A stretch of DNA of 64,000 nt from an uncultured virus (IMG/VR IMGVR_UViG_3300044653_000122) (lineage: Duplodnaviria; Heunggongvirae; Uroviricota; Caudoviricetes), in IMG/VR virus record IMGVR_UViG_3300044653_000122. One strand, given 5' to 3'. Positions 1-64,000 of this stretch are shown piece by piece (the stretch's first letter is position 1; each line of letters opens with the position of its first letter). The position numbers were made by a program, and so were the translations under genes. Under the pieces are notes generated by a model. The model was not told the origin of the DNA. It saw only the letters and a list, made by a program, of their open reading frames with translations, and searched no databases.

Positions 1-2
1 TT

Positions 3-3000
3 GGAAGCTGGTACCTGACCGTTTATGGGACGGATGAGCTGACGACCCCACCAACGCTCTCAAACGTTAACCCAGGGACCGGGCAGGTCATCAGCCCGAC
101 GGCGGTCGTAAGCTTCACCTACCCAGGACTCCCGTCTGGCCGCTCGATTGTCTTCCAGAGCACAGTCGTCTCTGGATCCAGCACAGCCCAAACGACCTTC
201 GCTGTCTATACCCTGTCTCCGAACGATCGCCGGGTGGCGGCGGTCGGCGAGAGCCGTGAGGGGAATGTCAGCTATGGCTGGGCGGCTGTGCTCAACCCCA
301 TCATGCGGCAAGGGGCTGCGTATCTTTACTATAACGATGGGCTCGCTTCGCCTGCCACAGGTTCGAACAACATCCAGGGAGCCCTTGATTACCTGAAGAG
401 TCACGCCGGAGGTTCTTCGACCCCACCCCCTGTCTTCGTCTACCAAGAAGGGGGCTCCCCAGGACCCAACGTATTCACGAGCTTCGCTGCTGCGTACGCG
501 GCGGCCTCTGCGGTCCAGCTTCTCGGGCCCGTCATCATCATCGATTCGTCTTTGGGGGCTCCTGTCATCCCATCGAATGCGTGGAATATCGACGGGATGA
601 CTCTCCGGGGAAGAGCCAAGAGCGCCGATGATCTTCTTGACTCCGTGACCATCGAAAACGGGGCGACGTTCACAGCGACGTTTGGTTTCACCCTGGATTC
701 CTTGGACGTTACATGGACGACGGTAACGTCCCCTGTCTTCACCTCGACGACGACTGGGTGCACCGTCTACCTTCGGAACTTCACGCAGGTTAGCCAGTCC
801 GGGGCCTCTCAACCATTTATCTCGGTTACTGGCGGGTTTTTGCATGTTGTGGGGGGACAGTTGTCGGGGGGTATCGGAACCCCCTTCCTCAATGTCGGCG
901 GTGGCGGACAGGCCAAGGTTTGGGTCGTTGATCCCCGCGACTCTATCGGTGCCAACTCGCTTGCTGGGACGGGGCCGATCCTGGTCCAAGTTGGAGAGCT
1001 GGCAGCCAACGTTAGTCAGACCCAAACGGGCACTGCGGTCACCTACTCGTTCCCGCTCGGGAGCGATCTCACCTACGAGGGGCCGTCTCAACAACTCGTT
1101 ACGGCTATCCAAGGGCTTCCGACCACGGTTTGGGCAAATGTGGAAGCCCCCTCAAACCCAGTTGTGCTGCCCTGCTCACCACTCGGTCAGTGTGACTGCG
1201 TATGCAGTGACGGGTCGAACATCTGGGTCGGGGACGGAGACCCGAGTGGCACCACCTCTGGTATTACCAGAGTATACAAGACCGACGGAAACAGCCTCCT
1301 CGGAGTGTTCCCGTTGCCGGCGGATGCTAGTGGTACGCAGGCGATCACATCGGATGGGACCCATGTTTTCGTACTGGTGGACTCCATCGCCACTACAGAC
1401 TGCCTTTACGTCCTCAACCTCAGCGGCAATGTTGTAGGTGTTGGACAATTCCCCGTTGCCCAAAATGGGGGAGAGGTTGTTGTCCAAGGCGGTTACTGCT
1501 GGTGCCAGGACGCAGTCAACGGTCTTACTGGCTACAGCATTGCGACCATGTTGGCGAATGGTCCCAACACGCCCACCCCGGCAGGAAAAACGTTGTCTGC
1601 CACGAGTGGTGGATCGAACAACGGCATCACCACCGACGGCACGAATCTTTACGCTACTGGTGGGAGCACAGTGTGGAAGATCGCGCCCGCCGGGCCATCA
1701 ATCACCACCTCGGTGACTCCTCCGTTCGGACAGGTTAACGGCGTATTTTACGCATCGATCGGACCAGGGCCGCGCATTTACTGTGGCGTTCATACAAACC
1801 CGAGCACCAATCAGGCACTCGTCCTCACAACCGCGCTCGCGACAGTGACGTCGTTCACCCCGACTTTCGCAGGTGGTGCAAACGGCTTCGTACAGGTAAC
1901 CGCACAGGATGGTAGCTACCTGTATCTCTCCGCAGGCAACGGCGTGTCGATCGTAAATCCGTCGACATTTGCTACGCTTCGAGCAGATTTCGCACCCAAT
2001 TTCCTGGATGGGGCATTTCCCGAATGCAACATCGGATCGACGGTTGTGACCCTTGTGCAGGGACTCAACGGACTGTCCGGGATTCAAACCTGGACATCGG
2101 CGGGCCCAGGTCAGCTCTTCATCGGGAACTTCGGCTTGCAGTACGCGCCTGGCCTCCCCGAGGTACCCATCGCGCCGGATTACAATTTGGATCCGGCATG
2201 GAGCTGGCGTGTGCACAACCCGGAAGACGGGACGCCAGAGGCCGGTGACCTGGTCACGTACGATTGGAACGGGGACACCGACTGGCTCGGGTTCGGATAC
2301 GGCTGGTTCGATTTCTTGGCCGAAATTGACACCCCCACAGCGCCGACGAACGGTCTGCGGCTCTACGTCGACGAAACAGACGGGGACCTCAAGGGGATCA
2401 ATCCCTCAGGGGACATCACGACCTACGGGTCTGGGTCCACAGGGACCGTTTTCGTCTACCGGGAGGGCGGCGTAGCCTCAGGAAACGTTTACACGTCATG
2501 GGCTACCGCTTTCGCACAGGCAGCCACGGTGCAGGCCCTTCAGCCGACCATCATTATTGACTCCTCTTTGGGGAGCCCCTTCATCCCCTCTGGGACCTGG
2601 AACGTCGATCAAATGACCCTCCGGGGCCGTATTGCCCCCAATGATGGAGGAGAGGACTTCATCGACATCCAGGATGGCGCTACTTTTACCGCTACAAACG
2701 GGTTCACCATCGACGGGTTGGACGTGAGTTGGGAGGGCAGCACCACCCCTGTCATGACCATCAACGCCACTGTTGTGTGTGTGAACTTGCTCAATGGTAC
2801 TTACCTCGATCCTGACGGAGGCGCCTATCCATTTTTCTACGTCACAACAGTAGAGGACGAACATCCGACATCCGGGGCCCTGTTTGTCTACGGAGGCCGG
2901 TTCCTGTCTGGGGGTCCAAGCATCCAGTGCGATAATTCTGGGGAAGTGCAGATTCAGCTCGACAGCTTCAGCCAGATGCAGTCGAATGTGCTGACGGGGA

Positions 3001-3971
3001 CGGGGGCAATCGATGTCTACGTCAATGCTGGGGCCATTGAGTATTCAGAGGATCAACCAGGAGCCTCTGGCGTTGGGTTCTTCCCGTTTTTTGGTGGGGA
3101 TGTTGAATACGTAGACGCGCAAACCCAGCTCGTCCGCAGTGCAAATTCTGGCACCATCGAGTTCGCTGGTAACGGAATCCAACTCACCCAGGGACAGGTC
3201 TGGGGAGTCATGACGTCGGATACCGATGGTGCGACTATCACCTTCGATCTCGATACTAGCCAGGAACACCAGGTCACCCTCCATGGTAATCGGACGCTAG
3301 CGTTCACCAACATGCGGGCAGGCGGGCTCTACTCCATCCTCTTGATTCAAGACGGGGCTGGAGACCGAACAGTCACATGGCCTGGCTATGTACAGTGGGG
3401 ATCGGGAGAACCTCCGGCTCTGTACCGAGGTGGGGAGGAAGGCGGGGTTTTCGACCAATTCCTCTTCACGAGCGACGGGACCAATCTTTACGAGATCACG
3501 CCCGGGACCACCACCCTCCAGGGCTATGGTCTGTCCACGACGACACCATCCGACGGACAGATCCTCATGTTCAGCGTGTCGGACGGACGAGTTTGGGAGC
3601 CCGTCACGCGAGCGCCCCAGCGGATCTACGGGGTCACTCAGACGACCTCAACAACGCAAACGAGCGCGCAAACCCTCTCAATGTTCGACTTCAATCCAGG
3701 GGACTACCCTAGTCCCGCGCAGACGATTACGGCCGTCTGCATCGTCCAGGTGGCCTCAACAAGCGATACGATCACTCTTCAACTTTGGAACTTCACGACC
3801 GCAACACTGGTGACCACCTTCACCAGTTCCAGCATCACAGCAGTCCAACTGACGACGACTTTGGGGTCTCTGCCGGGCTCTGACGACATTTACTACTGGG
3901 CCTACTTCCGCACGGGAGGATCTCCCAGCGACGCGGTGACGGTCCACAACGCGTACCTGTTGGTGAGCTGA
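3..3971 (+). CDS. Large tail-fibre/virion structural protein, 5'-truncated by the window edge
   Basis: The frame of the 234..3971 ORF is open back to base 3. G/S/T/V-rich beta-type composition, an internal ~190 aa duplication (VFVYxEGG...IIIDSSLG.P.IPS..WN.D.MTLRGR), a propeller-like middle and a fibre-like C-terminal module (LIQDGAGDRTVTWP). Confidence 0.7.
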   Translation, partial: GSWYLTVYGTDELTTPPTLSNVNPGTGQVISPTAVVSFTYPGLPSGRSIVFQSTVVSGSSTAQTTFAVYTLSPNDRRVAAVGESREGNVSYGWAAVLNPIMRQGAAYLYYNDGLASPATGSNNIQGALDYLKSHAGGSSTPPPVFVYQEGGSPGPNVFTSFAAAYAAASAVQLLGPVIIIDSSLGAPVIPSNAWNIDGMTLRGRAKSADDLLDSVTIENGATFTATFGFTLDSLDVTWTTVTSPVFTSTTTGCTVYLRNFTQVSQSGASQPFISVTGGFLHVVGGQLSGGIGTPFLNVGGGGQAKVWVVDPRDSIGANSLAGTGPILVQVGELAANVSQTQTGTAVTYSFPLGSDLTYEGPSQQLVTAIQGLPTTVWANVEAPSNPVVLPCSPLGQCDCVCSDGSNIWVGDGDPSGTTSGITRVYKTDGNSLLGVFPLPADASGTQAITSDGTHVFVLVDSIATTDCLYVLNLSGNVVGVGQFPVAQNGGEVVVQGGYCWCQDAVNGLTGYSIATMLANGPNTPTPAGKTLSATSGGSNNGITTDGTNLYATGGSTVWKIAPAGPSITTSVTPPFGQVNGVFYASIGPGPRIYCGVHTNPSTNQALVLTTALATVTSFTPTFAGGANGFVQVTAQDGSYLYLSAGNGVSIVNPSTFATLRADFAPNFLDGAFPECNIGSTVVTLVQGLNGLSGIQTWTSAGPGQLFIGNFGLQYAPGLPEVPIAPDYNLDPAWSWRVHNPEDGTPEAGDLVTYDWNGDTDWLGFGYGWFDFLAEIDTPTAPTNGLRLYVDETDGDLKGINPSGDITTYGSGSTGTVFVYREGGVASGNVYTSWATAFAQAATVQALQPTIIIDSSLGSPFIPSGTWNVDQMTLRGRIAPNDGGEDFIDIQDGATFTATNGFTIDGLDVSWEGSTTPVMTINATVVCVNLLNGTYLDPDGGAYPFFYVTTVEDEHPTSGALFVYGGRFLSGGPSIQCDNSGEVQIQLDSFSQMQSNVLTGTGAIDVYVNAGAIEYSEDQPGASGVGFFPFFGGDVEYVDAQTQLVRSANSGTIEFAGNGIQLTQGQVWGVMTSDTDGATITFDLDTSQEHQVTLHGNRTLAFTNMRAGGLYSILLIQDGAGDRTVTWPGYVQWGSGEPPALYRGGEEGGVFDQFLFTSDGTNLYEITPGTTTLQGYGLSTTTPSDGQILMFSVSDGRVWEPVTRAPQRIYGVTQTTSTTQTSAQTLSMFDFNPGDYPSPAQTITAVCIVQVASTSDTITLQLWNFTTATLVTTFTSSSITAVQLTTTLGSLPGSDDIYYWAYFRTGGSPSDAVTVHNAYLLVS
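430..3030 (+). repeat. Internal domain duplication in the tail-like protein (about 430-1010 vs about 2446-3030)
   Basis: PVFVYQEGGSPGPNVFTSFAAAYAAASAVQLLGPVIIIDSSLGAPVIPSNAWNIDGMTLRGR vs TVFVYREGGVASGNVYTSWATAFAQAATVQALQPTIIIDSSLGSPFIPSGTWNVDQMTLRGR. Boundaries approximate. Confidence 0.85.
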
Positions 3972-3972
3972 C

Positions 3973-5172
3973 ATGCCCGACTACCCCACCCTGACGAAAA
4001 CGTGGCAGTACACCAACAACACTGGCGCCTCCACGGTCAATCAAATTCTGCCCGCAACCGGGGTCGCCTACACAGATAATCGGCAGTTGATGGCCGCGTT
4101 CATCTACTCGCTCATCTCATTCACGAGTAGCCCCTGGACCATCGTCTCAAGCCAGAACTGGAGTTCGAGCACAGTTGCATCGGGATCGAACAATGTCAAC
4201 GTCGGCTCATTCACGGGCTCCGGCGTGTTGAACGTTCCGACGACTCTGGGTGCCCCATCAAGCGGAACGGTCTTCGTTCCAGCGCTTAACGCGGTCATCA
4301 CCTACACAGGGATCTCCGGAGGCAACCAGTATACGGGCTGTACTACCACCAACGGTAGCGGAGTTCTGACTACCGGGCAGGTCGTCTATACCGCCCCTAT
4401 TTTCAACACAACGGGCAACGCGCACACGTGGTGGGTGTTGAACCAGCCCGGAGTGTCGGCGACATTTCAAATTCTCATCGACCTCTCTGGGTCATCGAAC
4501 TGGGAGATCGTGTTCTCGTGGAGCCCCAGTGTGGGTTTCTCGGGCGGCAGTTCGACGACGGCACCATCTCTTCCTGCGGATGGCACCGCTATCCTCAATC
4601 CAGGATTCTGGGGTCAGAACACGAGTGATCAACAGTACCGACTCCACGTCATGCAGTCGACAGATGGAGCGTGCACACGGGCCCTTTTTTGCGGCTATGA
4701 TGCGGGAACTGGTGGGGTGTGTGCGGGGTTCTTTGATGTTGAGTTGGCGCAAAATCCGGTCACTGGGTGGGCCTATCCAGTTCACATTATGTGGCAGGGG
4801 GCGAACTACAGCAACGTCCTCACGCAGAGCAATTTCTACAATACCTACAACGGGCACTCTTGGGTGTCGGTAGCGATGCCGTTGGCGTGGACTGGCGAGA
4901 ACTACGACGGCAATCTAATCGCCGCCAACATGGTCGCGCCCGATGCGATTAGCCAAGAGTTTATCGTACAGCCCATCGGAATGTGGTCGAACACCACGGG
5001 CAACAAAGGTCGTCACGGGCAGTTTTTTGATCTGTGGTGGGGTCCTTGGAATGGAACTTTTACAGCTCTTGGATTTGGAACATCTTATGCGGGCCCCAGT
5101 GCATCAAGTAACTTCGTGCAGGTCGGGTGTCTCATCTTCCCGTGGAACGGAACACAGATCCGGTTGAGTTGA
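3973..5172 (+). CDS. Putative virion protein, paralogue 1 of 3
   Basis: Shares MxxYPxLxKTWQ, LHVxxSTDGxCTR, PIGxx...GRHG..xDxWWG and QxG...PW with the next two genes. Confidence 0.75.
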   Translation: MPDYPTLTKTWQYTNNTGASTVNQILPATGVAYTDNRQLMAAFIYSLISFTSSPWTIVSSQNWSSSTVASGSNNVNVGSFTGSGVLNVPTTLGAPSSGTVFVPALNAVITYTGISGGNQYTGCTTTNGSGVLTTGQVVYTAPIFNTTGNAHTWWVLNQPGVSATFQILIDLSGSSNWEIVFSWSPSVGFSGGSSTTAPSLPADGTAILNPGFWGQNTSDQQYRLHVMQSTDGACTRALFCGYDAGTGGVCAGFFDVELAQNPVTGWAYPVHIMWQGANYSNVLTQSNFYNTYNGHSWVSVAMPLAWTGENYDGNLIAANMVAPDAISQEFIVQPIGMWSNTTGNKGRHGQFFDLWWGPWNGTFTALGFGTSYAGPSASSNFVQVGCLIFPWNGTQIRLS

Positions 5173-5175
5173 GCC

Positions 5176-6363
5176 ATGGCTGACTATCCCCAACTCTCCA
5201 AGACATGGCAGTTCAACGTCAACCAGCTCCTCGTGGAGACCACGTCAAACTTGACCGACGCGCGCTTTCTCCTGTGGGCGCTCATCGACTCACTTCTCGG
5301 CTTTGTCTCAAATCCATGGACGATCTTGTCGTCCAACAACATGGTCAATGCGACCGTAACGAGCGGTTCAAATGGGGTGAACCTATCGTCGTTCACAGGC
5401 TCCGGCGTCATGGACGTCACCACAACATCGGGTGCTCCCGCCACGGGGTCAATTCTCGTTCCCGCGTTGAAGGCGATCGTCAGCTACACGGGAACGTCCG
5501 GGGGTAACCAGTTCACCGGGTGTACGACCACCTATGGGAGCGGGGTCCTGGCCACTGGACAGGTCGCTCACACCGCTCCGGTATGGGCCGCAGGCGGCAC
5601 CGCACACTCGTGGATTGTGCTTGGCCAGACAGGCATTTCCACGACCTTTCAGCTCCTCATTGCGTGCTCCGTTGGGTCCAACTACGAGCTGAACGTTTCC
5701 TTCAGCCCACTCCTTGGCTTCTCTGGCGGCACTACCACCGCAGATCCAACGGCCTACGATGCAGTGCCAATCCTCCCCGCAAGCTACTGGGGTAACAACC
5801 CAAACAACACATACCAATACCGACTTCACGTCATGCAGTCGACAGACGGCGCATGTACACGCGTGCTCATCTGCGATTACGATGGCGTCGGAATCGGTGG
5901 GACGTGTTGTGGGTATATGTCCATCGAGCTAGCGGAGAATCCTGTTCCAGGGTGGACGTACCCCATTCACGCGACGTGGATCGCTACGGCGGGCAACACG
6001 TCTGCCCTGACCTACAATTCGCTCTTTCAAACCTACAACGCCGTCAGCCGCGCGACGGCGAACTTCACAATGATTTGGACGGCGGAGAGTACCAACGGCA
6101 CGCACCTCGCGAGCATGTACCTTGCCCCCAACGACCTCTCCGGGGAATGGATGTGCATGCCAATCGGATTGTGGTCGAACACGATCGGGTCGAAGGGAAG
6201 ACACGGGTCGCTATATGACATGTGGTGGGGGCCCGGGGGATCCATCGGCGCCTCCAACTTCGAGCCCACCTCGCTCCTCTACGGAGCTAACGGGAATACT
6301 TTCGCACAAATCGGGTGCGTCGTAGTTCCTTGGCCGAACGCCACCCCGCCGCAGTTGGCTTGA
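5176..6363 (+). CDS. Putative virion protein, paralogue 2 of 3
   Basis: Same motifs as 3973..5172; 3-nt gap from the previous gene. Confidence 0.75.
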   Translation: MADYPQLSKTWQFNVNQLLVETTSNLTDARFLLWALIDSLLGFVSNPWTILSSNNMVNATVTSGSNGVNLSSFTGSGVMDVTTTSGAPATGSILVPALKAIVSYTGTSGGNQFTGCTTTYGSGVLATGQVAHTAPVWAAGGTAHSWIVLGQTGISTTFQLLIACSVGSNYELNVSFSPLLGFSGGTTTADPTAYDAVPILPASYWGNNPNNTYQYRLHVMQSTDGACTRVLICDYDGVGIGGTCCGYMSIELAENPVPGWTYPIHATWIATAGNTSALTYNSLFQTYNAVSRATANFTMIWTAESTNGTHLASMYLAPNDLSGEWMCMPIGLWSNTIGSKGRHGSLYDMWWGPGGSIGASNFEPTSLLYGANGNTFAQIGCVVVPWPNATPPQLA

Positions 6364-6366
6364 TCT

Positions 6367-7404
6367 ATGCCTACCTACCCCCTCCTCGACAAGACCTGGC
6401 AGTACAACGTCAATCAGACGTTGCCCACACAATCGTCAGTCCTCGCGGCGAGTCAGAACCTCCTCTGGCAAATCGTCAACTCCTTCACTTCCTTCTCCCC
6501 CGGATGGCAAGTTCGAGGTGCCAGCAACTCTACGACCTCAGGGCTTCTGGCCCTCACCGCAGCGGGTCCCTACACGGGGTCCGGTGCATGGACGGGTGGA
6601 GGGTCGTGTGTGTGGGGGTCGACAACGACAGCACACTCGTGGATTGTTTTGCGGAACACCGCGCTTTGTTCGGGGTACCCTGAGATCCTTATCTCCTGTG
6701 ACAGCTCAGGCACGAACAGCTGCACCGTGATCCTCTCGCCCAGCGCAGGGTTCACGGGGGGATCCACAACGAGCGACCCTACCGCAACGGACCAGATTCA
6801 ACTAGGAAATGGAGGGACCGCAAACATTGGCTACGGATCGACGAACACCAACGTGCAGTACGCGCTCCACGTTGAGATGTCGACCGATGGGCAATGCACG
6901 CGCATGTGGGTCTTCTCCGGTGGCTCCTTCCAGGAACTCTGGATCATCGACGCGTTGAAGAATCCATCGACAGGATGGACCACGCCGTGGGTGATGCACA
7001 CCGCTTATCTGACGCCGAGCACCACTAGTTACTGGGAAAGCGCCGCGGACACATATGGCGGGGTCAACAATCTCAACCACGGTGGGTACGTCGGCGGGAC
7101 TCCAAACGCCAACCCGGCATGGACCAGCTTCTATTGGACAGGAGAAGGCCCCTCAAACCTCATTGTGCTTGCATACAACGCACCGAATGATTTGAACTCA
7201 CTCTATCCGATGCCTCCGATTGGTTTGTTCGTGCCTCCGTCCGGACCACTTCGAGGCCGCCACGGCATGTGGTTTGATTTGTGGTGGGGGGTTGCGGCCC
7301 TATCGACGGGTCAGCTCTACGCGGGAGCTGCGGCACACGCATATGTGCAGATCGGTGCCATCATCCTGCCGTGGAGCGGTGCCGCCACCATGAACACAAG
7401 CTAG
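6367..7404 (+). CDS. Putative virion protein, paralogue 3 of 3 (shorter)
   Basis: Same motifs, but lacks the ~60 aa insert present in paralogues 1 and 2. Confidence 0.75.
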   Translation: MPTYPLLDKTWQYNVNQTLPTQSSVLAASQNLLWQIVNSFTSFSPGWQVRGASNSTTSGLLALTAAGPYTGSGAWTGGGSCVWGSTTTAHSWIVLRNTALCSGYPEILISCDSSGTNSCTVILSPSAGFTGGSTTSDPTATDQIQLGNGGTANIGYGSTNTNVQYALHVEMSTDGQCTRMWVFSGGSFQELWIIDALKNPSTGWTTPWVMHTAYLTPSTTSYWESAADTYGGVNNLNHGGYVGGTPNANPAWTSFYWTGEGPSNLIVLAYNAPNDLNSLYPMPPIGLFVPPSGPLRGRHGMWFDLWWGVAALSTGQLYAGAAAHAYVQIGAIILPWSGAATMNTS

Positions 7405-7414
7405 GAGGAAAGGG

Positions 7415-7729
7415 ATGGCTGACGTCAACGGGTACGCTACCTACGCGCTCGCTGCCACTGTTGGAGTTACGACAGTGAGTACGGGGACAGGTTTCTGCAC
7501 AGTGCAACCCACGAACGGTTTCAATGCTCGGCTAACCCCTGGAATCACCTACGAATACCAGATGTCGGGGACAGACGCCGTGACTGCTGTGACCACAACT
7601 TGGTTGGTCCAGGGGGCCCCCGATTTCGCAGCAACGACAACAGCGGCTACGGCTGCCATCGCGCTTGCAGGACTGACCACGCCCGTGCGAAACGTCTGCA
7701 TCGTGGGTCAGTGGCCTGTACCTAACTAA
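7415..7729 (+). CDS. Small T/A-rich putative structural protein
   Basis: AGGAGG SD upstream; last gene of the structural run. Confidence 0.7.
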   Translation: MADVNGYATYALAATVGVTTVSTGTGFCTVQPTNGFNARLTPGITYEYQMSGTDAVTAVTTTWLVQGAPDFAATTTAATAAIALAGLTTPVRNVCIVGQWPVPN

Positions 7730-7992
7730 CGGTTATCGTCCCGCATCTCGGAGATCGTCCGAAGACCAGACATCCAAAGGACCCCCTGAATGTACCCGAG
7801 CCAGCGGCAGGCTTTCTCCATGTCCTGCGCCGCATAGCTCTTTGTTTGCTCACACATCCAGAGAATATGCCCGCAGGCTGTCCGGTCATCGGGACCGGAG
7901 ATATCTGGGCTCGCTCGCTTGGCTTCTCCGACGAGCTTTTGCAGCTCGCTCTCATACTTGGTACAAACTTGGACGAGTTGTTCGGGGGTCAT
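7726..7992 (-). CDS. Hypothetical phage protein
   Basis: KACRWLGYIQG motif; GGTGTA motif upstream (9 nt from TGTAA to ATG). Confidence 0.75.
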   Translation of the reverse strand: MTPEQLVQVCTKYESELQKLVGEAKRASPDISGPDDRTACGHILWMCEQTKSYAAQDMEKACRWLGYIQGVLWMSGLRTISEMRDDNR

Positions 7993-8018
7993 TTGGCCGG
8001 GTTACACCAGCCGGTGCC

Positions 8019-8558
8019 CTAGAACCAATGTAGTGCAATCCCGTTGAAAAAGATATGTAGGGTGTTGTCACACACGATCACCAGCCACACAGCCAGGAAC
8101 GGTGGCCGGTCCTTGTGGTAGCCCGTGCCCACGCACTCGGCCCATGGGTAGTTCCGGACCTTGAAAGTCTCCTCCGAGACGCACAGCATCTTGCTGGAGT
8201 CCTGGCACTTGGGGCAAGGCGCGATCCACTTGGAGGAACTGCTGTCGGAGAACGATTTTCCAGCACAGATGCCGCAGACCCAGCCCTTCCGATACATGTC
8301 GATCCACTTTGGGGCCAAGAAATTCTTCGCCCAGCACACGTAGCGGGCCAACCTCCAGCGGTCGATCACGAAGTGGGTCACGAAGATGAACGCGAGGGCC
8401 AAGGGGCTTCGAGTCAAGAAGAGAAAGCAGAGCGTGTAGGTCAGGGCGTGCCAGAACGCCGGCTTGCTGCTCTGAGTTTTGACTAGAGCCTGCCAATCGC
8501 TTTGAAGGCAGTAGTCACCGACGAGGTGGCAGAGGATTTGATCGGCGGTGATGAACAT
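8019..8558 (-). CDS. DUF3307-like membrane protein with a Cys-rich insert
   Basis: HLVGDYCLQSDWQ, HALTY, HFVIDRW and DNTLH motifs; CxxC...CxxC insert. Start moved to ATG 8558, 9 nt after the motif. Confidence 0.7.
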   Translation of the reverse strand: MFITADQILCHLVGDYCLQSDWQALVKTQSSKPAFWHALTYTLCFLFLTRSPLALAFIFVTHFVIDRWRLARYVCWAKNFLAPKWIDMYRKGWVCGICAGKSFSDSSSSKWIAPCPKCQDSSKMLCVSEETFKVRNYPWAECVGTGYHKDRPPFLAVWLVIVCDNTLHIFFNGIALHWF

Positions 8559-8617
8559 GGGCCGCGTATACACCAAGCCCGGCAAGCCCGGCAGCCCGGC
8601 CGGTGTAGGAAAAGATC

Positions 8618-9241
8618 ATGAGCGACATCATCGAAGACCGCATCGCCCTCATCGATCTCGACGGCACCCTCGCTGACTACGATGCGGCAATGATCCTTCA
8701 GATGGCTCTCCTAAAAGGCCCAGGAGAGACGGAAATGCCCCATCGACCAGGAGTGAGCGACGACTCCGTGCCCGCTTACCTTACGGCTCGACGCAAAATC
8801 ATCCAGCGCACGGTAGGGTTCTGGCGCAACCTCAAGCGCATCCCGCTCGGCTTTGAGGTGGTCGAGGTGATGCGTGCCTGTGGTTACCAGCTCCACGTTC
8901 TCTCGAAGGGGCCTACCTCCTCCCCAAACGCCTGGACGGAGAAACTGGAGTGGTGCAAGGAGCACTTGCCTGACGCAGCGGTCACCATCAGCGGAGATAA
9001 GTCCCTGGTTTACGGCCGGGTGCTCTTCGATGACTATCCTCCATACTTTGAGGGGTGGCTCGCCAAGCGTCCTCGGGGGCTTGTGATCTGTCTCGGGCAC
9101 CCATGGAACGAGGACTTCCGGCGGGGTGGCTCCAAGGAGCACCCGAACGTGCTCCGTTACGATGGGTCCAAAGGGGCCCACATTGAGTTGGCCATCAGGC
9201 TCAAGCGTGCATACGAACGGGCTTCAAAAGAGCAGCTCTGA
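8618..9241 (+). CDS. HAD-family 5'(3')-deoxyribonucleotidase-like protein
   Basis: DLDGTLAD (motif I), FWRNL, EKLEW, DKSLVYGRVLFDD. Confidence 0.8.
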   Translation: MSDIIEDRIALIDLDGTLADYDAAMILQMALLKGPGETEMPHRPGVSDDSVPAYLTARRKIIQRTVGFWRNLKRIPLGFEVVEVMRACGYQLHVLSKGPTSSPNAWTEKLEWCKEHLPDAAVTISGDKSLVYGRVLFDDYPPYFEGWLAKRPRGLVICLGHPWNEDFRRGGSKEHPNVLRYDGSKGAHIELAIRLKRAYERASKEQL

Positions 9242-9318
9242 TCCATTATTTTCCAGTGAAATCAGGATTTGGCTGGCATTCTCTACCCAACCCGTCTGGC
9301 TTGGTGTACCTATGAGAC

Positions 9319-9912
9319 ATGGCAGCCGGTGACCCGCGCCAGATCATCCTCGATCTGCTCAAGCTCTTCTCGGTGAAGATCGCTGACCATGGAGAAGAGT
9401 TCACACTGGCCTCGGGCCAGAAGTCCAAGTTCTACATCGACGTGAAGAAGACGGCGCTGCATCCAAGAGCGCACGAGCCTTTGGCCAAGTTGTTGTACGA
9501 CACGATGCGCCAGGTGAGCTTTGGGGCCGCTGAAGGCGCAGCTGGTGTAGCCCTGGGAGGGTGCCACCTCGCCAGCATCGTAGCCCTTTACGCCATGATG
9601 GTAGACGAGCACCCACTCCGTGTGTTCTTTGTCCGCAAACAAGCGAAAGAGTATGGCACCAAGAGTCTCGTCGAAGGTCCGCCCAAGGGGCCCGAGCACC
9701 GTGTGGTCCTCCTCGAAGACGTGGTGACCACGGGAGGGTCATCTGTGAAGGCCATCCAGCAGCTCAAGGCGGATGGCTGCACGGTCCTCGGCACCATCGC
9801 AGTGATTGACCGTCGGCCCAAGATGGATCGCACCACGAGCCTTGGGGGACTCCCTTTCCAGGCCATCTACACGCTCGACGATTTCGATGACACCGTCCAA
9901 CCCAAGAAGTAA
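9319..9912 (+). CDS. pyrE: Orotate phosphoribosyltransferase
   Basis: FTLASGQKSKFYID, VRKQAKEYG and the PRPP-binding VVLLEDVVTTGGS. Confidence 0.92.
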   Translation: MAAGDPRQIILDLLKLFSVKIADHGEEFTLASGQKSKFYIDVKKTALHPRAHEPLAKLLYDTMRQVSFGAAEGAAGVALGGCHLASIVALYAMMVDEHPLRVFFVRKQAKEYGTKSLVEGPPKGPEHRVVLLEDVVTTGGSSVKAIQQLKADGCTVLGTIAVIDRRPKMDRTTSLGGLPFQAIYTLDDFDDTVQPKK

Positions 9913-10087
9913 CGTCGTCGTCCTCTACGTTCGGTGCTTCGCTTGTTGTGGGACGGGCAAAGAGCCCGACTATTTCGGCGTGCGCGTTTGCATCATCTGT
10001 AGGGGAACAGGTCGCCTTGACGCCGGGCGCTGGGCTCGCACGTACAACGGGCTGGGTTGGCCTGAACGGGGTCCGCGGCGTCTCTGA
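9887..10087 (+). CDS. Small DnaJ-type zinc-finger protein
   Basis: CFACCGTG...CIICRGTG; start uncertain. Confidence 0.45.
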   Translation: MTPSNPRSNVVVLYVRCFACCGTGKEPDYFGVRVCIICRGTGRLDAGRWARTYNGLGWPERGPRRL

Positions 10088-10153
10088 TGGGACGTCCGAC
10101 CACGAGATAGTCTGCGCCATCTCGTGCGGTCTTTGCCATTCATGTCCTGGCTT

Positions 10154-10756
10154 CTACACCAGAGCGGGGGATGGCCTCGGAGCCTGCCGAATCTGCGCGA
10201 CGGCCGCCTGAAACTGCGGATTGGTCATGGCCTCCGGGCGCTTCGCCCACAAATGGCGGAGGACATCCGCTCCCCCAAGTCCGGTGAGCCCGTGAAGAGT
10301 CAGGCAAGTGACCAGACCCGAACGGTTTTTGCCCATCCAACACGAAACGAAAACTTTGTGCCCCCTCAGGATCCGTTGAGCTACAAGCCCCGCAGTGCGA
10401 GAGGCCAGATTCAGAGCAGTGGTCGACGGAGGTCGCTCGAAGTCGTCATCGGCCGGCGCACGGATCAGCTCAACGCCTGGGTAGGGGTGAGTGCCGGGCT
10501 GATATCCCAGAACGTACGAGCAGATAGGGTCTGTCTGGTAGGGGGGCTGCCACTCCTCCGCGCAGAGAACGATAGTGTCAATTCCCGACTGCCGAAGGAG
10601 GGATCCACAGGGAGGGGCCCGTCCCTGGATGAGTCCTGGGACAATGAGCGACCCTTCAATCTGAGTGCGTTTGGGATTTTGCCTTAGAATGGCTCGAAGA
10701 ACCATCGGGCGCACTTCAGGCGGGTATGCCTTGAGGGCTATGTCGAGAGACGACAT
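10154..10756 (-). CDS. Dual-specificity/tyrosine phosphatase family protein
   Basis: CX5R active site VFVSCWMGKNRSG, with a general-acid PADD upstream. Confidence 0.85.
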   Translation of the reverse strand: MSSLDIALKAYPPEVRPMVLRAILRQNPKRTQIEGSLIVPGLIQGRAPPCGSLLRQSGIDTIVLCAEEWQPPYQTDPICSYVLGYQPGTHPYPGVELIRAPADDDFERPPSTTALNLASRTAGLVAQRILRGHKVFVSCWMGKNRSGLVTCLTLHGLTGLGGADVLRHLWAKRPEAMTNPQFQAAVAQIRQAPRPSPALV

Positions 10757-10780
10757 GAGATGTAAGGGGTACGCGATCTT

Positions 10781-10999
10781 TCAGCGAGAGCCGGTCTTGA
10801 CCTCAGGTACCTTTTCCGACTCGGCCATGAGGGCCCTCAGGGCATCGATGTTTGGGAGAGGGCCGGGACGAACGGCCCGGTATTCCCCGGAGCCAGTGCG
10901 CGGATCCTTGACCACACAAGAGTAGAACTGTTCGGTCAAGACCACCGTCTCACGTGCCTCTGCTGCCAATGCCCGCATCGACTCGGTGTCCGTTGTCAT
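10781..10999 (-). CDS. Hypothetical protein
   Basis: Compact ORF in a minus-strand gene run. Confidence 0.55.
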   Translation of the reverse strand: MTTDTESMRALAAEARETVVLTEQFYSCVVKDPRTGSGEYRAVRPGPLPNIDALRALMAESEKVPEVKTGSR

Positions 11000-11008
11000 A
11001 GGCCCTTT

Positions 11009-11596
11009 TCATCCTCCTGGACGCTTCTTCGTTTCGGTAAGTGTGTTTGTTGGGTCCGTGTAGCCCATGGCTGCGAGGACCCCACGAAGAAGACCGTTGG
11101 CGGTTGCAAGCTGCTCGCGAATAGAAGCTACTTCTTCCGAGCGCTGGCGTGCATCCCGCTCATAGTCGGCGGTGGGGAGAAAATTGGTGTTTAGTCGACG
11201 TTCGAGGGCGTCAACCTTTTCCTCGACCGCACGGATGTTGCTGGCGGTCAACCGAGCCCGTTGCTCAATCATCCGTTCGAGTTCTGCCTGGTTCTCCAGG
11301 CTAACTGAGCTGTTCCGGGCGGCTTTGTTGATGAGACGTAGAAGCCACTCGGGAGGATCGTCCTCCCAGGCACCCATCTCCTTCTTCAACTTCCGGGTGG
11401 TTTCGTCGAGACGTTCTACCACCAGGTAGAGGCCAGTCTTCGGATCCCCGTCCGCGCCGTCCTCGCCAAGGCCTTCTTCCAGCTTGGTCAGGCGCTTCTT
11501 GATGTCGCGGAAGACTGCGGCGAAAGCGGTCCCCGCACTGGCACCCCCCGACAGGATGCCTGAGATGATGGTCTGAAGAAGCGCGGTGTCGGCCAT
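11009..11596 (-). CDS. Membrane-anchored coiled-coil protein
   Basis: N-terminal hydrophobic helix followed by heptad-rich segments. Confidence 0.7.
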   Translation of the reverse strand: MADTALLQTIISGILSGGASAGTAFAAVFRDIKKRLTKLEEGLGEDGADGDPKTGLYLVVERLDETTRKLKKEMGAWEDDPPEWLLRLINKAARNSSVSLENQAELERMIEQRARLTASNIRAVEEKVDALERRLNTNFLPTADYERDARQRSEEVASIREQLATANGLLRGVLAAMGYTDPTNTLTETKKRPGG

Positions 11597-11629
11597 ACGC
11601 TTAACCTAGCGCGGCCGATAAGCGGAAAA

Positions 11630-12166
11630 CTAGGCCTTCTCGAAACAGGCGAGGCAACGGGGCTCGTAGGCCTCAGCACCCCCGATCAGGATAGGCCCGA
11701 CGGTGGTTGACGTGCGGAAGCTACGGGTCGCAGGATCTCCACATTTTGCACAAATTGCCCTCAGTTTGACGACGTCGTCGGCATAACAGAGCAATTCCGG
11801 CATCACTCCGAAGGGAGTGTCGAGGTAGGTGAGGTCGAGTCCGGACACAACCACATCGAGTCCGCGACGCAGTGAGACCTGGATCCTCTTCACGACCCAT
11901 TCCCCAAAGAACTGAACCTCATCAATCCCGATGACATCGGTTACGGGAGGCCCCAGATCGGCGGGCGTCTCAACATGAATGGCGGTGGCGGGGAAGGTCT
12001 GCTTTGAGTGCGACGCGATCGAGCTGTCGGAGTATCGGTTATCGATCAGAGGCTTGAAGGCGACGACAACCTTGCCGGCGGCTGCCCGGGAGGTGAGGTC
12101 ATGGATGAGGCGCTCGGTCTTCCCCGAGAACATCGGACCCGTGAAAACCTTGAGTTTTCCTCGCAC
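11630..12166 (-). CDS. tdk: Thymidine kinase
   Basis: GPMFSGKT Walker A, IDEVQFF, GLD, lasso Zn motifs CAKC and YEPRCLAC. Confidence 0.95.
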   Translation of the reverse strand: MRGKLKVFTGPMFSGKTERLIHDLTSRAAAGKVVVAFKPLIDNRYSDSSIASHSKQTFPATAIHVETPADLGPPVTDVIGIDEVQFFGEWVVKRIQVSLRRGLDVVVSGLDLTYLDTPFGVMPELLCYADDVVKLRAICAKCGDPATRSFRTSTTVGPILIGGAEAYEPRCLACFEKA

Positions 12167-12239
12167 GGGCCGCGAGCCTACACCAAGTCGTCCGCTAAGT
12201 CGATAATCTTCCGATGAGCTACGCTAAGTGTAGGAGTCG

Positions 12240-12875
12240 ATGAAGCGCTCTCGGATCCTGTACCTCCACCCGAAGACCAACGAGGGGAAGATCCGTGCGC
12301 TTGAAGCTCTCAACGTCGAGTACCGAAGGTATCTCCAGAGCTAGAGGACAAGCTCTCGGGCCTCGTGAAAACGGCAGCGGGAAACGCGGCCAACAAGCTC
12401 GTCCAGCGTTATCCGGGACACACCTTCGTCGTCGAGGATCTGGACCTCCGAGGGTGTCGTGGACAGAAGCGGTTCGCCTACCGAGCCCTTCATCGATCGT
12501 TGGAGCGGAAGGCGCCGACGCTCAAGGTCAACCCCGCGTTCAGCTCTCAGATGTGCCCGAGCTGTGGGTACACCTCCCGGAGGAACCGATCAGGGACGAA
12601 GTTTCAATGCCGTTCATGCGGCAGGATTTCACACGCGGACGTGGTAGGAGGGAAGAACTTGCTCGGACGTTCCGAGGACCAACAAGTTCAACTCGACGAT
12701 CATCCGTCCGAAGTGAGAGCACTCCTGAGAGAGCGATACCGTGCACGACGGCGGGACAGTTCCTCAAGAGAGCATGATGTAACCGCGCTCGTAGCTTCGA
12801 GCCGGAGGCTTACTACCAAGATCATTCTTGGCACAGCCTCAAATGCCGAAGGAAAGTCCCTCTAAGGACTTTTCA
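12240..12875 (+). mobile_element. tnpB: Internally deleted TnpB (IS200/IS605 or IS607 family) remnant with a putative right end
   Basis: A 34 aa N-terminal fragment (12240-12344, MKRSRILYLHPKTNEGK...) is followed, in another frame, by RuvC-II VVEDL, VNPAFSSQMCPSCG, FQCRSCG and RuvC-III HADVVGGKNL. RuvC-I and the middle of the protein are missing. Terminal hairpin 12851-12874 ends in TTCA. Confidence 0.8.
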
Positions 12876-13445
12876 GGCAAAGCCCAAGTCGTCCTCCTCT
12901 GCTCCGTCAAACATCGCCGCAAGGGCGTCGACCTCGTTTTGAGGCACGACCGGGAGCGGAGGGGGAGGCGGGATCACCGTGATCTGTGCAATGAGGGCAG
13001 GAGCCGACGAAGGCAGCTCATGTGTAATGGGTGGCTCATGTGTAACCTGCACATGAGGTGGGGTTGCCGGAATGGGAACGGGGTGCTTCTTCTTGGGGTT
13101 GGCGGATCCAGTTCTCCGAAGCAGCTCATCTCGACAAGCGAGGTCGAGGGCTACGAGAGAATTCGCCCATGCATGAGCCAGGAAAGCCTCAGGAGCGCGG
13201 AGTAGTTGGGTCTCCAAGAGACGGTGAACTTCTGCACGCTCCTCTGGAGTGGTTGATTTGGTGAACCCCAGACTGCGGTTCCATGGTTGTCGCAGCGAAG
13301 GGACCCGGTGGATGGCCGTGATTGCTTTTCGTCGGGCGTCTCTGCTTGTAGCCATGACTTTTGCACGAAACGCTGCCAGCTCCTCATTCGACAGAGCACC
13401 GAGATCAGGCAGTTCAAAGGGCATTGTCACGTGGTCGTCAGACAC
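12873..13445 (-). CDS. Hypothetical protein with Pro-rich C-terminus
   Basis: GTG 9 nt after the TGTAA of a GGTGTA motif. Confidence 0.6.
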   Translation of the reverse strand: MSDDHVTMPFELPDLGALSNEELAAFRAKVMATSRDARRKAITAIHRVPSLRQPWNRSLGFTKSTTPEERAEVHRLLETQLLRAPEAFLAHAWANSLVALDLACRDELLRRTGSANPKKKHPVPIPATPPHVQVTHEPPITHELPSSAPALIAQITVIPPPPPLPVVPQNEVDALAAMFDGAEEDDLGFA

Positions 13446-13525
13446 ACACCACCCTTACACCATCCCTACATCCCTACAGCAGAGAAACTATTTGTGCGCG
13501 CCCCCTCGCAAGAGGAGTCGTACAC

Positions 13526-14530
13526 ATGCCGCTCAAAACCATCTACGCACCGCATCTGGGTCACACCGTCAAGATGGGCCGCAAACGGCCCATCAAGGGA
13601 CCGAGGCTGCACCTCAAGAACTACCTGGTGCAGGCCGTTCCGCCCCCGCCCACACTCGTGGACTACAGCAAACAGGCGCTGTCCGCCCTGGGACTGGTCT
13701 ACCTCAACGATCAGTTGGGGGATTGTGTGATTGCGGGCGGCTACCACGTCGTCGGTGTGGAGACAGGCAACGCGGACGGGGGGAAGCCCTTCATCGCGAC
13801 GGATGCGCAGATCACGGCTGACTACTCAGCCATCGGTGACTATGTCCCCGGGGATCCCAGCACGGACAACGGCTGCGACGAGCAAACCGCCCTGAACTAC
13901 TGGACTCAGACCGGGTTCTGCAATGGCACGAAGCTCGTGGGCTGGCTGGCGGTAGATGCCACCAACCAGACCGAGGTCATGCAGGCATGCTACCTCTTCG
14001 AGAATCTGTACTTCGGCCTGGAGCTGCCAGATGCCTGGGTCAACCCGTTCCCCTCGGCGAGCGGATTCCTCTGGGACGACGGCACCCCGGACCCCAACAA
14101 CGGCCACTGCGTGATGGGTGTAGGGTACAATTCGTCGGGCGTGCAGATCGACTCCTGGGGTCTCATCGGCACCCTGACCTGGAAGGCCGTCGCACACTTG
14201 GCCTCGCAGGCCGGCGGTGGTGAGTTGTACGTGATGCTCACCCCTGACCAGCTCGCGAAGGGTGCCGCCAAGGCCCCCAACGGGATGGCGTGGCAAGACC
14301 TGCTCTCGGACTTCCAAGCGATGGGCGGCAACGTTCCCAATCCGAAGCCCGCACCCAGCCCGTCTCCACAACCCCCGCCCAGCCCGTCTCCGGCCCCCGC
14401 ACCTTCACCTTCTCCGGCGCCCACTCCGTCGTCGAGCGTGACGTTGGACCAGGCAGCCACGTGGGCGGTTCAGGGTCTCATCGCCAACTGGCCTTGCGCC
14501 AACTGCGGCAAGCCCGTGGGTGGTGGCTGA
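13526..14530 (+). CDS. Papain-like (C1-type) cysteine peptidase with a Pro/Ser-rich linker
   Basis: NDQLGDCV (catalytic Cys), DNGC, GHCVMGVGY (His), IDSWG; AGGAG SD; PAPSPSP repeats. Confidence 0.7.
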   Translation: MPLKTIYAPHLGHTVKMGRKRPIKGPRLHLKNYLVQAVPPPPTLVDYSKQALSALGLVYLNDQLGDCVIAGGYHVVGVETGNADGGKPFIATDAQITADYSAIGDYVPGDPSTDNGCDEQTALNYWTQTGFCNGTKLVGWLAVDATNQTEVMQACYLFENLYFGLELPDAWVNPFPSASGFLWDDGTPDPNNGHCVMGVGYNSSGVQIDSWGLIGTLTWKAVAHLASQAGGGELYVMLTPDQLAKGAAKAPNGMAWQDLLSDFQAMGGNVPNPKPAPSPSPQPPPSPSPAPAPSPSPAPTPSSSVTLDQAATWAVQGLIANWPCANCGKPVGGG

Positions 14531-15366
14531 CCACTGAGTACCTCGTAGAGCCGGCGGTAAAGCACCTCGTGCCGGTTGCCTGATTTCCCCGCCATCTGAC
14601 CGTCGTTCAACTCCACGACCCACCATCGACCGGCCGTATCCTGGCCCACATCGATCGTGTAGTACGTAGCGTGATCCCCCACGCGAGCGACAACCTCCTG
14701 GAGGAATTCGACTGGGACCTCACCAGCAGCGGGTTCTTTCCAGGTAGGGTCTTGATCTAGGCACATGTCTCCCCAGCTAGACCAGTAGAAGGCCCCACAT
14801 AGCACCTGCTGTTTCGCGACGAAGAAGCGGAACTCTTTGGTAATCGGGAGGCCCCCGATGCCACGAGCGTACGTCACAAACGGTACGTACTTGCGGATGT
14901 AGATGTCTTGATGACTCTCCCCGGCCTGTCCCAGCAGGCCATCAGCAAGGAGGCGTTCGTAAACCTCGGGGACGTCAGCCTGAGTTGCTGCGAACATGTG
15001 GGTCCGCCAGCGGTCCTTGCGAGAGTTCGTCCGTCCCTTCAGTACAAAAGATCCCTCGTGACTTTCTCTCAGAAAGTCTTGAAGGTGGTACCATGTTCTG
15101 GGGGTGAGATTGCTGAGGTGCTCCGCCCAGTTCCTCATGTCGGCGATGTAGGAGTGCTCTCGCACGCCATTGATGAGCCGTGCTCCCGTGAACTCGATGT
15201 CCGAAGCGGTCTCCCGAAAGTAGGGTAGGACAGAGTAGCACCCAACGACCAAATCGTTTTCTACGATTTGCATGCGAGACGGCACACAGTGAAAGCCGGC
15301 GTTTTGAGCCGCTTCCAGCTCACCTCCCTCCATGCTGGCTGCTCGGTAAAACAAGACGATTCTCAT
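14470..15366 (-). CDS. ATP-grasp domain protein (DUF4343/R2K-like)
   Basis: FVLKG, EFRFFV, YTIDVG and WWVVELNDGQMAG. Confidence 0.8.
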   Translation of the reverse strand: MRIVLFYRAASMEGGELEAAQNAGFHCVPSRMQIVENDLVVGCYSVLPYFRETASDIEFTGARLINGVREHSYIADMRNWAEHLSNLTPRTWYHLQDFLRESHEGSFVLKGRTNSRKDRWRTHMFAATQADVPEVYERLLADGLLGQAGESHQDIYIRKYVPFVTYARGIGGLPITKEFRFFVAKQQVLCGAFYWSSWGDMCLDQDPTWKEPAAGEVPVEFLQEVVARVGDHATYYTIDVGQDTAGRWWVVELNDGQMAGKSGNRHEVLYRRLYEVLSGQPPPTGLPQLAQGQLAMRP

Positions 15367-15387
15367 TTAGGGGGTATCCTTACTGTC

Positions 15388-15744
15388 ATGAACCGAACCC
15401 AACTCGCTACTGCGGTGTCGCAGCTACGGGAGATCGAGAAGGTGGCCCGTCAGATCGCCAAACTTCTCTCAGAGCCCGACGCGGACTACTATGCGAAGCG
15501 TGTTCTCAAGCTCGTCGAGTCTGTGGTGGAGAACTCCGAGGAGGCCGCGGGGCTCCTCAAACTAGCTCATGCTGGATCAGTCCCAGATGGGCAAAAAGGT
15601 CCCGGTTATAGCTCCGGAACGAGCAAGAAGTCTGGAGCAAATTTTCCGGCGAAACCCATTGGACAGTCACGCCCTTCTCCTTCTCGAACGACAGGCCGGA
15701 TGGCCCGCCCCACTCACCCGACCATTCGTACACGAGGAAAGTGA
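15388..15744 (+). CDS. Hypothetical helical protein (3' end overlaps the Nudix gene)
   Basis: TATCCT 7 nt upstream of the ATG; amphipathic helices in the first ~60 aa. Confidence 0.5.
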   Translation: MNRTQLATAVSQLREIEKVARQIAKLLSEPDADYYAKRVLKLVESVVENSEEAAGLLKLAHAGSVPDGQKGPGYSSGTSKKSGANFPAKPIGQSRPSPSRTTGRMARPTHPTIRTRGK

Positions 15745-16276
15745 CGAACCAGAAGCCGTGGCCATCAGGCGCGGCGAAGAGGCGGTGGTATCTGGTGGCC
15801 GTGATGCCGGTCTCTTCCTGAAGTTCTCGTACCAGAGCTTGGGCTTCGGTCTCACCAGGGTCTACCTTGCCCCCTGGCAGACCCAGATCACTGGGAATCC
15901 CTCGGCGTGAAGCGGCCAGCACGTGCCCGTCGGCCCGGATGAGGAGCGCTCCGACCCCTACACGGAGAGGCTTTTCGGCTTCGTTGAAGTCCCCAGCGAG
16001 CTTGTTCCTGGCCGGCGTCACCCCGTGCCTTCCGGGGAAGTTCACTGCCCGGTGCACTGGGCAGATGCAGTCGGCCATGCGGTTCGCCAGCTCAGGGGGG
16101 ATGGCGCGCACCTCACAGCCACGCCCATTGAATCGCCCGTAGAGGTCGAGCCATTTTTCGACCTCGGCCTTGCTTGGGTCGTGAACGATGACTCCGATGT
16201 ACTCGCCGGAGTGGCTGATGGTCCGGCTAACGAAAGCGTTCCACATGAGATCGTAGATGCCCCACAAATCGCTCAT
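15557..16276 (-). CDS. Nudix hydrolase with an N-terminal extension
   Basis: Nudix box GGKVDPGETEAQALVRELQEETGI. Confidence 0.9.
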   Translation of the reverse strand: MSDLWGIYDLMWNAFVSRTISHSGEYIGVIVHDPSKAEVEKWLDLYGRFNGRGCEVRAIPPELANRMADCICPVHRAVNFPGRHGVTPARNKLAGDFNEAEKPLRVGVGALLIRADGHVLAASRRGIPSDLGLPGGKVDPGETEAQALVRELQEETGITATRYHRLFAAPDGHGFWFVTFLVYEWSGEWGGPSGLSFEKEKGVTVQWVSPENLLQTSCSFRSYNRDLFAHLGLIQHELV

Positions 16277-16423
16277 GTTTTCCCTTCCTTCAAACACTGC
16301 ACACACCGACGATGGTATGCGTTTGTTGGGCCCATGTGGTCGTTGCAGCGTCGGATCTTGTGCCCGCACTCCAACGTCTCGATGTAGAGGTCGAGTGGAT
16401 GCTCCAAACCAACGTCCGAGGGC

Positions 16424-17038
16424 TCACGAAGAGGTGTGGGGGGTCACAGGAGGGGGGAGCCGTGCGTTCCCGTGGACAGCACGTTCTTCTGATACGAAGC
16501 CTGAACGGTCGTCGCCAGATAGCAGATGCTCGAAGAGAGGAGAGGTGAACGGGGGCCAAGGGACGGTATGACCCTCCAACGAAACCGAGGGGATTGCCGG
16601 GTCGAGAACGTACTTTCCCTTGGCCGCAGGGAAGAGAAATGCAATCTCGCCCGAAGGGCTTACCCAGAGAGCCACCACGACATAGAGCGTCCAAGTGGAA
16701 TCTCCAATCCGGTAGTAGCGAGTCTTCTTGACCTGGGCGACGTGTTGGGCGTGTAGGATCGCCTGCTGGATGGCTCCTCGATCGAAGGGGTCTCGGGACC
16801 AGGGGGTCCCGATGGCTGCTACGACTCGGGCAATGGCCCAGCGCACATCCTGGTCCTCTCCCCCACACAAGGGAAAGAGTGGGGCCACAAGTTGAATGAG
16901 ACCTGGGGCATCGTCGCCGAAAGCTGCGAGAGACGTCTGGAGGTGAGTCGCTTGGGCCCCTCCGCGCTCACCACTCACCAAGGTCGTCAGACTGTGGACG
17001 AGATCCAACAGGGCCGAGTTGCTTGCCACGTTGATCAT
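16424..17038 (-). CDS. Hypothetical protein
   Basis: Long ORF behind a GGTGTA motif; true start may be GTG 17029. Confidence 0.6.
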   Translation of the reverse strand: MINVASNSALLDLVHSLTTLVSGERGGAQATHLQTSLAAFGDDAPGLIQLVAPLFPLCGGEDQDVRWAIARVVAAIGTPWSRDPFDRGAIQQAILHAQHVAQVKKTRYYRIGDSTWTLYVVVALWVSPSGEIAFLFPAAKGKYVLDPAIPSVSLEGHTVPWPPFTSPLFEHLLSGDDRSGFVSEERAVHGNARLPPPVTPHTSS

Positions 17039-17082
17039 TACACCGATGGGGCAAGTCTCAGGCAGAGTTTGCTCTCACACCT

Positions 17083-17460
17083 TCACGCCCAGTAGATAGA
17101 GGTCGCCCCCATCTCGGTGACGACGTTGAGGAACCGCTCGAACATGTCGAGGCGGATCTTGAGACCCCCCTCGTCGAGGCTCCCCTCGATGACCCGCGGC
17201 CGGCCGGGCCGCTTGGTGTCGGAGTCCGGGCGGGTGTGTTGGGGTGCCCGACGCTCGAAGGTCGCCCGAGCGAGGATGACCCCTCGGCGGGCCTCTGGCA
17301 TCGTGACCTCCCCGTGGCAGTAGTCCTCGCCCGGGGGCAGCCCGAGGAGTCTGAGAAGCGAGTACGCGCTGCCGAAGTTGAGATTGACGTACGCCGGGTG
17401 CTCGATGTCGAGCATGATGGGCTTGTCGTCCTGCTTCTTGCCGTAGAACGAGATGCTCAC
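17083..17460 (-). CDS. Hypothetical protein
   Basis: GTGA overlap with the upstream gene; strong GC3 bias. Confidence 0.7.
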   Translation of the reverse strand: MSISFYGKKQDDKPIMLDIEHPAYVNLNFGSAYSLLRLLGLPPGEDYCHGEVTMPEARRGVILARATFERRAPQHTRPDSDTKRPGRPRVIEGSLDEGGLKIRLDMFERFLNVVTEMGATSIYWA

Positions 17461-17645
17461 GAGGTCACCTTGATGCAGTGAAGGAGGGTCCAGCGATCCT
17501 TGCCCATGTCTTCGAGCTTGAGTCCGGCCGTGAGCAGCGCATCCACGCCCCCAGCAGCCTCGACGATCACCTTCTCGATACCCCCACCCTGCGAGGGGGC
17601 GATCTGAACCGCGACCTCGAACTTCTCTTTCCTGAGCGTCGTCAT
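17457..17645 (-). CDS. Small hypothetical protein (predicted leaderless)
   Basis: ATG 7 nt after the class-1 motif. Confidence 0.7.
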   Translation of the reverse strand: MTTLRKEKFEVAVQIAPSQGGGIEKVIVEAAGGVDALLTAGLKLEDMGKDRWTLLHCIKVTS

Positions 17646-17652
17646 GTAGCTT

Positions 17653-17678
17653 CTACAACAGCTAGTGGGGCGGATCAA
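17653..17678 (-). promoter_or_regulatory. Class-1 motif TTGATC-N15-TGTAG
   Basis: ATG 7 nt downstream; back-to-back with the + copy at 17684. Confidence 0.8.
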
Positions 17679-17683
17679 AGACT

Positions 17684-17709
17684 TTGATCGGCCGGGCCGG
17701 TGTATGTAC
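17684..17709 (+). promoter_or_regulatory. Class-1 motif TTGATC-N15-TGTAC
   Basis: Divergent partner; the pair forms the inverted repeat GATCAAAG-A-CTTTGATC. Confidence 0.7.
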
Positions 17710-17739
17710 GTAGAGCGTCCCTGGGCCGGGACCACTAAT

Positions 17740-17768
17740 TTGACCTCCCGGCCACCATGTGCTACACT
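17740..17768 (+). promoter_or_regulatory. Canonical sigma70-type promoter of the GHKL operon
   Basis: TTGACC-N17-TACACT with extended TG; GGAGG SD 8 nt before ATG 17795. Confidence 0.75.
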
Positions 17769-17794
17769 GTATGACACACCGGGAGGTTGGGTAC

Positions 17795-19264
17795 ATGACG
17801 AAAGACGTGTCGTGGTTTACGGTGGACAAGCTGGGTTTGGCGAAGACCGTGCGGCGCCGCGGGTGCGCGTTCATCGGCTACGAGCTGGTGCAGAACTGCA
17901 TGGACACCGGCGCCAAGCGTATCGAGGTGGAGGTAACGCCCGTCCCTCGGTCTCCGAAAGTCTGCATCCGGGTGATGGACGACGACCCCGACGGGTTCAA
18001 GAACCTCTCCCACGCGTACACTCTGTTCGCCGAGAGCGACAAGAAGCGGGACGCAACGAAGCGCGGACGGTTCAACCTGGGGGAGAAGCTCGTGCTCTCC
18101 CTCTGCGAGAAGGCGCACATCGTCTCGACGAAGGGTTCGGTCGTCTTCGACGAGAAAGGACGCCGCGAGACACGCGACTACCAGGCCTACGGCACGACCT
18201 TCTCGGGCATCTTCCCCATGACGCGGGAGGAGGTGACGGAGATGATCGAGGCCCTCAAGCTCATCATCCCGACCGAGCAGTGCACGATCATCATCGACAA
18301 GGAGACTCTTCCCCAGCGCACAGCTCTCCACATCTTCTCGGCCACTCTCCCAACGGAGATCGCGAACGAAGAGGGATACCTCAAGCGCACGGAGCGCAAG
18401 ACGGATGTCCGTGTCTTCGAGCCCATCGTCCCAGGTCAGGCACGGCTCTACGAGCTGGGGATCCCGGTCGTGGAGATCGACCTCCCGTGGGACGTGGACA
18501 TTGGGCAGAAGATCCCCCTGAACACCGACCGAGATAACGTGATGCCCGTGACCCACAAGGCCATCTGCGTCGCCGTGGTCAACGCGATGCACAAGTACCT
18601 CAAGCCCGAGGAGGCCACGATCACCGGCGTTCAGGAAGCGCTCGCCGACAAGCGCATCGAGGAGGAGGCCGTCAAAACCATCCTCAACCACCAGCATGGC
18701 GAGAAGCGTGTGGTTCTTGATCCGCGCGATCCGGAGGCCAACGCCAGGGCTTTCCAGCAGGGTTTCACGGTCATCCGGGGCAATGCCTACTCGAAGGACC
18801 AGTGGGAGCAGATCCGTCGCGCCCAGGCAGCCCCCGCCTCGACGCATCTCTTCCCGACTCGGCAAATCTACTCGGATGATCCGAACGCGCCTCACGCCAA
18901 GACCATTCCCCAGGAGGACTGGACCCCTGGGATGAAGAACATCGCCGCCTACGCAACCGAGCTGGCGCGGAGGGTAATCCACAAGGCCATCAGCGTCCGG
19001 TTCGAGACTCGGTTCGGTGCTATCGACGCGGCCAACTACGGCAACGAGAGCCTCTGTTTCAACGTGAGCCGGCTGGGCTACGCTTGGTTCGACCAGGGGC
19101 CGACCGAGAAGGTGGACGAGCTGCTCATCCATGAGCTGGCCCACCAGTTCGGCACGCACCTCACCGACGAGTTCGACGATGGGCTGGCACGCATCGGCGC
19201 TCGGATGAAGACGCTGGCGCTCCAGGAGCCCGAGTTCTTCCGCAAGTACTTGAGGGACGCGTGA
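17795..19264 (+). CDS. GHKL (HATPase/MORC-like) ATPase with a C-terminal HEXXH motif
   Basis: YELVQNCMD N-box, DDDPDGF G1, RGRFNLGEK G2, GTT; C-terminal LLIHELAH. Confidence 0.75.
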   Translation: MTKDVSWFTVDKLGLAKTVRRRGCAFIGYELVQNCMDTGAKRIEVEVTPVPRSPKVCIRVMDDDPDGFKNLSHAYTLFAESDKKRDATKRGRFNLGEKLVLSLCEKAHIVSTKGSVVFDEKGRRETRDYQAYGTTFSGIFPMTREEVTEMIEALKLIIPTEQCTIIIDKETLPQRTALHIFSATLPTEIANEEGYLKRTERKTDVRVFEPIVPGQARLYELGIPVVEIDLPWDVDIGQKIPLNTDRDNVMPVTHKAICVAVVNAMHKYLKPEEATITGVQEALADKRIEEEAVKTILNHQHGEKRVVLDPRDPEANARAFQQGFTVIRGNAYSKDQWEQIRRAQAAPASTHLFPTRQIYSDDPNAPHAKTIPQEDWTPGMKNIAAYATELARRVIHKAISVRFETRFGAIDAANYGNESLCFNVSRLGYAWFDQGPTEKVDELLIHELAHQFGTHLTDEFDDGLARIGARMKTLALQEPEFFRKYLRDA

Positions 19265-20430
19265 AACCCAAACTTCCCCGAGGCGTCAGGATTGATGGGG
19301 CAGGCAACCTGTTCGCCCATTCGACGAAGACGGGGCCTGAGATTACCCGGCACCTCGTGGAGAAGGCTGGCCAGTTCCGAGCACTGCAAGTCTACATGGA
19401 GGAGGCCCGGGAAATCCTCGGGTTCACCCCCCACGTCGAGGACAAAGCGACCCTGATGAAGGTCGCCCAATTCTGGTGGAAACGAACGTACGCCCATGTC
19501 CCGGGAGACATCGAGGCGTTCAACCTGTACTGGAAGTTCCTCGATCAGCAGCCCCAGGTCTTCGGAAAGACGAGCGAGACAGAACCGGACATCCTCGTCA
19601 ACATGCTCGGAGCACGATGGTGTGATCAGGGGTTCCCTGTGGTGACCATGGGCGAGAAATATTGCGCCGCGCTCACCGCAACCGATATCCCGAAGGACAT
19701 GGCCGAGGAGGTGGAGGCTCCGTGGAAGTGCTTCCTGATCGAGATCCCCGGGACCGACCTCCTCCAGGTGTGGGACCCCGACGAGGAGGCGTCTGTAAGG
19801 GTGACCAGGATCCTCGTTCAGCGGCACCTCTCACCCAAGGTTGCCCTGCCAACTGAGCCCGTCCCCGAGCCCACCTGGCAGTGGCGCTGGCTCGCTTTCA
19901 GCGACACCAACCAGCACATCTGGCGTAGTGGTCAGGCCGCTGAGATTCTGGAGCCCGTCTCGTTCCGAGAGCAGGAGCTTCACCACTACTACGACCCGGA
20001 GCGTGAGCACGCCTTCGTCGATCAGATCGCCCACGACGAACGGCTCTACATCACGATCGGGCGGTTGGTGATCAACACCTGCCTCGCGCTGAGCAACCCT
20101 GAGAACGTCAAGGAGATCGGGTCCAGCCATGAGAGGTACCGGAATCGCTCCGCCAAAGATCCGAGGACGGGCCCGCCCGAGCAGCGCGTTTATCAGCTCG
20201 GCCAGCCCATCAAGGTGGACTGCCGGTCCGCCGTCAAGGAGTGGCTCGGAGGCCACCGCAAGAGCAGCACGGTCAACGTCCAATTCCTCGTCCGCGGGCA
20301 CTGGAGGAACCAGGCCCACGGGCCGAAGATGGCCCTCCGGTCCCGACGCTGGATCGAACCTTATTGGAAGGGCGAGAAGGATGCCCCCATTCCGCTGCGC
20401 AGCCACAAGCTCGAAGGTAGCGAAGCATGA
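19261..20430 (+). CDS. Phage protein with C-terminal VRGHW motif (paralogue of 33394..34584)
   Basis: LVRGHWRNQAHGPK...WIEPYWKG..DAP. Confidence 0.75.
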   Translation: MKPKLPRGVRIDGAGNLFAHSTKTGPEITRHLVEKAGQFRALQVYMEEAREILGFTPHVEDKATLMKVAQFWWKRTYAHVPGDIEAFNLYWKFLDQQPQVFGKTSETEPDILVNMLGARWCDQGFPVVTMGEKYCAALTATDIPKDMAEEVEAPWKCFLIEIPGTDLLQVWDPDEEASVRVTRILVQRHLSPKVALPTEPVPEPTWQWRWLAFSDTNQHIWRSGQAAEILEPVSFREQELHHYYDPEREHAFVDQIAHDERLYITIGRLVINTCLALSNPENVKEIGSSHERYRNRSAKDPRTGPPEQRVYQLGQPIKVDCRSAVKEWLGGHRKSSTVNVQFLVRGHWRNQAHGPKMALRSRRWIEPYWKGEKDAPIPLRSHKLEGSEA

Positions 20431-21113
20431 TCACCAAGATCGTAGAACTGACGAACGGCTTCAATTGGGGCAAGTTCATGGTCGCCCGCTTCGACGAGAA
20501 GGAGTGGGAGCACCGAAGCAAGATCGACGGCGGAACGAAGATGCTCGGAGGGCGCGGCTGGACGCCAACCAGCCTTTTGGTCCTCGATCTCCAAACGGGG
20601 GAGGGGGCTATCTTTCGGCCAGGGGGTTTGGCTAAGGTCGACCTGGAGAAGCATGCCGTCTGGGTGTGCCCAATGTATCACGTTTTCCTCAACTGGCTCT
20701 ACAATCACCCCGAGTACTGGAGGGAGCCTAAAAGTATCCTCTCTCTTCCAGACGACCTCACGCTGACCGACGAGGAAACGGACAAGCAGAGCGCTATCTA
20801 TGGACATCGGAGATCCGGTCCATCTCAAGAGGTACGTGCCGCCAAAGTCCGTGAAACCGAGCTTCCACGCAAGTCATCCAAGCCGGTGCCTGCAAAGCTC
20901 ACGGGACCTCAACTCGAAGAGCTTCGCAAACTCGCTCAAAAACCTCAGAACACCTACGGCAAGGCGAGGGCACGCGTCCAAGGAAACCTCGTCGGCATGG
21001 GGTTGGCCGAGTTTGCGGATGACAAAGGGAATTACGCAAGCCCTCTTGATGGGGAACGGTGTCAGATCACAGACCGTGGACGCCAGATGCTTACCAACGG
21101 GGACGGACGATGA
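20427..21113 (+). CDS. Hypothetical protein
   Basis: ATGA overlap; VLDLQTGEGAIF and WVCPMY motifs. Confidence 0.7.
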   Translation: MITKIVELTNGFNWGKFMVARFDEKEWEHRSKIDGGTKMLGGRGWTPTSLLVLDLQTGEGAIFRPGGLAKVDLEKHAVWVCPMYHVFLNWLYNHPEYWREPKSILSLPDDLTLTDEETDKQSAIYGHRRSGPSQEVRAAKVRETELPRKSSKPVPAKLTGPQLEELRKLAQKPQNTYGKARARVQGNLVGMGLAEFADDKGNYASPLDGERCQITDRGRQMLTNGDGR

Positions 21114-21168
21114 GGGCGGCCCCGGACCCCACGTGAAGTTGTCAGATCCCCTCCTTGCCAAACGTCTT

Positions 21169-21738
21169 ATGAGCATGCACCTCAAGATCGCCTTCTCCAA
21201 CATCTGTTCGGCCTCCTCCCCCAATGCCATCGGCTCCCGCATCGAGAACGATGCCGGCTTCACCGAGGCGGCCCTCAAGGCCATCGAGGCCTATGACTTT
21301 ACCGGGACGCGCGTCCGTGGGCAGGGGTTCATCGAATGCCCCGATGCAACCCCGTTCGTCTCGGCTGGTGTTGGTCCCCGTTCGAAGAACCCGGAGGACT
21401 ACGTTCTCCGCGTACATCGGGGAATCGTCGGGGCGTACCTGCAACGCAAATTTGCTGCCCCGGTCACTGGGTGCGCTCTCGTCGTCTACACGCGGGAGGC
21501 CTATATGAAGGACCCCGACGTCACCCCCGAGGAGGTGGTCCGTCTGGGAGACGCGACCCACGTCATTGTGGCGGTTCTCGCCTACGCGGGTCCTAATTCC
21601 CCGCTCCCTCCGTACAGACTCGTCTGGAACCTGGCGGGAGGCAACCAGGAGGCAAACGCGTGGTCTCTCTCCGAGGTTCGGGCTAAGGCCAAGGCGGCGA
21701 TCGATTACGATAACGCCTGGGTCACCGTCGCAAGCTGA
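21169..21738 (+). CDS. Hypothetical protein (weak DUF3228-like pattern)
   Basis: Coding-like codon bias from 21169; family guess is weak. Confidence 0.6.
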   Translation: MSMHLKIAFSNICSASSPNAIGSRIENDAGFTEAALKAIEAYDFTGTRVRGQGFIECPDATPFVSAGVGPRSKNPEDYVLRVHRGIVGAYLQRKFAAPVTGCALVVYTREAYMKDPDVTPEEVVRLGDATHVIVAVLAYAGPNSPLPPYRLVWNLAGGNQEANAWSLSEVRAKAKAAIDYDNAWVTVAS

Positions 21739-21844
21739 TGTACAAGGAGGTCTCTGTGGGCTTGTTCGTCCCTTCCATCATCCAGTTCCCGAAGTGGGTC
21801 TACAGGCTGTCTCGGTGGTGGCGCGAAAGGAAAAAGGTCAAGCG

Positions 21845-22426
21845 CTAGCACTCGATTAGGACGCCGTCCCGCAACCACCCGTGGTATTGCCAGCCCCCAT
21901 CGGCTTTCTGCCCGATGAGGATGCTGGGGGTCACGGTGAGATTGGGTGGCGCCCCTGTGCGAGACCACTTGCCCTGACGGTAGTCGCCATCGATGTGCCA
22001 ATCTCCTCCTGGGGTCCGCACGCAGTACGATTTGCCGTCGGGGCCCGTTCCGGGCATCCACGAGCACTCCCACATAGCCCCAGGAGGGGCCATGACCCCC
22101 TTGTCGTTCGTCGCCTGGTCGGGGGATGTAAGCGTGAATTCGCGACCATCATCGGTTTTGAAAACGAGACCGAAGTTCGCCTGCCACAAATCGTCTTCAA
22201 CGAAGACGTAGTCGCACAAGTCGCATTTGGAGGGCCATCGGAGATCGTCGTGGGGGTGGGAGTCCCCGTTCGAGGGAGGAGCCTCGTGGTCTTCGATCCC
22301 GATGAACGTGTCAGCGTTGTGACACCAGTTGTTGGAAGGGCACTTTGTGTCCTTGCTGTAGCGGCGCAGGGTCACGCGGTAGCTCTTCGTCGGCTGGATC
22401 AGGAAGCATCGGATGGAGGTGCCCAT
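21845..22426 (-). CDS. Protein with a C-terminal DUF6527-like domain
   Basis: WSRTGAPPNLTVTPSI...YHGWLRDGVLIEC; Cys/His-rich N-terminus. Confidence 0.6.
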   Translation of the reverse strand: MGTSIRCFLIQPTKSYRVTLRRYSKDTKCPSNNWCHNADTFIGIEDHEAPPSNGDSHPHDDLRWPSKCDLCDYVFVEDDLWQANFGLVFKTDDGREFTLTSPDQATNDKGVMAPPGAMWECSWMPGTGPDGKSYCVRTPGGDWHIDGDYRQGKWSRTGAPPNLTVTPSILIGQKADGGWQYHGWLRDGVLIEC

Positions 22427-22481
22427 GAAAGTCTCCCACCCACAGGCTGTAGAAAAGGATCAGCCGCAACACCTCTGACCC

Positions 22482-22507
22482 TTGATCGGCATCTTCTCGG
22501 GTTGTAG
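22482..22507 (+). promoter_or_regulatory. Class-1 motif TTGATC-N15-TGTAG
   Basis: Upstream of 22544 (leadered). Confidence 0.7.
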
Positions 22508-22543
22508 AGAGGGAAACTCTCAGGAGAGCCAAAGGTAACCAAA

Positions 22544-23101
22544 ATGAACCTTACGCACGACGAGGACGGGACCCTGCATGGGGCCGATGATCTGGTCGGC
22601 TCCGTCCGCATCGACCTGTCCGACTTGGACATCCGCTGCCCCCTCGATGAGGAAGAGGACGGGATCGAGTTCGACAACGACGAGTCTTACAAGCTCATCG
22701 GCATCGAGGTGGAAAAAGTCAGCCCCGAAGAAGGAAACCTCTTCGGCTTCTGGGCTGTGGTCTATGTCGAGGGAACCCGTCAGACGATGGTGGACGAGTT
22801 CTACCCCTCGCTCATGGAGCTGTGCGACCACTACAGGTGCACGTTCAATGAGGTGGCAGACCGCCTGGCTCTCAAACTCCTCCAGACGTCCTCCGAGAAC
22901 CCTGACAATGACAAGTCCCAGCAGACGTTGGAGACCATCCATGAGCTGATCGGCACCACGCAGGACGAGACGGCTCAGGATGTCACCCTTCGTGCCCTGC
23001 GCATCTACCTCAGCATCGTGCGGCACATGCAGGCCGGGGGAACCGTCAGCTTCGTCGATGCTCAGGGGGCTGCCAAGAAACTCAAGGTTGCCCTCAAGTA
23101 A
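22544..23101 (+). CDS. Acidic protein with a possible C-terminal ribbon-helix-helix-like domain
   Basis: TAQDVTLRALRIY...GGTV tail. Confidence 0.6.
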   Translation: MNLTHDEDGTLHGADDLVGSVRIDLSDLDIRCPLDEEEDGIEFDNDESYKLIGIEVEKVSPEEGNLFGFWAVVYVEGTRQTMVDEFYPSLMELCDHYRCTFNEVADRLALKLLQTSSENPDNDKSQQTLETIHELIGTTQDETAQDVTLRALRIYLSIVRHMQAGGTVSFVDAQGAAKKLKVALK

Positions 23102-23109
23102 CGTTTCGG

Positions 23110-23135
23110 GCTTTGCCTAAATCGGCAGGCAAAGC
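23110..23135 (+). terminator. Intergenic hairpin (possible terminator)
   Basis: GCTTTGCCT-N8-AGGCAAAGC just after the stop; no clear U tract. Confidence 0.45.
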
Positions 23136-23173
23136 TAACGCCTCGGTGTAGAGAAAGCCCTCGGAGGTTACCT

Positions 23174-23386
23174 GTGCCCCACCGTCGTCATCGTTTCTCG
23201 GGATGCTCGCACAAAGGTTTTGGTGCGTTCTGCCATAGATGTGCCGAGGCCACCAAGCTCGAAGCGGCTCTTCCGAAGACCATCAACGAGAAGTTCAACC
23301 AGATGAAGGCCGAGATCGAGAGGCTTCGGGCACCGGCCGTCAAGAAGACGCGCTACACCCAGCAGGCCCCAGAGGAGGGGGCCTAG
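23174..23386 (+). CDS. Small Cys/His protein
   Basis: GGAGG SD; CxH...CHRC. Confidence 0.65.
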   Translation: MPHRRHRFSGCSHKGFGAFCHRCAEATKLEAALPKTINEKFNQMKAEIERLRAPAVKKTRYTQQAPEEGA

Positions 23387-23423
23387 CCTCGACCGGACGG
23401 CCCTGGAGCCCTATGTACGTGCC

Positions 23424-24686
23424 ATGAAGACCCACTACATCATCGGGGGCGGCACGATTTTCCACGTTCGGCCCCACCTGGCCCTCTGCGCACCAGCTTA
23501 CGGCAAAACTGCGCTCAGCCTCCAGGCAATCCTTGGCAAGTACCTGCCCGACGACAAGAAGTTGCTTCGGCTAACGCGCATGGCCGGGGGAAACCCAGAC
23601 TTGGAAACCAACGCTGACGTGTCTCGGCTGATCGACGAGATCATCGCCGATCCAAGTACGGGAATCGTCTTCATGAGCGCTGCGCTCTGTGACTTCGAGG
23701 GCAGCATCCTGGAGGAAACGAACGGACCCCCTGGCGCACCGCTCGATCGAGTAACCCTTTCCGGCAAGAATCAGCCCCGACTCAAAACCAAGGAAGGGGT
23801 GCAGCGCATGACCCTGCAACCGGCTGACAAGCTCATCGGCCGCATCCGCAAAGAGCGGAAGGACATCTTCCTTGTCGGGTTCAAGACGACAACGGGGGCA
23901 ACGTCACAAGAGCAGTATGAAGCGGGTCTCACGCTCCTCAAGAAGACTTCGTGCAACCTCGTGCTCGCCAACGACCTCCACACAAGGCTCAACATGGTCG
24001 TTGCCCCGGAGTTGGCACGCTACCACGAGGCCTACGATCGCTTTGCGACCGTTAAGGGCTTGGTCGAAATGGCTGTGAAGCGGTCACAGCTCCATTTCAC
24101 GCGCACGACTCTGAAAGATGGGGTGCTCATCCCTTGGGACAGTGCTTCCGTTCCTCCGAGCCTCAAGACCGTCGTCGATCACTGCATCCAGCGCGGTGCC
24201 TACAAACCGTTCAACGGGGTCACGGTTGGCCACTTCGCTTACCGTGATCGTTCCATCGGCAGCGTACTCTATAGCTCGCGACGCAAGCAAAACTACAACC
24301 TCCCGCACGGCACCGACCTCGTACGTGTCGAGTTCCAGGGGGAACAGGTCATCGCCTACGGTGCAAAGCCAAGCGCTGGCACCAGGTCCCAATGGGCTGT
24401 TCTCCAAAGCAACCCCGACTACGACTGCATCATCCACTTTCACTGCCCTGCCAGGCTCGGCTCAGCGGTGATTGTTCGCCCACAGCACGACTACGAGTGT
24501 GGGTCCCACGAGTGTGGAGAGAACACGAAAGCCGGCATTCGACGCTACGAGTGTGGTGCTCTGGCGGCAGTGATGCTGGACAGACACGGGCCAAACATCA
24601 TCTTCCACCGGGACGTGGATCCCCAGCGCATCATCGACTTCATCGAAGACAACTTCGACCTCACGAAGCGCAGCGACGAGCCGTGA
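23424..24686 (+). CDS. CoaB/DFP (phosphopantothenate-cysteine ligase-like) domain fused to a class II aldolase-like domain
   Basis: IIGGGT, MSAALCDF, FLVGFK, CNLVLAND; C-terminal KPS, IIHFHC, YECGS, HG. Confidence 0.65.
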   Translation: MKTHYIIGGGTIFHVRPHLALCAPAYGKTALSLQAILGKYLPDDKKLLRLTRMAGGNPDLETNADVSRLIDEIIADPSTGIVFMSAALCDFEGSILEETNGPPGAPLDRVTLSGKNQPRLKTKEGVQRMTLQPADKLIGRIRKERKDIFLVGFKTTTGATSQEQYEAGLTLLKKTSCNLVLANDLHTRLNMVVAPELARYHEAYDRFATVKGLVEMAVKRSQLHFTRTTLKDGVLIPWDSASVPPSLKTVVDHCIQRGAYKPFNGVTVGHFAYRDRSIGSVLYSSRRKQNYNLPHGTDLVRVEFQGEQVIAYGAKPSAGTRSQWAVLQSNPDYDCIIHFHCPARLGSAVIVRPQHDYECGSHECGENTKAGIRRYECGALAAVMLDRHGPNIIFHRDVDPQRIIDFIEDNFDLTKRSDEP

Positions 24687-24946
24687 AGCGCCTCCCCCAG
24701 GGAATTTGGAAGGACACGGGCTTCTCGGACACTAAGTTCAGGGTGCTCTACTACGACTCCAGGTCCAAATGCTACCGCATCCAGTACCTCAATATGATGG
24801 GTATGCGGATGTGGACCCCCATTGAGGAGTTTGGCGAACGGGGTCGGTTTCAGCCGATGGGGGCGTGGGGCTTCTTGCTCCAACAGAGGTTAGATCGAAA
24901 GGCAAGACGACGTCCCATGTACTGCGCCGCCGACGCAGCCCTTTGA
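24683..24946 (+). CDS. Hypothetical protein
   Basis: GTGA overlap; stop lies inside the class-1 motif. Confidence 0.55.
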   Translation: MKRLPQGIWKDTGFSDTKFRVLYYDSRSKCYRIQYLNMMGMRMWTPIEEFGERGRFQPMGAWGFLLQQRLDRKARRRPMYCAADAAL

Positions 24947-24968
24947 TCGCAAAGGGTTATCGGTGTAG
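24943..24968 (+). promoter_or_regulatory. Class-1 motif (also contains GGTGTAG)
   Basis: TTGATC-N15-TGTAG; its TGA is the upstream stop. Confidence 0.75.
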
Positions 24969-24988
24969 TAGATACAGGAGGGCATCTC

Positions 24989-25747
24989 ATGCCGGATCTC
25001 GAAATCAAGTGCTCGCGCTGTGGCTCCCATCTCCACCACGAGTGTCACCCGGACACGGTGCAGTGGGCAGCGGTGGACCTCTTCATGTGGCGACCCGAGA
25101 GCGGGTTTCCCAAGGAGATGAAGAAGCACGGGGACGGATCGGAGCAGGACGCGACAGTCCCGTTCCTCACCGAGAGCTTCCTCTACCCCCTTCTCGGCAA
25201 GGAGGACGCGCGGACCCTCATGTCCCTTGTGGACAATCTCTTCCGGGCGATGGGTGTGGAGCCGCACGCCTACCGGGAGAAGGCCTGGGCGCTGATCGAC
25301 AAGAAGAAGCGGAACCGTGAGGAAGAGGAGCGGCAGCGAGCTGAAGGGCGCAAGAGGTACCGGGAGGAGATGCAGCCGATCTCCGAGGTGAGGCGCACCA
25401 CAAGCAGTCCGACGATCTGCGACTACCGCAGCTTCTACTGCTTCGATGCGAACGTTCACGCCTGCGAGGAGGGTCGTTGCATGGCGCGCGCTGGGGAGGG
25501 CAACCACTCCGAGAAGAAGAAGCCCAAGCTCGGGGAGGTTGATCGGGATCCAGTACTCGGGATGTCTGTCGAATGCCACCTCTGCAAGCGGGTCCATAAC
25601 GCAGTGCTCCGGCAAGTCGAGCACTGGAAGGAGGAGCCGCGTTACCAGGCAACGAAAGCTCGTCTCACAAACGACCCAGGGTTCAAGCCTCAGGACTGGA
25701 TCGCCTCCGACGCCATCGCCAAGGCGTTTGGGTTCAACCGAGATTGA
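24989..25747 (+). CDS. Cys-rich hypothetical protein
   Basis: GGAGG SD; CxxC motifs; ESFLYPLLGKEDAR. Confidence 0.7.
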   Translation: MPDLEIKCSRCGSHLHHECHPDTVQWAAVDLFMWRPESGFPKEMKKHGDGSEQDATVPFLTESFLYPLLGKEDARTLMSLVDNLFRAMGVEPHAYREKAWALIDKKKRNREEEERQRAEGRKRYREEMQPISEVRRTTSSPTICDYRSFYCFDANVHACEEGRCMARAGEGNHSEKKKPKLGEVDRDPVLGMSVECHLCKRVHNAVLRQVEHWKEEPRYQATKARLTNDPGFKPQDWIASDAIAKAFGFNRD

Positions 25748-25989
25748 TCGTGCTCACCCATCAGCAGAAGTTCACCCTCGCCAAGGTCGTCAAGGCCCAC
25801 CTCAAAGGCCAACGCTACCGGGCGGCTGACTCAGGGGAGCGTGTCACCCTCGCTAGCCTCTATCGGCAGGTTCTCCTCGTCCGGTGGGCCTGGCGGGGTC
25901 AGGAAGGAGAGCCCAGCGCGGCTTATGAGTACGCCCTCCATCCCGACGTGGAGACCGAGCTGAAGCGGACCTTAGCGGCGCCTACATGA
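25744..25989 (+). CDS. Small hypothetical protein
   Basis: Overlap-coupled ORF. Confidence 0.6.
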   Translation: MIVLTHQQKFTLAKVVKAHLKGQRYRAADSGERVTLASLYRQVLLVRWAWRGQEGEPSAAYEYALHPDVETELKRTLAAPT

Positions 25990-26204
25990 ACGACTTGTAC
26001 ATCCTCAAGACCCTCGCTGTCAAGATGGGTGGTACCCTTATCGATCGGTCCGTCGGCTTCTCCCTCGAAACTGGCGACGTATACAAACTCTACAGTGAGG
26101 GGGATCAGGTCATCCTTCGACAGGTTTGGGGGCGTGATAAGGGTCAGCGCTGCGCTATCGCCACCCTCTCTGAGCTGCGTAAAAATTCCCCCATGTTCTC
26201 TTGA
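25986..26204 (+). CDS. Small hypothetical protein
   Basis: ATGA overlap; stop lies inside the class-1 motif. Confidence 0.6.
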   Translation: MNDLYILKTLAVKMGGTLIDRSVGFSLETGDVYKLYSEGDQVILRQVWGRDKGQRCAIATLSELRKNSPMFS

Positions 26205-26226
26205 TCGGAGAGACTATCGACTGTAG
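26201..26226 (+). promoter_or_regulatory. Class-1 motif
   Basis: TTGATC-N15-TGTAG-N7-ATG. Confidence 0.85.
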
Positions 26227-26233
26227 AGGGGAC

Positions 26234-26611
26234 ATGATCACCAACACCCCCTCCGGTTCGACCACCCTGGTCCAGATTCGTGAGCGCGCTGCGAAGGCGG
26301 CCCTCCTCATCGAGAAGTGCAAGAGCCTCTCGGTGGCTGACGCGCTCGTTGCCCTCAAGGCCGACGCAGACCAGAGCCACGCACAGTTCCCCCAGTACAA
26401 GGGGCACTTCGACGGCTACGCCCTCTGCCGCGTGAAGAAGACCATCAAGACCAAGGCAGGAATCGCGTTCGAGAAGGGCGACCTTGCCATCATGACGCCG
26501 TTCAAGTCGTTCGATGTGTACAACCACGCGTTCGACAGCACCATGACGGTTTACTCGGCGCGCAACGGCGTCGACACGGTTGTTCGTTCCTGCGATGTCG
26601 AAAGCGTTTGA
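26234..26611 (+). CDS. Hypothetical protein (predicted leaderless)
   Basis: ATG 7 nt after the motif; strong GC3 bias. Confidence 0.75.
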   Translation: MITNTPSGSTTLVQIRERAAKAALLIEKCKSLSVADALVALKADADQSHAQFPQYKGHFDGYALCRVKKTIKTKAGIAFEKGDLAIMTPFKSFDVYNHAFDSTMTVYSARNGVDTVVRSCDVESV

Positions 26612-26633
26612 TCAGGGACCCCCAACGGAGTAG
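26608..26633 (+). promoter_or_regulatory. Class-1 motif
   Basis: TTGATC-N15-AGTAG-N7-ATG. Confidence 0.8.
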
Positions 26634-26640
26634 AAGGACC

Positions 26641-26931
26641 ATGAGCACCACGACGACCCTCCCCGCTCTCACCATCGGCGTCCGTGTCCGCATCGAGAAG
26701 GGCTGCAAGGCCCGTGACGTCAACAAAGGTGTTACGGCGGTCGTCAAGGGCGTGGAAGCCCTCGGAGCCGAGTACTCTCACTCGGTTCGCGTTCAGCTCC
26801 AGCTTCTCAATGGCTTCGGCGCTGGGCGTGTCATCACCTTCTTCGCCCGCCACGCGAACCGTCTCTCCGATGCGGTCATCCGCATGAACGACGGCAATCC
26901 CACCCACACGATCGAGGTGGTTCGCCGCTAG
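26641..26931 (+). CDS. Small beta-rich (SH3-like) hypothetical protein
   Basis: IGVRVRIEKG; ATG 7 nt after the motif. Confidence 0.7.
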   Translation: MSTTTTLPALTIGVRVRIEKGCKARDVNKGVTAVVKGVEALGAEYSHSVRVQLQLLNGFGAGRVITFFARHANRLSDAVIRMNDGNPTHTIEVVRR

Positions 26932-26938
26932 TCTAGAA

Positions 26939-27026
26939 GTCGTGCATGGTGCCTTAAGGGAGAGCCTAAGGACGAGGGTGCCTGTTTTTCCGGGCTGGTT
27001 GGTCGCCCTTTCATGAAACACACGAC
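26939..27026 (+). ncRNA. Candidate structured RNA (multi-stem junction) before a terminator
   Basis: GTCGTG/CACGAC and CATG/CATG closing stems enclose the CCTT-AGG/CCT-AAGG and AGGGTG/CGCCCT hairpins. Confidence 0.35.
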
Positions 27027-27030
27027 GGGG

Positions 27031-27062
27031 AAGGGTCTGGGAAACCAGGCCCTTTCTTTTTT
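27031..27062 (+). terminator. Rho-independent terminator
   Basis: AAGGGTCTGG-GAAA-CCAGGCCCTT followed by TCTTTTTT. Confidence 0.9.
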
Positions 27063-27178
27063 GGACGATCGTTCGATGTTGGTGCCGTTCAATGTGTCAA
27101 CTGCCATCGAAAAGAGTATGCCAGGAAGGTAATTGACGATCTCCTATCTTTTCACGGCGAGCGGTGTATTTATTTCTC

Positions 27179-28093
27179 ATGACGACCCCCGCGCCTCTGA
27201 CCGGAACCGCTATCGGAGATGCCCTTGGGATGCCCTTCGAGACTGAGAGTCCTCTCTCCCCCCGACTCGCGGGTTGGACCGGGGATTTTCAAGCATCTGG
27301 TTACCATCGACTGAAGCCTGGACAGTTCACCGACGACACCCAGATGAGCTTGTGCATTGCCGAGACCATCTTGGAGAAGAAGTTCTACGACCCGGCCCTG
27401 GCTGCGCAGAAATACTTGGCCTGGTACACATCGGGGGACTGCCGTGGCATCGGCGGCAGCACCCGCAGAGCGATGGATAACCTACAACAGGGGAAGCCCT
27501 GGGACGCCTCGGGCATCGATGGCGCTGAGGGCAACGGTACGGCGATGCGTGCCGCCCCCATCGGGGCGCACCAGAGCAAGGGAGCGGAGCGCTATCAAGC
27601 GGCGGCTCACTGGGCCCGTATCGACTCGGCGATCACTCACAAGTCGGACAACGCCAAAGAGGGGGCGGCAGCCATGGCGGTCGCAGTGTCCCATCTCTGC
27701 TCGGGTGGCCGCAAGGATAGCCTCCTGACGACGGTCCTTCAGATCATCGAGGGTTCACGTACGAAAACGGCCATCGAGGACGTGTACCGTGCCATCCGTC
27801 GCGGGGATAGTCTGGGCGACTTCTTGAAGACGCGAACCTGGCTGCTGGCAGGTGTGAGCCCCCATGTCGTGGAGTCTGTGCCCGCCGCGTTCACGGCATT
27901 CCTGTACTCCGACAACTTCGAGGACACCGTGAAGAACGCCATCAGGATGGGCGGAGACACGGATTCCGTAGCGGCAATGGCCGGAGCCCTGGCGGGCTCA
28001 TTCTACGGCATCGAAGGCATCCCGAAGATCCTTACGGCCCCCTTGGAGCGTGCAGCAGACATCCGCTCCCTGGAACAGCGCCTCTTGGCCTAG
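27179..28093 (+). CDS. ADP-ribosylglycohydrolase (DraG/ARH family)
   Basis: AIGDALGMPFE, FTDDTQM, GNGTAMRAAP, ITH, GGDTDSVAAMAG. Confidence 0.92.
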   Translation: MTTPAPLTGTAIGDALGMPFETESPLSPRLAGWTGDFQASGYHRLKPGQFTDDTQMSLCIAETILEKKFYDPALAAQKYLAWYTSGDCRGIGGSTRRAMDNLQQGKPWDASGIDGAEGNGTAMRAAPIGAHQSKGAERYQAAAHWARIDSAITHKSDNAKEGAAAMAVAVSHLCSGGRKDSLLTTVLQIIEGSRTKTAIEDVYRAIRRGDSLGDFLKTRTWLLAGVSPHVVESVPAAFTAFLYSDNFEDTVKNAIRMGGDTDSVAAMAGALAGSFYGIEGIPKILTAPLERAADIRSLEQRLLA

Positions 28094-28837
28094 TGGCCGC
28101 CACAGCCCCCCCCCGCAGGAGTGTCCGCCGCAACTGTGACCCCCACACGAGTGGCCGCTGCTACAGGAATGACCCCCGCAGGAGTGTCCACCCCCGTGAC
28201 CTCCGCAGGAGTGGTCTGAGGTGTGGGCTCCTCCCGTATCATGGGAGGAATGCCCGGTCCCCGCATGGCTCGGTTCCGTTGAGCACCCCCACATGACCAG
28301 GTCGTAGTTTGCCGAGCACCCCGAGGAGGACGTAGTGGCTTGCTGTGTCTGTGCCTCTTGCTGCCGGCGAGCACGAGCAGCTAGCTGAGCTTCTCGAAGG
28401 GCTGTTGTGCTTACCTTCGTCTCTTTGTGTTTGATGGGGTCCTTCTCGATGTGGGGATCGTGTTGGATCAGGTGGCCAAAGATGTGGTCGCAGTCGATTG
28501 CGTACTTACGCGTGTTGAGGATGTGCTCATGCCAGAAGAGGTCCAGGTCGTTGGACCAAGGAGACACAATCTTGTCCGGGTTCTCCGCAAGGAGGATGAG
28601 AAAGTCCCGGTACTCCGCCTCCATGTTGCTGGCCTTGGCCTCGTCCCAGTTGTGACGCTTCATAATCTTCTCGCGCTCGGGACTGAGGTCAAGCTGAGCG
28701 ATGCGACGACGCTTGGTTTGGACCGGGAGATCCCGAATTCGGAGCTTCTGGGATTGTCGGTCGAGGGCAAGGACGATGCCCAGAATGATGACAACAGCCG
28801 CTAGAACAACCAGAGCGATTGCGATTTCAGGGGTCAT
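28090..28837 (-). CDS. Glycine-rich-domain (DUF1399/GRDP-like) membrane protein with a GGHSC-repeat tail; apparent frameshift in a G9 run
   Basis: N-terminal TM helix; EYRDFL, LDLFWHEHILNTRKY..DC. As written it reads on to 27998; with G8 it would end CGGGCGGH* at 28090. Confidence 0.75.
28093..28215 (-). repeat. Coding repeats (GGHSC)n
   Basis: HSCGGHGGGHSCGGHSCSSGHSCGGHSCGGHSCGGG. Confidence 0.85.
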
Positions 28838-29075
28838 GGGTACCTCATCGGTAGGGCTGCCCTAATGCCAGAAGAGTGAGTCCCCGGTGTCCGCAAAGTG
28901 ACAGGGGACCAACCGAAATCCCGGTGTAATGAAAGGGTATGGTCGAGGGCCGCCCTTGCTGGGAGAAGGAGAATGATCACCCCATTCCGATCCGGGTTGG
29001 GATGTTCCTTCGTGAGGCAGGCTTGCTCTCAACTTCAGACTGAGGAGAGTCGCACTCCTACCTGTCTTGGACCTC

Positions 29076-29231
29076 ATGGATTTCGAGTTTGACGAGAACC
29101 CTACCCCGCGCACCTTCTCGTTCGCTGACACCGAGAGCCATTTTCGTCCAACCCTCTTGGATGAAGAGGCTCGCAGTCCCCCCTCCGTGTGGGAGCTGGT
29201 CCAATCGGGGAATCTCTTCAGAGATCCATGA
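29076..29231 (+). CDS. Small protein ending near PSVWELV
   Basis: 51 aa ORF below the track cut-off; start uncertain. Confidence 0.4.
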   Translation: MDFEFDENPTPRTFSFADTESHFRPTLLDEEARSPPSVWELVQSGNLFRDP

Positions 29232-29310
29232 GTTGCGAGACCGCGCCCGGCTCTCCTCGACAATAGACGAAATCATGCGCATGAGAGCATGAGAGGTGTA
29301 GTACCCGATC

Positions 29311-29637
29311 GTGACGAAGACGGAGCTGGACGCCATTCGCGAGAAGATCGCGGGAGACCCCGAGGACTCACCCGCTCGGATGCTCCTGGCCGAAGTGGAC
29401 CGTCTAAAAGCTTCCTACGAGGCGTACGCCCGTGCTGAAGTACGGCAAAGGCTCATCTCTGAGAACTACCTCACCGAAGAAGAGGCCGAGAAGATCATCG
29501 CCCTCTTCATGAGGGGTGAAATGCCAGAGATGGGACGGGCCCGTTGTCGAGCCTGTAGCAGAACGGGGCGATCGAGAGATAGCTGTCCAAAGTGCCACGG
29601 GACCGGGACAGCCATCCAATACAAGATCCCGGCGTAG
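29311..29637 (+). CDS. Protein with a C-terminal DnaJ-type Zn finger
   Basis: CRACSRTG...CPKCHGTG; GTG 9 nt after GGTGTAG. Confidence 0.7.
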   Translation: MTKTELDAIREKIAGDPEDSPARMLLAEVDRLKASYEAYARAEVRQRLISENYLTEEEAEKIIALFMRGEMPEMGRARCRACSRTGRSRDSCPKCHGTGTAIQYKIPA

Positions 29638-29734
29638 CTACGCTGATTTCTGGATCTCGGGTGGGTGGCCGGTGTATATACCATTACGGTCCGCAGGAGG
29701 TGCAACGAGAGATTCGGGAGAAGACCGAATTTCT

Positions 29735-29760
29735 TTGATCGGAAGCACCACTCCCTGTAG
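29735..29760 (+). promoter_or_regulatory. Class-1 motif
   Basis: TTGATC-N15-TGTAG-N7-ATG. Confidence 0.85.
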
Positions 29761-29767
29761 GTGCGGC

Positions 29768-30226
29768 ATGGACCAGCTCACCATCAAGTTCCCCGGCGAT
29801 GTGGACTTCGAGAGCTTCTGGATGCGTCTCGGCGCCATCCGTCCCTCTCCGAAAGCAGAGCCCGTGCGGGCCCTGGTCAGCGTCCCGGTCGATGACAACC
29901 AGCTCGTCATCGCGGAGACCGAGATGAACGTTGCGCTCCGTCTGAGCTTCCGCGTTCCCGTCTTTGCGAAGACCGGGATGCTCAAGGCGTGGGACCTGAA
30001 GATGGTCGCCATCTCAAACGTCATCTCTGTGGCGGACTTCGCGGAGTTTTACAAGTACGACGCGAACAAGGTCGCCAAGGAGTTCATCGAGGGGGCTCGT
30101 GCGAAGCTCGTGAAGCTCCTCGGCCTCACCGAGGAGCAGAGCAAGCTTGTCGAGTTTCGTGGCCTGAGCACGTGCCGTCACCTGACCACGACCCGCGTGG
30201 ACGCGAGTGATCCGAGGTGGGTGTGA
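29768..30226 (+). CDS. Hypothetical protein (predicted leaderless)
   Basis: ATG 7 nt after the motif. Confidence 0.75.
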   Translation: MDQLTIKFPGDVDFESFWMRLGAIRPSPKAEPVRALVSVPVDDNQLVIAETEMNVALRLSFRVPVFAKTGMLKAWDLKMVAISNVISVADFAEFYKYDANKVAKEFIEGARAKLVKLLGLTEEQSKLVEFRGLSTCRHLTTTRVDASDPRWV

Positions 30227-30417
30227 ACGCCGCAATTCTCAAGCTCCTGTGCCTGCTCCCGCAGCAGGCACAGAGACAAGACGCCACTACCGAGCAGCTC
30301 CGTGACCTCGTGGTCTTTGCGAACCGGCTGGGTATGTACGACGCGGCCGACCTGCTTACCACGATGATCACCAAGGCAGACAGAAATTCTTTTGATCAGC
30401 AACCCTCTGCGCTGTAG
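30217..30417 (+). CDS. Small hypothetical protein
   Basis: QLRDLVVFANRLGMYDAAD; start may be GTG 30223. Confidence 0.55.
   Translation: MGVNAAILKLLCLLPQQAQRQDATTEQLRDLVVFANRLGMYDAADLLTTMITKADRNSFDQQPSAL
30392..30417 (+). promoter_or_regulatory. Class-1 motif
   Basis: TTGATC-N15-TGTAG-N7-ATG. Confidence 0.85.
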
Positions 30418-30424
30418 GCGGGAC

Positions 30425-30715
30425 ATGAGCAAGAACACCTTCTCCGTCAAGTCCGAGATGTACGTCAACCTCAAGCGGTCGCGCTCCGTCGACGGTCCCT
30501 GGAAGCCCACCATCGAGGAGGCCGTCTCGGCGTACGCCGAGACGGTTGTCCGCAAGGAGCTGGCCAAGCACCTCATCTGCCGGCCCTTCATCGCCGAGAA
30601 ATGCGACGAGAAGGTGGCCCCGGCTCAGGACGGCCGGGGCGTGTGCTACAAAACGAACCAGGAAGCTACGTCGACTCTCAAGACCCAGCTCGCACGCCTC
30701 GGCCTTCATGTTTGA
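30425..30715 (+). CDS. Hypothetical protein (predicted leaderless)
   Basis: ATG 7 nt after the motif; stop lies inside the next motif. Confidence 0.75.
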   Translation: MSKNTFSVKSEMYVNLKRSRSVDGPWKPTIEEAVSAYAETVVRKELAKHLICRPFIAEKCDEKVAPAQDGRGVCYKTNQEATSTLKTQLARLGLHV

Positions 30716-30737
30716 TCGGACGGGGCCTCGATTGTAG
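30712..30737 (+). promoter_or_regulatory. Class-1 motif
   Basis: TTGATC-N15-TGTAG-N7-ATG. Confidence 0.85.
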
Positions 30738-30744
30738 GAAAGCC

Positions 30745-30906
30745 ATGAGCACCACCACCATCAAGGTCCCCGCCCCGCGCCGCCGCAGCGGCCTCTTCGT
30801 GGCTCTCATCAAGCGCCACACCCGCATCACCACGATGAAGGACCGCAGAACGCCTCGCGGCGGTGCTCGCAACAAGCAGCGCGATTACCGCGAGGAGAAC
30901 TACTGA
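30745..30906 (+). CDS. Small basic protein (53 aa)
   Basis: MSTTTIKVPAPRRRSG...DRRTPRGG. Confidence 0.7.
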   Translation: MSTTTIKVPAPRRRSGLFVALIKRHTRITTMKDRRTPRGGARNKQRDYREENY

Positions 30907-30907
30907 C

Positions 30908-31213
30908 ATGGCCGAGTGGTACCTCTTCCTCGACGACCAGGCCAATGAGCCAGGGATTCCCATGCGTGCAGCACCGTCAGGATGGACGGTAGCACGGACG
31001 AGTGTTGAGGCCGTCGCTCTAGTCGAACGGCAAGGCCCTCCTCAGGCGATGTCCCTGGACCATGACTTGGGCGGAGACGACACCGTCATGCGTTTTTTGC
31101 GGTGGTTGGCCGACACGGCCACCACACCCCCGAGCTACACGGTCCACAGCGCCAACCCCGTCGGACGGGACAACATCATCTCCTTCATGGAGTCGTGGAA
31201 GCGCTCCGTTTGA
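30908..31213 (+). CDS. Cyclic-phosphate-processing receiver-domain protein
   Basis: LFLDD...GW.VART..EA, SLDHDLG, VHSANPVG. Confidence 0.8.
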   Translation: MAEWYLFLDDQANEPGIPMRAAPSGWTVARTSVEAVALVERQGPPQAMSLDHDLGGDDTVMRFLRWLADTATTPPSYTVHSANPVGRDNIISFMESWKRSV

Positions 31214-31235
31214 TCGAGGTACGGACACCCTGTAT
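31210..31235 (+). promoter_or_regulatory. Class-1 motif
   Basis: TTGATC-N15-TGTAT-N7-ATG (opens a 22 aa ORF, 31243-31311). Confidence 0.8.
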
Positions 31236-31291
31236 GAGGTCTATGAGACCTAGTGGGCCTACAAAGCCGAACTGGCCAGGAGAGATCATCC

Positions 31292-31891
31292 GTGACCCAC
31301 GAGAACCATGACACCTTCATGGCCCGGTTGAGGCCCCACTTCGCCCCAAGCGGCGTCCGCAAGATCGAGCTGGCCTACATGCTCGGCAAGTACAGCCATC
31401 GGGCTCAGACCCGCAAGGAGGTCGACGAGCACGGGGAGCCAGTTCGCTACTTCGAGCACGTCCGTCGGGCGACCCTCGTAGGGCTCGACCTTGCGAAGAT
31501 CGTTCGACTTGACACGACCATCGCCCTCATTCTCCACGACACGCTGGAGGACACCCGGCTCACCCCGGAGATCATCGAGGACTGCTTCGGGTCCGACGTG
31601 TGCGGCATCATCAAGGTGCTTTCGAAGGTCCCCAAGGAGGGCTACCTGGACCGCTTCTACGTGTCCACCGACTGGCGCCCGTACTTCGCCAAGGCCTGCG
31701 ACCGGCTCGACAACCTCCAGTCCCTCGACCAGTCCCCAGTGGAGTTCCGGCGCAAGCAGGTCACCGAGACGCGAGACAAGTACTTTCGCCTCTTCGACCG
31801 CATGGTGACCTTGACCCCGGAGGAGTACCGTGACGGGGTCCGTCGGCTCCGCGACGAAATCCACAAGGTTACCGAATCTGTTTCGGTGTAG
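31292..31891 (+). CDS. RelA/SpoT-type HD hydrolase (small alarmone hydrolase-like)
   Basis: H.AQTRK...YFEH, ILHDTLEDT, KACDRLDNL. Confidence 0.8.
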   Translation: MTHENHDTFMARLRPHFAPSGVRKIELAYMLGKYSHRAQTRKEVDEHGEPVRYFEHVRRATLVGLDLAKIVRLDTTIALILHDTLEDTRLTPEIIEDCFGSDVCGIIKVLSKVPKEGYLDRFYVSTDWRPYFAKACDRLDNLQSLDQSPVEFRRKQVTETRDKYFRLFDRMVTLTPEEYRDGVRRLRDEIHKVTESVSV

Positions 31892-31899
31892 ATACGATC

Positions 31900-32112
31900 A
31901 TGACCACCAAGTCCAAGAAGATCACGATCGACCGAAGCACCCTGGAGAAACTCCAGCAGGTCGCCGAACAGATCATGTTCGAGACGGTGTGCCCAGATCC
32001 CGGGGAGGGCGGTTGCATCGGTGGGCCCATCGAGGGTTTTGGGTGTGTCCATGAGGCCTCCCGCTACCTGTACAAGAGTATGGATCGAATCCTGCGAGAA
32101 GATGCCCGATGA
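31900..32112 (+). CDS. Small hypothetical protein
   Basis: ATG 8 nt after GGTGTAG. Confidence 0.65.
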   Translation: MTTKSKKITIDRSTLEKLQQVAEQIMFETVCPDPGEGGCIGGPIEGFGCVHEASRYLYKSMDRILREDAR

Positions 32113-33026
32113 TCCACAAGGTCGAAATCGTTGACCCGAGCGATACAATCATCAAGTGGCTCGGGAAGGTGCCAGCTCTGCAAGCACCGAGAACGTTCGA
32201 GTTCTCTCCAGGTCTGAACGTTCTGTGGGGAAGGAACGGATCTGGTAAGTCCACCCTGCTCACGCTCCTCGCTCGGATGTTTCACTGTCACCAGTCGGGC
32301 GAACCTTCCGTGACCGACGGGTCGATCCGGGAACTGTTCGGATACAGGGATGGAGAAGAGCGCCTTCTGAAAAGTGTCAAGGTGTCCCACGACGGGCAAG
32401 GCGTTCGTCACTTTGATCCGATGCTCATGCCGGGATTGATCGCAGGTGGGGCTGCGTTCGATGGCGACTTCATGATGGAGGGGGTTAACAACGCTCTCTT
32501 CAAGGGCTCGGCTGGCCAAACAACGGCTTTTCGGGCCAACAAGGTGCTGGGAGCGATCGTGAAAACCACCGTTGGCCCCCAGGTCGAGTGGAAATTTCAC
32601 CGGCGCGAATCAAACGATCCAAAAGACCTTTGGGCACAGCGCCAGAAGATGGTCGAGAAGGTGCTGGAGGCGAATGCCGCTGCTGGACCCATGACCGTCC
32701 TGCTCGACGAGCCCGAGCGGAGTTTCGATCTGCCCACCCAGGTGACACTCTGGCGCCTTCTTCGCGCTTACTCTTCCCGAGTCCAAATCATCGCGGCGTC
32801 CCACTGCGTCTTCGCTCTGAACATCCCTGAGGCGCGCTACATCGAGATGGAGCCAGGCTACCTGGATGCCTCCAAGGCGTCCGTCGGACTCCTCTCCACG
32901 TGGTCGGGGGAAAGACCCTTCCCAAAGACTCCTCAACCCGAGGAGGATAAGGGCAAGAAGGCCTCCAAGAAGACTCCGAAAGGGGCCCCGAAAGCAAAAC
33001 GTACAGGTCTACGCCAGAGAGCCTGA
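32109..33026 (+). CDS. ABC/AAA-type ATPase
   Basis: GRNGSGKST Walker A, SAGQ signature, LLDEPE Walker B, ASH. Confidence 0.85.
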   Translation: MIHKVEIVDPSDTIIKWLGKVPALQAPRTFEFSPGLNVLWGRNGSGKSTLLTLLARMFHCHQSGEPSVTDGSIRELFGYRDGEERLLKSVKVSHDGQGVRHFDPMLMPGLIAGGAAFDGDFMMEGVNNALFKGSAGQTTAFRANKVLGAIVKTTVGPQVEWKFHRRESNDPKDLWAQRQKMVEKVLEANAAAGPMTVLLDEPERSFDLPTQVTLWRLLRAYSSRVQIIAASHCVFALNIPEARYIEMEPGYLDASKASVGLLSTWSGERPFPKTPQPEEDKGKKASKKTPKGAPKAKRTGLRQRA

Positions 33027-33028
33027 CC

Positions 33029-33397
33029 ATGAATCCGCTCCTCTGGCTCGACAAGCTCGACGTCGCCAACGCCGGGTCGAAGGATGCCTGGAAGGCCTAC
33101 CAAGAGGCGGTGTTTCGGCTGGTCCCCCTCGGAGAGTACGTGACGACGAGTCCGACTGGGAAACGTAAGACGGTCCACGGGTACTACCGCACGCACCAAG
33201 ACCGTTGGAGCGAGGAGCTGTTCACCATCCCCAAGGCCCGGAACCCACAACTCGGAGATGAGATTCGTCGTCACGAGATGGCCCATCGAGAAAAGGGCTT
33301 TCTTGTTTGGGAGTTGGAGAAAGAAATCAAGGAAACCTTCGGACTGTCCGCTGCGGATCTCGTTCAAGCGGCCAAGGTTTTGGGAGTACGGAAATGA
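33029..33397 (+). CDS. Hypothetical protein
   Basis: Operon-coupled ORF. Confidence 0.65.
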   Translation: MNPLLWLDKLDVANAGSKDAWKAYQEAVFRLVPLGEYVTTSPTGKRKTVHGYYRTHQDRWSEELFTIPKARNPQLGDEIRRHEMAHREKGFLVWELEKEIKETFGLSAADLVQAAKVLGVRK

Positions 33398-34584
33398 CCC
33401 CTAAATTGAAGGCTGTGGCTGAAACGATCCTTGCAAAGATCCGCGCAGAAGAGCGGCCTGGTCTCACCATCCACACGGGGCCGATCGAGGAGATGCGCGA
33501 TAGTGATCGACCTGGTAACGTAGCGGCGAACGAGTACATCGAGCGTTGGCTGGAGGACCCCAAGCACCAGGCTAAGGCATCCATCCTCCCGACTGATCTG
33601 GAAAATGAGATCGTTGGGATCGGCGAGTGGGCCCACCCTCTCTCCTGGGCCCACTGCCAGAACGACTATGAAGCCTTCGAGCTTCAACGTCGGCTCCTCC
33701 TCGCCCAGGCAAACGAGGGCCAGCAGATCGCCAAGACCATGCTGCCGCACCTCATGGTGGCTGATGCCTTCAACGCCTTCGGTTGGCAGGGCAAGTGGTA
33801 CCACTACGGGTGCCAGTCAATCGAGATCGACGACAAGTATGCGGCCTCGCTCTGCGCGACGAAGATCGCCAAGACCGAACTGGACTACGTACGGCTTCCG
33901 TGGCCGTGCTTCATCGTCAGAGCCCCTAAGTTCCTTCAGGGGTTGCTGGTCAATGGTGAGCCCCTGCGACTCATTGTGGTCAACCACATTCAATACACAG
34001 GACGGGTCACCATCACAGGGCCCAAGGCCAAAGAGGTCGAGGGGCAAACGGTCACGAGCACCCTGGATCGGTTTTCACTGTCTCTCCTGACAGCTAACAA
34101 GTACCGCATCCTGCCCGCCCAAACGCTGTCGGAGTGGACAACCCTCCGCCCGAGAACTGGCTACGACGAGTTCCGCCTCATTGAGGTCGAGCACAGCGAG
34201 ATCGACCTTCGCCAACTGGAGATCATCGGACGACTCGTGCTCGGCGCCATCATCGCGATGAACGACGAGAAGATCCACAAGCGGCTCATGGGGTCCGGGA
34301 GAAAGCCCCTTCTCGGGAGCCCTCGCTACGGCACGAACAACCACGTTGTGCTCCACAAGATCGGCCGCCCTGTGAAGATCGACGCCCGAGACACCATCGC
34401 CAGGTACGTTAGCGGCCGGACGGCATCGGTCACCAACGTGAGAACTTTGGTCGCCGGCCACTGGAAGAACCAACCGCACGGACCAAAGTCCTCCCTCCGC
34501 CGATGGCAGCACGTGGAGTGCTACTGGCGTGGCGACGCAGACGCGCCCCTCATCATCCGTCCTCACGTCCTGACCGGGGGGTGA
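33394..34584 (+). CDS. Phage protein with C-terminal VAGHW motif (paralogue of 19261..20430)
   Basis: LVAGHWKNQPHGPK...VECYWRG..DAP; KYAASLCAT vs KYCAALTAT. Confidence 0.75.
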   Translation: MTPKLKAVAETILAKIRAEERPGLTIHTGPIEEMRDSDRPGNVAANEYIERWLEDPKHQAKASILPTDLENEIVGIGEWAHPLSWAHCQNDYEAFELQRRLLLAQANEGQQIAKTMLPHLMVADAFNAFGWQGKWYHYGCQSIEIDDKYAASLCATKIAKTELDYVRLPWPCFIVRAPKFLQGLLVNGEPLRLIVVNHIQYTGRVTITGPKAKEVEGQTVTSTLDRFSLSLLTANKYRILPAQTLSEWTTLRPRTGYDEFRLIEVEHSEIDLRQLEIIGRLVLGAIIAMNDEKIHKRLMGSGRKPLLGSPRYGTNNHVVLHKIGRPVKIDARDTIARYVSGRTASVTNVRTLVAGHWKNQPHGPKSSLRRWQHVECYWRGDADAPLIIRPHVLTGG

Positions 34585-34587
34585 AGT

Positions 34588-34836
34588 CTACTTCCAGCGG
34601 GACATCCGTTCGGGACAATCGACATGAGAGGGCACCCTTTCTCGGTCCCTGATGAACCCCTCACGCAACCCGAACGCGTGGAAACCACAGACGATGCATC
34701 TCCCAGGAAAGGAGCGCTCATAGCCTTCCATGAGACGTCGCATGGTCATCCGTTCTCGACTTCGCACGAACGCTACAAGCACAACCAAGAGAGACACGAA
34801 AAAAAGTGACGGGGCGAGGGAGATCAAAGTAACCAT
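34588..34836 (-). CDS. Small membrane protein
   Basis: N-terminal TM helix, CxxC. Confidence 0.55.
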   Translation of the reverse strand: MVTLISLAPSLFFVSLLVVLVAFVRSRERMTMRRLMEGYERSFPGRCIVCGFHAFGLREGFIRDRERVPSHVDCPERMSRWK

Positions 34837-34845
34837 GATAGGCCC

Positions 34846-35205
34846 TCAAGGCTGAGCTGCTGCCGCGCTCAGAATGGCCTGGCAGTTGTTGGTCGAGTAG
34901 TTGTCGGACTCCATGCCGGCTACGGCGGTCGAGACGGCTGCCATCACTCCAGCGACAGCAACACCAATTGCCACACCAGTTTGGGCAGTCTTGTTGGTCG
35001 TGGCTGCATCGATACCGCCTTGAACTCCCGCAGCTCCACCAAGGACCGTCCCCGTGATGACCCAGGCGTTGTGACGGTTCCGAGTCGCCTCACACGCCGC
35101 AACCTTCGCCGGGCTTGGAGGGGGGCTAGGGGCGTCACCGAGCCGAGCTTGGGGAACGCGGATGCACCCAACGAGAACCAGGGAGAGAGCCGCGAGACAC
35201 TTCAT
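34846..35205 (-). CDS. Putative lipoprotein/membrane protein
   Basis: Lipobox-like LVGC and two Gly/Ala-rich hydrophobic segments. Confidence 0.65.
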   Translation of the reverse strand: MKCLAALSLVLVGCIRVPQARLGDAPSPPPSPAKVAACEATRNRHNAWVITGTVLGGAAGVQGGIDAATTNKTAQTGVAIGVAVAGVMAAVSTAVAGMESDNYSTNNCQAILSAAAAQP

Positions 35206-35235
35206 GCTCTACCCCAAGTATCGAAACAGTAGGGC

Positions 35236-35415
35236 TCACTGCCTATGCGACCGGGACTCCCATGGAGTGTCCGTGATCTCTGGTCTTTGGGGCCTCGATC
35301 CGTAAAGAAGGTTTGCCCAGAGACGTTCGTCAAGGGTTGCCTCTCTCCGTCGACTTGCCCGCCTCACAATCCAGACAAGGAAGAGGATCCCGGTAGTGCA
35401 GGTTAGGAAGGACAT
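35236..35415 (-). CDS. Small membrane protein (59 aa, not in the ORF track)
   Basis: MSFLTCTTGILFLVWIVRRASRRR...; fills the gap in the minus-strand run. Confidence 0.5.
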   Translation of the reverse strand: MSFLTCTTGILFLVWIVRRASRRREATLDERLWANLLYGSRPQRPEITDTPWESRSHRQ

Positions 35416-35416
35416 A

Positions 35417-35710
35417 CTAGATCCTTCTCAACCGCTCCATATCCTCGTCTGCGAGTTTCTGGAGTTTCTCTTTGAGGGAGGCCGGGCTGAGGTCGGGAGG
35501 AGAGTCGCCTACTCTCCCTACGGGTACGCACTTTCGCTCAGTGCTGAGAGTACCGGGAACGACATGGAAGAGGACCAGGCCGCTCGTAGGGCCCCCGACC
35601 TTTACAAGCGCCCCACAGCTCTCGCAGTAGTAGGTCGAGATCCCCGCGGTGAGGCCTTGGACCAACGTCAACTTGTGACCAGCAGTCTCGAAGGCGTCGT
35701 AATCGAACAT
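35417..35710 (-). CDS. Hypothetical Zn-ribbon protein
   Basis: YYCESCG; TGATG coupling. Confidence 0.6.
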   Translation of the reverse strand: MFDYDAFETAGHKLTLVQGLTAGISTYYCESCGALVKVGGPTSGLVLFHVVPGTLSTERKCVPVGRVGDSPPDLSPASLKEKLQKLADEDMERLRRI

Positions 35711-36240
35711 CAGACACTCCAGTCGATGCTCAAGAAGAGCTTCACAGGGAGGAGGAACTCCACCTTCAGCTCCTTCGCGAGAGAGTTGAGAAACTCGGCG
35801 CGCACGTTGAGATTCACCAAGTCGTAGCTGTTGGGTCTGTCTCCGCCACTCCCCTCGCTGGCTTGATGTGCGAGCCGGAAACCAAGAGCCATCGCGGTGC
35901 CTTGGTGCTCGGAGGAAGTGATGCACCCGACGTAATGGATCCCCAGCTCGTTGAAGAGTTTCGGGACCCTTTTCTCGGAATAGACCCCCTCGTCCACGAG
36001 GCCATCCCAGAGATCCGTGGCGGAGTAACCTAGGCGCTTCGCCAGCGCTGCGAAGTCAGGGGTGGCACATTCCTCGACTGTGTCCTGAAATTTGCCACCA
36101 CAACTGTCGCAGAACTTCCCAGCACCTTCTTTGGGGCGGTGCCCATTAGGGCACTTGATGCCTGTGCTTCGGGTCGTGAAGAACGTTGTCTGCGTAACCT
36201 CGAAGCCGAGGACGAGGTTGGCGCTTGTGTCCGCCGACAC
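35710..36240 (-). CDS. Hypothetical protein with a Zn ribbon
   Basis: CPNGH...KFCDSCG. Confidence 0.7.
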   Translation of the reverse strand: MSADTSANLVLGFEVTQTTFFTTRSTGIKCPNGHRPKEGAGKFCDSCGGKFQDTVEECATPDFAALAKRLGYSATDLWDGLVDEGVYSEKRVPKLFNELGIHYVGCITSSEHQGTAMALGFRLAHQASEGSGGDRPNSYDLVNLNVRAEFLNSLAKELKVEFLLPVKLFLSIDWSV

Positions 36241-36243
36241 GAC

Positions 36244-37125
36244 TCAGCCCCGACCGATGACGGGCCGGTAGCGCGGATCGACGGCGGACAGGGCCAGCTC
36301 CTCGTCGATCTCGGGGAGAGAGAGAAGCTCCTGCTCGTGTCCTGGGAGAGAGATGCACAGGTGGAGGGCGAGCATTTCCTCCGGGGGCGGGACCGTCCAG
36401 TCGTGGACGCAGATGGCATGCTGCTCTTCAAGATCGAAGAGCTGACGGCCCCCGAGCTTCGACTGGAGGAGCGATGGGCGCTCCCGGTTGCCGATGAGAT
36501 AGCGGTGTCCCGAGTCGGCGCCGACGGAAATGAAACACCCGGCAGAGCGGTAGTCGGCGATCTGGTCGGGCGTGAGAAAGGTCTCCAACACACGCGAAGC
36601 ACGGATGTCGGCCTCCGGGAAAGCCGGCATGGGGCAGCCGTTGACCGGACGTGCGACGGTCGCCGCAATCGCGGTCGTGGGCTCCTTGGGGGCGTCCGCC
36701 TTGGCCTTCTTCTCGGAGACCGGGGGCGCCTCTTCCTCCTCGGCCTTCTTCGGCATGTTGGAGTGGATCTCCTCCACACGCCCGTCGGCGAACTTCACCG
36801 CGGTGAGGAGCTTGCGGCTCGGCTTGAGTGCCTTCGCCAAGAACTTGGCGACGTCCTCGATCGGCGCGTTCAGGATCACTGTGACGCCCTTGTCGCCACG
36901 GTAAGCCGCGTTCGTGAGGGGGAGGAAGTCAGCCTCCGACGCCCATGACTTGCGGAGCCGCGTCGTCGACACGGCACGCGAACGCAGGGACTCCATCGCC
37001 TTCTCTTCCGTTCCCGTGAGCTGGAAGGCGCGGAGGGCCGTCTGCGACTTGCCCTTCTTCTCCAGCTTGATGTCCCCGTGGAACGACGGGATCAGCCACA
37101 CCATCTTCGGGATCGACTCGAACAT
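36244..37125 (-). CDS. Hypothetical protein
   Basis: GGAGG SD, strong GC3 bias; CVHDW.VPP.EE motif. Confidence 0.8.
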   Translation of the reverse strand: MFESIPKMVWLIPSFHGDIKLEKKGKSQTALRAFQLTGTEEKAMESLRSRAVSTTRLRKSWASEADFLPLTNAAYRGDKGVTVILNAPIEDVAKFLAKALKPSRKLLTAVKFADGRVEEIHSNMPKKAEEEEAPPVSEKKAKADAPKEPTTAIAATVARPVNGCPMPAFPEADIRASRVLETFLTPDQIADYRSAGCFISVGADSGHRYLIGNRERPSLLQSKLGGRQLFDLEEQHAICVHDWTVPPPEEMLALHLCISLPGHEQELLSLPEIDEELALSAVDPRYRPVIGRG

Positions 37126-37741
37126 TGTTGCGTGCCTCCATGTGCATGAGAAGAGTGTCGATGCGTGCCTGGATGACCGGGCGACGATCCTCGGGGAGCG
37201 TGGTCAGAAGGTTCGTGAGCCTCTCCAACTCGGTCGCCTCCTGAGTAGCCACTGTAGCGCGCTGCGCTTCGGCTTGGACCTGAGCGTTGTTGCCGAACGT
37301 CAACATGAAGTGCCGCTCGGCCTCTTCTCGGTCATTGGCGAACAGCCGGTTGCGCTGCGGCACGGGCTGCCCCACCTGTTCACGACCACCAGCCCCTTCT
37401 TCGAGAACCGCGAAGTCCTCGACCCTCTTAGCGCGCGTGCGCAAGATGGACTGACCGATGTTGCAGAGGCGAGAGGCCTCGGCGTACTTCCCGGGCTCGT
37501 TCCCACGAAGGATCTCGATAATCGCCTCGTCGATAGCGTTGATGGCCAGTTCGAGAGCGGCGCCAGCAGGGTTCTTCGCCACGCCACGGGCACCTTTCAT
37601 CTCTTCGGCTTGTGCCACGACTTCCTCCATTAGCTCGACAGCTCGGGTTTCAACCTGATTTTGTGGTGCCCCTGGCCCCAGTTCCTCCTGAGCACGCTGA
37701 AGCGCGATGGTGGCGAAACGGATAAGCCTCTCGGACACCAT
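36929..37741 (-). CDS. Helical hypothetical protein (197-nt overlap with the next gene)
   Basis: GGTGTA motif upstream. Confidence 0.65.
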   Translation of the reverse strand: MVSERLIRFATIALQRAQEELGPGAPQNQVETRAVELMEEVVAQAEEMKGARGVAKNPAGAALELAINAIDEAIIEILRGNEPGKYAEASRLCNIGQSILRTRAKRVEDFAVLEEGAGGREQVGQPVPQRNRLFANDREEAERHFMLTFGNNAQVQAEAQRATVATQEATELERLTNLLTTLPEDRRPVIQARIDTLLMHMEARNNVRVDPEDGVADPVVPRGHQAGEEGQVADGPPRLPAHGNGREGDGVPAFACRVDDAAPQVMGVGG

Positions 37742-37744
37742 GCT

Positions 37745-38251
37745 CTATACACCGGCCCGCGAAGAGAACTCACCCCAGACGATGTTGTCGGTGACGCGGA
37801 AGGCTCCCGCCCGCCCCTTGTGCACCGGAAGGACTCCGAGAAATTCGGGCTCACACACCCCGTAAACTTCTGCGGGCGGGACCTCGTGGTGCTCGAACAA
37901 CATCACAGTGTGCCCCAACCAGGGCTTGACCATCTTCTCGCACAGAGGGACGAAGGCAGGATGCACCAAGATGGCCGAGAGTCTAACATCGTGGCCGTAC
38001 ATCGCCTCGTGAGCCGCCATGAGCGTGAAGGGTTGGAGCGGTGGGATCTTTTCTCGCATCTCGATGATGCTGCACACGACATCCGACCGAAGCTCTTCGA
38101 GGATGAACTTCTCCGTGTCCCACGGCTCTTCAAGTCGGATGAACGGGACGGTCTTCACCGATCCGCTCATCGTGTCGTATCGAGGGGTGGCGTCTGATGG
38201 CAGAAGATCCACCATAAAGAGACGTTCAACATCCGTACGTGCCACGACCAT
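37745..38251 (-). CDS. Hypothetical protein
   Basis: EPEFLGVLP motif; start uncertain. Confidence 0.65.
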   Translation of the reverse strand: MVVARTDVERLFMVDLLPSDATPRYDTMSGSVKTVPFIRLEEPWDTEKFILEELRSDVVCSIIEMREKIPPLQPFTLMAAHEAMYGHDVRLSAILVHPAFVPLCEKMVKPWLGHTVMLFEHHEVPPAEVYGVCEPEFLGVLPVHKGRAGAFRVTDNIVWGEFSSRAGV

Positions 38252-38294
38252 GGCGATCAATGCCTACACCGAGGCCTCTCCGTGCGCCAACCTT

Positions 38295-38320
38295 TTGATC
38301 GAGCTACCTGCCGGGTGTAA
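38295..38320 (+). promoter_or_regulatory. Class-1 motif
   Basis: TTGATC-N15-TGTAA-N6-ATG. Confidence 0.8.
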
Positions 38321-38326
38321 GGGATC

Positions 38327-38605
38327 ATGCGGTCGAAGGTGTGGACCCCCGAGGTTGAGGCTCGCCGTGTGGCGAAGCGTCGCCGGAGGTCAGCCCGTCG
38401 TGCCATGGCCAAGCTGTTGTCGCGCCTGGCCATCCCAGGTCAGCCGGGGGCCCCGGGCTACGTTGTCATCTGCTTCGTCCCCGATCCTCCGCTGGACCGC
38501 GCAGGTGTGCGCCACACCCTCCCCGGATGGTGGGCGTATGTGACCGAGAACCGAGAGGCAAAGGAAGAGAAGGAGGAGGACGTTCTGCCCAAAGGCCGAG
38601 CATGA
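38327..38605 (+). CDS. Small basic protein
   Basis: Directly follows the class-1 motif. Confidence 0.6.
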   Translation: MRSKVWTPEVEARRVAKRRRRSARRAMAKLLSRLAIPGQPGAPGYVVICFVPDPPLDRAGVRHTLPGWWAYVTENREAKEEKEEDVLPKGRA

Positions 38606-38606
38606 T

Positions 38607-39122
38607 CTACTCCTGAACCACTTGGGCCGCTGGCTCCTCGCTTGGGGTAGTAGGTTCTCCCTTGAGATGAGCGATCTCCCCCTCGATGGCGCTGGCACGT
38701 GTGATGAGCTGCTCGCGCTCGGCCTGAAGGGCACGGATCTTGTCGGCTACGGACATTCTTGCGCTCTTGGCCCGAAGGACTGCGTTTACCCCCGATGAGC
38801 ACTTCTCGACGAGGAGGGAGTCATCCGTTTTGGCGACGACAACCCCGTACCAACGATCCTTGCGCTTGTTGCCGTGCTGTGTCGTCCAGTCGGCTGCGAA
38901 CTCCACCGCGTCGAAGAGGTCGATTCTATCGGCCAGGTAGAGACACTCCCCACGGGCACGCGTCACGAAACGCCGGGCTAGACCTCCAGGCATCATCCCG
39001 TCGATGTCGATCACGGCCAAGTAGTTCGTGGCCTGTGGACGATTGTCGTAGATGGGGGCATCGAGAAGGGCTCCGTTCGCCTGTCGGAGCTTCATGACCT
39101 GGTTCGTTTGTTGTTGTGCCAT
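38607..39122 (-). CDS. Hypothetical protein
   Basis: DAVEFAAD motif; GGTGTA motif upstream. Confidence 0.7.
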   Translation of the reverse strand: MAQQQTNQVMKLRQANGALLDAPIYDNRPQATNYLAVIDIDGMMPGGLARRFVTRARGECLYLADRIDLFDAVEFAADWTTQHGNKRKDRWYGVVVAKTDDSLLVEKCSSGVNAVLRAKSARMSVADKIRALQAEREQLITRASAIEGEIAHLKGEPTTPSEEPAAQVVQE

Positions 39123-39178
39123 GACGGCGCCACACTTACACCGGAAAACTGGGTCCGGTCCGGTGTATGGACATAGAT

Positions 39179-39910
39179 ATGCCGACGAAGAGAAAGAAGA
39201 AGAACGGGGAGCCCGAAAAGATCGAAGAGTACGGCGCGCCGGGGAGGCAAGATCACAAGATCGTTCCCGTTCACGTGGTCGAGCAAGGGAAGTTCCTCAA
39301 GTGGGCCTACGACTGCGATTCCCGCTGGGACCGCTACACGGTGGACACCGGGACCCCCAGATCCACCATGCTGTTCAACTTCGAGATGCCCGTCGGTAAA
39401 CTCGGACCGCTTCTCGTGCTCGACAACTATGGGGACGAGGGCATCCCCGACGAGATCCGTCAGAAGATCCTGAACACGAAAATGTTCAGGCAGACGATCG
39501 GTATCTTCAAAACGACGGGGGAGATCGTCCACGTCTCCTTCATCAAGGAAAAGGTCCCGAGGCCCGGATGCTCCGAGGAAGGGGACCCTGGGGGCACGGA
39601 CACCGTCTACGCGCTGACCTTTTGGCGGTTTGGTTGGATGGGGAACGGCCGCCGCCTCTTCGTGCCGAAGGACTACATCAAGCGCCTCGACGAGCTGAAG
39701 AGTCAAAAGCGCCCGTTCCGCCTGACCGTCCGGGACACCGCCCTTTTCGATTTCATCACGCGATGGAGGGGCTTCGAGAACATGCAAGAGAACATCGCGG
39801 TTATCCTCAATTTTTCCCAGGATCGGATCCAGATTTGGCGTGACGGCTACTTCCGTTACTCCGACTGGATGAGTTCGGACAATCCCCACGACCCGGAGCA
39901 CCGCAAGTGA
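39179..39910 (+). CDS. Hypothetical protein
   Basis: ATG 10 nt after GGTGTAT. Confidence 0.75.
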   Translation: MPTKRKKKNGEPEKIEEYGAPGRQDHKIVPVHVVEQGKFLKWAYDCDSRWDRYTVDTGTPRSTMLFNFEMPVGKLGPLLVLDNYGDEGIPDEIRQKILNTKMFRQTIGIFKTTGEIVHVSFIKEKVPRPGCSEEGDPGGTDTVYALTFWRFGWMGNGRRLFVPKDYIKRLDELKSQKRPFRLTVRDTALFDFITRWRGFENMQENIAVILNFSQDRIQIWRDGYFRYSDWMSSDNPHDPEHRK

Positions 39911-40242
39911 GCGAAGCAAAGAAACGCAACCCAGAGACCATTGAGGTAGCTCGTCAGCGCCTCCTTCAAGTCGTCCCTCATCTGCGCTACGCGATGAAAC
40001 TGGCTGTCAAAGAGGCGGGGGTAGGGGGAGCCGTTGAGATCGGACTTCTCGCAATCCCCGCCGACAATCAGGGCGGCAGGGTCGTGGCTCGGTTCAACGC
40101 AGGCGAGTTCTGGGAGGATCTTGCGGCAGTCATCGACGCTCCCGACGAGTCTGAGGAGACCCAGAGCGAGGCGCAGGCCCAGCACATCGTGGACACTATC
40201 CGCGCCATGGGCGGTACGATCGTCGACTCGTCGATCAAGTGA
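39907..40242 (+). CDS. Hypothetical protein
   Basis: GTGA overlap. Confidence 0.7.
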   Translation: MSEAKKRNPETIEVARQRLLQVVPHLRYAMKLAVKEAGVGGAVEIGLLAIPADNQGGRVVARFNAGEFWEDLAAVIDAPDESEETQSEAQAQHIVDTIRAMGGTIVDSSIK

Positions 40243-40260
40243 GCGGTGTATGGCACGGCC

Positions 40261-40470
40261 ATGACAATCGACGTAGGAGTCATTGCACAGATTGATCAAG
40301 AGATCGATCGGTGCATGTCCCTGATTCGAACATGCTCACCCCTCCCGCCGGAAAAGAGGGTGATGGCCACCACTCGGCAACACGAGTACCTCAGGCTTCT
40401 TGAAGAAGCCCGCCACCAAATGGCGAAGGAGGTCTTTCCAGACCTCCTTCCAAACCGGGTTCTCGGCTAG
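40261..40470 (+). CDS. Small hypothetical protein
   Basis: ATG 9 nt after GGTGTAT. Confidence 0.6.
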   Translation: MTIDVGVIAQIDQEIDRCMSLIRTCSPLPPEKRVMATTRQHEYLRLLEEARHQMAKEVFPDLLPNRVLG

Positions 40471-40477
40471 AGGCCCC

Positions 40478-41392
40478 TCAGTCCACCCAGCCGCCGAAGC
40501 CCTGCCCCACATTGGCCTCGGCGTTGCGGACGACCTTCCGCCACCCACTGAAGTTGACGGCGGCGTGGTCGACGTGACGGACCCGACCACGGATGAAGAC
40601 CTCCCGGGTGCGGATGGGAAACCCGCTGACCGGGAGCGCACCAGGGAGCACGACCAGCTCGTCTGCCGTGTGGGGGTTGCCCCTGGACTGGCGGACGCGC
40701 CGAGCCCTCACCGCTCCGTCCGTGAACGGACCGATGGGGACGTTGTGCTCCATGACGAGAAGGTTCTGACGGAGCCCATCCTCGATGGCCTGAGTCTCCT
40801 CCTTGGATGCCTCCAGGAAGAACCACTCCCCCTGACGGACCGAGTCGACGCCCTGGCTCTCAGCGAAGGCAACAGATCCGGTCTTGAGGATGGCGTGGGC
40901 CTCCCTGACGGTGGACACCCCACGGGGGAGCTGGGCGAGGAAGAGCTGTCGCTCGTCCAGTCCAGCCAGAAGGTGGCGCTTCGAGTCGGGGGTGCGACGG
41001 CGGACACGGACCTGTCCGTGGTCCACCATAACGTCCTGCTCTCGGACGCCGGTTTTCCTGGCAACCGCGGCCTGCCAACCAGGCTCACGGCTGAGGGAAG
41101 CGGAGAAGGCCCAGAAGGGGAGAGGCTCGTAGAACTCTCTCACGGGCTCGTGGATCATGAGGACCACCTGCCCGTACCGCTTGTCGGTGCCCACCACCGA
41201 AATGCGGTTCTCCTCTGCTCCAGGGAAGATGCGGAACCACTCCTGGCGCCGGCTTCCGTTGGTCTTCCGTGCGATGTCGATCTGCACGATGTCGCGGGAT
41301 CCCCGGCCCCCGAGACCGCCGATGATCGGCCGGTCGTGGAGGACGAGCGTCAGACCCGCGTCGGCGAACTGCCGAACGAGATGCTCACGCAT
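40478..41392 (-). CDS. Conserved-looking phage protein (RQGEWFF and RH.DH motifs)
   Basis: GLDERQLF, RQGEWFF, GNPH, RGRVRHVDH; GGAG SD. Confidence 0.75.
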   Translation of the reverse strand: MREHLVRQFADAGLTLVLHDRPIIGGLGGRGSRDIVQIDIARKTNGSRRQEWFRIFPGAEENRISVVGTDKRYGQVVLMIHEPVREFYEPLPFWAFSASLSREPGWQAAVARKTGVREQDVMVDHGQVRVRRRTPDSKRHLLAGLDERQLFLAQLPRGVSTVREAHAILKTGSVAFAESQGVDSVRQGEWFFLEASKEETQAIEDGLRQNLLVMEHNVPIGPFTDGAVRARRVRQSRGNPHTADELVVLPGALPVSGFPIRTREVFIRGRVRHVDHAAVNFSGWRKVVRNAEANVGQGFGGWVD

Positions 41393-41545
41393 GAAACACT
41401 ACTCCCTTGGTCTCCGCGTACGGAGCTTTGAATAGATACCACCGAGTTTTTCGGGCGGAATTGCCCAGAAAACTACAGGTTTGTACTACTCTCAAGGGAG
41501 AGGAGGCCGAGCACGAGACCATGATGGATCGGCCGACGGACAACG

Positions 41546-41752
41546 TCAAGCCCGAAGACGTTCGGGGACCCAGGTGCCGTTGTCGTCCAGGATGAACTGC
41601 TCGTCGTGGTCCAGCGTATAGTTCACCGGGACCAGCTTGAGAGTCGCCGTTTTCGCGCGGACCCAACGTGCCTCCCCCTGTTCTACGAGCCGGCGGGCCT
41701 GAACGAGCGTCTTGTCCCCGAGGTCATAGTTCGCAATGCCGAGACTGATCAC
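41546..41752 (-). CDS. Small hypothetical protein
   Basis: Purine-rich SD upstream. Confidence 0.55.
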   Translation of the reverse strand: MISLGIANYDLGDKTLVQARRLVEQGEARWVRAKTATLKLVPVNYTLDHDEQFILDDNGTWVPERLRA

Positions 41753-41766
41753 TCTCTTCTCCTTCT

Positions 41767-42102
41767 TTAGGCGGGCTCCGCCCAGTAGACTGGGTTGTAT
41801 TCCCCGTAGACATTGAACCTCTCGATGAGTCCCTCGGGTTCCCGGCTCACACTCACCATCGTCGGCCCGCCTTTGCCGTTGGCAATCAGGCCGTTGGCAA
41901 TCAGGTACTCAGCGCTGTCACGATCATCCTGCTCTGCCCAGTCCTCGGCAGCCCCCTGGGCCGTGTACGAGTAGATTAGGCGCGCATCTTCCTGCGTCTC
42001 ACCCCGGTCTTCTGACCACACCTTCCAGGCCGGCGGGCAGACATGTGGGTAGGCACCAGGATGCGTCACCATCCCACATGTCGGGCATGTCGAAGTAGTC
42101 AT
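41767..42102 (-). CDS. Hypothetical protein
   Basis: ATG 9 nt after GGTGTAG; CPTCG...HVCP. Confidence 0.7.
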   Translation of the reverse strand: MTTSTCPTCGMVTHPGAYPHVCPPAWKVWSEDRGETQEDARLIYSYTAQGAAEDWAEQDDRDSAEYLIANGLIANGKGGPTMVSVSREPEGLIERFNVYGEYNPVYWAEPA

Positions 42103-42120
42103 CGCGTGAGGCTACACCGA

Positions 42121-42324
42121 CTAGGGGTCATCGGGCTCGATGCGCTCCTCGACAGCGTCCTCGTAGCGCCCGTCCCCGAAGATTTCCGGCTTGTACTGGG
42201 CACGGACGGCATCTTCGCAGTCGCCGCATACGCGGGACACCTCGATGCCCTTGGCGTCTTTGAGCCACCACGAGTTTTGCTTGGTGTGGGTTTGCTTGTG
42301 ACGGTAAAGCTGTTCGGCGTCCAT
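42121..42324 (-). CDS. Small hypothetical protein
   Basis: SWWLKDAKGI.VSRVCGDC. Confidence 0.65.
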   Translation of the reverse strand: MDAEQLYRHKQTHTKQNSWWLKDAKGIEVSRVCGDCEDAVRAQYKPEIFGDGRYEDAVEERIEPDDP

Positions 42325-42331
42325 GGGGCCC

Positions 42332-42583
42332 TCAGTTGGTGGGGATAATTTTGAGCAGTCGGTCGAGTTCGGCGATGACGTTGGCGAGGTCTCGTTGATC
42401 CTTCTCGCCCGAGAACTGGAATCGCTCTTGTGCGCGGTCGAGCCGGTCTCGGACCTCCTCGACCTTGGAGCGGGCAACCAGCTCCGGGTGCGACTCGCAA
42501 ACGGCAACTTCGATGGCCAGTGCCAGAAGCTCGTCGTCACCGAGCTTCTGGCACCAAACGACCAGGCGCGCCGGTAGACCCAT
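42332..42583 (-). CDS. Small hypothetical protein
   Basis: TGATG coupling. Confidence 0.55.
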   Translation of the reverse strand: MGLPARLVVWCQKLGDDELLALAIEVAVCESHPELVARSKVEEVRDRLDRAQERFQFSGEKDQRDLANVIAELDRLLKIIPTN

Positions 42584-42963
42584 CACTTCGCGTAGACGGC
42601 CGCGTACCAGCCCGTGCACTCCTCGATGTAGCACCCGATCTTCTCCAACTCGGCGGACATCGCCGTGTGGGTCGCGTACGGGTCTCGCACCTGGATTCCT
42701 TCGGCATGCAGCATCTCGGTCGTTTCGAGGCACGCGTCCAAGTTGAAGGCCCCGCGATGATCACCCCCGTCGTAGACGACGATGAGAAGGGACTCACGGC
42801 CGTACTGCTCGCCGCGCGCCGTCCACTCCTTGGGGGAATAGAACGCCTTGCACCCGCCGGTGTCGGTCATCTCCCGCTCCTGGAGGAACTTGAGGATGGT
42901 CTTGTGGGCCTTGCGCCCCTTCACGGTGAGGTTCGAGGGCTGTTCCAGGTAGTTGATGGTCAT
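42583..42963 (-). CDS. Hypothetical protein (predicted leaderless)
   Basis: TGGCKAFYSP.EW..RGE.YG; ATG 7 nt after the motif. Confidence 0.75.
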   Translation of the reverse strand: MTINYLEQPSNLTVKGRKAHKTILKFLQEREMTDTGGCKAFYSPKEWTARGEQYGRESLLIVVYDGGDHRGAFNLDACLETTEMLHAEGIQVRDPYATHTAMSAELEKIGCYIEECTGWYAAVYAK

Positions 42964-42970
42964 GGCCCCA

Positions 42971-42996
42971 TTACAGCGGGAAGGTTGTTCGATCAA
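42971..42996 (-). promoter_or_regulatory. Class-1 motif
   Basis: TTGATC-N15-TGTAA-N7-ATG. Confidence 0.85.
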
Positions 42997-43051
42997 ACCG
43001 AAAATGGTACATACACCAGACGCGGCCGAGACGCGGCCGGTGTAGGATGGC

Positions 43052-43077
43052 TTGATCAGAGAGCAGTCGAGCTGTAG
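43052..43077 (+). promoter_or_regulatory. Class-1 motif
   Basis: TTGATC-N15-TGTAG; ATG 13 nt downstream. Confidence 0.8.
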
Positions 43078-43090
43078 AAGCGACGAATCC

Positions 43091-43816
43091 ATGGCCACCC
43101 GGAAGAAGAACATTACGGCCCCAGCTAAGCAAGAGCGAGAGCACTTCAAGCCTCCGTGGTTTCACCAACGGTTCAGCGACCTTCAGCATTCGACGACCAG
43201 GCTCCAACGGATGGTCCAGTACGTCATGGAGGGGGAGATCCGTCTACCCAAATTCCAGCGTGGCTGGGTGTGGTCCGACGAACAGGTGGTGAGGCTCTTC
43301 GACAGCCTCATCCGGGGCTACCACGTCGGAAGTCTTCTCATTTGGGAACGCTATCAGCTCAAGGCCTCGACGGAGATTTTCGGCGGCATCCCCGTCAACG
43401 CCCCCGCCCCGAGGTACTCTGGGTACCTCCTCGTAGATGGGCAGCAACGTGTCGCCTCCCTGATGATGGCGGCATTTTCGGGACGGTTCTGGTTCGACCT
43501 GCAAGAGGGCTCTCTCGTCCTAGAGTCCGGTCCGTGGAGAGCCCCCGCGGAGCATTTCCTCAGGGGGCACATGTCTGACTTCCTGGACTGGCCTCGCCAG
43601 CATGCTGCCGATCACGGGCTCAACGAGGCGCTGGTTTGGGACTCGTGGACTGCGATGGCCGATGTGCTCCAGCGTTGCGCCTTCAGCGCAGTACGTCTCG
43701 GGAACGACTGGACCCTCGATCGAGTCATGGAGACCTTCAGGCGAATCAACACGGAGGGGACCAAGATGGATCCCTCCGAATTGGAAGAAGCCCTTCGACG
43801 CGCACAGGAATCATGA
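43091..43816 (+). CDS. Stand-alone DUF262 (GmrS/ParB-like) domain protein
   Basis: LPKFQRGWVW, LFDSLIRGYHVG, LLVDGQQR, FRRINT.G. Confidence 0.85.
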   Translation: MATRKKNITAPAKQEREHFKPPWFHQRFSDLQHSTTRLQRMVQYVMEGEIRLPKFQRGWVWSDEQVVRLFDSLIRGYHVGSLLIWERYQLKASTEIFGGIPVNAPAPRYSGYLLVDGQQRVASLMMAAFSGRFWFDLQEGSLVLESGPWRAPAEHFLRGHMSDFLDWPRQHAADHGLNEALVWDSWTAMADVLQRCAFSAVRLGNDWTLDRVMETFRRINTEGTKMDPSELEEALRRAQES

Positions 43817-44061
43817 ACCTCCCCACGACGGCTCAACAACGAAAGCTCGTCCGTTTGCTCGCAACGTACATCCTCAAGGACCACGCGCACATCAAGGTCC
43901 AGGAGAAGGCCTACAACGCGTGGATGTCCTACTTCGAGGCATTGGAGGCACGGTTCCCTCACATCGCCTTCCGCAGTGAGGTGATGACGGAGTCCCTGGT
44001 CGCTGCGGCGAAACGTGAAGCAGGTAAGAAGCTCTTCCGAGGCCCTGGCGCGACTTGCTGA
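43813..44061 (+). CDS. Small hypothetical protein
   Basis: ATGA overlap. Confidence 0.6.
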   Translation: MNLPTTAQQRKLVRLLATYILKDHAHIKVQEKAYNAWMSYFEALEARFPHIAFRSEVMTESLVAAAKREAGKKLFRGPGATC

Positions 44062-44068
44062 AAGTCTT

Positions 44069-44094
44069 TTGATCGAGGGCTAGGCCGACTGTAG
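44069..44094 (+). promoter_or_regulatory. Class-1 motif
   Basis: TTGATC-N15-TGTAG-N7-ATG. Confidence 0.85.
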
Positions 44095-44101
44095 AGGAGA
44101 C

Positions 44102-44248
44102 ATGAACACCCGCCGCGCCCGCAAGAACCTCCTCGCCTGCTACAGCTTCCGCGGCCACGATTTCGAGGTCATCGGTCGCTGGGCCAAGAAGGTCACCAAC
44201 CGCGCTCGCCGTGCCCTCGACAAGGCTGTGTGCCGCGAGGTCGACTGA
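44102..44248 (+). CDS. Small basic protein (48 aa, not in the ORF track)
   Basis: MNTRRARKNLLAC...NRARRALDKAVC; located via the motif. Confidence 0.7.
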   Translation: MNTRRARKNLLACYSFRGHDFEVIGRWAKKVTNRARRALDKAVCREVD

Positions 44249-44505
44249 TGTCCCCGGCAGATACGGCCAAGGAGCGAATCAACGCACTCCTCACCCCAGA
44301 GGACCACGCCACCCTCAGCAAGGCCCTAACCGAGTGTCAAGCGCTCAGTCAGGCTATTGGAGCGCTTGGGCCCCGACTTCGCCGGACCAAGCCTGGTACC
44401 AAGAAACACAAGAAGTACTGGGATGACCTCACGAAGATGGAGAACGAGAGGTACGAGCATTCCGACAAGATCCGGTTTTTTCTCGGGACGGGACTCGTCC
44501 TGTGA
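44248..44505 (+). CDS. Small hypothetical protein
   Basis: TGATG coupling. Confidence 0.6.
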   Translation: MSPADTAKERINALLTPEDHATLSKALTECQALSQAIGALGPRLRRTKPGTKKHKKYWDDLTKMENERYEHSDKIRFFLGTGLVL

Positions 44506-44523
44506 CTCGAAAGGAAGTCTAAC

Positions 44524-44862
44524 ATGCCCCGCGCTGACGGTACCCCTACCATCCTGGAATTGATCGTCCCTGAATACCTCGATGAGGCCGGAAGGGATGA
44601 CGATCCCGTCACGTTTCTGGCTGATCTGGAGGCCAAGTTGGGTCACACCCCCTCGTGGGAAGAGATCGACACGGAGCTGGGTCTGGACCGCCGCGCCCTG
44701 TCTGGCAAGACGTGGCCGCAGGAGGAGGACTGCCCTGGGTGCGACGGGCACAGAGACAAGGGTCCCCATCGCTTTAGTTGCCACGCTCAGGGCGGGGGCC
44801 AGCTCGTCGTCCCCATGATCGAGGTCGACGGCAAGTTCAAGGTAGACCTGCCGGGAAAGTGA
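44524..44862 (+). CDS. Hypothetical protein
   Basis: CPGC...HRFSC. Confidence 0.65.
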   Translation: MPRADGTPTILELIVPEYLDEAGRDDDPVTFLADLEAKLGHTPSWEEIDTELGLDRRALSGKTWPQEEDCPGCDGHRDKGPHRFSCHAQGGGQLVVPMIEVDGKFKVDLPGK

Positions 44863-44872
44863 CGAAGAAGTT

Positions 44873-44898
44873 TTGATCGGGGCCGACGTCGACTGTAG
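44873..44898 (+). promoter_or_regulatory. Class-1 motif
   Basis: TTGATC-N15-TGTAG-N7-ATG. Confidence 0.85.
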
Positions 44899-44905
44899 AG
44901 GGGCC

Positions 44906-45439
44906 ATGAAGACCACCAAGATGCTCTGCAAGAAATACGGCGAAAACAGCACGACGGCGGCCTCGCCCGTCCGCCCCTTCGTCGAGGGGCAGGATGAGAA
45001 GCTCTTGGAGGTTACTGGCACCTTCTGCCTCAACTCTGGCGACGATCGCCTCGTTACCTGCAAGGTCTACGAGACGGCGGAGATCACCCTCCCCGACTGG
45101 CTCGACCCCACCGAGTGGGCCAACAACACGACATCGTGGAAGTGGGCATGGGGTTGTGGCGTCGATCAGACCTGGCCGGAGCACTGGCAGCGCACCTTGG
45201 CCAAGGGCAACTTCTCGACGGCGGAAAAACTCGCTCTCGTGAAGCTCCTCAAGACCAAGAACTTCCGCTCGGATTTCCGCCGCTCTCTCGCCGAGCAGGT
45301 CAAGGCGTGGCTCGATACCCCCGCCGACGACCGCAAATACAACCGGCCCCTCTCGCCCCGCCAGATGGACGCCCTCGTGGACCGCTATACGGCCCTCGAT
45401 GCGAAGCGCCTGGACTCCTCTCTCTACTATGCTCGGTGA
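44906..45439 (+). CDS. Hypothetical protein (predicted leaderless)
   Basis: LLKTKNFRSDFR.SL..QV..WL...PLSPRQ. Confidence 0.75.
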   Translation: MKTTKMLCKKYGENSTTAASPVRPFVEGQDEKLLEVTGTFCLNSGDDRLVTCKVYETAEITLPDWLDPTEWANNTTSWKWAWGCGVDQTWPEHWQRTLAKGNFSTAEKLALVKLLKTKNFRSDFRRSLAEQVKAWLDTPADDRKYNRPLSPRQMDALVDRYTALDAKRLDSSLYYAR

Positions 45440-45454
45440 GTATCAGAAAAAGGT

Positions 45455-45480
45455 TTGATCGTCGACTCCCCCAATTGTAG
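45455..45480 (+). promoter_or_regulatory. Class-1 motif
   Basis: TTGATC-N15-TGTAG-N7-ATG. Confidence 0.85.
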
Positions 45481-45487
45481 GACGGAC

Positions 45488-45898
45488 ATGAGCACCACCG
45501 ACTCCCTCCGCCGTGAACTCGCCACCCTCAAGGCCGCCTGCAAGGTGCATCGCGATCTCATCGTTGAGGCACAGTGGCAGCGGACGCTGGCCATGGAGTT
45601 CGCTGGGGTTCCCGTGAAGTTCGGCTGCTACGTCCTCGCCAAGAAGGACGAGTGGAAGTACCCCTCGGTCCAGGAGGCCTCGCGCCAGGTCGAGATCCTG
45701 GGGGAGAACGACGGCTACTACTGGGCGTGCTCGCGTATCACCGACATCGAACTCCTGCTCGGTTCGGGCAAGGGTGACCAGCTCCCCCTTCGCACGGCAT
45801 CCGAGAACGTCCCCCTCTTCGGCGGTTCGATGCCGCCCACCCACCCACCCCTCCGTCACTGGCTTCCTCATGGCCGCTACCGCGTGAAAGAACTCTGA
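45488..45898 (+). CDS. Hypothetical protein (predicted leaderless)
   Basis: ATG 7 nt after the motif. Confidence 0.7.
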   Translation: MSTTDSLRRELATLKAACKVHRDLIVEAQWQRTLAMEFAGVPVKFGCYVLAKKDEWKYPSVQEASRQVEILGENDGYYWACSRITDIELLLGSGKGDQLPLRTASENVPLFGGSMPPTHPPLRHWLPHGRYRVKEL

Positions 45899-46476
45899 TG
45901 AGCGACGACTATTTTTACGACTACAAGAAGCGCCCCCAGACCCGAGGAGGGGGTGCCGTCACGACCCCCCACTCGGCAAGCATGATCACTTTGCTGGGTT
46001 CAGGGATCGTCTCGCACGGGCTCGCCCTCAGCCGCGACGAGAACAGAGCGCTCAACAAGCTCTACGGTCTCGTGCCCGAAAAGCCCCACCAGCGCCCACC
46101 CAAGCCCGTCTTCGAGCCCGACCCGGACTTGGACTACTTCGAGCGGCAGAGAGCCGAGACGAAGTTCAAGGAGGCCGTCAAGGCGTGGGAACTGTGGGAG
46201 GATCCCAGGCACATCATGCAGGCCGGTGCGGATCGCAACATGATCCGCCACGCTCAGGCGGACGGTCTCCGCCTCATGGCCTGGTTCGCCAAGTTCGTTC
46301 CGGCTGGTGAGGACCCTCTCAAGCACCTCATCCAGGTGGTCTCAAACGGGGGCTGTGACGTGGAACCCGAGGACATCGACTGGGCGATGGGTGAAAATTC
46401 GGGCATGGCCGAGGAGCCAGAGGAGTCCGTCCCCCCTGAGGCCCCGAAAAAGAAGCGTGGTGCGAAAGCCGCTTGA
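45898..46476 (+). CDS. Hypothetical protein
   Basis: TGATG coupling; stop lies inside the next motif. Confidence 0.75.
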   Translation: MSDDYFYDYKKRPQTRGGGAVTTPHSASMITLLGSGIVSHGLALSRDENRALNKLYGLVPEKPHQRPPKPVFEPDPDLDYFERQRAETKFKEAVKAWELWEDPRHIMQAGADRNMIRHAQADGLRLMAWFAKFVPAGEDPLKHLIQVVSNGGCDVEPEDIDWAMGENSGMAEEPEESVPPEAPKKKRGAKAA

Positions 46477-46498
46477 TCGTCGGGCTCCTCGACTGTAT
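46473..46498 (+). promoter_or_regulatory. Class-1 motif
   Basis: TTGATC-N15-TGTAT-N7-ATG. Confidence 0.85.
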
Positions 46499-46505
46499 GG
46501 GGATC

Positions 46506-46871
46506 ATGGAAACCAACGTCGCCTCCAAGCTCTCGTACCAGCTCCGCCGGGCCAACCGCACCATGAAGCTGCGCGCTGACATCGTGGACACCAACATCGT
46601 CTTCTCCGGCGGCAAGTACGGCGAACACCGCCTCAGCCTCCTCGTCTCGGACGAGACGCGCATCCGCACCCACTGGGAGGGCTACTGCGCCAACAATGGC
46701 CTTCCCCGGCCGGTTGTAGGCCAGAAGGTCTCCTTCATCGGGTCCAACGGCACGAGCTATCTCGGGACCGTGACCAAGGTCGGCACGAAGCGTGTCTCCC
46801 TCGACTACACCTACCGTCACGGCGGCGCGGGTCGGACGAACGTCCTGATCTCCGAGACCACCTACGCGTAA
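46506..46871 (+). CDS. Hypothetical protein with an SH3-like C-terminus
   Basis: VGQKVSF...GTVTKVGTKRV. Confidence 0.7.
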   Translation: METNVASKLSYQLRRANRTMKLRADIVDTNIVFSGGKYGEHRLSLLVSDETRIRTHWEGYCANNGLPRPVVGQKVSFIGSNGTSYLGTVTKVGTKRVSLDYTYRHGGAGRTNVLISETTYA

Positions 46872-46885
46872 AGAGCAGGGGCCGT

Positions 46886-47131
46886 GTGAGCGATTCCTGT
46901 AAGCACCTTATCCAGCTAGGGATCCCTCGTCGGCGGGTCAATGGCCTCAACGTCGAGGTGGGTCAGCCGCTCGATCGCTGTCGGATGAAAACGCCCGAGC
47001 ACTGGGGTGATGCCGACCCAAGGGCCGCCCGTTGGCTTCTCTCCGGGGGAGATCCTCTTGTCCTCGGGATCTGCACCCCTAACGGCAACTGCCCGCTCAA
47101 AATCTTTGATCGAGGGCCTTTACGGCTGTAA
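46886..47131 (+). CDS. Small Cys-containing protein
   Basis: Fills the gap between two motif units. Confidence 0.5.
   Translation: MSDSCKHLIQLGIPRRRVNGLNVEVGQPLDRCRMKTPEHWGDADPRAARWLLSGGDPLVLGICTPNGNCPLKIFDRGPLRL
47106..47131 (+). promoter_or_regulatory. Class-1 motif
   Basis: TTGATC-N15-TGTAA-N7-ATG. Confidence 0.85.
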
Positions 47132-47138
47132 AGGACAC

Positions 47139-47318
47139 ATGAACACCAAGCACAACCCCGAGCGCCGCGTTTTCAAGGGCCGTTCCTACCGCAAGGGCGG
47201 CCGTCACATCCGCGACCTCCGCGATCTTTGCAAGGCGTGCGACGGCACGGGTTCCCAGTTCGTGAGCGCCGATCACGACGAGACCAAGCCCTGCCCGATC
47301 TGCAAGGGCGCCCGCTAG
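47139..47318 (+). CDS. Small DnaJ-type Zn-finger protein (59 aa)
   Basis: CKACDGTG...CPICKG. Confidence 0.7.
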   Translation: MNTKHNPERRVFKGRSYRKGGRHIRDLRDLCKACDGTGSQFVSADHDETKPCPICKGAR

Positions 47319-47339
47319 TCCCACGGTGTACGCATCACC

Positions 47340-47852
47340 ATGGATAAGCTCGAACAAGCCGCGCGGAGCTTCGCTGAGGTAGCTCACGGCGATCAGAAGT
47401 ACGGTAAACACCCGTACGTAAAGCACTTGGCGGCTGTGCGAGCCGTCCTCGAAGACTTCGGCTTCAGTGGTGATCTTGGGGTTGCCGCGTGGCTGCACGA
47501 TGTTCTGGAAGACACGAAGGTGACGAGTGATCAACTAGAACTCGCGTTCGGATCGACGGTGACGCACCTCGTGTGGGCTGTCACGGGTGTGGGCGTCAAT
47601 CGCAAAGAACGCAACGAGTGCGCCTATGGACGTATCGAGCGTAACCCGAAGGCGATCATCCTCAAGCTCGCGGACCGGATCGCCAATGTCGAGGCGTGTG
47701 CTAAGACGCGGGACCACCGACTAGGGATGTACCGGCAAGAACACGTGGCTTTCAAAGCGCGCCTCGTCCGGCTAGCAAAGTTTCTCGACGAGGAAGAGAT
47801 CGTCATGGCCATGTGGGCCCGGCTTGATCTTGTTTTCTCTGACCCTGTTTGA
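47340..47852 (+). CDS. RelA/SpoT-type HD hydrolase (Mesh1-like), second copy
   Basis: AHGDQKYG.HPY..HL, AAWLHDVLEDT, KLADRIAN. Confidence 0.85.
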   Translation: MDKLEQAARSFAEVAHGDQKYGKHPYVKHLAAVRAVLEDFGFSGDLGVAAWLHDVLEDTKVTSDQLELAFGSTVTHLVWAVTGVGVNRKERNECAYGRIERNPKAIILKLADRIANVEACAKTRDHRLGMYRQEHVAFKARLVRLAKFLDEEEIVMAMWARLDLVFSDPV

Positions 47853-47874
47853 TCGGGGCCTTCGTTGACAGTAG
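47849..47874 (+). promoter_or_regulatory. Class-1 motif
   Basis: TTGATC-N15-AGTAG-N7-ATG. Confidence 0.8.
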
Positions 47875-47881
47875 GGGGAGC

Positions 47882-48055
47882 ATGGACAACAACGACCCCC
47901 TCCGCAAGGCCATCCGCATCTCGACCAAGATGGCGCTCCGCTTCATCGCTCAGGCTCGCAAGGCCCCGTCCCCCAGCCTCAAGGCCGAGTTCGTGAAGAT
48001 GGCGATGGCGAGCCGCGAGAACTGCCGCAAGTATCGCGCGAGCCTCGGGGCGTGA
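47882..48055 (+). CDS. Small basic helical protein
   Basis: ATG 7 nt after the motif. Confidence 0.7.
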   Translation: MDNNDPLRKAIRISTKMALRFIAQARKAPSPSLKAEFVKMAMASRENCRKYRASLGA

Positions 48056-48056
48056 A

Positions 48057-48323
48057 ATGCCCTCCCGAGAGTACGTCCGCCTCACCTTCAAACCCGCTGG
48101 CGCCTCTCGGCGAGTGATGTGCTGGGCCGTCGTCGTGAAACGTACAGCCACTCGCGTCACCTACCTCAAGTGCGACAACGAGGGAGAGACCGTCCAGGAC
48201 GGTGGGACCCAGGATGGTTTGCCGGTCGAGCGGACCCACATGATCGTGGCGACCCCGGCCGAGGTCACCGAAAGACCCGCACGGATGAATCTCAAGTACG
48301 CCCTGTTGGAGGTTGTCCCATGA
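48057..48323 (+). CDS. Small hypothetical protein
   Basis: Operon-coupled ORF. Confidence 0.65.
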   Translation: MPSREYVRLTFKPAGASRRVMCWAVVVKRTATRVTYLKCDNEGETVQDGGTQDGLPVERTHMIVATPAEVTERPARMNLKYALLEVVP

Positions 48324-48505
48324 ACTTGCACGCCCGCATCGCTGAGGCCCTTGGGTGGACCGAGGCCGAAGTCAAGAGCTTCTCCTTCCAGTCCTTGCGA
48401 GAACTTGTCCGCCCAGTGAATCCGAAGCTCGCCCACGAGCTAGACGAAGCCATCCGCTCCGGCAGCTACAGCGTCGGAGAACCTATCAAGAAGTCTGGGC
48501 ACTGA
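48320..48505 (+). CDS. Small hypothetical protein
   Basis: ATGA overlap; LHARIAEALGW. Confidence 0.65.
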   Translation: MNLHARIAEALGWTEAEVKSFSFQSLRELVRPVNPKLAHELDEAIRSGSYSVGEPIKKSGH

Positions 48506-48529
48506 TAGCCGCCGGTGTAGTAACCCCAC

Positions 48530-49192
48530 ATGGGATACTACGGCACCGAGACCATCGACGTTCACACCCAAGGTTCCGCCGAGACCGACTGGCTCTCCGC
48601 GACCTACAGCGCCTCCGTCGTCTGCTCCGGCAAGACGGGCCCCGAGGCCAAGACCAAGCTGGCACCCATCACCGAGAAGATCCTGGAGGCCGTCCGCAGC
48701 AAGGCGGACGCGGCCGGCATCGACCTCGGTCGGCTCCAGACGACCCTCAACGTCTCCATCCGCAACAACCGGCAGACGGGCGAGTTCGAGGGCTACAACG
48801 CGACCTACACCATCAAGTTCAACGGCAAGAGCGTCGCGGCGGCCCCCGAGGTCCACGATGCCCTCACGAGCATCGAGAGCGTCATGGCCGACACCCCGAA
48901 ATACAACCTCAACGAGACCAACGAAGCCCACGGGCAGGCCTTCAAAGAGGCCTACGACAAGGCCAAGCTGAAGTTCGAGACCCAATGCAAGGCGACGGGC
49001 CTCGACTCCACCGAGTGGGGCCTCAAGTCCTGGGACATTCAGGACGAGGAGCACCGCGGCAAGACCCTGGGCTACAACACCGACGGCAACGCCCCGAAGG
49101 CCATCGGCCTCAAGCCTGGACGCGCCCTCATCGAAGAAGCTCGGGTGGGCCTCAGGGTGCGAGTGATCACGAACTCATACGGACTGGAGTGA
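48530..49192 (+). CDS. SIMPL (DUF541)-like protein lacking a signal peptide
   Basis: IDVHTQGSAE...GYNATYTI...AFKEAYDKAK pattern; ATG 9 nt after GGTGTAG. Confidence 0.55.
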   Translation: MGYYGTETIDVHTQGSAETDWLSATYSASVVCSGKTGPEAKTKLAPITEKILEAVRSKADAAGIDLGRLQTTLNVSIRNNRQTGEFEGYNATYTIKFNGKSVAAAPEVHDALTSIESVMADTPKYNLNETNEAHGQAFKEAYDKAKLKFETQCKATGLDSTEWGLKSWDIQDEEHRGKTLGYNTDGNAPKAIGLKPGRALIEEARVGLRVRVITNSYGLE

Positions 49193-49350
49193 TCACGGAG
49201 CTGAGACCCCACCAAAACGGAGTTCTCGTGCGACAGGACGGCCTCTTCCGTAGCTCCTGTGGGTGGGGCTACGAAGAGCTGGAGGTGGATAGGGAGCCCG
49301 CAGTCGTCGGCCCCTCCGTATGGGAGCTGCTCAAGAGGCCCTTGGTGTAG
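49189..49350 (+). CDS. Small protein ending near PSVWELL
   Basis: GTGA overlap; its TAG stop overlaps GGTGTAG. Confidence 0.5.
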   Translation: MITELRPHQNGVLVRQDGLFRSSCGWGYEELEVDREPAVVGPSVWELLKRPLV

Positions 49351-49361
49351 TACAAAGAACG

Positions 49362-50078
49362 ATGCTGAAGCTCTTCACTGTCACTGTCGAGACCGAAATC
49401 GTCGTCCTGGCCAACTCCAGCACTGAAGCTGAAGAGCTGGCACGCGACACAATCGGACCAGGAGGGGACATCAGCTCTAACGAGTTCGACACGCACGCGC
49501 AGCCCATGAGCTACCTTCCCGGATCGTGGGAGACCGATGCGATCCCCTACGGAGAACACGACTCTTCTGATCCCGATCGAACCATCCAAAGTTGGATCGA
49601 TCACGGAGCCGCACCCGAGTTCGCTCAACAGCGGACGATCTCCGTCATGGTCAACGGTACCTGGCACACGATCCAACGGGACGAGAGGCCCTGGGAAGAC
49701 ATCTCGAAAACCATCACCAACCTCGCCAAAGAGCATGACTGGAGTCCCCAGCACGTCAAAGACCTCCACATCTCGGTCCATCAAGACCCCGTCTGCTCGG
49801 CCCGCCTCAAGGCTTATGTTGCACAGGCCCCTGTGGGGCTTGCCCCCAGGAACATCACCTGCCCCATTCACAGCACTAACAAGACTTGTGCGGCGTCGGT
49901 GAAGGACTTGTACCTCAGCTATGAGGACATCCTGGGCTATGCCCACAAGGAAGGGCACCAGACAGTCGTCTACCGCAAAGGACCAGCGAAGAATCCCCAG
50001 GGATCCCTTGCACCCGGAGAACACGTCTTGGTCTGTCACACGATGGTCTTCAACGTCGCGAACACATCCAATGCCTGA
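49362..50078 (+). CDS. Protein with a C-terminal multiubiquitin-type (bacterial Ubl, beta-grasp) domain
   Basis: ISVMVNG...LSYEDILGYA...TVVYRKGP..NPQGSLAPGEHV.V...MVFNVANTSNA fits the multiubiquitin-domain pattern as I recall it. Confidence 0.65.
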   Translation: MLKLFTVTVETEIVVLANSSTEAEELARDTIGPGGDISSNEFDTHAQPMSYLPGSWETDAIPYGEHDSSDPDRTIQSWIDHGAAPEFAQQRTISVMVNGTWHTIQRDERPWEDISKTITNLAKEHDWSPQHVKDLHISVHQDPVCSARLKAYVAQAPVGLAPRNITCPIHSTNKTCAASVKDLYLSYEDILGYAHKEGHQTVVYRKGPAKNPQGSLAPGEHVLVCHTMVFNVANTSNA

Positions 50079-50154
50079 CTTCCAGCTCATCTCAATCGGT
50101 GTTGTGTCCATCGACGACGATCTCATTGCTAAGGTTGCTGAGAGGGTGTGAGTT

Positions 50155-50610
50155 GTGGGCTGGCAAGTCCTGTGGATGATCTGGATCTGCGGAGTAGCCG
50201 GCATCCTGGCGATCATCGCCATCTTGCAGATGGACAAGATGCTTGAGGATGGAGAGGTCGCTCCACGGCCCATCTGGAAGTGGTTCGCGATAGGGGCAGT
50301 CTGCTGGCCACTCTTCGTTCTCTTCTTTGTCCTCGCCAGCTTCTTGGTGCTGGTTCTTCCTGAGCCGAAAGCTGTGCCCCAGCGAGCCATGCTACCCACC
50401 ATGAAGAGCAAGACCTTCGCCTTCACCGTCAAGATCGGTGAGGAGTCCTGGGACTGCTATCATTTCGAGTCTTCGGACGGAAAGACTGGTACACTCGGCT
50501 TCACTCGACGAGGAGTGAACTGGATCATCGGGCTCATGTGTGCTGGGCACCTCACCGCAGAAGAGGCTGAAAAGAAGCTCATCGAGAGCAACCGAAATGA
50601 GGTTAATTAG
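50155..50610 (+). CDS. Membrane protein (2 TM)
   Basis: Two hydrophobic helices, with a WP motif. Confidence 0.6.
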   Translation: MGWQVLWMIWICGVAGILAIIAILQMDKMLEDGEVAPRPIWKWFAIGAVCWPLFVLFFVLASFLVLVLPEPKAVPQRAMLPTMKSKTFAFTVKIGEESWDCYHFESSDGKTGTLGFTRRGVNWIIGLMCAGHLTAEEAEKKLIESNRNEVN

Positions 50611-50914
50611 AGTGGGCGCACCCAAACACAAGGCGGAAAAGTATGTCATCTACGGCACATCTGAGAGTTTCGACGACTTCGTCGACGCACTCCAAAGAGG
50701 GCGGGAACTTGGGCATGGCACCCGGATCGTCCGAGCATCCGACGGTGCCCTCCTCGCCTACTTTCAGACCTACGGCAGAGGAAAGGTTGAGGGCTTGGGC
50801 AAGCCTGCTCTGCCCCCGAAGCCGAAGCCGGTTCTTCAATCCGATGACGTGAGGTCTGGTCGTCGAGGGCAGAACGGTGTTCATCGATCCGTTCGACGAA
50901 GTCAGCTCAACTAG
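50597..50914 (+). CDS. Hypothetical protein
   Basis: Overlap-coupled ORF. Confidence 0.5.
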   Translation: MRLIRVGAPKHKAEKYVIYGTSESFDDFVDALQRGRELGHGTRIVRASDGALLAYFQTYGRGKVEGLGKPALPPKPKPVLQSDDVRSGRRGQNGVHRSVRRSQLN

Positions 50915-51351
50915 CTCACCTGCGTTGAGGCCTTACCGAAGACCTCCAGAACCCCCTCAATAACCTGAAGCACCCACTCCGTCCGAACAGACACACCGTC
51001 CTCTCCCAGCGCCCGCCTGGGATCGTCCGTAGAGACGGGTACCGGCCACATGCAGTGCGGCAGGTAGAAGTAGAAAGCGGTCCGGTTCGATGGCCAAGGA
51101 AATGGCAACGTTTCGATGTCTGGACGGTCTAGAACATACCCACAACAGTTCTTGTGGTCGAAGATCACAAGCTCGACACGACCACCTGGTAGCGCGAGCT
51201 TCCAAATGTCCCGCAAAGTTTCCAGCGTCCGCCAAGTGAACGCTGCATGTGAGAGCGACTGAAGCTCTTCCCGGCTCTGCGAGGATAAACGCGACACGAA
51301 CTGCCGATCGGGTATCCGCAGCGGGGGCAGCTTCAAGCCCTTGGGAATCAT
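50911..51351 (-). CDS. Hypothetical protein
   Basis: GGTGTAG upstream (divergent pair). Confidence 0.6.
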   Translation of the reverse strand: MIPKGLKLPPLRIPDRQFVSRLSSQSREELQSLSHAAFTWRTLETLRDIWKLALPGGRVELVIFDHKNCCGYVLDRPDIETLPFPWPSNRTAFYFYLPHCMWPVPVSTDDPRRALGEDGVSVRTEWVLQVIEGVLEVFGKASTQVS

Positions 51352-51405
51352 TAAATCCTGATTCTACACCGGGATCATCGACGTGGCGAGGTGTAGTGAT
51401 CAGAT

Positions 51406-51792
51406 GTGAACCACCCCATTGACCACTGTGCTGATTGTGGGCATGCCCGAGTATACCACGACGGTGACTGCATGGGTGAAGATATCCCTGATGACGGGAT
51501 GTGCGGCTGCACCAAGTTCGAAGAGCCGGAGATGAGTCAGGTGTTCAACAAGGCAGCCTATACAACACTTCTCACCCAAGAAGTGGACTACCTCACCGTC
51601 AACGGCTGGACAAGCTGCGGTCCTGAGAAGTGGTCCAACGAGGTGCTCGGACGCGATGGTCTCGTCCACGGTCATGCAGTCAACGTGCAAAAGCAGCGCG
51701 ACCGCATGAGCCTGAGACAGGTTACCCCTGCACGTCAGGCTTCTCAGCAAGCCGAAGAAGGTATTGCTCCTCTTCATCACACCACTGAGTGA
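51406..51792 (+). CDS. Cys/His Zn-binding protein
   Basis: CADCGH..YH...C...CGCTKF; GTG 9 nt after GGTGTAG. Confidence 0.65.
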   Translation: MNHPIDHCADCGHARVYHDGDCMGEDIPDDGMCGCTKFEEPEMSQVFNKAAYTTLLTQEVDYLTVNGWTSCGPEKWSNEVLGRDGLVHGHAVNVQKQRDRMSLRQVTPARQASQQAEEGIAPLHHTTE

Positions 51793-51922
51793 GTTGCTTG
51801 CGGGCCTCGTCGCTCGTTCCGGGAGGGTTGGCACGCAGGCCCGCACGTAGAACAGCGATCACTTCGGCCAGCCTCTCCTCTGGGACCGCAAGAACCTCAC
51901 TCGCCAATGCCGATACCCTCAC
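51722..51922 (-). CDS. Small hypothetical protein
   Basis: GTGA overlap; VPEERLAEVI.VLRAGL...WCDEEEQYL. Confidence 0.55.
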   Translation of the reverse strand: MRVSALASEVLAVPEERLAEVIAVLRAGLRANPPGTSDEARKQLTQWCDEEEQYLLRLAEKPDVQG

Positions 51923-52395
51923 ATCCAATACTGGTGCAGACCCCACTTCACCGTGATGGTCGCGTAGTGTTCTTCCAGAGCTTCCAGCTCCTTCGCGAAG
52001 GCCCTCTTGAACCATTTCATTTCCCACTCTGGATCGGCATGTTGTAGGTCTAGATGAATCTCGACGTCGTCATCCCAGTCCGGTCGAGGATCTCCCTGCC
52101 GGCGCACGTTTGGAACGAGCCAGAGCACCTTGCGGTAGTAATCCTCCGAGTGGATCTCGTGTAGCTGCTCGCCTGTGATCTCAGAGTGGTCAGGGTAAGC
52201 CGGGACCGTGATGGGGACCTTCCCGTTAGACGCCCCACACGTCGCGCAGAACTTGCCCGCGGCGGCCGGCTGGATCTTCGTTGGGTGCTTCGAGCATTCG
52301 GGAACCGTGCACCCCCAGACGAAGTCCTCACGCGTCGCCGGCTGGTACAGACACTCGACGTACGGACCGAGGTACAGGCACTTATGGCTGCTCAC
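51919..52395 (-). CDS. Zn-ribbon hypothetical protein
   Basis: YLGPYVEC, KFCATCG. Confidence 0.7.
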   Translation of the reverse strand: MSSHKCLYLGPYVECLYQPATREDFVWGCTVPECSKHPTKIQPAAAGKFCATCGASNGKVPITVPAYPDHSEITGEQLHEIHSEDYYRKVLWLVPNVRRQGDPRPDWDDDVEIHLDLQHADPEWEMKWFKRAFAKELEALEEHYATITVKWGLHQYWM

Positions 52396-52691
52396 GGTTC
52401 CTCGTAGACTGCCTCGATCTCATCCACGCCGAACGCGACCCCGCTCCCATCACTGTACTCGCAATCGAGGACAGGATCGTTGTTCACCACGCCGTGGAGA
52501 CCCTCCTCGTGGAGACCCTCGACCTTGACCCACATGTGCTCGGTTGAAGGGAGCTTCGTCCTCGGGTCGGTTGCTGGAAACCCGAGCTTCACGTACTTGC
52601 CGACGAAGGTCTTGGGGTCCTTGCCCGTGAACGCGCCCGGCTTGCTTGCATGCGTCGGGCAAACCAGCCCGATGTTGTCCATTGGTTCCAT
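52392..52691 (-). CDS. DUF2314-like protein
   Basis: VKLGF...EHMWV.V...GVVNNDP. Confidence 0.55.
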   Translation of the reverse strand: MEPMDNIGLVCPTHASKPGAFTGKDPKTFVGKYVKLGFPATDPRTKLPSTEHMWVKVEGLHEEGLHGVVNNDPVLDCEYSDGSGVAFGVDEIEAVYEEP

Positions 52692-52712
52692 GATCGTTAC
52701 TACACCACTCCC

Positions 52713-53255
52713 TCAGACTGCCCAGGCGGTTCGGTCACCAAGAATGTCCCAGACGGACCGCCGCGCCTGGTACATCGGCCGAACACCTGTGAGGAGGTCA
52801 GACGACCGACAGAAGAACATCGAGTAGACCTGCTCGCACCAGATGAACCCGCCGTGTCGATGGGACACGGATGCCTTGTAATCCTTCTCGGAGTGATCTT
52901 TCAGGTTCGTCATGCAGACGACTATCCCCCAGCCCGTCTTGGTGTTGAGGTAGGTCACCTCTCCCTGGATCTCTCGGGTGTCGTTCACTTTCCAGTGGAT
53001 GTGCACCCCCTTCACGAGCCAGCGGGGGAGCCGCGTGGTGTCCTTCTTGAAGTGGTGGGGACGCCAGTCTCGCTCGATCTCCTCGGCGGGCATCCACACG
53101 AGCTTGCGATCGTACCCCTCGACCATGCAGAGGAACCATCCTGGCTGGTGAGACCTAGGAAAGTCAGCCTGGAACTTCCGAGGAGGGTCCCATGGCTTGG
53201 GCAGGACCCACATCCGCCAGCCGTTGCGGATCCACCGACTGTTCCTACGAACCAT
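52713..53255 (-). CDS. Hypothetical protein ending near RSVWDIL
   Basis: Trp-rich ORF. Confidence 0.6.
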
Positions 53256-53390
53256 CGCCCACCAGCCCCTCCCGCAGCTTCATCCAGAGCTGACCCAGCA
53301 TGTTGGCCCCCTTCCAGGTCCCGTCGGCCTGCTTCGCCGCGCCCCAGAAGAGCCCCGTCCCGCGAGGCCTCGACTCTTGGTGTCGGCGGC

Positions 53391-54083
53391 TCACGCGGAC
53401 GCTTCCCAGAGGGCGTTGAGACGCGCGACCTCTTTGCGTACGATTAGAAGCATCTTTTTGATCTCGGGCCCCGCATGCTTGACCTGAAGAGCGAGCTTCT
53501 TATCACGCCACTCCACGAAGTTCGTCGCGTGGAGTGGCAAGATCCCAGCCAGATCCTTTGAAAACGCCGCTGCGACCTCTTCGTCAAAGAACAGGCTCTC
53601 GGAGTAGCCCGTGAGGATCGTGTTGACCTCCGGGCCGATGTAGACGCCGAGCTGGTCCGTGACGCACCAGCGAAGAGTCTTGGGAAGTTTCAACGCCTCC
53701 TTGAGGTTATCGACGACGAGGATCGGCCACGCCTGGTAGCCGTCGTAGACCGTGAAGGGCACGGGCTCGTCGAAGACGTTGGGCGTGACGGCGTCTTTCT
53801 GGAACCGTCTCTTTTTCTTGCCGATCTTGAGGGCCATCCATCGGGTCTGGCTATAGATCAGGCACGATTCCCAACCATGGCAGTGCGAGGCGTAGTCGAA
53901 CCCCACGGCATCCGAGCTGTTGTCGTAGTCGAGAGCCCCCTCGTCGCCCAGGCCGGGCCTTGACGAGATGCTGTCGCCATCACCGAGAACGTCAGACCAC
54001 TTGCGCCAGTTCTTGCGCATGAACTGGACCATCTGCTTGCGGAGCTTAGTGCTACGCGCCCGGATCGCGATGCTGTAGCCCAT
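53391..54083 (-). CDS. Hypothetical protein
   Basis: ATG 8 nt after GGTGTAG. Confidence 0.7.
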
Positions 54084-54165
54084 ACCCGGATCTACACCAA
54101 CTTGCCCTTGAGGAGCTTGCCCAGCCACCCGTAGGCCAGTCCGACCTTGGTGGAGGCGATGACGT

Positions 54166-54522
54166 TCACGCGGCGTTCCTCCGAAAGCCGCTGCGGTGCT
54201 GCGAGCAGAAGGCATAGGCCTCGCGGGCCCGCTCGATCATCCGGTCGAGAACCCCATCGACCGTTCCCGTGCGGTGTACCCGGGTGCCCTTGAAGATGCC
54301 GCGCTCCCCACGCACTGCCACAACCCGGATGGCATCTTGGCCGCAGCGACGGGCCACGCTCGACCCCTGCCGGATCGACGTGTAGACCTTGACCACGTAG
54401 CTGGCGTCAGCGTTATGCGCGCGGCCGTAGACGATCTCCTCGCCCCGCTGCTCCAGCCGCCGAAACCCAGCCGACTCCAGCCGCCCGATGATCGCTTCCG
54501 CAGGGACCTGAACGTAGCTCAT
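54166..54522 (-). CDS. Hypothetical protein (predicted leaderless)
   Basis: VKVYTSI...R.CG.DAIRV...RVHRT; ATG 7 nt after the motif. Confidence 0.75.
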   Translation of the reverse strand: MSYVQVPAEAIIGRLESAGFRRLEQRGEEIVYGRAHNADASYVVKVYTSIRQGSSVARRCGQDAIRVVAVRGERGIFKGTRVHRTGTVDGVLDRMIERAREAYAFCSQHRSGFRRNAA

Positions 54523-54529
54523 GCCCCTA

Positions 54530-54555
54530 GTACACCGCCAGGCGGCGTCGATCAA
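54530..54555 (-). promoter_or_regulatory. Class-1 motif
   Basis: TTGATC-N15-TGTAC-N7-ATG; its TGA is the upstream stop. Confidence 0.85.
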
Positions 54556-54941
54556 AAGGAGCAGCCGAACTTCTTTTCGGCATGTTTCCGCGCCCATGCT
54601 GTCGCCCATGCAAGAGCCCCCTCCGGGTGATCGTCGGCGTCGTAGAAAGCCCCACTGCTCTCCTGGTCCAGCTCGGGCAAGTTTCCAGGGAGGGGAAGGG
54701 TGAACCGCAGAATGGCCCAACGAAGCCCGCTGTGCGGTTCCGGTTGCAAGATAGCATAGCGGTAACGACTCCCGTTCGTATACCGGATGATGGGGGTCGC
54801 CCAGGCCATGAACTTATCGCCCTTGGCACGTTCGTACGTGGGCCAGTCGTCGAAACCTTCGTTGTTGTGATCAGCCCACTGGGGGCATGTGAAGCCAGGG
54901 TGCGCGAGAGAGCGGTTGCAGGTCGAACAGTTCACGGACAC
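54552..54941 (-). CDS. Hypothetical protein
   Basis: AGGAG SD. Confidence 0.65.
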   Translation of the reverse strand: MSVNCSTCNRSLAHPGFTCPQWADHNNEGFDDWPTYERAKGDKFMAWATPIIRYTNGSRYRYAILQPEPHSGLRWAILRFTLPLPGNLPELDQESSGAFYDADDHPEGALAWATAWARKHAEKKFGCSF

Positions 54942-54958
54942 ACGTCTCCTTGGCCCTT

Positions 54959-54984
54959 GTACATTCCGTCAACTTCGCGATCAA
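54959..54984 (-). promoter_or_regulatory. Class-1 motif
   Basis: TTGATC-N15-TGTAC; leadered gene. Confidence 0.75.
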
Positions 54985-55239
54985 ACACACTGTTATGCCC
55001 CCAGAAACACCCGGAGGATCTTCACGATCTTGTCCCGCTCCTCCTGCATCATCTTCTGCTCTCTGGCCGCTTCCACCAGTTTCCCACGTTCGGTCAGGCG
55101 GCCCTGGGTGTGAGCATGTTGAAGAGCCTTGTCGAGAGCCTCAACTAGCTTCTCGAATGGGGTTTTCATGGCCCACCACTCCCGTAGGCCCAGGGTTCTT
55201 ACGGAAAATGGGCCCTATGGGGACGCGCCAAACAAAACA

Positions 55240-55599
55240 TCAACACGGTTCGATCACGATGTCGGCCGCCGTGATACGAGCACCCTGGATCTTCCGCCAG
55301 ACGTACCCACCCCCAGTTTCGTAAACGCCAGGAGGTACGTCCACGACATAACATTGACCCTTGAAATCCACGAGGAGGAATGCGTGGTCATCCCCTTCCT
55401 GTCCTCCGTCTTGGATATCCACGTCGGGAAGCGCCGACGCAATGACCGTACGCATGGCGTCTGTGACTCGATCACATACGCCTCCCGTACCCAGCTCTTC
55501 GTCCACGCCATCCTCATCCTGTTCCCAAGCATCCACGACAGCCTGTGCCGCCACAGCCATCTGGTTACGGAGAGCGTGAAGATCAGAACGAAGACTCAT
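55240..55599 (-). CDS. Hypothetical protein (predicted leaderless)
   Basis: GGVCD...HA...YETGGGY.W; ATG 7 nt after the motif. Confidence 0.75.
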   Translation of the reverse strand: MSLRSDLHALRNQMAVAAQAVVDAWEQDEDGVDEELGTGGVCDRVTDAMRTVIASALPDVDIQDGGQEGDDHAFLLVDFKGQCYVVDVPPGVYETGGGYVWRKIQGARITAADIVIEPC

Positions 55600-55606
55600 G
55601 CGCCCT

Positions 55607-55632
55607 CTACAAACGTGGAACTGCCCGATCAA
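55607..55632 (-). promoter_or_regulatory. Class-1 motif
   Basis: TTGATC-N15-TGTAG-N7-ATG. Confidence 0.85.
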
Positions 55633-55684
55633 ACCAAGACGAAGCCCGGAGATCGCCCATGATCAAAAATACACCGTCAGTCTT

Positions 55685-55710
55685 TTGATCGGTAGCGGTC
55701 TAGATTGTAC
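55685..55710 (+). promoter_or_regulatory. Class-1 motif
   Basis: TTGATC-N15-TGTAC-N7-ATG. Confidence 0.85.
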
Positions 55711-55717
55711 CTCAGCC

Positions 55718-56209
55718 ATGAAGACCAACACCGCTCGCAAGATCGACAACGACCGCGATTCCGGCTCCTTCACCGTTCCGGCACACGCCACGCACAAGAC
55801 CCCCAAGTCCGTCACCACTCGTGAGCTTGGTGTCGTCGATCAGGTTCGCGCGGCTTTCGCCCCCAAGGCCCGCCTCGCGACCTTCCTGGGTTGCCTGCTG
55901 GGCGGCTTCGTTCCGGTCGCGACCTTCGTCGTCGCTCACTACGAGGTCGACACCGCCCGCCTCGGGAGCAGCCACAGCGTGCTCTCGATCGTGCTCGTGC
56001 TCGGCGGCCTCCTCTTCTCTGCGAAGACGGTGTATGGTTGGGGCAAGCTCGCGTTCCAGGCGCCGGCCAAGGCCTTCGGGTTCGTCATCCTCACCGAGGG
56101 CGTGATGACCCTCGCCCAGACCTCGTGGCTCTCGGTCGCGGCGCTCATCTACCTCGTCGCCATCAACGGCATCGCTACCGGGTGCACCCTTTCCCTCAAG
56201 CGAAGTTGA
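55718..56209 (+). CDS. 4-TM membrane protein
   Basis: Four hydrophobic segments; GGLLFSAKTVY.W, KA.GFVIL.EG. Confidence 0.8.
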   Translation: MKTNTARKIDNDRDSGSFTVPAHATHKTPKSVTTRELGVVDQVRAAFAPKARLATFLGCLLGGFVPVATFVVAHYEVDTARLGSSHSVLSIVLVLGGLLFSAKTVYGWGKLAFQAPAKAFGFVILTEGVMTLAQTSWLSVAALIYLVAINGIATGCTLSLKRS

Positions 56210-56214
56210 CCCAG

Positions 56215-56245
56215 GAAGGGCCCTCTCAGGGCCCTTCTTTCTTTT
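56215..56245 (+). terminator. Rho-independent terminator whose U tract runs into the next class-1 motif
   Basis: GAAGGGCCCT-CTC-AGGGCCCTTC then TTTCTTTT(GATC). Confidence 0.9.
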
Positions 56246-56269
56246 GATCGAGACCGTCCCGAGTTGTAG
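56244..56269 (+). promoter_or_regulatory. Class-1 motif
   Basis: TTGATC-N15-TGTAG-N7-ATG. Confidence 0.85.
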
Positions 56270-56276
56270 GAAAGAC

Positions 56277-56555
56277 ATGTTCAGGAAGCCCGCTAGCAAG
56301 CCCGTCCCCGTCGCCCCCCAGACCGTGGTCGCTCTCAACGACTTCATGAAGGGCACGCCATACTTCTTCAGCACGACGAGCAAGGGGAACCTCCAGTTCT
56401 TCCGTCGCTACGACTACCCGTTGACGGCGGGCCACACCTGCCCCCGCAGTGAGGTCGAGAACTACATGTACTTCGTCATGAAGATGCCGCTCGACCGCGC
56501 CATCGACCATACCTTCATCGCCATCGCCCGTAGCGAAGTGATGGCTCAGGCGTGA
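56277..56555 (+). CDS. Small hypothetical protein
   Basis: ATG 7 nt after the motif. Confidence 0.7.
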   Translation: MFRKPASKPVPVAPQTVVALNDFMKGTPYFFSTTSKGNLQFFRRYDYPLTAGHTCPRSEVENYMYFVMKMPLDRAIDHTFIAIARSEVMAQA

Positions 56556-56596
56556 ATTAGGGGACCCGGGCCCCCTGACTTACTGTCCCATGTCGT

Positions 56597-56622
56597 TTGA
56601 TCGTAAGAGTCTCCGACTGTAG
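56597..56622 (+). promoter_or_regulatory. Class-1 motif
   Basis: TTGATC-N15-TGTAG; ATG 10 nt downstream. Confidence 0.8.
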
Positions 56623-56632
56623 GAGAAGCACC

Positions 56633-57286
56633 ATGAGCCCCAAATATCCCAGAACGCCGCATCTTCCGTGGAGCCCCGGGGGCACGAGCGACGACCGCCG
56701 ACTTGCGAGCGTCGACCCTCTCCTCGAAGACCGTCTCATCATCACCGAGAAGATGGACGGTTCCAATGTGTGCCTCGAAGCCGATGCCTGCTTTGCCCGG
56801 AGCCACGCGAGCACTCCGAAGCACCCGAGCTTCGACGCCTTCAAGAGCTTTCACGCGAGCGTCCGTCACCTCCTCCCAGAGGGCCTCCAAGTCTTCGGGG
56901 AATGGCTCTACGCGAAGCACAGCATTGGCTACTCGGCCCTCCCCCACTACTTCTTGGCCTTTGGGGTCCGCGACCTCAAGACCATGACTTGGGGCTCTTG
57001 GGAAGAGGTCGAGCTATGGGCCGAGGAGATCGGCGTCCCCACCGTTCCCGTCCTCGGCCGCTGCAAGCCCGCAAACGAGATCGCTCTCAAAGTCTTCACG
57101 AACCGTCTCGCGTCTTCGCGGAACAGGTCGGGGGACCAACGCGAAGGCATCGTCGTCCGCAAGATGGCAGGGTTTTCCGACAACGCCTTCGACACGTCCG
57201 TTGCGAAATGGGTTCGAAAGAATCACGTCCAGAGCGACGACCACTGGAAGAACCAAGCCATCGTCAGGAACGTCCTCGTCTCCTGA
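56633..57286 (+). CDS. ATP-dependent RNA ligase family protein
   Basis: KYPRTPHLPWS, motif I EKMDGSN, FGEW, FLAFGV, VP.L, REGIVVR, AKWV. Confidence 0.85.
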   Translation: MSPKYPRTPHLPWSPGGTSDDRRLASVDPLLEDRLIITEKMDGSNVCLEADACFARSHASTPKHPSFDAFKSFHASVRHLLPEGLQVFGEWLYAKHSIGYSALPHYFLAFGVRDLKTMTWGSWEEVELWAEEIGVPTVPVLGRCKPANEIALKVFTNRLASSRNRSGDQREGIVVRKMAGFSDNAFDTSVAKWVRKNHVQSDDHWKNQAIVRNVLVS

Positions 57287-57460
57287 TCTCACGAACGGGC
57301 CGTAAGGCCCGACCGCAAATCGTACCCCGAGTCCAACGGCTGAGACACACACCGTGCGCCACAGCCGTTGCGGTGTAACTGGGCGGCCCGGAGCGAGGCG
57401 AACACCCTCGGGCCTACTACTTTCTTACCTGATTCTGGACGGGAACCTGAAGTCGGTGTA

Positions 57461-57632
57461 CAGTCCTCCAACCAAGGCGGACTTCCTCCCGCCTGACCCT
57501 CCAGCTCTCCCCCCGCGAGAGCTGTAACGCAGGGTGAAGGGGCTTCGGTCTCGGGAAGGTTCGTACCTGTTTCAGCGCTCGGCCAGGAGTGCGGGGGTCC
57601 TCGGTCCGGGTGCCTCGAAACAGGTGACGAAC
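57461..57632 (+). ncRNA. Candidate structured 5' leader RNA
   Basis: Six stems, including a C(UUCG)G hairpin and the 9-bp ACCTGTTTC/GAAACAGGT next to the start codon; follows GGTGTAC. Confidence 0.5.
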
Positions 57633-58814
57633 ATGACGCAGAAAAACGCCGTCAAGACGCGTGCGCGTACACGCCAAAAGAAGACTGGCCAGAAGTATCA
57701 GAGCGCCCTTCGCGCTGAGATCCCGACTACCTCGGGACACGTCGTTCGGCTGTTTCTTCGTTGGGTTAGAGAGCATGGCGTGGACGGTGAGGGTGCCCCT
57801 CTCACCCAAAGTCAGGCTGAGATGCTCTCTCAACTCGAAACGCGTTTGAAGGACTACGTCCCTTCTCAGGCAACCGACCCGTTCGATCAAGTTAAAGGAT
57901 CCGTCTCCATTAACGACATCCTGGAGATTTTCTCCATCGATCCAAAAGAGGTTTTGGAGAAGACCAAGGATCTGCGTAAGCAAAAGGGGGTTCCGCGTGA
58001 TGTCCAGATCGCCCGGGCCATGGTCGAACAAGGGGTCCTGAGTGACGCCGACCTCCAGGGTCAGCTCGGAGATGAGCTTCGTGCCGAACGGGCACCCATC
58101 ATCGCAGAGCTGGCGGCCAAGGGATACATCAAACTCTGCGACTTCACATGGGAGGCTCCAGTGACGGGCCCCAACTATCCGTGCGCCGGGATGGAGACTA
58201 TCCCCTGCACCTTGCCCAAGGGACATGTCGGAGGACCCAACGAGAACACGTTGCGCCATGCCTACGAGGGGCCGAAGGGGTCCGCCATCTACGATGTACC
58301 GATCACGTTTGAACCCCAGAGCTTCAAGCTCAAGCGCTTTCACACCCGCAAGGAGGACTGCGGGGCGCCCATCGACAACCTCGATTGCACCCTCAAGCAG
58401 GGCCACAAGGGAGAGCACCTTCATGTCGAGTGGCTCGATGATCAGGAGATCCCCCTTCGCGGCTGGGGTCTCAAACCTGGGGCGGGCTTCGACCACAAAG
58501 TAGCCACCAAAAACCTCGAACTCCCCGAAGAAATTCGTAACAAGCGAGAACTTTACGAACAGTTCTACAGGGACGCGACCATCAAGGACAACATCGATCC
58601 CGAGAAGCTCATGGAGTACTGGAAGACACTGCCAGAAGCCAAAAAATGTGTGGACTCCAAACGACTCCGGCTCGGCGTCACCGATGATCATCTGTTGCAG
58701 CCACTCATCACCTGGACCTCCCTCGCCCGCTCAAAGAGTTGTCCAGGCTTCCACGAATGGTGGGGCGCGCTCCCTGAAGCCACCCCCTACGACCGCAGTA
58801 AGGTATCGTCCTGA
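57633..58814 (+). CDS. Multidomain protein: basic N-terminal KxxxRxRxxxTGxxYxxA helix and two C-C-GHxG-H Zn motifs
   Basis: MTQKNAVKTRARTRQKKTGQKYQSAL; CTLPKGHVG..H and CTLKQGHKGEH. Confidence 0.7.
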   Translation: MTQKNAVKTRARTRQKKTGQKYQSALRAEIPTTSGHVVRLFLRWVREHGVDGEGAPLTQSQAEMLSQLETRLKDYVPSQATDPFDQVKGSVSINDILEIFSIDPKEVLEKTKDLRKQKGVPRDVQIARAMVEQGVLSDADLQGQLGDELRAERAPIIAELAAKGYIKLCDFTWEAPVTGPNYPCAGMETIPCTLPKGHVGGPNENTLRHAYEGPKGSAIYDVPITFEPQSFKLKRFHTRKEDCGAPIDNLDCTLKQGHKGEHLHVEWLDDQEIPLRGWGLKPGAGFDHKVATKNLELPEEIRNKRELYEQFYRDATIKDNIDPEKLMEYWKTLPEAKKCVDSKRLRLGVTDDHLLQPLITWTSLARSKSCPGFHEWWGALPEATPYDRSKVSS

Positions 58815-58833
58815 CCAGGATTTACCGGATGGC

Positions 58834-58859
58834 TTGATCGACGGAGCCCTCGCTTGTAG
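58834..58859 (+). promoter_or_regulatory. Class-1 motif
   Basis: TTGATC-N15-TGTAG-N7-ATG. Confidence 0.85.
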
Positions 58860-58866
58860 GGGAGGC

Positions 58867-59040
58867 ATGTGCAAGACCTCTAACCGCCGCGTCTACACGA
58901 TCGACTCCAGCGTCTATGACAGCGACACAACCGAGTTCCTCGGGTTCGCCAGCGAAGACCTCGAAGAGGTCACCCTGACCGCCAGCCATGAGGGTCACGT
59001 CCGAGCCGATTTCGTGAACGGCCTCTGGGTCCCGGCGTAG
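58867..59040 (+). CDS. Small acidic protein (57 aa)
   Basis: ATG 7 nt after the motif. Confidence 0.65.
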   Translation: MCKTSNRRVYTIDSSVYDSDTTEFLGFASEDLEEVTLTASHEGHVRADFVNGLWVPA

Positions 59041-59076
59041 TTGTTGTTGATCCGAGCCGGTGTAAAGTAGGTGTCC

Positions 59077-59472
59077 ATGGTGAAGATCGGGTTCGATATC
59101 GGAGGGGTCCTTTCAAAGTATCCCGAGATCCTACGGCCAGTGATCAAAGCCCTGCTCACGAGTGCGGAGGTCGAGGTCCACATCCTCACTGACATGCCGA
59201 TGGCGATGGCTCTCTCCGCCCTCAAAGACAACGATATCCCCGTCCCCGAGAAGCATGTGCACGCATGCAGCTACGAAAAGCACGGCGAATCCTGCAAAGC
59301 CGTCAAAGCAGCCGATATCGGACTCGACATGCTGATGGACGACCACCCAGGGTACGTTGCGTCGTTGGGGGCCCCTAAGCTCCGACTTCTCGCGATGCCC
59401 GATCCCGGGCTCGACTACTACGCCCCCACCTGGAAAGGGGACAACCCCTTCGTCAGGTCAGCCCAGGACTGA
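59077..59472 (+). CDS. HAD-like hydrolase
   Basis: IGFDIGGVLS, HILT, K, MDD. Confidence 0.6.
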   Translation: MVKIGFDIGGVLSKYPEILRPVIKALLTSAEVEVHILTDMPMAMALSALKDNDIPVPEKHVHACSYEKHGESCKAVKAADIGLDMLMDDHPGYVASLGAPKLRLLAMPDPGLDYYAPTWKGDNPFVRSAQD

Positions 59473-59482
59473 CATCCCAGCC

Positions 59483-59511
59483 TGGACATACTAACCCAAG
59501 CGGGTTATCGT
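59483..59511 (+). promoter_or_regulatory. Sigma70-like promoter
   Basis: TGGACA-N17-TATCGT; the ATG 7 nt later opens an 11 aa mini-ORF. Confidence 0.5.
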
Positions 59512-59574
59512 GAGGATCATGCAGAGCCAAGTGAAAAAGGAGGACGCGCTTTGAGGTCTTAGGAGGCCTCGAAG

Positions 59575-59790
59575 ATGATCACGTCCCTCCCGTCCGTACA
59601 ACACAGCATCAAACGCGCCTACCGCCACATCCACAAGGATCCCGACACAGCCCGCTGGCACAAGACTCTCGCCAACCGCCGCTTCCGTCGGGCCCTCAAC
59701 GCCCTCACCCGCCGCTTCGTGCTCGAACCCGAGCGCTTCGACAACGAGACTTTTCACGCTCCCAGCCTATCCGCCTGGGACATCGACTAG
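59575..59790 (+). CDS. Small basic protein
   Basis: AGGAGG SD; KTLANRRFRR...WDID. Confidence 0.7.
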   Translation: MITSLPSVQHSIKRAYRHIHKDPDTARWHKTLANRRFRRALNALTRRFVLEPERFDNETFHAPSLSAWDID

Positions 59791-59798
59791 AGGCAACT

Positions 59799-59827
59799 TT
59801 GCCTTTCTGGCCGAGCACCATTATGCT
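59799..59827 (+). promoter_or_regulatory. Sigma70-like promoter (leaderless)
   Basis: TTGCCT-N17-TATGCT-N7-ATG. Confidence 0.65.
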
Positions 59828-59834
59828 CGGCCCC

Positions 59835-60080
59835 ATGAAGTCTCGAATCAAAGCCGCCCTCGTCATCCTATCCGTCCTCTTCGTGTGGTTCGCCAGTCGT
59901 TTTGAGGGGATCCCCGAGGAGCCCGTTGGCCTCGGAGCTGGGGACAATGGGAGCGCGGCCACAGGCCTGTCGTGCCCAATCCCCGAAGATGTCCCATGCG
60001 AGGCCGGCGTAGAGGACGGGACCGGGGGAAGCTGGTCTGGGGGCTACGGTGTAGTACCGTCCGAGGGCGATGACGACTGA
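59835..60080 (+). CDS. Small secreted/membrane protein
   Basis: Signal-like N-terminus and acidic tail. Confidence 0.55.
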   Translation: MKSRIKAALVILSVLFVWFASRFEGIPEEPVGLGAGDNGSAATGLSCPIPEDVPCEAGVEDGTGGSWSGGYGVVPSEGDDD

Positions 60081-60194
60081 ACGCCTGGAGAACTACGATG
60101 GGTGACCAAATGATCCAAGGCTTCGCCCTCTCCGAAACCATCGGCATCGGGATCCCCAACCCCCGAGCGGTGACCCGAGTAGGCCGCCATTCTT

Positions 60195-60220
60195 TTGATC
60201 GACCAAGCCTCCGGCTGTAA
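60195..60220 (+). promoter_or_regulatory. Class-1 motif
   Basis: TTGATC-N15-TGTAA-N8-GTG. Confidence 0.8.
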
Positions 60221-60228
60221 GAAGTGGC

Positions 60229-60411
60229 GTGAAGAAGACCAAGCAGGGAGTCCGTGACCTGGGCGGGAACGTTCGGCCAACCAAAACGGTCGGGAAGACA
60301 TTGCCCGAACCGCCCAAGCAACACACCGCCAAAGACCACTGCCCGCATCTCGGGTGCACGACGACACCCGACGGGACTGCGATCTGCTCGGTCTGCCTGG
60401 AGGACCTCTAG
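60229..60411 (+). CDS. Small Zn-binding protein
   Basis: CPH...CSVC. Confidence 0.6.
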   Translation: MKKTKQGVRDLGGNVRPTKTVGKTLPEPPKQHTAKDHCPHLGCTTTPDGTAICSVCLEDL

Positions 60412-60413
60412 CC

Positions 60414-60788
60414 GTGGCCCCCAACTTCGAGGTCATTCGTGGGCCGCACAGTTCGGAGACCCGCACACAATGGGCCATCCAGTCGCACGAACTAACCCTC
60501 GATGAGTGCCGGCTCATCAGTGGTGTCGTCTGCAACAAGCTAACGACCTCTGCCGACTACAAGGCGAAGAAAGGGGCTGAGCCGTTTCTTCAGGGGTACC
60601 AAGAGCCGTTCTACAACGAGAAAGACGGCTGGATTCTCGTCGAGTTCTGGTCCGACAACCGAGAAGCCATCGACCGATTCGTCGCTCATCTCAACAAGGT
60701 GCTGGCAGAAGAGGAGAACAGACGCACCCAGCCGCAACCGAAGTCGGAGGCGTACCGACCGCCTCCCAGGAGACCCACGAAGACTTGA
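60414..60788 (+). CDS. Hypothetical protein
   Basis: EPFLQGY...WILVEFWS. Confidence 0.65.
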   Translation: MAPNFEVIRGPHSSETRTQWAIQSHELTLDECRLISGVVCNKLTTSADYKAKKGAEPFLQGYQEPFYNEKDGWILVEFWSDNREAIDRFVAHLNKVLAEEENRRTQPQPKSEAYRPPPRRPTKT

Positions 60789-60885
60789 GGAGGGGTCATC
60801 GGGCAAACGTCCCGAGCACACAGTGCAGAGAGCCGACCGCCTGATCACCGGCGCCCAATGACCCCTCCTCAGGTCTTCGATTCTT

Positions 60886-60911
60886 TTGATCGATCCTCGT
60901 GCCGGTTGTAG
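60886..60911 (+). promoter_or_regulatory. Class-1 motif
   Basis: TTGATC-N15-TGTAG-N7-ATG. Confidence 0.85.
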
Positions 60912-60918
60912 GAGAGAC

Positions 60919-61167
60919 ATGAACACGGACCTCCAGAGCATCCAGGCGACGATCGAGAAGTACATCCCCATGGGCAGCCTCAAGTCAGGCGATGTGGAAG
61001 ACATCGACGCCCGATCGTTCGCGCCCCTGACTCCTAACCAGGTGGGCGTTCTCCTCTGCGGGTCCGGCCTTGCCAAGGCGATGGGCTTCAAGAGCATCAG
61101 CCTCCAACACGTCAACGGTCCCCGAGGCGGAAGGAAGACCGTCCCGGTCATCCGAGTGCGAGGGTAG
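60919..61167 (+). CDS. Small hypothetical protein
   Basis: ATG 7 nt after the motif. Confidence 0.7.
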   Translation: MNTDLQSIQATIEKYIPMGSLKSGDVEDIDARSFAPLTPNQVGVLLCGSGLAKAMGFKSISLQHVNGPRGGRKTVPVIRVRG

Positions 61168-61170
61168 GTC

Positions 61171-61497
61171 ATGGACATCTGCATCATCTCTGCCCCCCTC
61201 GATGTCCCCGGGACCGAACCCTGCGTCATCCTCGACTTCGATGCCCTCGGTCCCGACATGGCGAAGTCTTGGATCCGCAGAAACGGCCCTGCCCTCCAGG
61301 CCGCCGGGCGCCCCCTCATCGTCGCCGTCGGAGACCAAGTCCCACCCGACCTCTGGATCGATGGGGTCAACTACGTCACCACGTACATGGCGCGTCCACA
61401 GGACGGCCTCTCTAAGAAGTTCTGGGACTACGACGCCAACTACGCCCTGCGGCAACACGCCCGGGACGAGGAACGCGAGCGCCGCCGGTATCCGTAG
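61171..61497 (+). CDS. Hypothetical protein
   Basis: Operon-coupled, strong GC3 bias. Confidence 0.7.
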   Translation: MDICIISAPLDVPGTEPCVILDFDALGPDMAKSWIRRNGPALQAAGRPLIVAVGDQVPPDLWIDGVNYVTTYMARPQDGLSKKFWDYDANYALRQHARDEERERRRYP

Positions 61498-61514
61498 GGG
61501 TGCTCGATTTCTTT

Positions 61515-61540
61515 TTGATCGAGCCTCGGGTGGGCTGTAG
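61515..61540 (+). promoter_or_regulatory. Class-1 motif
   Basis: TTGATC-N15-TGTAG-N7-ATG. Confidence 0.85.
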
Positions 61541-61547
61541 AGGGGAC

Positions 61548-61844
61548 ATGCGCACCGAGAAGACCTGGACCTGCAAGGTGGCCTGCTCCGATGGACGCTG
61601 CCCCGACGGCTGCTGCGGCTGCGTTTCCGTCAGCGTGACCAGCCCCAAGACCGGCCGCGTCGTCCGCCTCGACCTCAACGCCATCCCCACCGAGGCACGC
61701 TCTCGCATCGTCGAGGCCGTCATCGCTCTCCCAGGCCACCGCACCCTGGAGTGCCGAAAAAACCTTTCCGGAACCGTCTCCGTCAACCTCTCCAAGAGCG
61801 ACCTCGAAGCCATCCTCCGCAACGAAGGCGCCTGCTACACGTGA
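61548..61844 (+). CDS. Cys-rich small protein
   Basis: CSDGRCPDGCCGC. Confidence 0.7.
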   Translation: MRTEKTWTCKVACSDGRCPDGCCGCVSVSVTSPKTGRVVRLDLNAIPTEARSRIVEAVIALPGHRTLECRKNLSGTVSVNLSKSDLEAILRNEGACYT

Positions 61845-62173
61845 CCTGCACCGAGCTGGCCCACCGGGTCTACCCCCACGCGGACGAGGCCGTACTCAGG
61901 AGCTTCGTCCGCGCCCTCACAAAAGTCCGGGAGACCCTTTGGTGGGAATTCTGTCAACCACCGGCCAGCCTGGTCAAACCATGGATCGAAGCATCTCGAC
62001 AAGGATTCCCAATGCGACACCATCCGAAGCGAAAGCACCCGGCCAAAGAGAAACGCCACGAGGAGGCCGTTTACGAAGCCGAACGCAAGGCCTTGGAAGG
62101 CCTCGACTTCACGAAACCCTCCAAGCCCGTTCCCTCCAAGTTCAAGCGTCTCCCGGGGCGCCCCAAGAAGTGA
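61841..62173 (+). CDS. Hypothetical basic protein
   Basis: GTGA overlap; an alternative start is ATG 62012. Confidence 0.5.
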   Translation: MTCTELAHRVYPHADEAVLRSFVRALTKVRETLWWEFCQPPASLVKPWIEASRQGFPMRHHPKRKHPAKEKRHEEAVYEAERKALEGLDFTKPSKPVPSKFKRLPGRPKK

Positions 62174-62181
62174 GTAACTAG

Positions 62182-62712
62182 ATGAAGTTCTCCTACCGCA
62201 AGCAAGGCCCTTCCGGCCGAGGGAAAGGCCGTATCCGCTACCTCGTCGACGCCGAAGAGAACGGAAGCATCCGCTTCTACATCGGTACCCTCGAAGGCTT
62301 CGGCGACTCCTGGACCCATGACACCGGCGACAAGAACGCCCGGATCTTCAAGTCCCGAAAGGAAGCCGCCGACGACCTCGCCTGGCTCTATGACAACAAG
62401 GGCCGGGGCTGGATCTTCGTCCTCGCCATCGTCAAGGGGCTCATCGAGCACGAGGACGCGGCGAGCTACTTCGGATCGACCATGGGCCTCGCCGCCCACA
62501 CGGACGAAGCGATCCGAAAGGGACTCCTTCTCGATGAGACCCCGGAGGGGAAGCACCGGCTCTCCTCCTACCTCAAGGTCACCAACCTCGGACGCAAGCT
62601 CTACACGGAGTTGGGGCTCGACAAACTCCCGCAAAAGAAGCTCTCCCGCGCGTACATGTGGGACTGGAACCAGACCCTCGGGATCACCTGGATCAGCAAA
62701 CTCCCCACCTGA
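62182..62712 (+). CDS. Hypothetical protein with a possible winged-helix C-terminus
   Basis: KGLL...LKVTNLGR. Confidence 0.7.
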   Translation: MKFSYRKQGPSGRGKGRIRYLVDAEENGSIRFYIGTLEGFGDSWTHDTGDKNARIFKSRKEAADDLAWLYDNKGRGWIFVLAIVKGLIEHEDAASYFGSTMGLAAHTDEAIRKGLLLDETPEGKHRLSSYLKVTNLGRKLYTELGLDKLPQKKLSRAYMWDWNQTLGITWISKLPT

Positions 62713-62722
62713 GAGATCGAAG

Positions 62723-62920
62723 ATGCCCTACGTCCCTCCGTTCTACCAAGACGTCACCTTCACCTACGAAGACGGTCGACCCTTCGTCCGCCCCATCCGG
62801 GCTGACTTCAAGACCGAGACCGACTGGCTCGCGGCCATTCACAAGTTCAACACGGAGGTCACGAACGAAGCCAACCGGGCCTTCGCTGACCAGTTCCGCA
62901 AATCTCTGCGCTCCGCTTGA
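62723..62920 (+). CDS. Small hypothetical protein
   Basis: Stop lies inside the class-1 motif. Confidence 0.65.
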   Translation: MPYVPPFYQDVTFTYEDGRPFVRPIRADFKTETDWLAAIHKFNTEVTNEANRAFADQFRKSLRSA

Positions 62921-62942
62921 TCCAACCCAAGGTCGATCGTAG
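62917..62942 (+). promoter_or_regulatory. Class-1 motif
   Basis: TTGATC-N15-CGTAG-N8-ATG. Confidence 0.75.
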
Positions 62943-62950
62943 GCGGACAC

Positions 62951-63484
62951 ATGAACATCACCTTCCACTCCCTCCAGGCCCTCGACATCACCTACGACGA
63001 CGTACACAGCGCTGTCGACTGGGTCCAGAGGTCCGTCACCGTCTACGGCAAAACCCACCCGCAGCCCCGCCTCACCAAGTGGTACGGCGAGGTCCCCTAC
63101 CTCTACTCGGGCCTGACCTGGGAACCGGCTGCAATGCCCCAGGTCATTCAGACTATCCGGACTATCGTCGAGGTTCTCACCCGAACCAACTTCAACTCCG
63201 TCCTCTGCAACCTCTACCGGGACGGATCCGATTGCGTCGGCTGGCACGCCGATGACGAACCCATCTTCGGCGGAGACCCCGTCGTCGCCTCTGTCAGCTT
63301 CGGCGCCACCCGCACCTTCAAGCTCCGCCACAACACGACCAAAGAGGTCCAGAGCTTCGAGCTGACCGACAAGTCCCTGTTCGTCATGGGCAAGGGCATC
63401 CAGACCGACTGGAAGCACACGATTCCCAAGACCACCCGCCCCGTCGGCCCCCGCATCAACCTCACTTTCCGCCAGACCGTTTGA
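62951..63484 (+). CDS. alkB: AlkB-family 2OG-Fe(II) dioxygenase (ALKBH2/3-like)
   Basis: QPRLT.WYG, YSG, FNSVLCNLYRDG.D.VGWHADDE, ASVSFGA.R.F, WKHTIPK, RINLTFR. Confidence 0.92.
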   Translation: MNITFHSLQALDITYDDVHSAVDWVQRSVTVYGKTHPQPRLTKWYGEVPYLYSGLTWEPAAMPQVIQTIRTIVEVLTRTNFNSVLCNLYRDGSDCVGWHADDEPIFGGDPVVASVSFGATRTFKLRHNTTKEVQSFELTDKSLFVMGKGIQTDWKHTIPKTTRPVGPRINLTFRQTV

Positions 63485-63506
63485 TCCGGCCCACCCGGAG
63501 CTGTAG
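63481..63506 (+). promoter_or_regulatory. Class-1 motif
   Basis: TTGATC-N15-TGTAG-N7-ATG; its TGA is the alkB stop. Confidence 0.85.
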
Positions 63507-63513
63507 AACCCCC

Positions 63514-63900
63514 ATGCACTACAACCTCAAGCTCAGCCTCCGTCAAGTCGTCATCGTCATCAAGGCCCTGGAGTTTTACTCCCGGACCCAGATCGGCCAG
63601 TTCGAGGAGGTTCTCACGGTCGCCGACCCCGCTGCCCGCAAAGACCCGGACCTTCGGGATCGGTGCCGACGGTACCTTCAGGGCGCCAAGGCCGTCCTGC
63701 TCGGCTTCGGCCGCGATCAGTCCTACGGGATCACGAGTGAGGAGGTTCCCGACTCCGCCCGGGTCGCCCGCGACATCCACGATGTCCTCCAGCAGAAGAT
63801 CGCCTTCGCCGAGAAGCCGGAAGGCGGCCCCGAGTGGTGGTTCCGCCCCATCGAGCAGCTCGGCAAGGAGCCCCTTCCGACTGTGACGGAGACCAAATGA
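63514..63900 (+). CDS. Hypothetical protein (predicted leaderless)
   Basis: ALEFYSR..IGQF, SYGI, A.DIH.V. Confidence 0.75.
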   Translation: MHYNLKLSLRQVVIVIKALEFYSRTQIGQFEEVLTVADPAARKDPDLRDRCRRYLQGAKAVLLGFGRDQSYGITSEEVPDSARVARDIHDVLQQKIAFAEKPEGGPEWWFRPIEQLGKEPLPTVTETK

Positions 63901-64000
63901 TTACCACGATCTTCGCAAACCCGCTGGACCTCTTCGCTGCCCATTGCGGCGTCGTCAAGAAGTGGGGCCTCATGATCAGCTTCCCCCTCCCCCAGACGGA
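63897..64000 (+). CDS. Partial CDS running off the window
   Basis: ATGA overlap; open to the end of the window. Confidence 0.5.
   Translation, partial: MITTIFANPLDLFAAHCGVVKKWGLMISFPLPQT

Follow-up and report, generated by a model that had tools for sequence, protein, structure and literature searches.

Many genes in the window analysed here, a stretch of 64,000 nt from an uncultivated huge soil phage of about 0.5 Mb, are preceded by a 25-base signal of two boxes, TTGATC-N15-NGTA. In all likelihood this signal is a promoter that belongs to the phage lineage itself; as the geometry of the sequence suggests, it would set the mRNA start on or beside the start codon, with no ribosome-binding site needed. 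The best joint reading of the data, which we regard as reasonably probable, is that of a lineage-specific two-box promoter that gives mostly leaderless mRNAs, is read by a phage sigma factor and has its downstream box in common with a second, one-box class.

The window was searched using the pattern TTGATC-N16-GTA, which is equivalent to TTGATC-N15-NGTA, and 100 dinucleotide-preserving shuffles of the window served as the null model. The search returned 32 exact matches (26 on the plus and six on the minus strand) vs. a shuffle mean of 0.14 (sd 0.35, maximum 1). When the spacer was varied from 8 to 23 nt the signal appeared at 15 nt only (26 and six copies), each other spacer giving 0–2 matches. 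Five sites differed from TTGATC-N15-TGTA by exactly one mismatch, of which four were AGTA or CGTA members of the 32 and the fifth was a stray at 12593 on the minus strand, and sites with two mismatches were at chance level (26 vs. 24.5 expected); since degenerate copies are nearly absent or at chance, the two-box sequence is essentially invariant. The initial annotation had listed 26 plus-strand and five minus-strand copies with a spacer of exactly 15 nt and none in the first 17 kb. Every one of its coordinates was recovered by the exact search, which added the minus-strand copy at 38236–38260 and found no exact copy 5′ of position 17654, and its spacer length held as well.

Genes were called with a simple codon-bias caller rather than taken from a curated annotation. 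All 32 copies are aimed at a coding ORF starting at most 61 nt away, and in 22 of them an ATG lies exactly 7 nt past the pentamer (the downstream box), the number claimed initially. In 21 of these the ATG opens an ORF of 48–177 aa with a third-position GC content of 0.80–0.95 in all but one. On the plus strand the sites with this spacing (gene and product length in brackets) are 26201–26225 (26234–26611, 125 aa; TTGATC contains the TGA stop codon of the preceding ORF), 26608–26632 with AGTAG (26641–26931, 96 aa), 29735–29759 (29768–30226, 152 aa; hairpin and T-run just upstream), 30392–30416 (30425–30715, 96 aa), 30712–30736 (30745–30906, 53 aa), 44069–44093 (small ORF 44102–44248, 48 aa, third-position GC 0.90), 44873–44897 (44906–45439, 177 aa), 45455–45479 (45488–45898, 136 aa), 46473–46497 with TGTAT (46506–46871, 121 aa), 47106–47130 with TGTAA (47139–47318, 59 aa), 47849–47873 with AGTAG (47882–48055, 57 aa), 55685–55709 with TGTAC (55718–56209, 163 aa), 56244–56268 (56277–56555, 92 aa; a strong hairpin and T-run at 56213–56239 abut the box), 58834–58858 (58867–59040, 57 aa), 60886–60910 (60919–61167, 82 aa), 61515–61539 (61548–61844, 98 aa), and 63481–63505 (63514–63900, 128 aa). 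Those on the minus strand are 17654–17678 with TGTAG (17645–17457, 62 aa), 42972–42996 with TGTAA (42963–42583, 126 aa), 54531–54555 with TGTAC (54522–54166, 118 aa; terminator-like hairpin just upstream), and 55608–55632 (ORF 55599–55240, 119 aa), the exception with a weak coding signal (third-position GC 0.57). The 22nd ATG, at the plus-strand site 31210–31234 (TGTAT), opens an ORF of less than 30 aa; the gene at this site probably runs from a GTG 17 nt past the pentamer (31253–31891, 212 aa, HD domain).

At the other copies the start lies 6, 8, 8, 10, 13, 17, 19, 20, 36 or 49–61 nt past the pentamer. These are, on the plus strand, 38295–38319 with TGTAA (ATG at 6 nt; 38327–38605, 92 aa), 60195–60219 with TGTAA (GTG at 8 nt; 60229–60411, 60 aa), 62917–62941 with CGTAG (ATG at 8 nt; 62951–63484, 177 aa, AlkB-like 2OG-Fe(II) oxygenase), 56597–56621 (10 nt; 56633–57286, 217 aa, RNA ligase), 43052–43076 (13 nt; 43091–43816, 241 aa, GmrSD_N/DUF262), 24943–24967 (20 nt, leader with AGGAGG; 24989–25747, 252 aa), 22482–22506 (36 nt; 22544–23101, 185 aa), and the leadered 17684–17708, in which TGTAC overlaps a GGTGTAT (17771–19264, 497 aa, HATPase_c_3). 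The minus-strand members are 38236–38260 with CGTAC (19 nt; 38215–37745, 156 aa) and the leadered 54960–54984 with TGTAC, with AAGGAG and then a start GTG either 17 or 23 nt past the pentamer (gene ending at 54552, 127–129 aa). The RNA ligase, AlkB and DUF262 genes that the initial annotation had placed under the motif do sit behind copies. Four divergent back-to-back pairs are sited between divergent genes, among them 38236–38260 with 38295–38319, and 17654–17678 with 17684–17708, whose two TTGATC boxes make a near-palindrome.

The bases around the close starts also set these genes apart. The base at –1 was C in 24/24 genes starting at most 8 nt from the pentamer vs. 26/53 motif-free genes (p = 2e-6). 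The initial annotation had noted a pyrimidine at this position. The start codon was ATG in 23/24 vs. 34/53 (p = 0.002), and the A-richness of the first codons was 0.33 vs. 0.24 (p = 4e-4). A pyrimidine-purine step is still found 7 nt past the pentamer at most leadered copies, and where the leader is longer it contains AGGAGG or AAGGAG. The 7-nt stretch that separates TGTAG from ATG is rich in purines and in G; the pairing of the pre-ATG region with the anti-Shine-Dalgarno sequence (mean –5.7 kcal/mol for two-box and –4.9 kcal/mol for other genes) was similar to that of other genes, and a very closely spaced Shine-Dalgarno sequence is therefore compatible with the data.

A promoter in two parts, with boxes at about –33 and –12, had been proposed initially, and the comparison with known promoters and relatives supports it, with a probable +1 on the A of the ATG or 1–2 bases away. 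When the A of an ATG 7 nt past the pentamer is taken as the reference, TGTA(G) would act as a –10-like element (T–12, G–11, T–10, A–9) and (t)TTGATC(g), spanning –33 to –28, as a –35-like element. RNA polymerase would then initiate at the start codon or 1–2 bases from it, so that most two-box genes would be made from leaderless mRNAs, and the genes starting further downstream would have a Shine-Dalgarno sequence in a short leader. Both the T–12, G–11, T–10, A–9 register and the start distance match those of the coliphage phiEco32 gp36 promoters, which have the form tAATGTAtA with starts 6–8 bp downstream (PMC8948821) and for which cryo-EM identified –12T as the last paired and –11G as the first unwound base (PMC12276001).

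The TGTA box is common to a second class, absent from the initial annotation, of the form yGGTGTA(G)-N8-11-start, in which the extended TGTA without the upstream box would serve as a one-box promoter before more conserved genes. GGTGTA occurs 48 times in the window vs. 13.4 expected, and of the 45 copies that are not part of a two-box site, 22 are followed by a qualifying start at 4–13 nt (background 9.2%, p = 8e-12; 10% for 59 permuted control hexamers). Unlike the two-box class it is also present in the first 17 kb. Its genes are conserved, whereas those behind two-box sites are in the main small ORFans for which few orthologs exist. The starts lie mostly 8–9 nt past the pentamer and not 7, so some one-box transcripts may have 1–2 nt leaders or other starts.

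An ATG 9 nt on follows the GGTGTA boxes at 8002–8008 (minus strand, GGTGTAA; gene 7992–7726, 88 aa), 8568–8574 (minus, GGTGTAT; 8558–8019, DUF3307), 8602–8608 (plus, GGTGTAG; 8618–9241, NT5C nucleotidase), 9303–9309 (plus, GGTGTAC; 9319–9912, phosphoribosyltransferase), 27163–27169 (plus, GGTGTAT; 27179–28093, ADP-ribosylglycohydrolase), 40245–40251 (plus, GGTGTAT; ORF 40261–40470), 42112–42118 (minus, GGTGTAG; 42102–41767), and 48514–48520 (plus, GGTGTAG; 48530–49192, SIMPL/DUF541), and a GTG at the same distance follows 29295–29301 (plus, GGTGTAG; 29311–29637). The distance is 8 nt at 31885–31891 (plus, GGTGTAG; 31900–32112), 47325–47331 (plus, GGTGTAC; 47340–47852, HD domain), 52700–52706 (minus, GGTGTAG; 52691–52392), and 54092–54098 (minus, GGTGTAG; 54083–53391), all with ATG, and at 17038–17044 with GTG (minus, GGTGTAA; ORF 17029–16424, 201 aa). 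Longer distances were found at 39162–39168 (plus, GGTGTAT; ATG at 10 nt, 39179–39910), 12178–12184 (minus, GGTGTAG; GTG at 11 nt, 12166–11630, thymidine kinase), 49344–49350 (plus, GGTGTAG; ATG at 11 nt, 49362–50078), 51364–51370 (minus, GGTGTAG; ATG at 12 nt, ORF 51351–50911), and 39136–39142 (minus, GGTGTAA; ATG at 13 nt, 39122–38607). The GGTGTAT at 37747–37753 (minus; ATG 5 nt on, ORF 37741–36929) is a doubtful member, and behind the GGTGTAA at 59059–59065 (plus) a GTG follows after 5 nt (gene 59071–59472).

Five huge phages with 40–53% identity in a marker protein were compared. The one-box class is present again in distant members of this set: TGTA-Nk-ATG profiles peak at k = 9–10 in G006 (34 and 23 vs. 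about 10) and at k = 9–11 in G001 (20, 41 and 26 vs. about 8), and the signal in G003 is weak. The GTGTA box is kept at 5/5 one-box genes of the window with G001 orthologs, with differing flanking bases, including those at 8002 and 27163 and that at 59059, where the ortholog has GGTGTAA 9 nt before an ATG. Conservation among orthologs was uneven elsewhere, with three of four kept in G003 (those at 8002, 8602 and 39136) and none of three in G006. G001, at 529 kb the closest relative compared, carries a two-box variant of its own, GATGGATC-N15/16-TGTAG, at 45 sites. In these TGGATC-N15/16-TGTA sites the ATG lies 7 nt past the pentamer in 29 cases and 8 nt in six, and ATGGATC-N16-TGTA occurs 32 times in G001 vs. 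0 for a control pattern and 0 times in the four other relatives. One G001 site lies in front of the gene orthologous to the 497-aa HATPase_c_3 gene of the window, and another in front of the sigma-like gene of G001.

The two-box signal could alternatively be read by a host sigma factor, housekeeping or alternative/ECF, as a classic early promoter, with a phage sigma-like protein reading GGTGTA only. TTGATC has 4/6 bases in common with the sigma-70 box TTGACA, and N15 plus TG leaves a 17-nt gap to TAG; one unrelated bacterial contig has the pattern twice, in a form resembling an ordinary TTGATC-N17-TAGAAT promoter. The G001 two-box site upstream of that phage's own sigma-like gene is what would be expected of a class active before the phage sigma exists, and the division into two-box small ORFans and conserved one-box genes is the usual early-versus-middle pattern. 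When TAGnnn is read as the –10 hexamer, however, its sixth base is T in 0/32 copies, and this register would put the start 2–3 nt within the ORF, or else require a gap of 4 nt, which would be unusually short. Sigma-70-type consensus sites are at chance in the window (4 vs. 2.8), and the misfit to the sigma-70 consensus claimed initially is thus borne out, although the consensus of the actual host may differ. The invariance of the boxes is unlike typical host-sigma phage promoters, and the replacement of TTGATC by GATGGATC in G001, with neither upstream box in the four other relatives, looks like co-evolution with a phage factor. We consider reading by a host sigma unlikely.

Under the favoured reading, with a phage sigma as the reader, host core polymerase would most likely recognise both boxes with a phage sigma of a divergent sigma-24/ECF-like family. 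The conserved region 2 of this sigma would read TGTA, and the upstream box, which is specific to the lineage, would be recognised by its variable C-terminal domain. A divergent sigma-like protein is encoded by 5/5 relatives searched. The Pfam model Sigma70_r2 matched all five members weakly (best E = 3.4e-4, below the cut-off), and the G001 member is labelled a sigma-24 family protein by JGI. An AlphaFold model (pLDDT 88.5) used in a wide fold search placed sigma factors in nine of the top ten rows with Z of 6.7–7.7, a middling match, as below Z = 8 the tool cautions that a common helical arrangement is possible. Foldseek gave nothing at E ≤ 0.001, and a PDB profile search gave no match. Conservation within the family is highest in the region-2-like stretch and low in the C-terminal part; for the most part the ECF hallmarks AAC and CGT are missing. 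No sigma or polymerase gene was found within the 64-kb window, and the link from this family to the boxes is therefore an association in relatives. A phage-encoded sigma, one of the possible readers named in the initial annotation, is accordingly plausible from the relatives and from the gp36 register, while the window itself encodes no candidate.

A factor outside the sigma-70 family might instead read the promoters, either a phage RNA polymerase or a phage activator standing in for –35 recognition in the way MotA/AsiA does in T4. The upstream box has its centre at about –30 and differs in sequence between lineages, a second conserved protein with a fold without assignment adjoins the sigma-like gene in 4/5 relatives, and Pfam can miss divergent phage polymerases. 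Yet PF00562 detected no polymerase beta-like subunit in any of the five relatives and matched 14/14 control genomes, and no MotA-like or AsiA-like match was found within the window. The pyrimidine-purine start, the –12/–11 register and a G at –5 agree with an open complex of the sigma type (PMC12276001), and we regard such a factor as quite improbable. That the signal is no promoter at all, being an operator bound by a protein or a signal for translation or RNA processing, is very improbable: the fixed distance to the ATG, the G-rich pre-ATG stretch able to pair with the anti-Shine-Dalgarno sequence, and the upstream gene's stop codon within TTGATC in 8–11 units, as in coupled translation, would suit it, but an RNA-level element leaves unexplained the divergent pairs, which have no co-oriented upstream gene, leadered members keep the boxes while losing the ATG distance and gaining a normal Shine-Dalgarno sequence, 15 variable bases between two invariant boxes are the signature of a two-domain DNA reader, and the TGTA register coincides with that seen in the solved open complex of a phage sigma (PMC12276001).

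By our own gene table 31 two-box and 15 one-box promoters serve about 90 genes from 17 kb onward, and several of the predicted units comprise 2–4 genes, so that the one promoter per gene claimed initially is too strong. The early host-takeover regulon suggested there is a hypothesis. Terminator-like hairpins are at chance in the window. In a near-identical strain there are 551 additional letters at 60177/60178, near the plus-strand two-box site at 60195.

The pattern TTGATC-N15-NGTA, which defines the two-box class with its TGTAG-like downstream pentamer, occurred 32 times in the window (26 copies on the + strand and six on the - strand), against 0.14 occurrences expected from shuffles. Every coordinate listed in the initial annotation was found again, and one - strand copy (38236-38260) was absent from that list. 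The claims that the first 17 kb hold no copy and that the spacer is fixed were borne out by the pattern counts in the window: the first copy begins at 17654, and the spacer measured 15 nt in 32 of 32 copies, with other spacers of 8-23 nt giving 0-2 matches each. Degenerate two-box copies were nearly nonexistent in the window; sites with two mismatches were at chance level, and the five sites with one mismatch comprised four AGTA or CGTA members already counted and one stray. The aligned copies gave the logo (a/t-rich)-T-TTGATC-G-N14-TGTA-G-rrGgg-n-C-ATG, in which 23 of the 32 copies have G at -5 and 26 have C at -1; a G in position -5 makes contact with sigma region 1.2. Four back-to-back pairs are placed between divergent genes (17678/17684, 38260/38295, 42996/43052, and 55632/55685), and at 17654-17708 the two TTGATC boxes of such a pair make a near-perfect 17-bp palindrome. 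An origin of the pattern in GATC avoidance or methylation was rejected because GATC is not depleted in the window.

Genes were called using our own simple, home-made codon-bias caller. An ORF start was present at most 61 nt downstream of all 32 two-box copies. In 22 copies, as originally claimed, the pentamer is followed by an ATG at a distance of exactly 7 nt; 21 of these ATGs open ORFs of 48-177 aa, and that of the copy at 31210 opens a short ORF only. The remaining start distances were 6, 8, 8, 10, 13, 17, 17-23, 19, 20, 36, and 49-61 nt, and the longer leaders contain AGGAGG or AAGGAG. Genes starting at most 8 nt from the pentamer were compared with genes lacking the motif: C at -1 was found in 24/24 versus 26/53, the start codon was ATG in 23/24 versus 34/53, and the first codons were A-rich relative to those of the genes without the motif. 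That there is no room for a properly spaced Shine-Dalgarno (SD) sequence was correct with regard to distance, only 7 nt separating box and ATG, yet this G-rich stretch pairs with the anti-SD sequence about as well as the upstream regions of other genes. The geometry is that of a leaderless organisation, i.e., a box a few bases before the ORF, an AUG start, and no properly spaced SD sequence. Geometry and comparison give good support to the prediction that two-box sites are promoters of leaderless transcripts. A role of GGTG or TGATC as an SD sequence pairing with the 16S tail was rejected because the spacing, judged by eye, is wrong.

The two-box sites are tightly packed against the neighboring genes. 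In eight of the 32 units according to a strict ORF test, and in nine according to the gene table (11 in the union of both; 26201, 26608, 30712, 46473, 54555(-), 63481, and others), TTGATC contains the TGA that terminates the preceding gene; consecutive genes are therefore only 29 nt apart at these units. The notion of one promoter per gene was too strong, since 31 two-box and 15 one-box promoters serve about 90 genes from 17 kb onward. Terminator-insulated units were rejected as a rule, as terminator-like sites numbered 14 versus 15.2 expected. The upstream folding energy at two-box units was not stronger than that of controls (-12.0 versus -13.6), and a hairpin was seen at a few of them (56213-56239 and 54564-54581). 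The proposal that the motif corrects start sites and reveals small ORFs is illustrated by the small ORF at 44102-44248 and the corrected start at 27179. Starts unlike the longest-ORF choice are suggested by the boxes at 27179, 8558(-), 42102(-), and 61548; in the first case, an ADP-ribosylglycohydrolase gene, the suggested start is ATG 27179 instead of GTG 27164. Simple gene callers are misled by in-frame TTG codons within TTGATC.

Upstream of many genes without TTGATC the hexamer GGTGTA was found, which occurs 48 times in the window versus 13.4 expected. A plausible start follows 22 of the 45 GGTGTA copies outside the two-box class, compared to a background of 9.2% and to 10% for permuted hexamers. 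These 22 copies, which lack a conserved upstream box and are here termed the one-box class (yGGTGTA(G)), are placed 5-13 nt before the start, 14 of them at 8-9 nt. Counted from the pentamer, starts of the one-box class mostly follow at 8-9 nt and not at 7 nt as in the two-box class. One-box sites extend over window positions 7700-59100, mostly 8-11 nt before start codons, and are also present within the first 17 kb, before nucleotide-metabolism genes. Since TGTA is contained in both classes, it constitutes the common core of two promoter architectures. Positions 1-7404 hold a + strand run of large genes (an open-ended ORF of 1322 aa followed by 399, 395, and 345 aa) whose stops and starts abut and at which neither promoter class is present; this run probably represents a tail module whose transcription begins outside the window.

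The window originates from a soil metagenome, opens with tail genes, and codes for proteins most of which are unknown. Among the sequencing runs listed for the stretch 42900-48400, none was an RNA run. No near match was found in the phage collection and no relative in a single-protein scan of IMG/VR. The 497-aa HATPase_c_3 protein (17771-19264) had 2067 relatives at E ≤ 1e-10, many of them on contigs of 0.3-0.66 Mb, and the closest (67-77% identity) on contigs of 0.45-0.55 Mb; its alignment recovered 80 IMG/VR loci. Judged by these matches, this protein is a hallmark of huge phages. A 389-aa protein (19261-20430) overlaps the end of the 497-aa gene; it and the protein at 33394-34584 both match phrog_15934 and the same single locus in the related huge-phage records G003 and G006, and the two are probably paralogs within the window. 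Regarding the host, relatives of the thymidine kinase reached at most 47% identity and were spread over many phyla; a DUF3307 protein points to actinophages and a 420-aa protein to jumbo phages of Caulobacter and Pseudomonas. A haloarchaeal virus, for which TATA/BRE promoters and leaderless mRNAs would be expected, was rejected on the median protein pI of 7.1. The tRNA and Rfam scans of the window were both empty.

The exact TTGATC two-box motif was absent, or at the level of control patterns, in seven related huge-phage records. An IMG/VR scan for this motif returned 34 single-copy contigs, consistent with chance, and a metagenome scan returned at least 124 stretches; among the matches listed all were single except on one contig, which is bacterial, low in GC, and unrelated, and in which a gene and promoter are duplicated. 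The one-box signal reached further. Occurrences of TGTA-Nk-ATG peaked at k = 9-10 in G006 (400 kb; 40% marker-protein identity), with 34 and 23 versus about 10, and at k = 9-11 in the related record G001 (400 kb; 53% marker-protein identity), with 20, 41, and 26 versus about 8; the peak was weak in G003. The GTGTA box was kept at orthologs of the window's one-box genes in 5/5 cases in G001, 3/4 in G003, and 0/3 in G006.

A two-box class with a different upstream box was found in G001. The pattern ATGGATC-N16-TGTA occurred there 32 times versus 0 for the control pattern and 0 in four other relatives, and TGGATC-N15/16-TGTA gave 45 sites, with the ATG 7 nt past the pentamer in 29 and 8 nt past it in six. 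These sites have the same G-rich stretch and C before the ATG as those of the window; one of them precedes the ortholog of the 497-aa gene and another the sigma-like gene of G001. The architecture is thus conserved and the upstream box differs between lineages. Most of the 45 sites cluster before small genes at 422-524 kb and 6.8-8.5 kb, close to the ends of the record, which hints at a block of accessory or early genes in a terminal position. In G003 no clear two-box class was detected and TTGACA was not enriched. A single TTGACA-N17/18-TAAGAC-like site, possibly a host-type promoter, was observed about 45 nt upstream of the sigma-like gene of G003 (locus L243).

The initial annotation had expected a phage-encoded sigma factor or RNA polymerase, or else an alternative host sigma, and a search for sigma and polymerase genes found none in the window; a conserved sigma-like protein of 318-473 aa was encoded by 5/5 relatives searched. 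No polymerase beta-like subunit was found in these five relatives; jumbo phages without a polymerase and with sigma factors are described in the literature (PMC7824862). All five family members scored below the gathering score of Pfam PF04542 (Sigma70_r2), at best 20.8-22.1 bits versus 24, and two database relatives have a precomputed PF04542 match. The family consists of 247 representative clusters; its region-2.3/2.4-like stretch is the most conserved, its C-terminal part is variable, and a large insertion is present inside region 2. An AlphaFold model (pLDDT 88.5) was used for structural searches. In the wide search sigma factors occupied nine of the top 10 rows, at Z scores of 6.7-7.7, which are middling (<8), and matches to sigma-2 only had an rmsd of 2.6-3.8 over 76-90 residues. 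Foldseek returned nothing at E ≤ 0.001, sigma-H topping its list, and a PDB profile search with the family found nothing. The JGI name for the G001 protein is sigma-24 family protein. It is plausible, by the indirect argument of association, that this family reads the boxes. A candidate sigma within the window, the ORF at 54552-54941(-), was rejected: its Sigma70_r2 match (E = 0.004 among 131 proteins scanned), which belongs to a protein behind a two-box promoter, is below the cut-off, had no support from the PDB search, and is probably due to chance. Another conserved protein, about 270 aa long and without a Pfam family (L243:662-1474 (-), with counterparts in G001 and in the related records G004, G005, and G006) adjoins the sigma-like gene in G003, G004, G005, and G006, lies apart from it in G001, and could be a partner of the sigma.

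Both classes were compared with promoter systems in the literature. The middle and late promoters of coliphage phiEco32 carry tAATGTAtA, depend on the phage sigma gp36 with gp79, and start transcription 6-8 bp downstream (PMC8948821); gp36, a phage sigma of divergent sequence type, has domains resembling sigma-2 and sigma-4 (PMC8948821, PMC12276001), and base pairing in the open complex extends up to -12T, with unwinding beginning at -11G (PMC12276001). The putative promoters of the window resemble these in their highly conserved TGTA-holding element. Transcription starts 8-10 nt after TGTA in phiEco32, and the presumed starts in the window are placed at 8 nt (two-box) or mostly 9-10 nt (one-box); if +1 is the A of the ATG, the -12T/-11G register would be the same. 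Unlike the AA/tA flanks in phiEco32, TGTA in the window is flanked by GG (one-box) or unconstrained (two-box), and the two-box class has in addition an upstream box that does not vary and is always 15 nt away. Furthermore, the putative promoters of the window abut start codons and number dozens per 64 kb versus six per genome in phiEco32, and they belong to an uncultivated phage of about 0.5 Mb in which they are known from sequence alone. The sigma-like family is related to gp36 by a weak fold-search row only (the gp79/gp36 complex, Z 5.5, E = 2), without demonstrated sequence similarity.

Salmonella phage 7-11, a phiEco32 relative with a diverged sigma, has eight late promoters of the form GTAAtg-N16-aCTA before late genes, which are read by its sigma gp47; between such related phages, whose sigmas have diverged, the promoter “dialects” at corresponding genome positions differ (PMC8948821). 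In common with the window these promoters have two short boxes and a fixed spacer, and their reader is a phage sigma acting on the host core polymerase; the box sequences are different, and the promoters are not reported to abut start codons. By analogy, the two-box promoter of phage 7-11 is a precedent for promoter dialects.

Promoters of ECF (group 4) sigma factors, e.g., TGAAAC ... CGTA for B. subtilis sigma-W, have spacers of 14-17 bp and adhere closely to their consensus (PMC5758882). The two-box class is similar in having two short boxes of tight consensus, a spacer within that range (15 nt in 32/32), and an xGTA -10 box, and the two-box site upstream of the sigma-like gene of G001 is reminiscent of autoregulated ECF sigmas. 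Unlike the ECF AAC, the -35 box of the window ends in ATC in 32/32 copies, and unlike the ECF CGT, its -10 box has TGT in 28, CGT in two, and AGT in two of the 32; the sigma-like family differs by its region-2 insertion and its score below the Pfam cut-off.

In Deinococcus-Thermus an ORF-adjacent -10 motif, TANNNT, gives rise to leaderless mRNAs, and the -10 box alone can be a promoter that an added -35 box strengthens (PMC12340547). Here too a box lies a few bases before the ORF, predicting an mRNA with no or a very short leader, the alternative of -10 alone and -10 plus -35 parallels the one-box and two-box classes, and the motif helps to correct starts. The Deinococcus-Thermus box is, however, the host housekeeping TANNNT, whereas the window box is TGTA(G), a property of the phage lineage without the last T. 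Promoter classes are switched by gp39 of Thermus phage P23-45 and by AsiA of T4 (PMC4124052), and the presence of two architectures with and without an upstream box could likewise provide temporal control; those phages, unlike the one of the window, use host sigma-A or sigma-70 promoters with canonical boxes. No gp39-like or AsiA-like protein was found.

A sigma-70 promoter has a TATAAT-like -10 box (A at position 2, T at position 6) and a TTGACA-like -35 box 17 ± 1 bp apart. The motif does not match it, as originally stated: read as TAGnnn, position 6 is T in 0/32 copies, and read as TGTAGn, position 2 is G in 32/32. TTGATC shares 4/6 bases with TTGACA and is separated from the downstream hexamer by 15 nt if this is TGTAGn and by 17 nt if it is TAGnnn; with the latter reading transcription would start 2-3 nt inside the ORF. 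A sigma-70 scan of 44001-64000 gave four sites versus 2.8 expected, none of them at the motif. In an extended -10 promoter a single base separates TG at -15/-14 from a canonical -10 hexamer, and a -35 box is not needed. The one-box class works like such a promoter in having no upstream box without being a member of this class, its core GGTGTA lacking a TATAAT-like hexamer.

The kind of finding, phage-sigma promoters, would be a known one; new would be the lineage-private upstream box, the TGTA core in common with a one-box class that is clade-wide, and the way in which the sites are packed, like cassettes, against start and stop codons. No description of TTGATC-N15-TGTAG or GGTGTA promoters was found in the open-access literature searched. 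We tentatively propose, as a joint reading that is possible rather than probable, that one phage sigma reads both classes and that promoter/leaderless-ORF cassettes make up lineage-private regulons. The conserved sigma region 2 would recognise TGTA across these huge phages, and the fast-evolving C-terminal domain would co-evolve with the upstream box, which would be TTGATC here, GATGGATC in G001, and others elsewhere. A 45-bp promoter with its leaderless ORF would be a self-contained, portable expression cassette, so that small accessory genes could be gained, lost, and shuffled without host promoters or ribosome-binding sites, and the regulon of each lineage would be private to that lineage.

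To our knowledge, almost everything known of huge phages comes from metagenomes, and we know of no account of their gene expression programmes. The promoter grammar outlined here (a TGTA box common to all, one-box promoters conserved across distant relatives, and two-box classes private to each lineage) would allow these programmes to be read directly from genome sequences. It could be used for regulon assignment, start-codon correction, and the finding of small ORFs, and it predicts genes that are translated without a ribosome-binding site. The sigma/promoter pairs with different upstream boxes may furthermore offer a natural series for studying how the specificity of sigma region 4 evolves, and they could be employed as orthogonal parts for gene expression.

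A strain about 99% identical to the window was present in one sequencing run (X2). Across 42950-62949 none of the 40 substitutions listed, out of 187, falls in a box. Small indels were observed between or just before promoter boxes at 43018, 47104, and 55665. The same strain has 551 extra letters at 60177/60178, 17 nt ahead of the TTGATC box at 60195 and at a presumed cassette boundary; it looks as if a gene cassette had been gained or lost at promoter boundaries.
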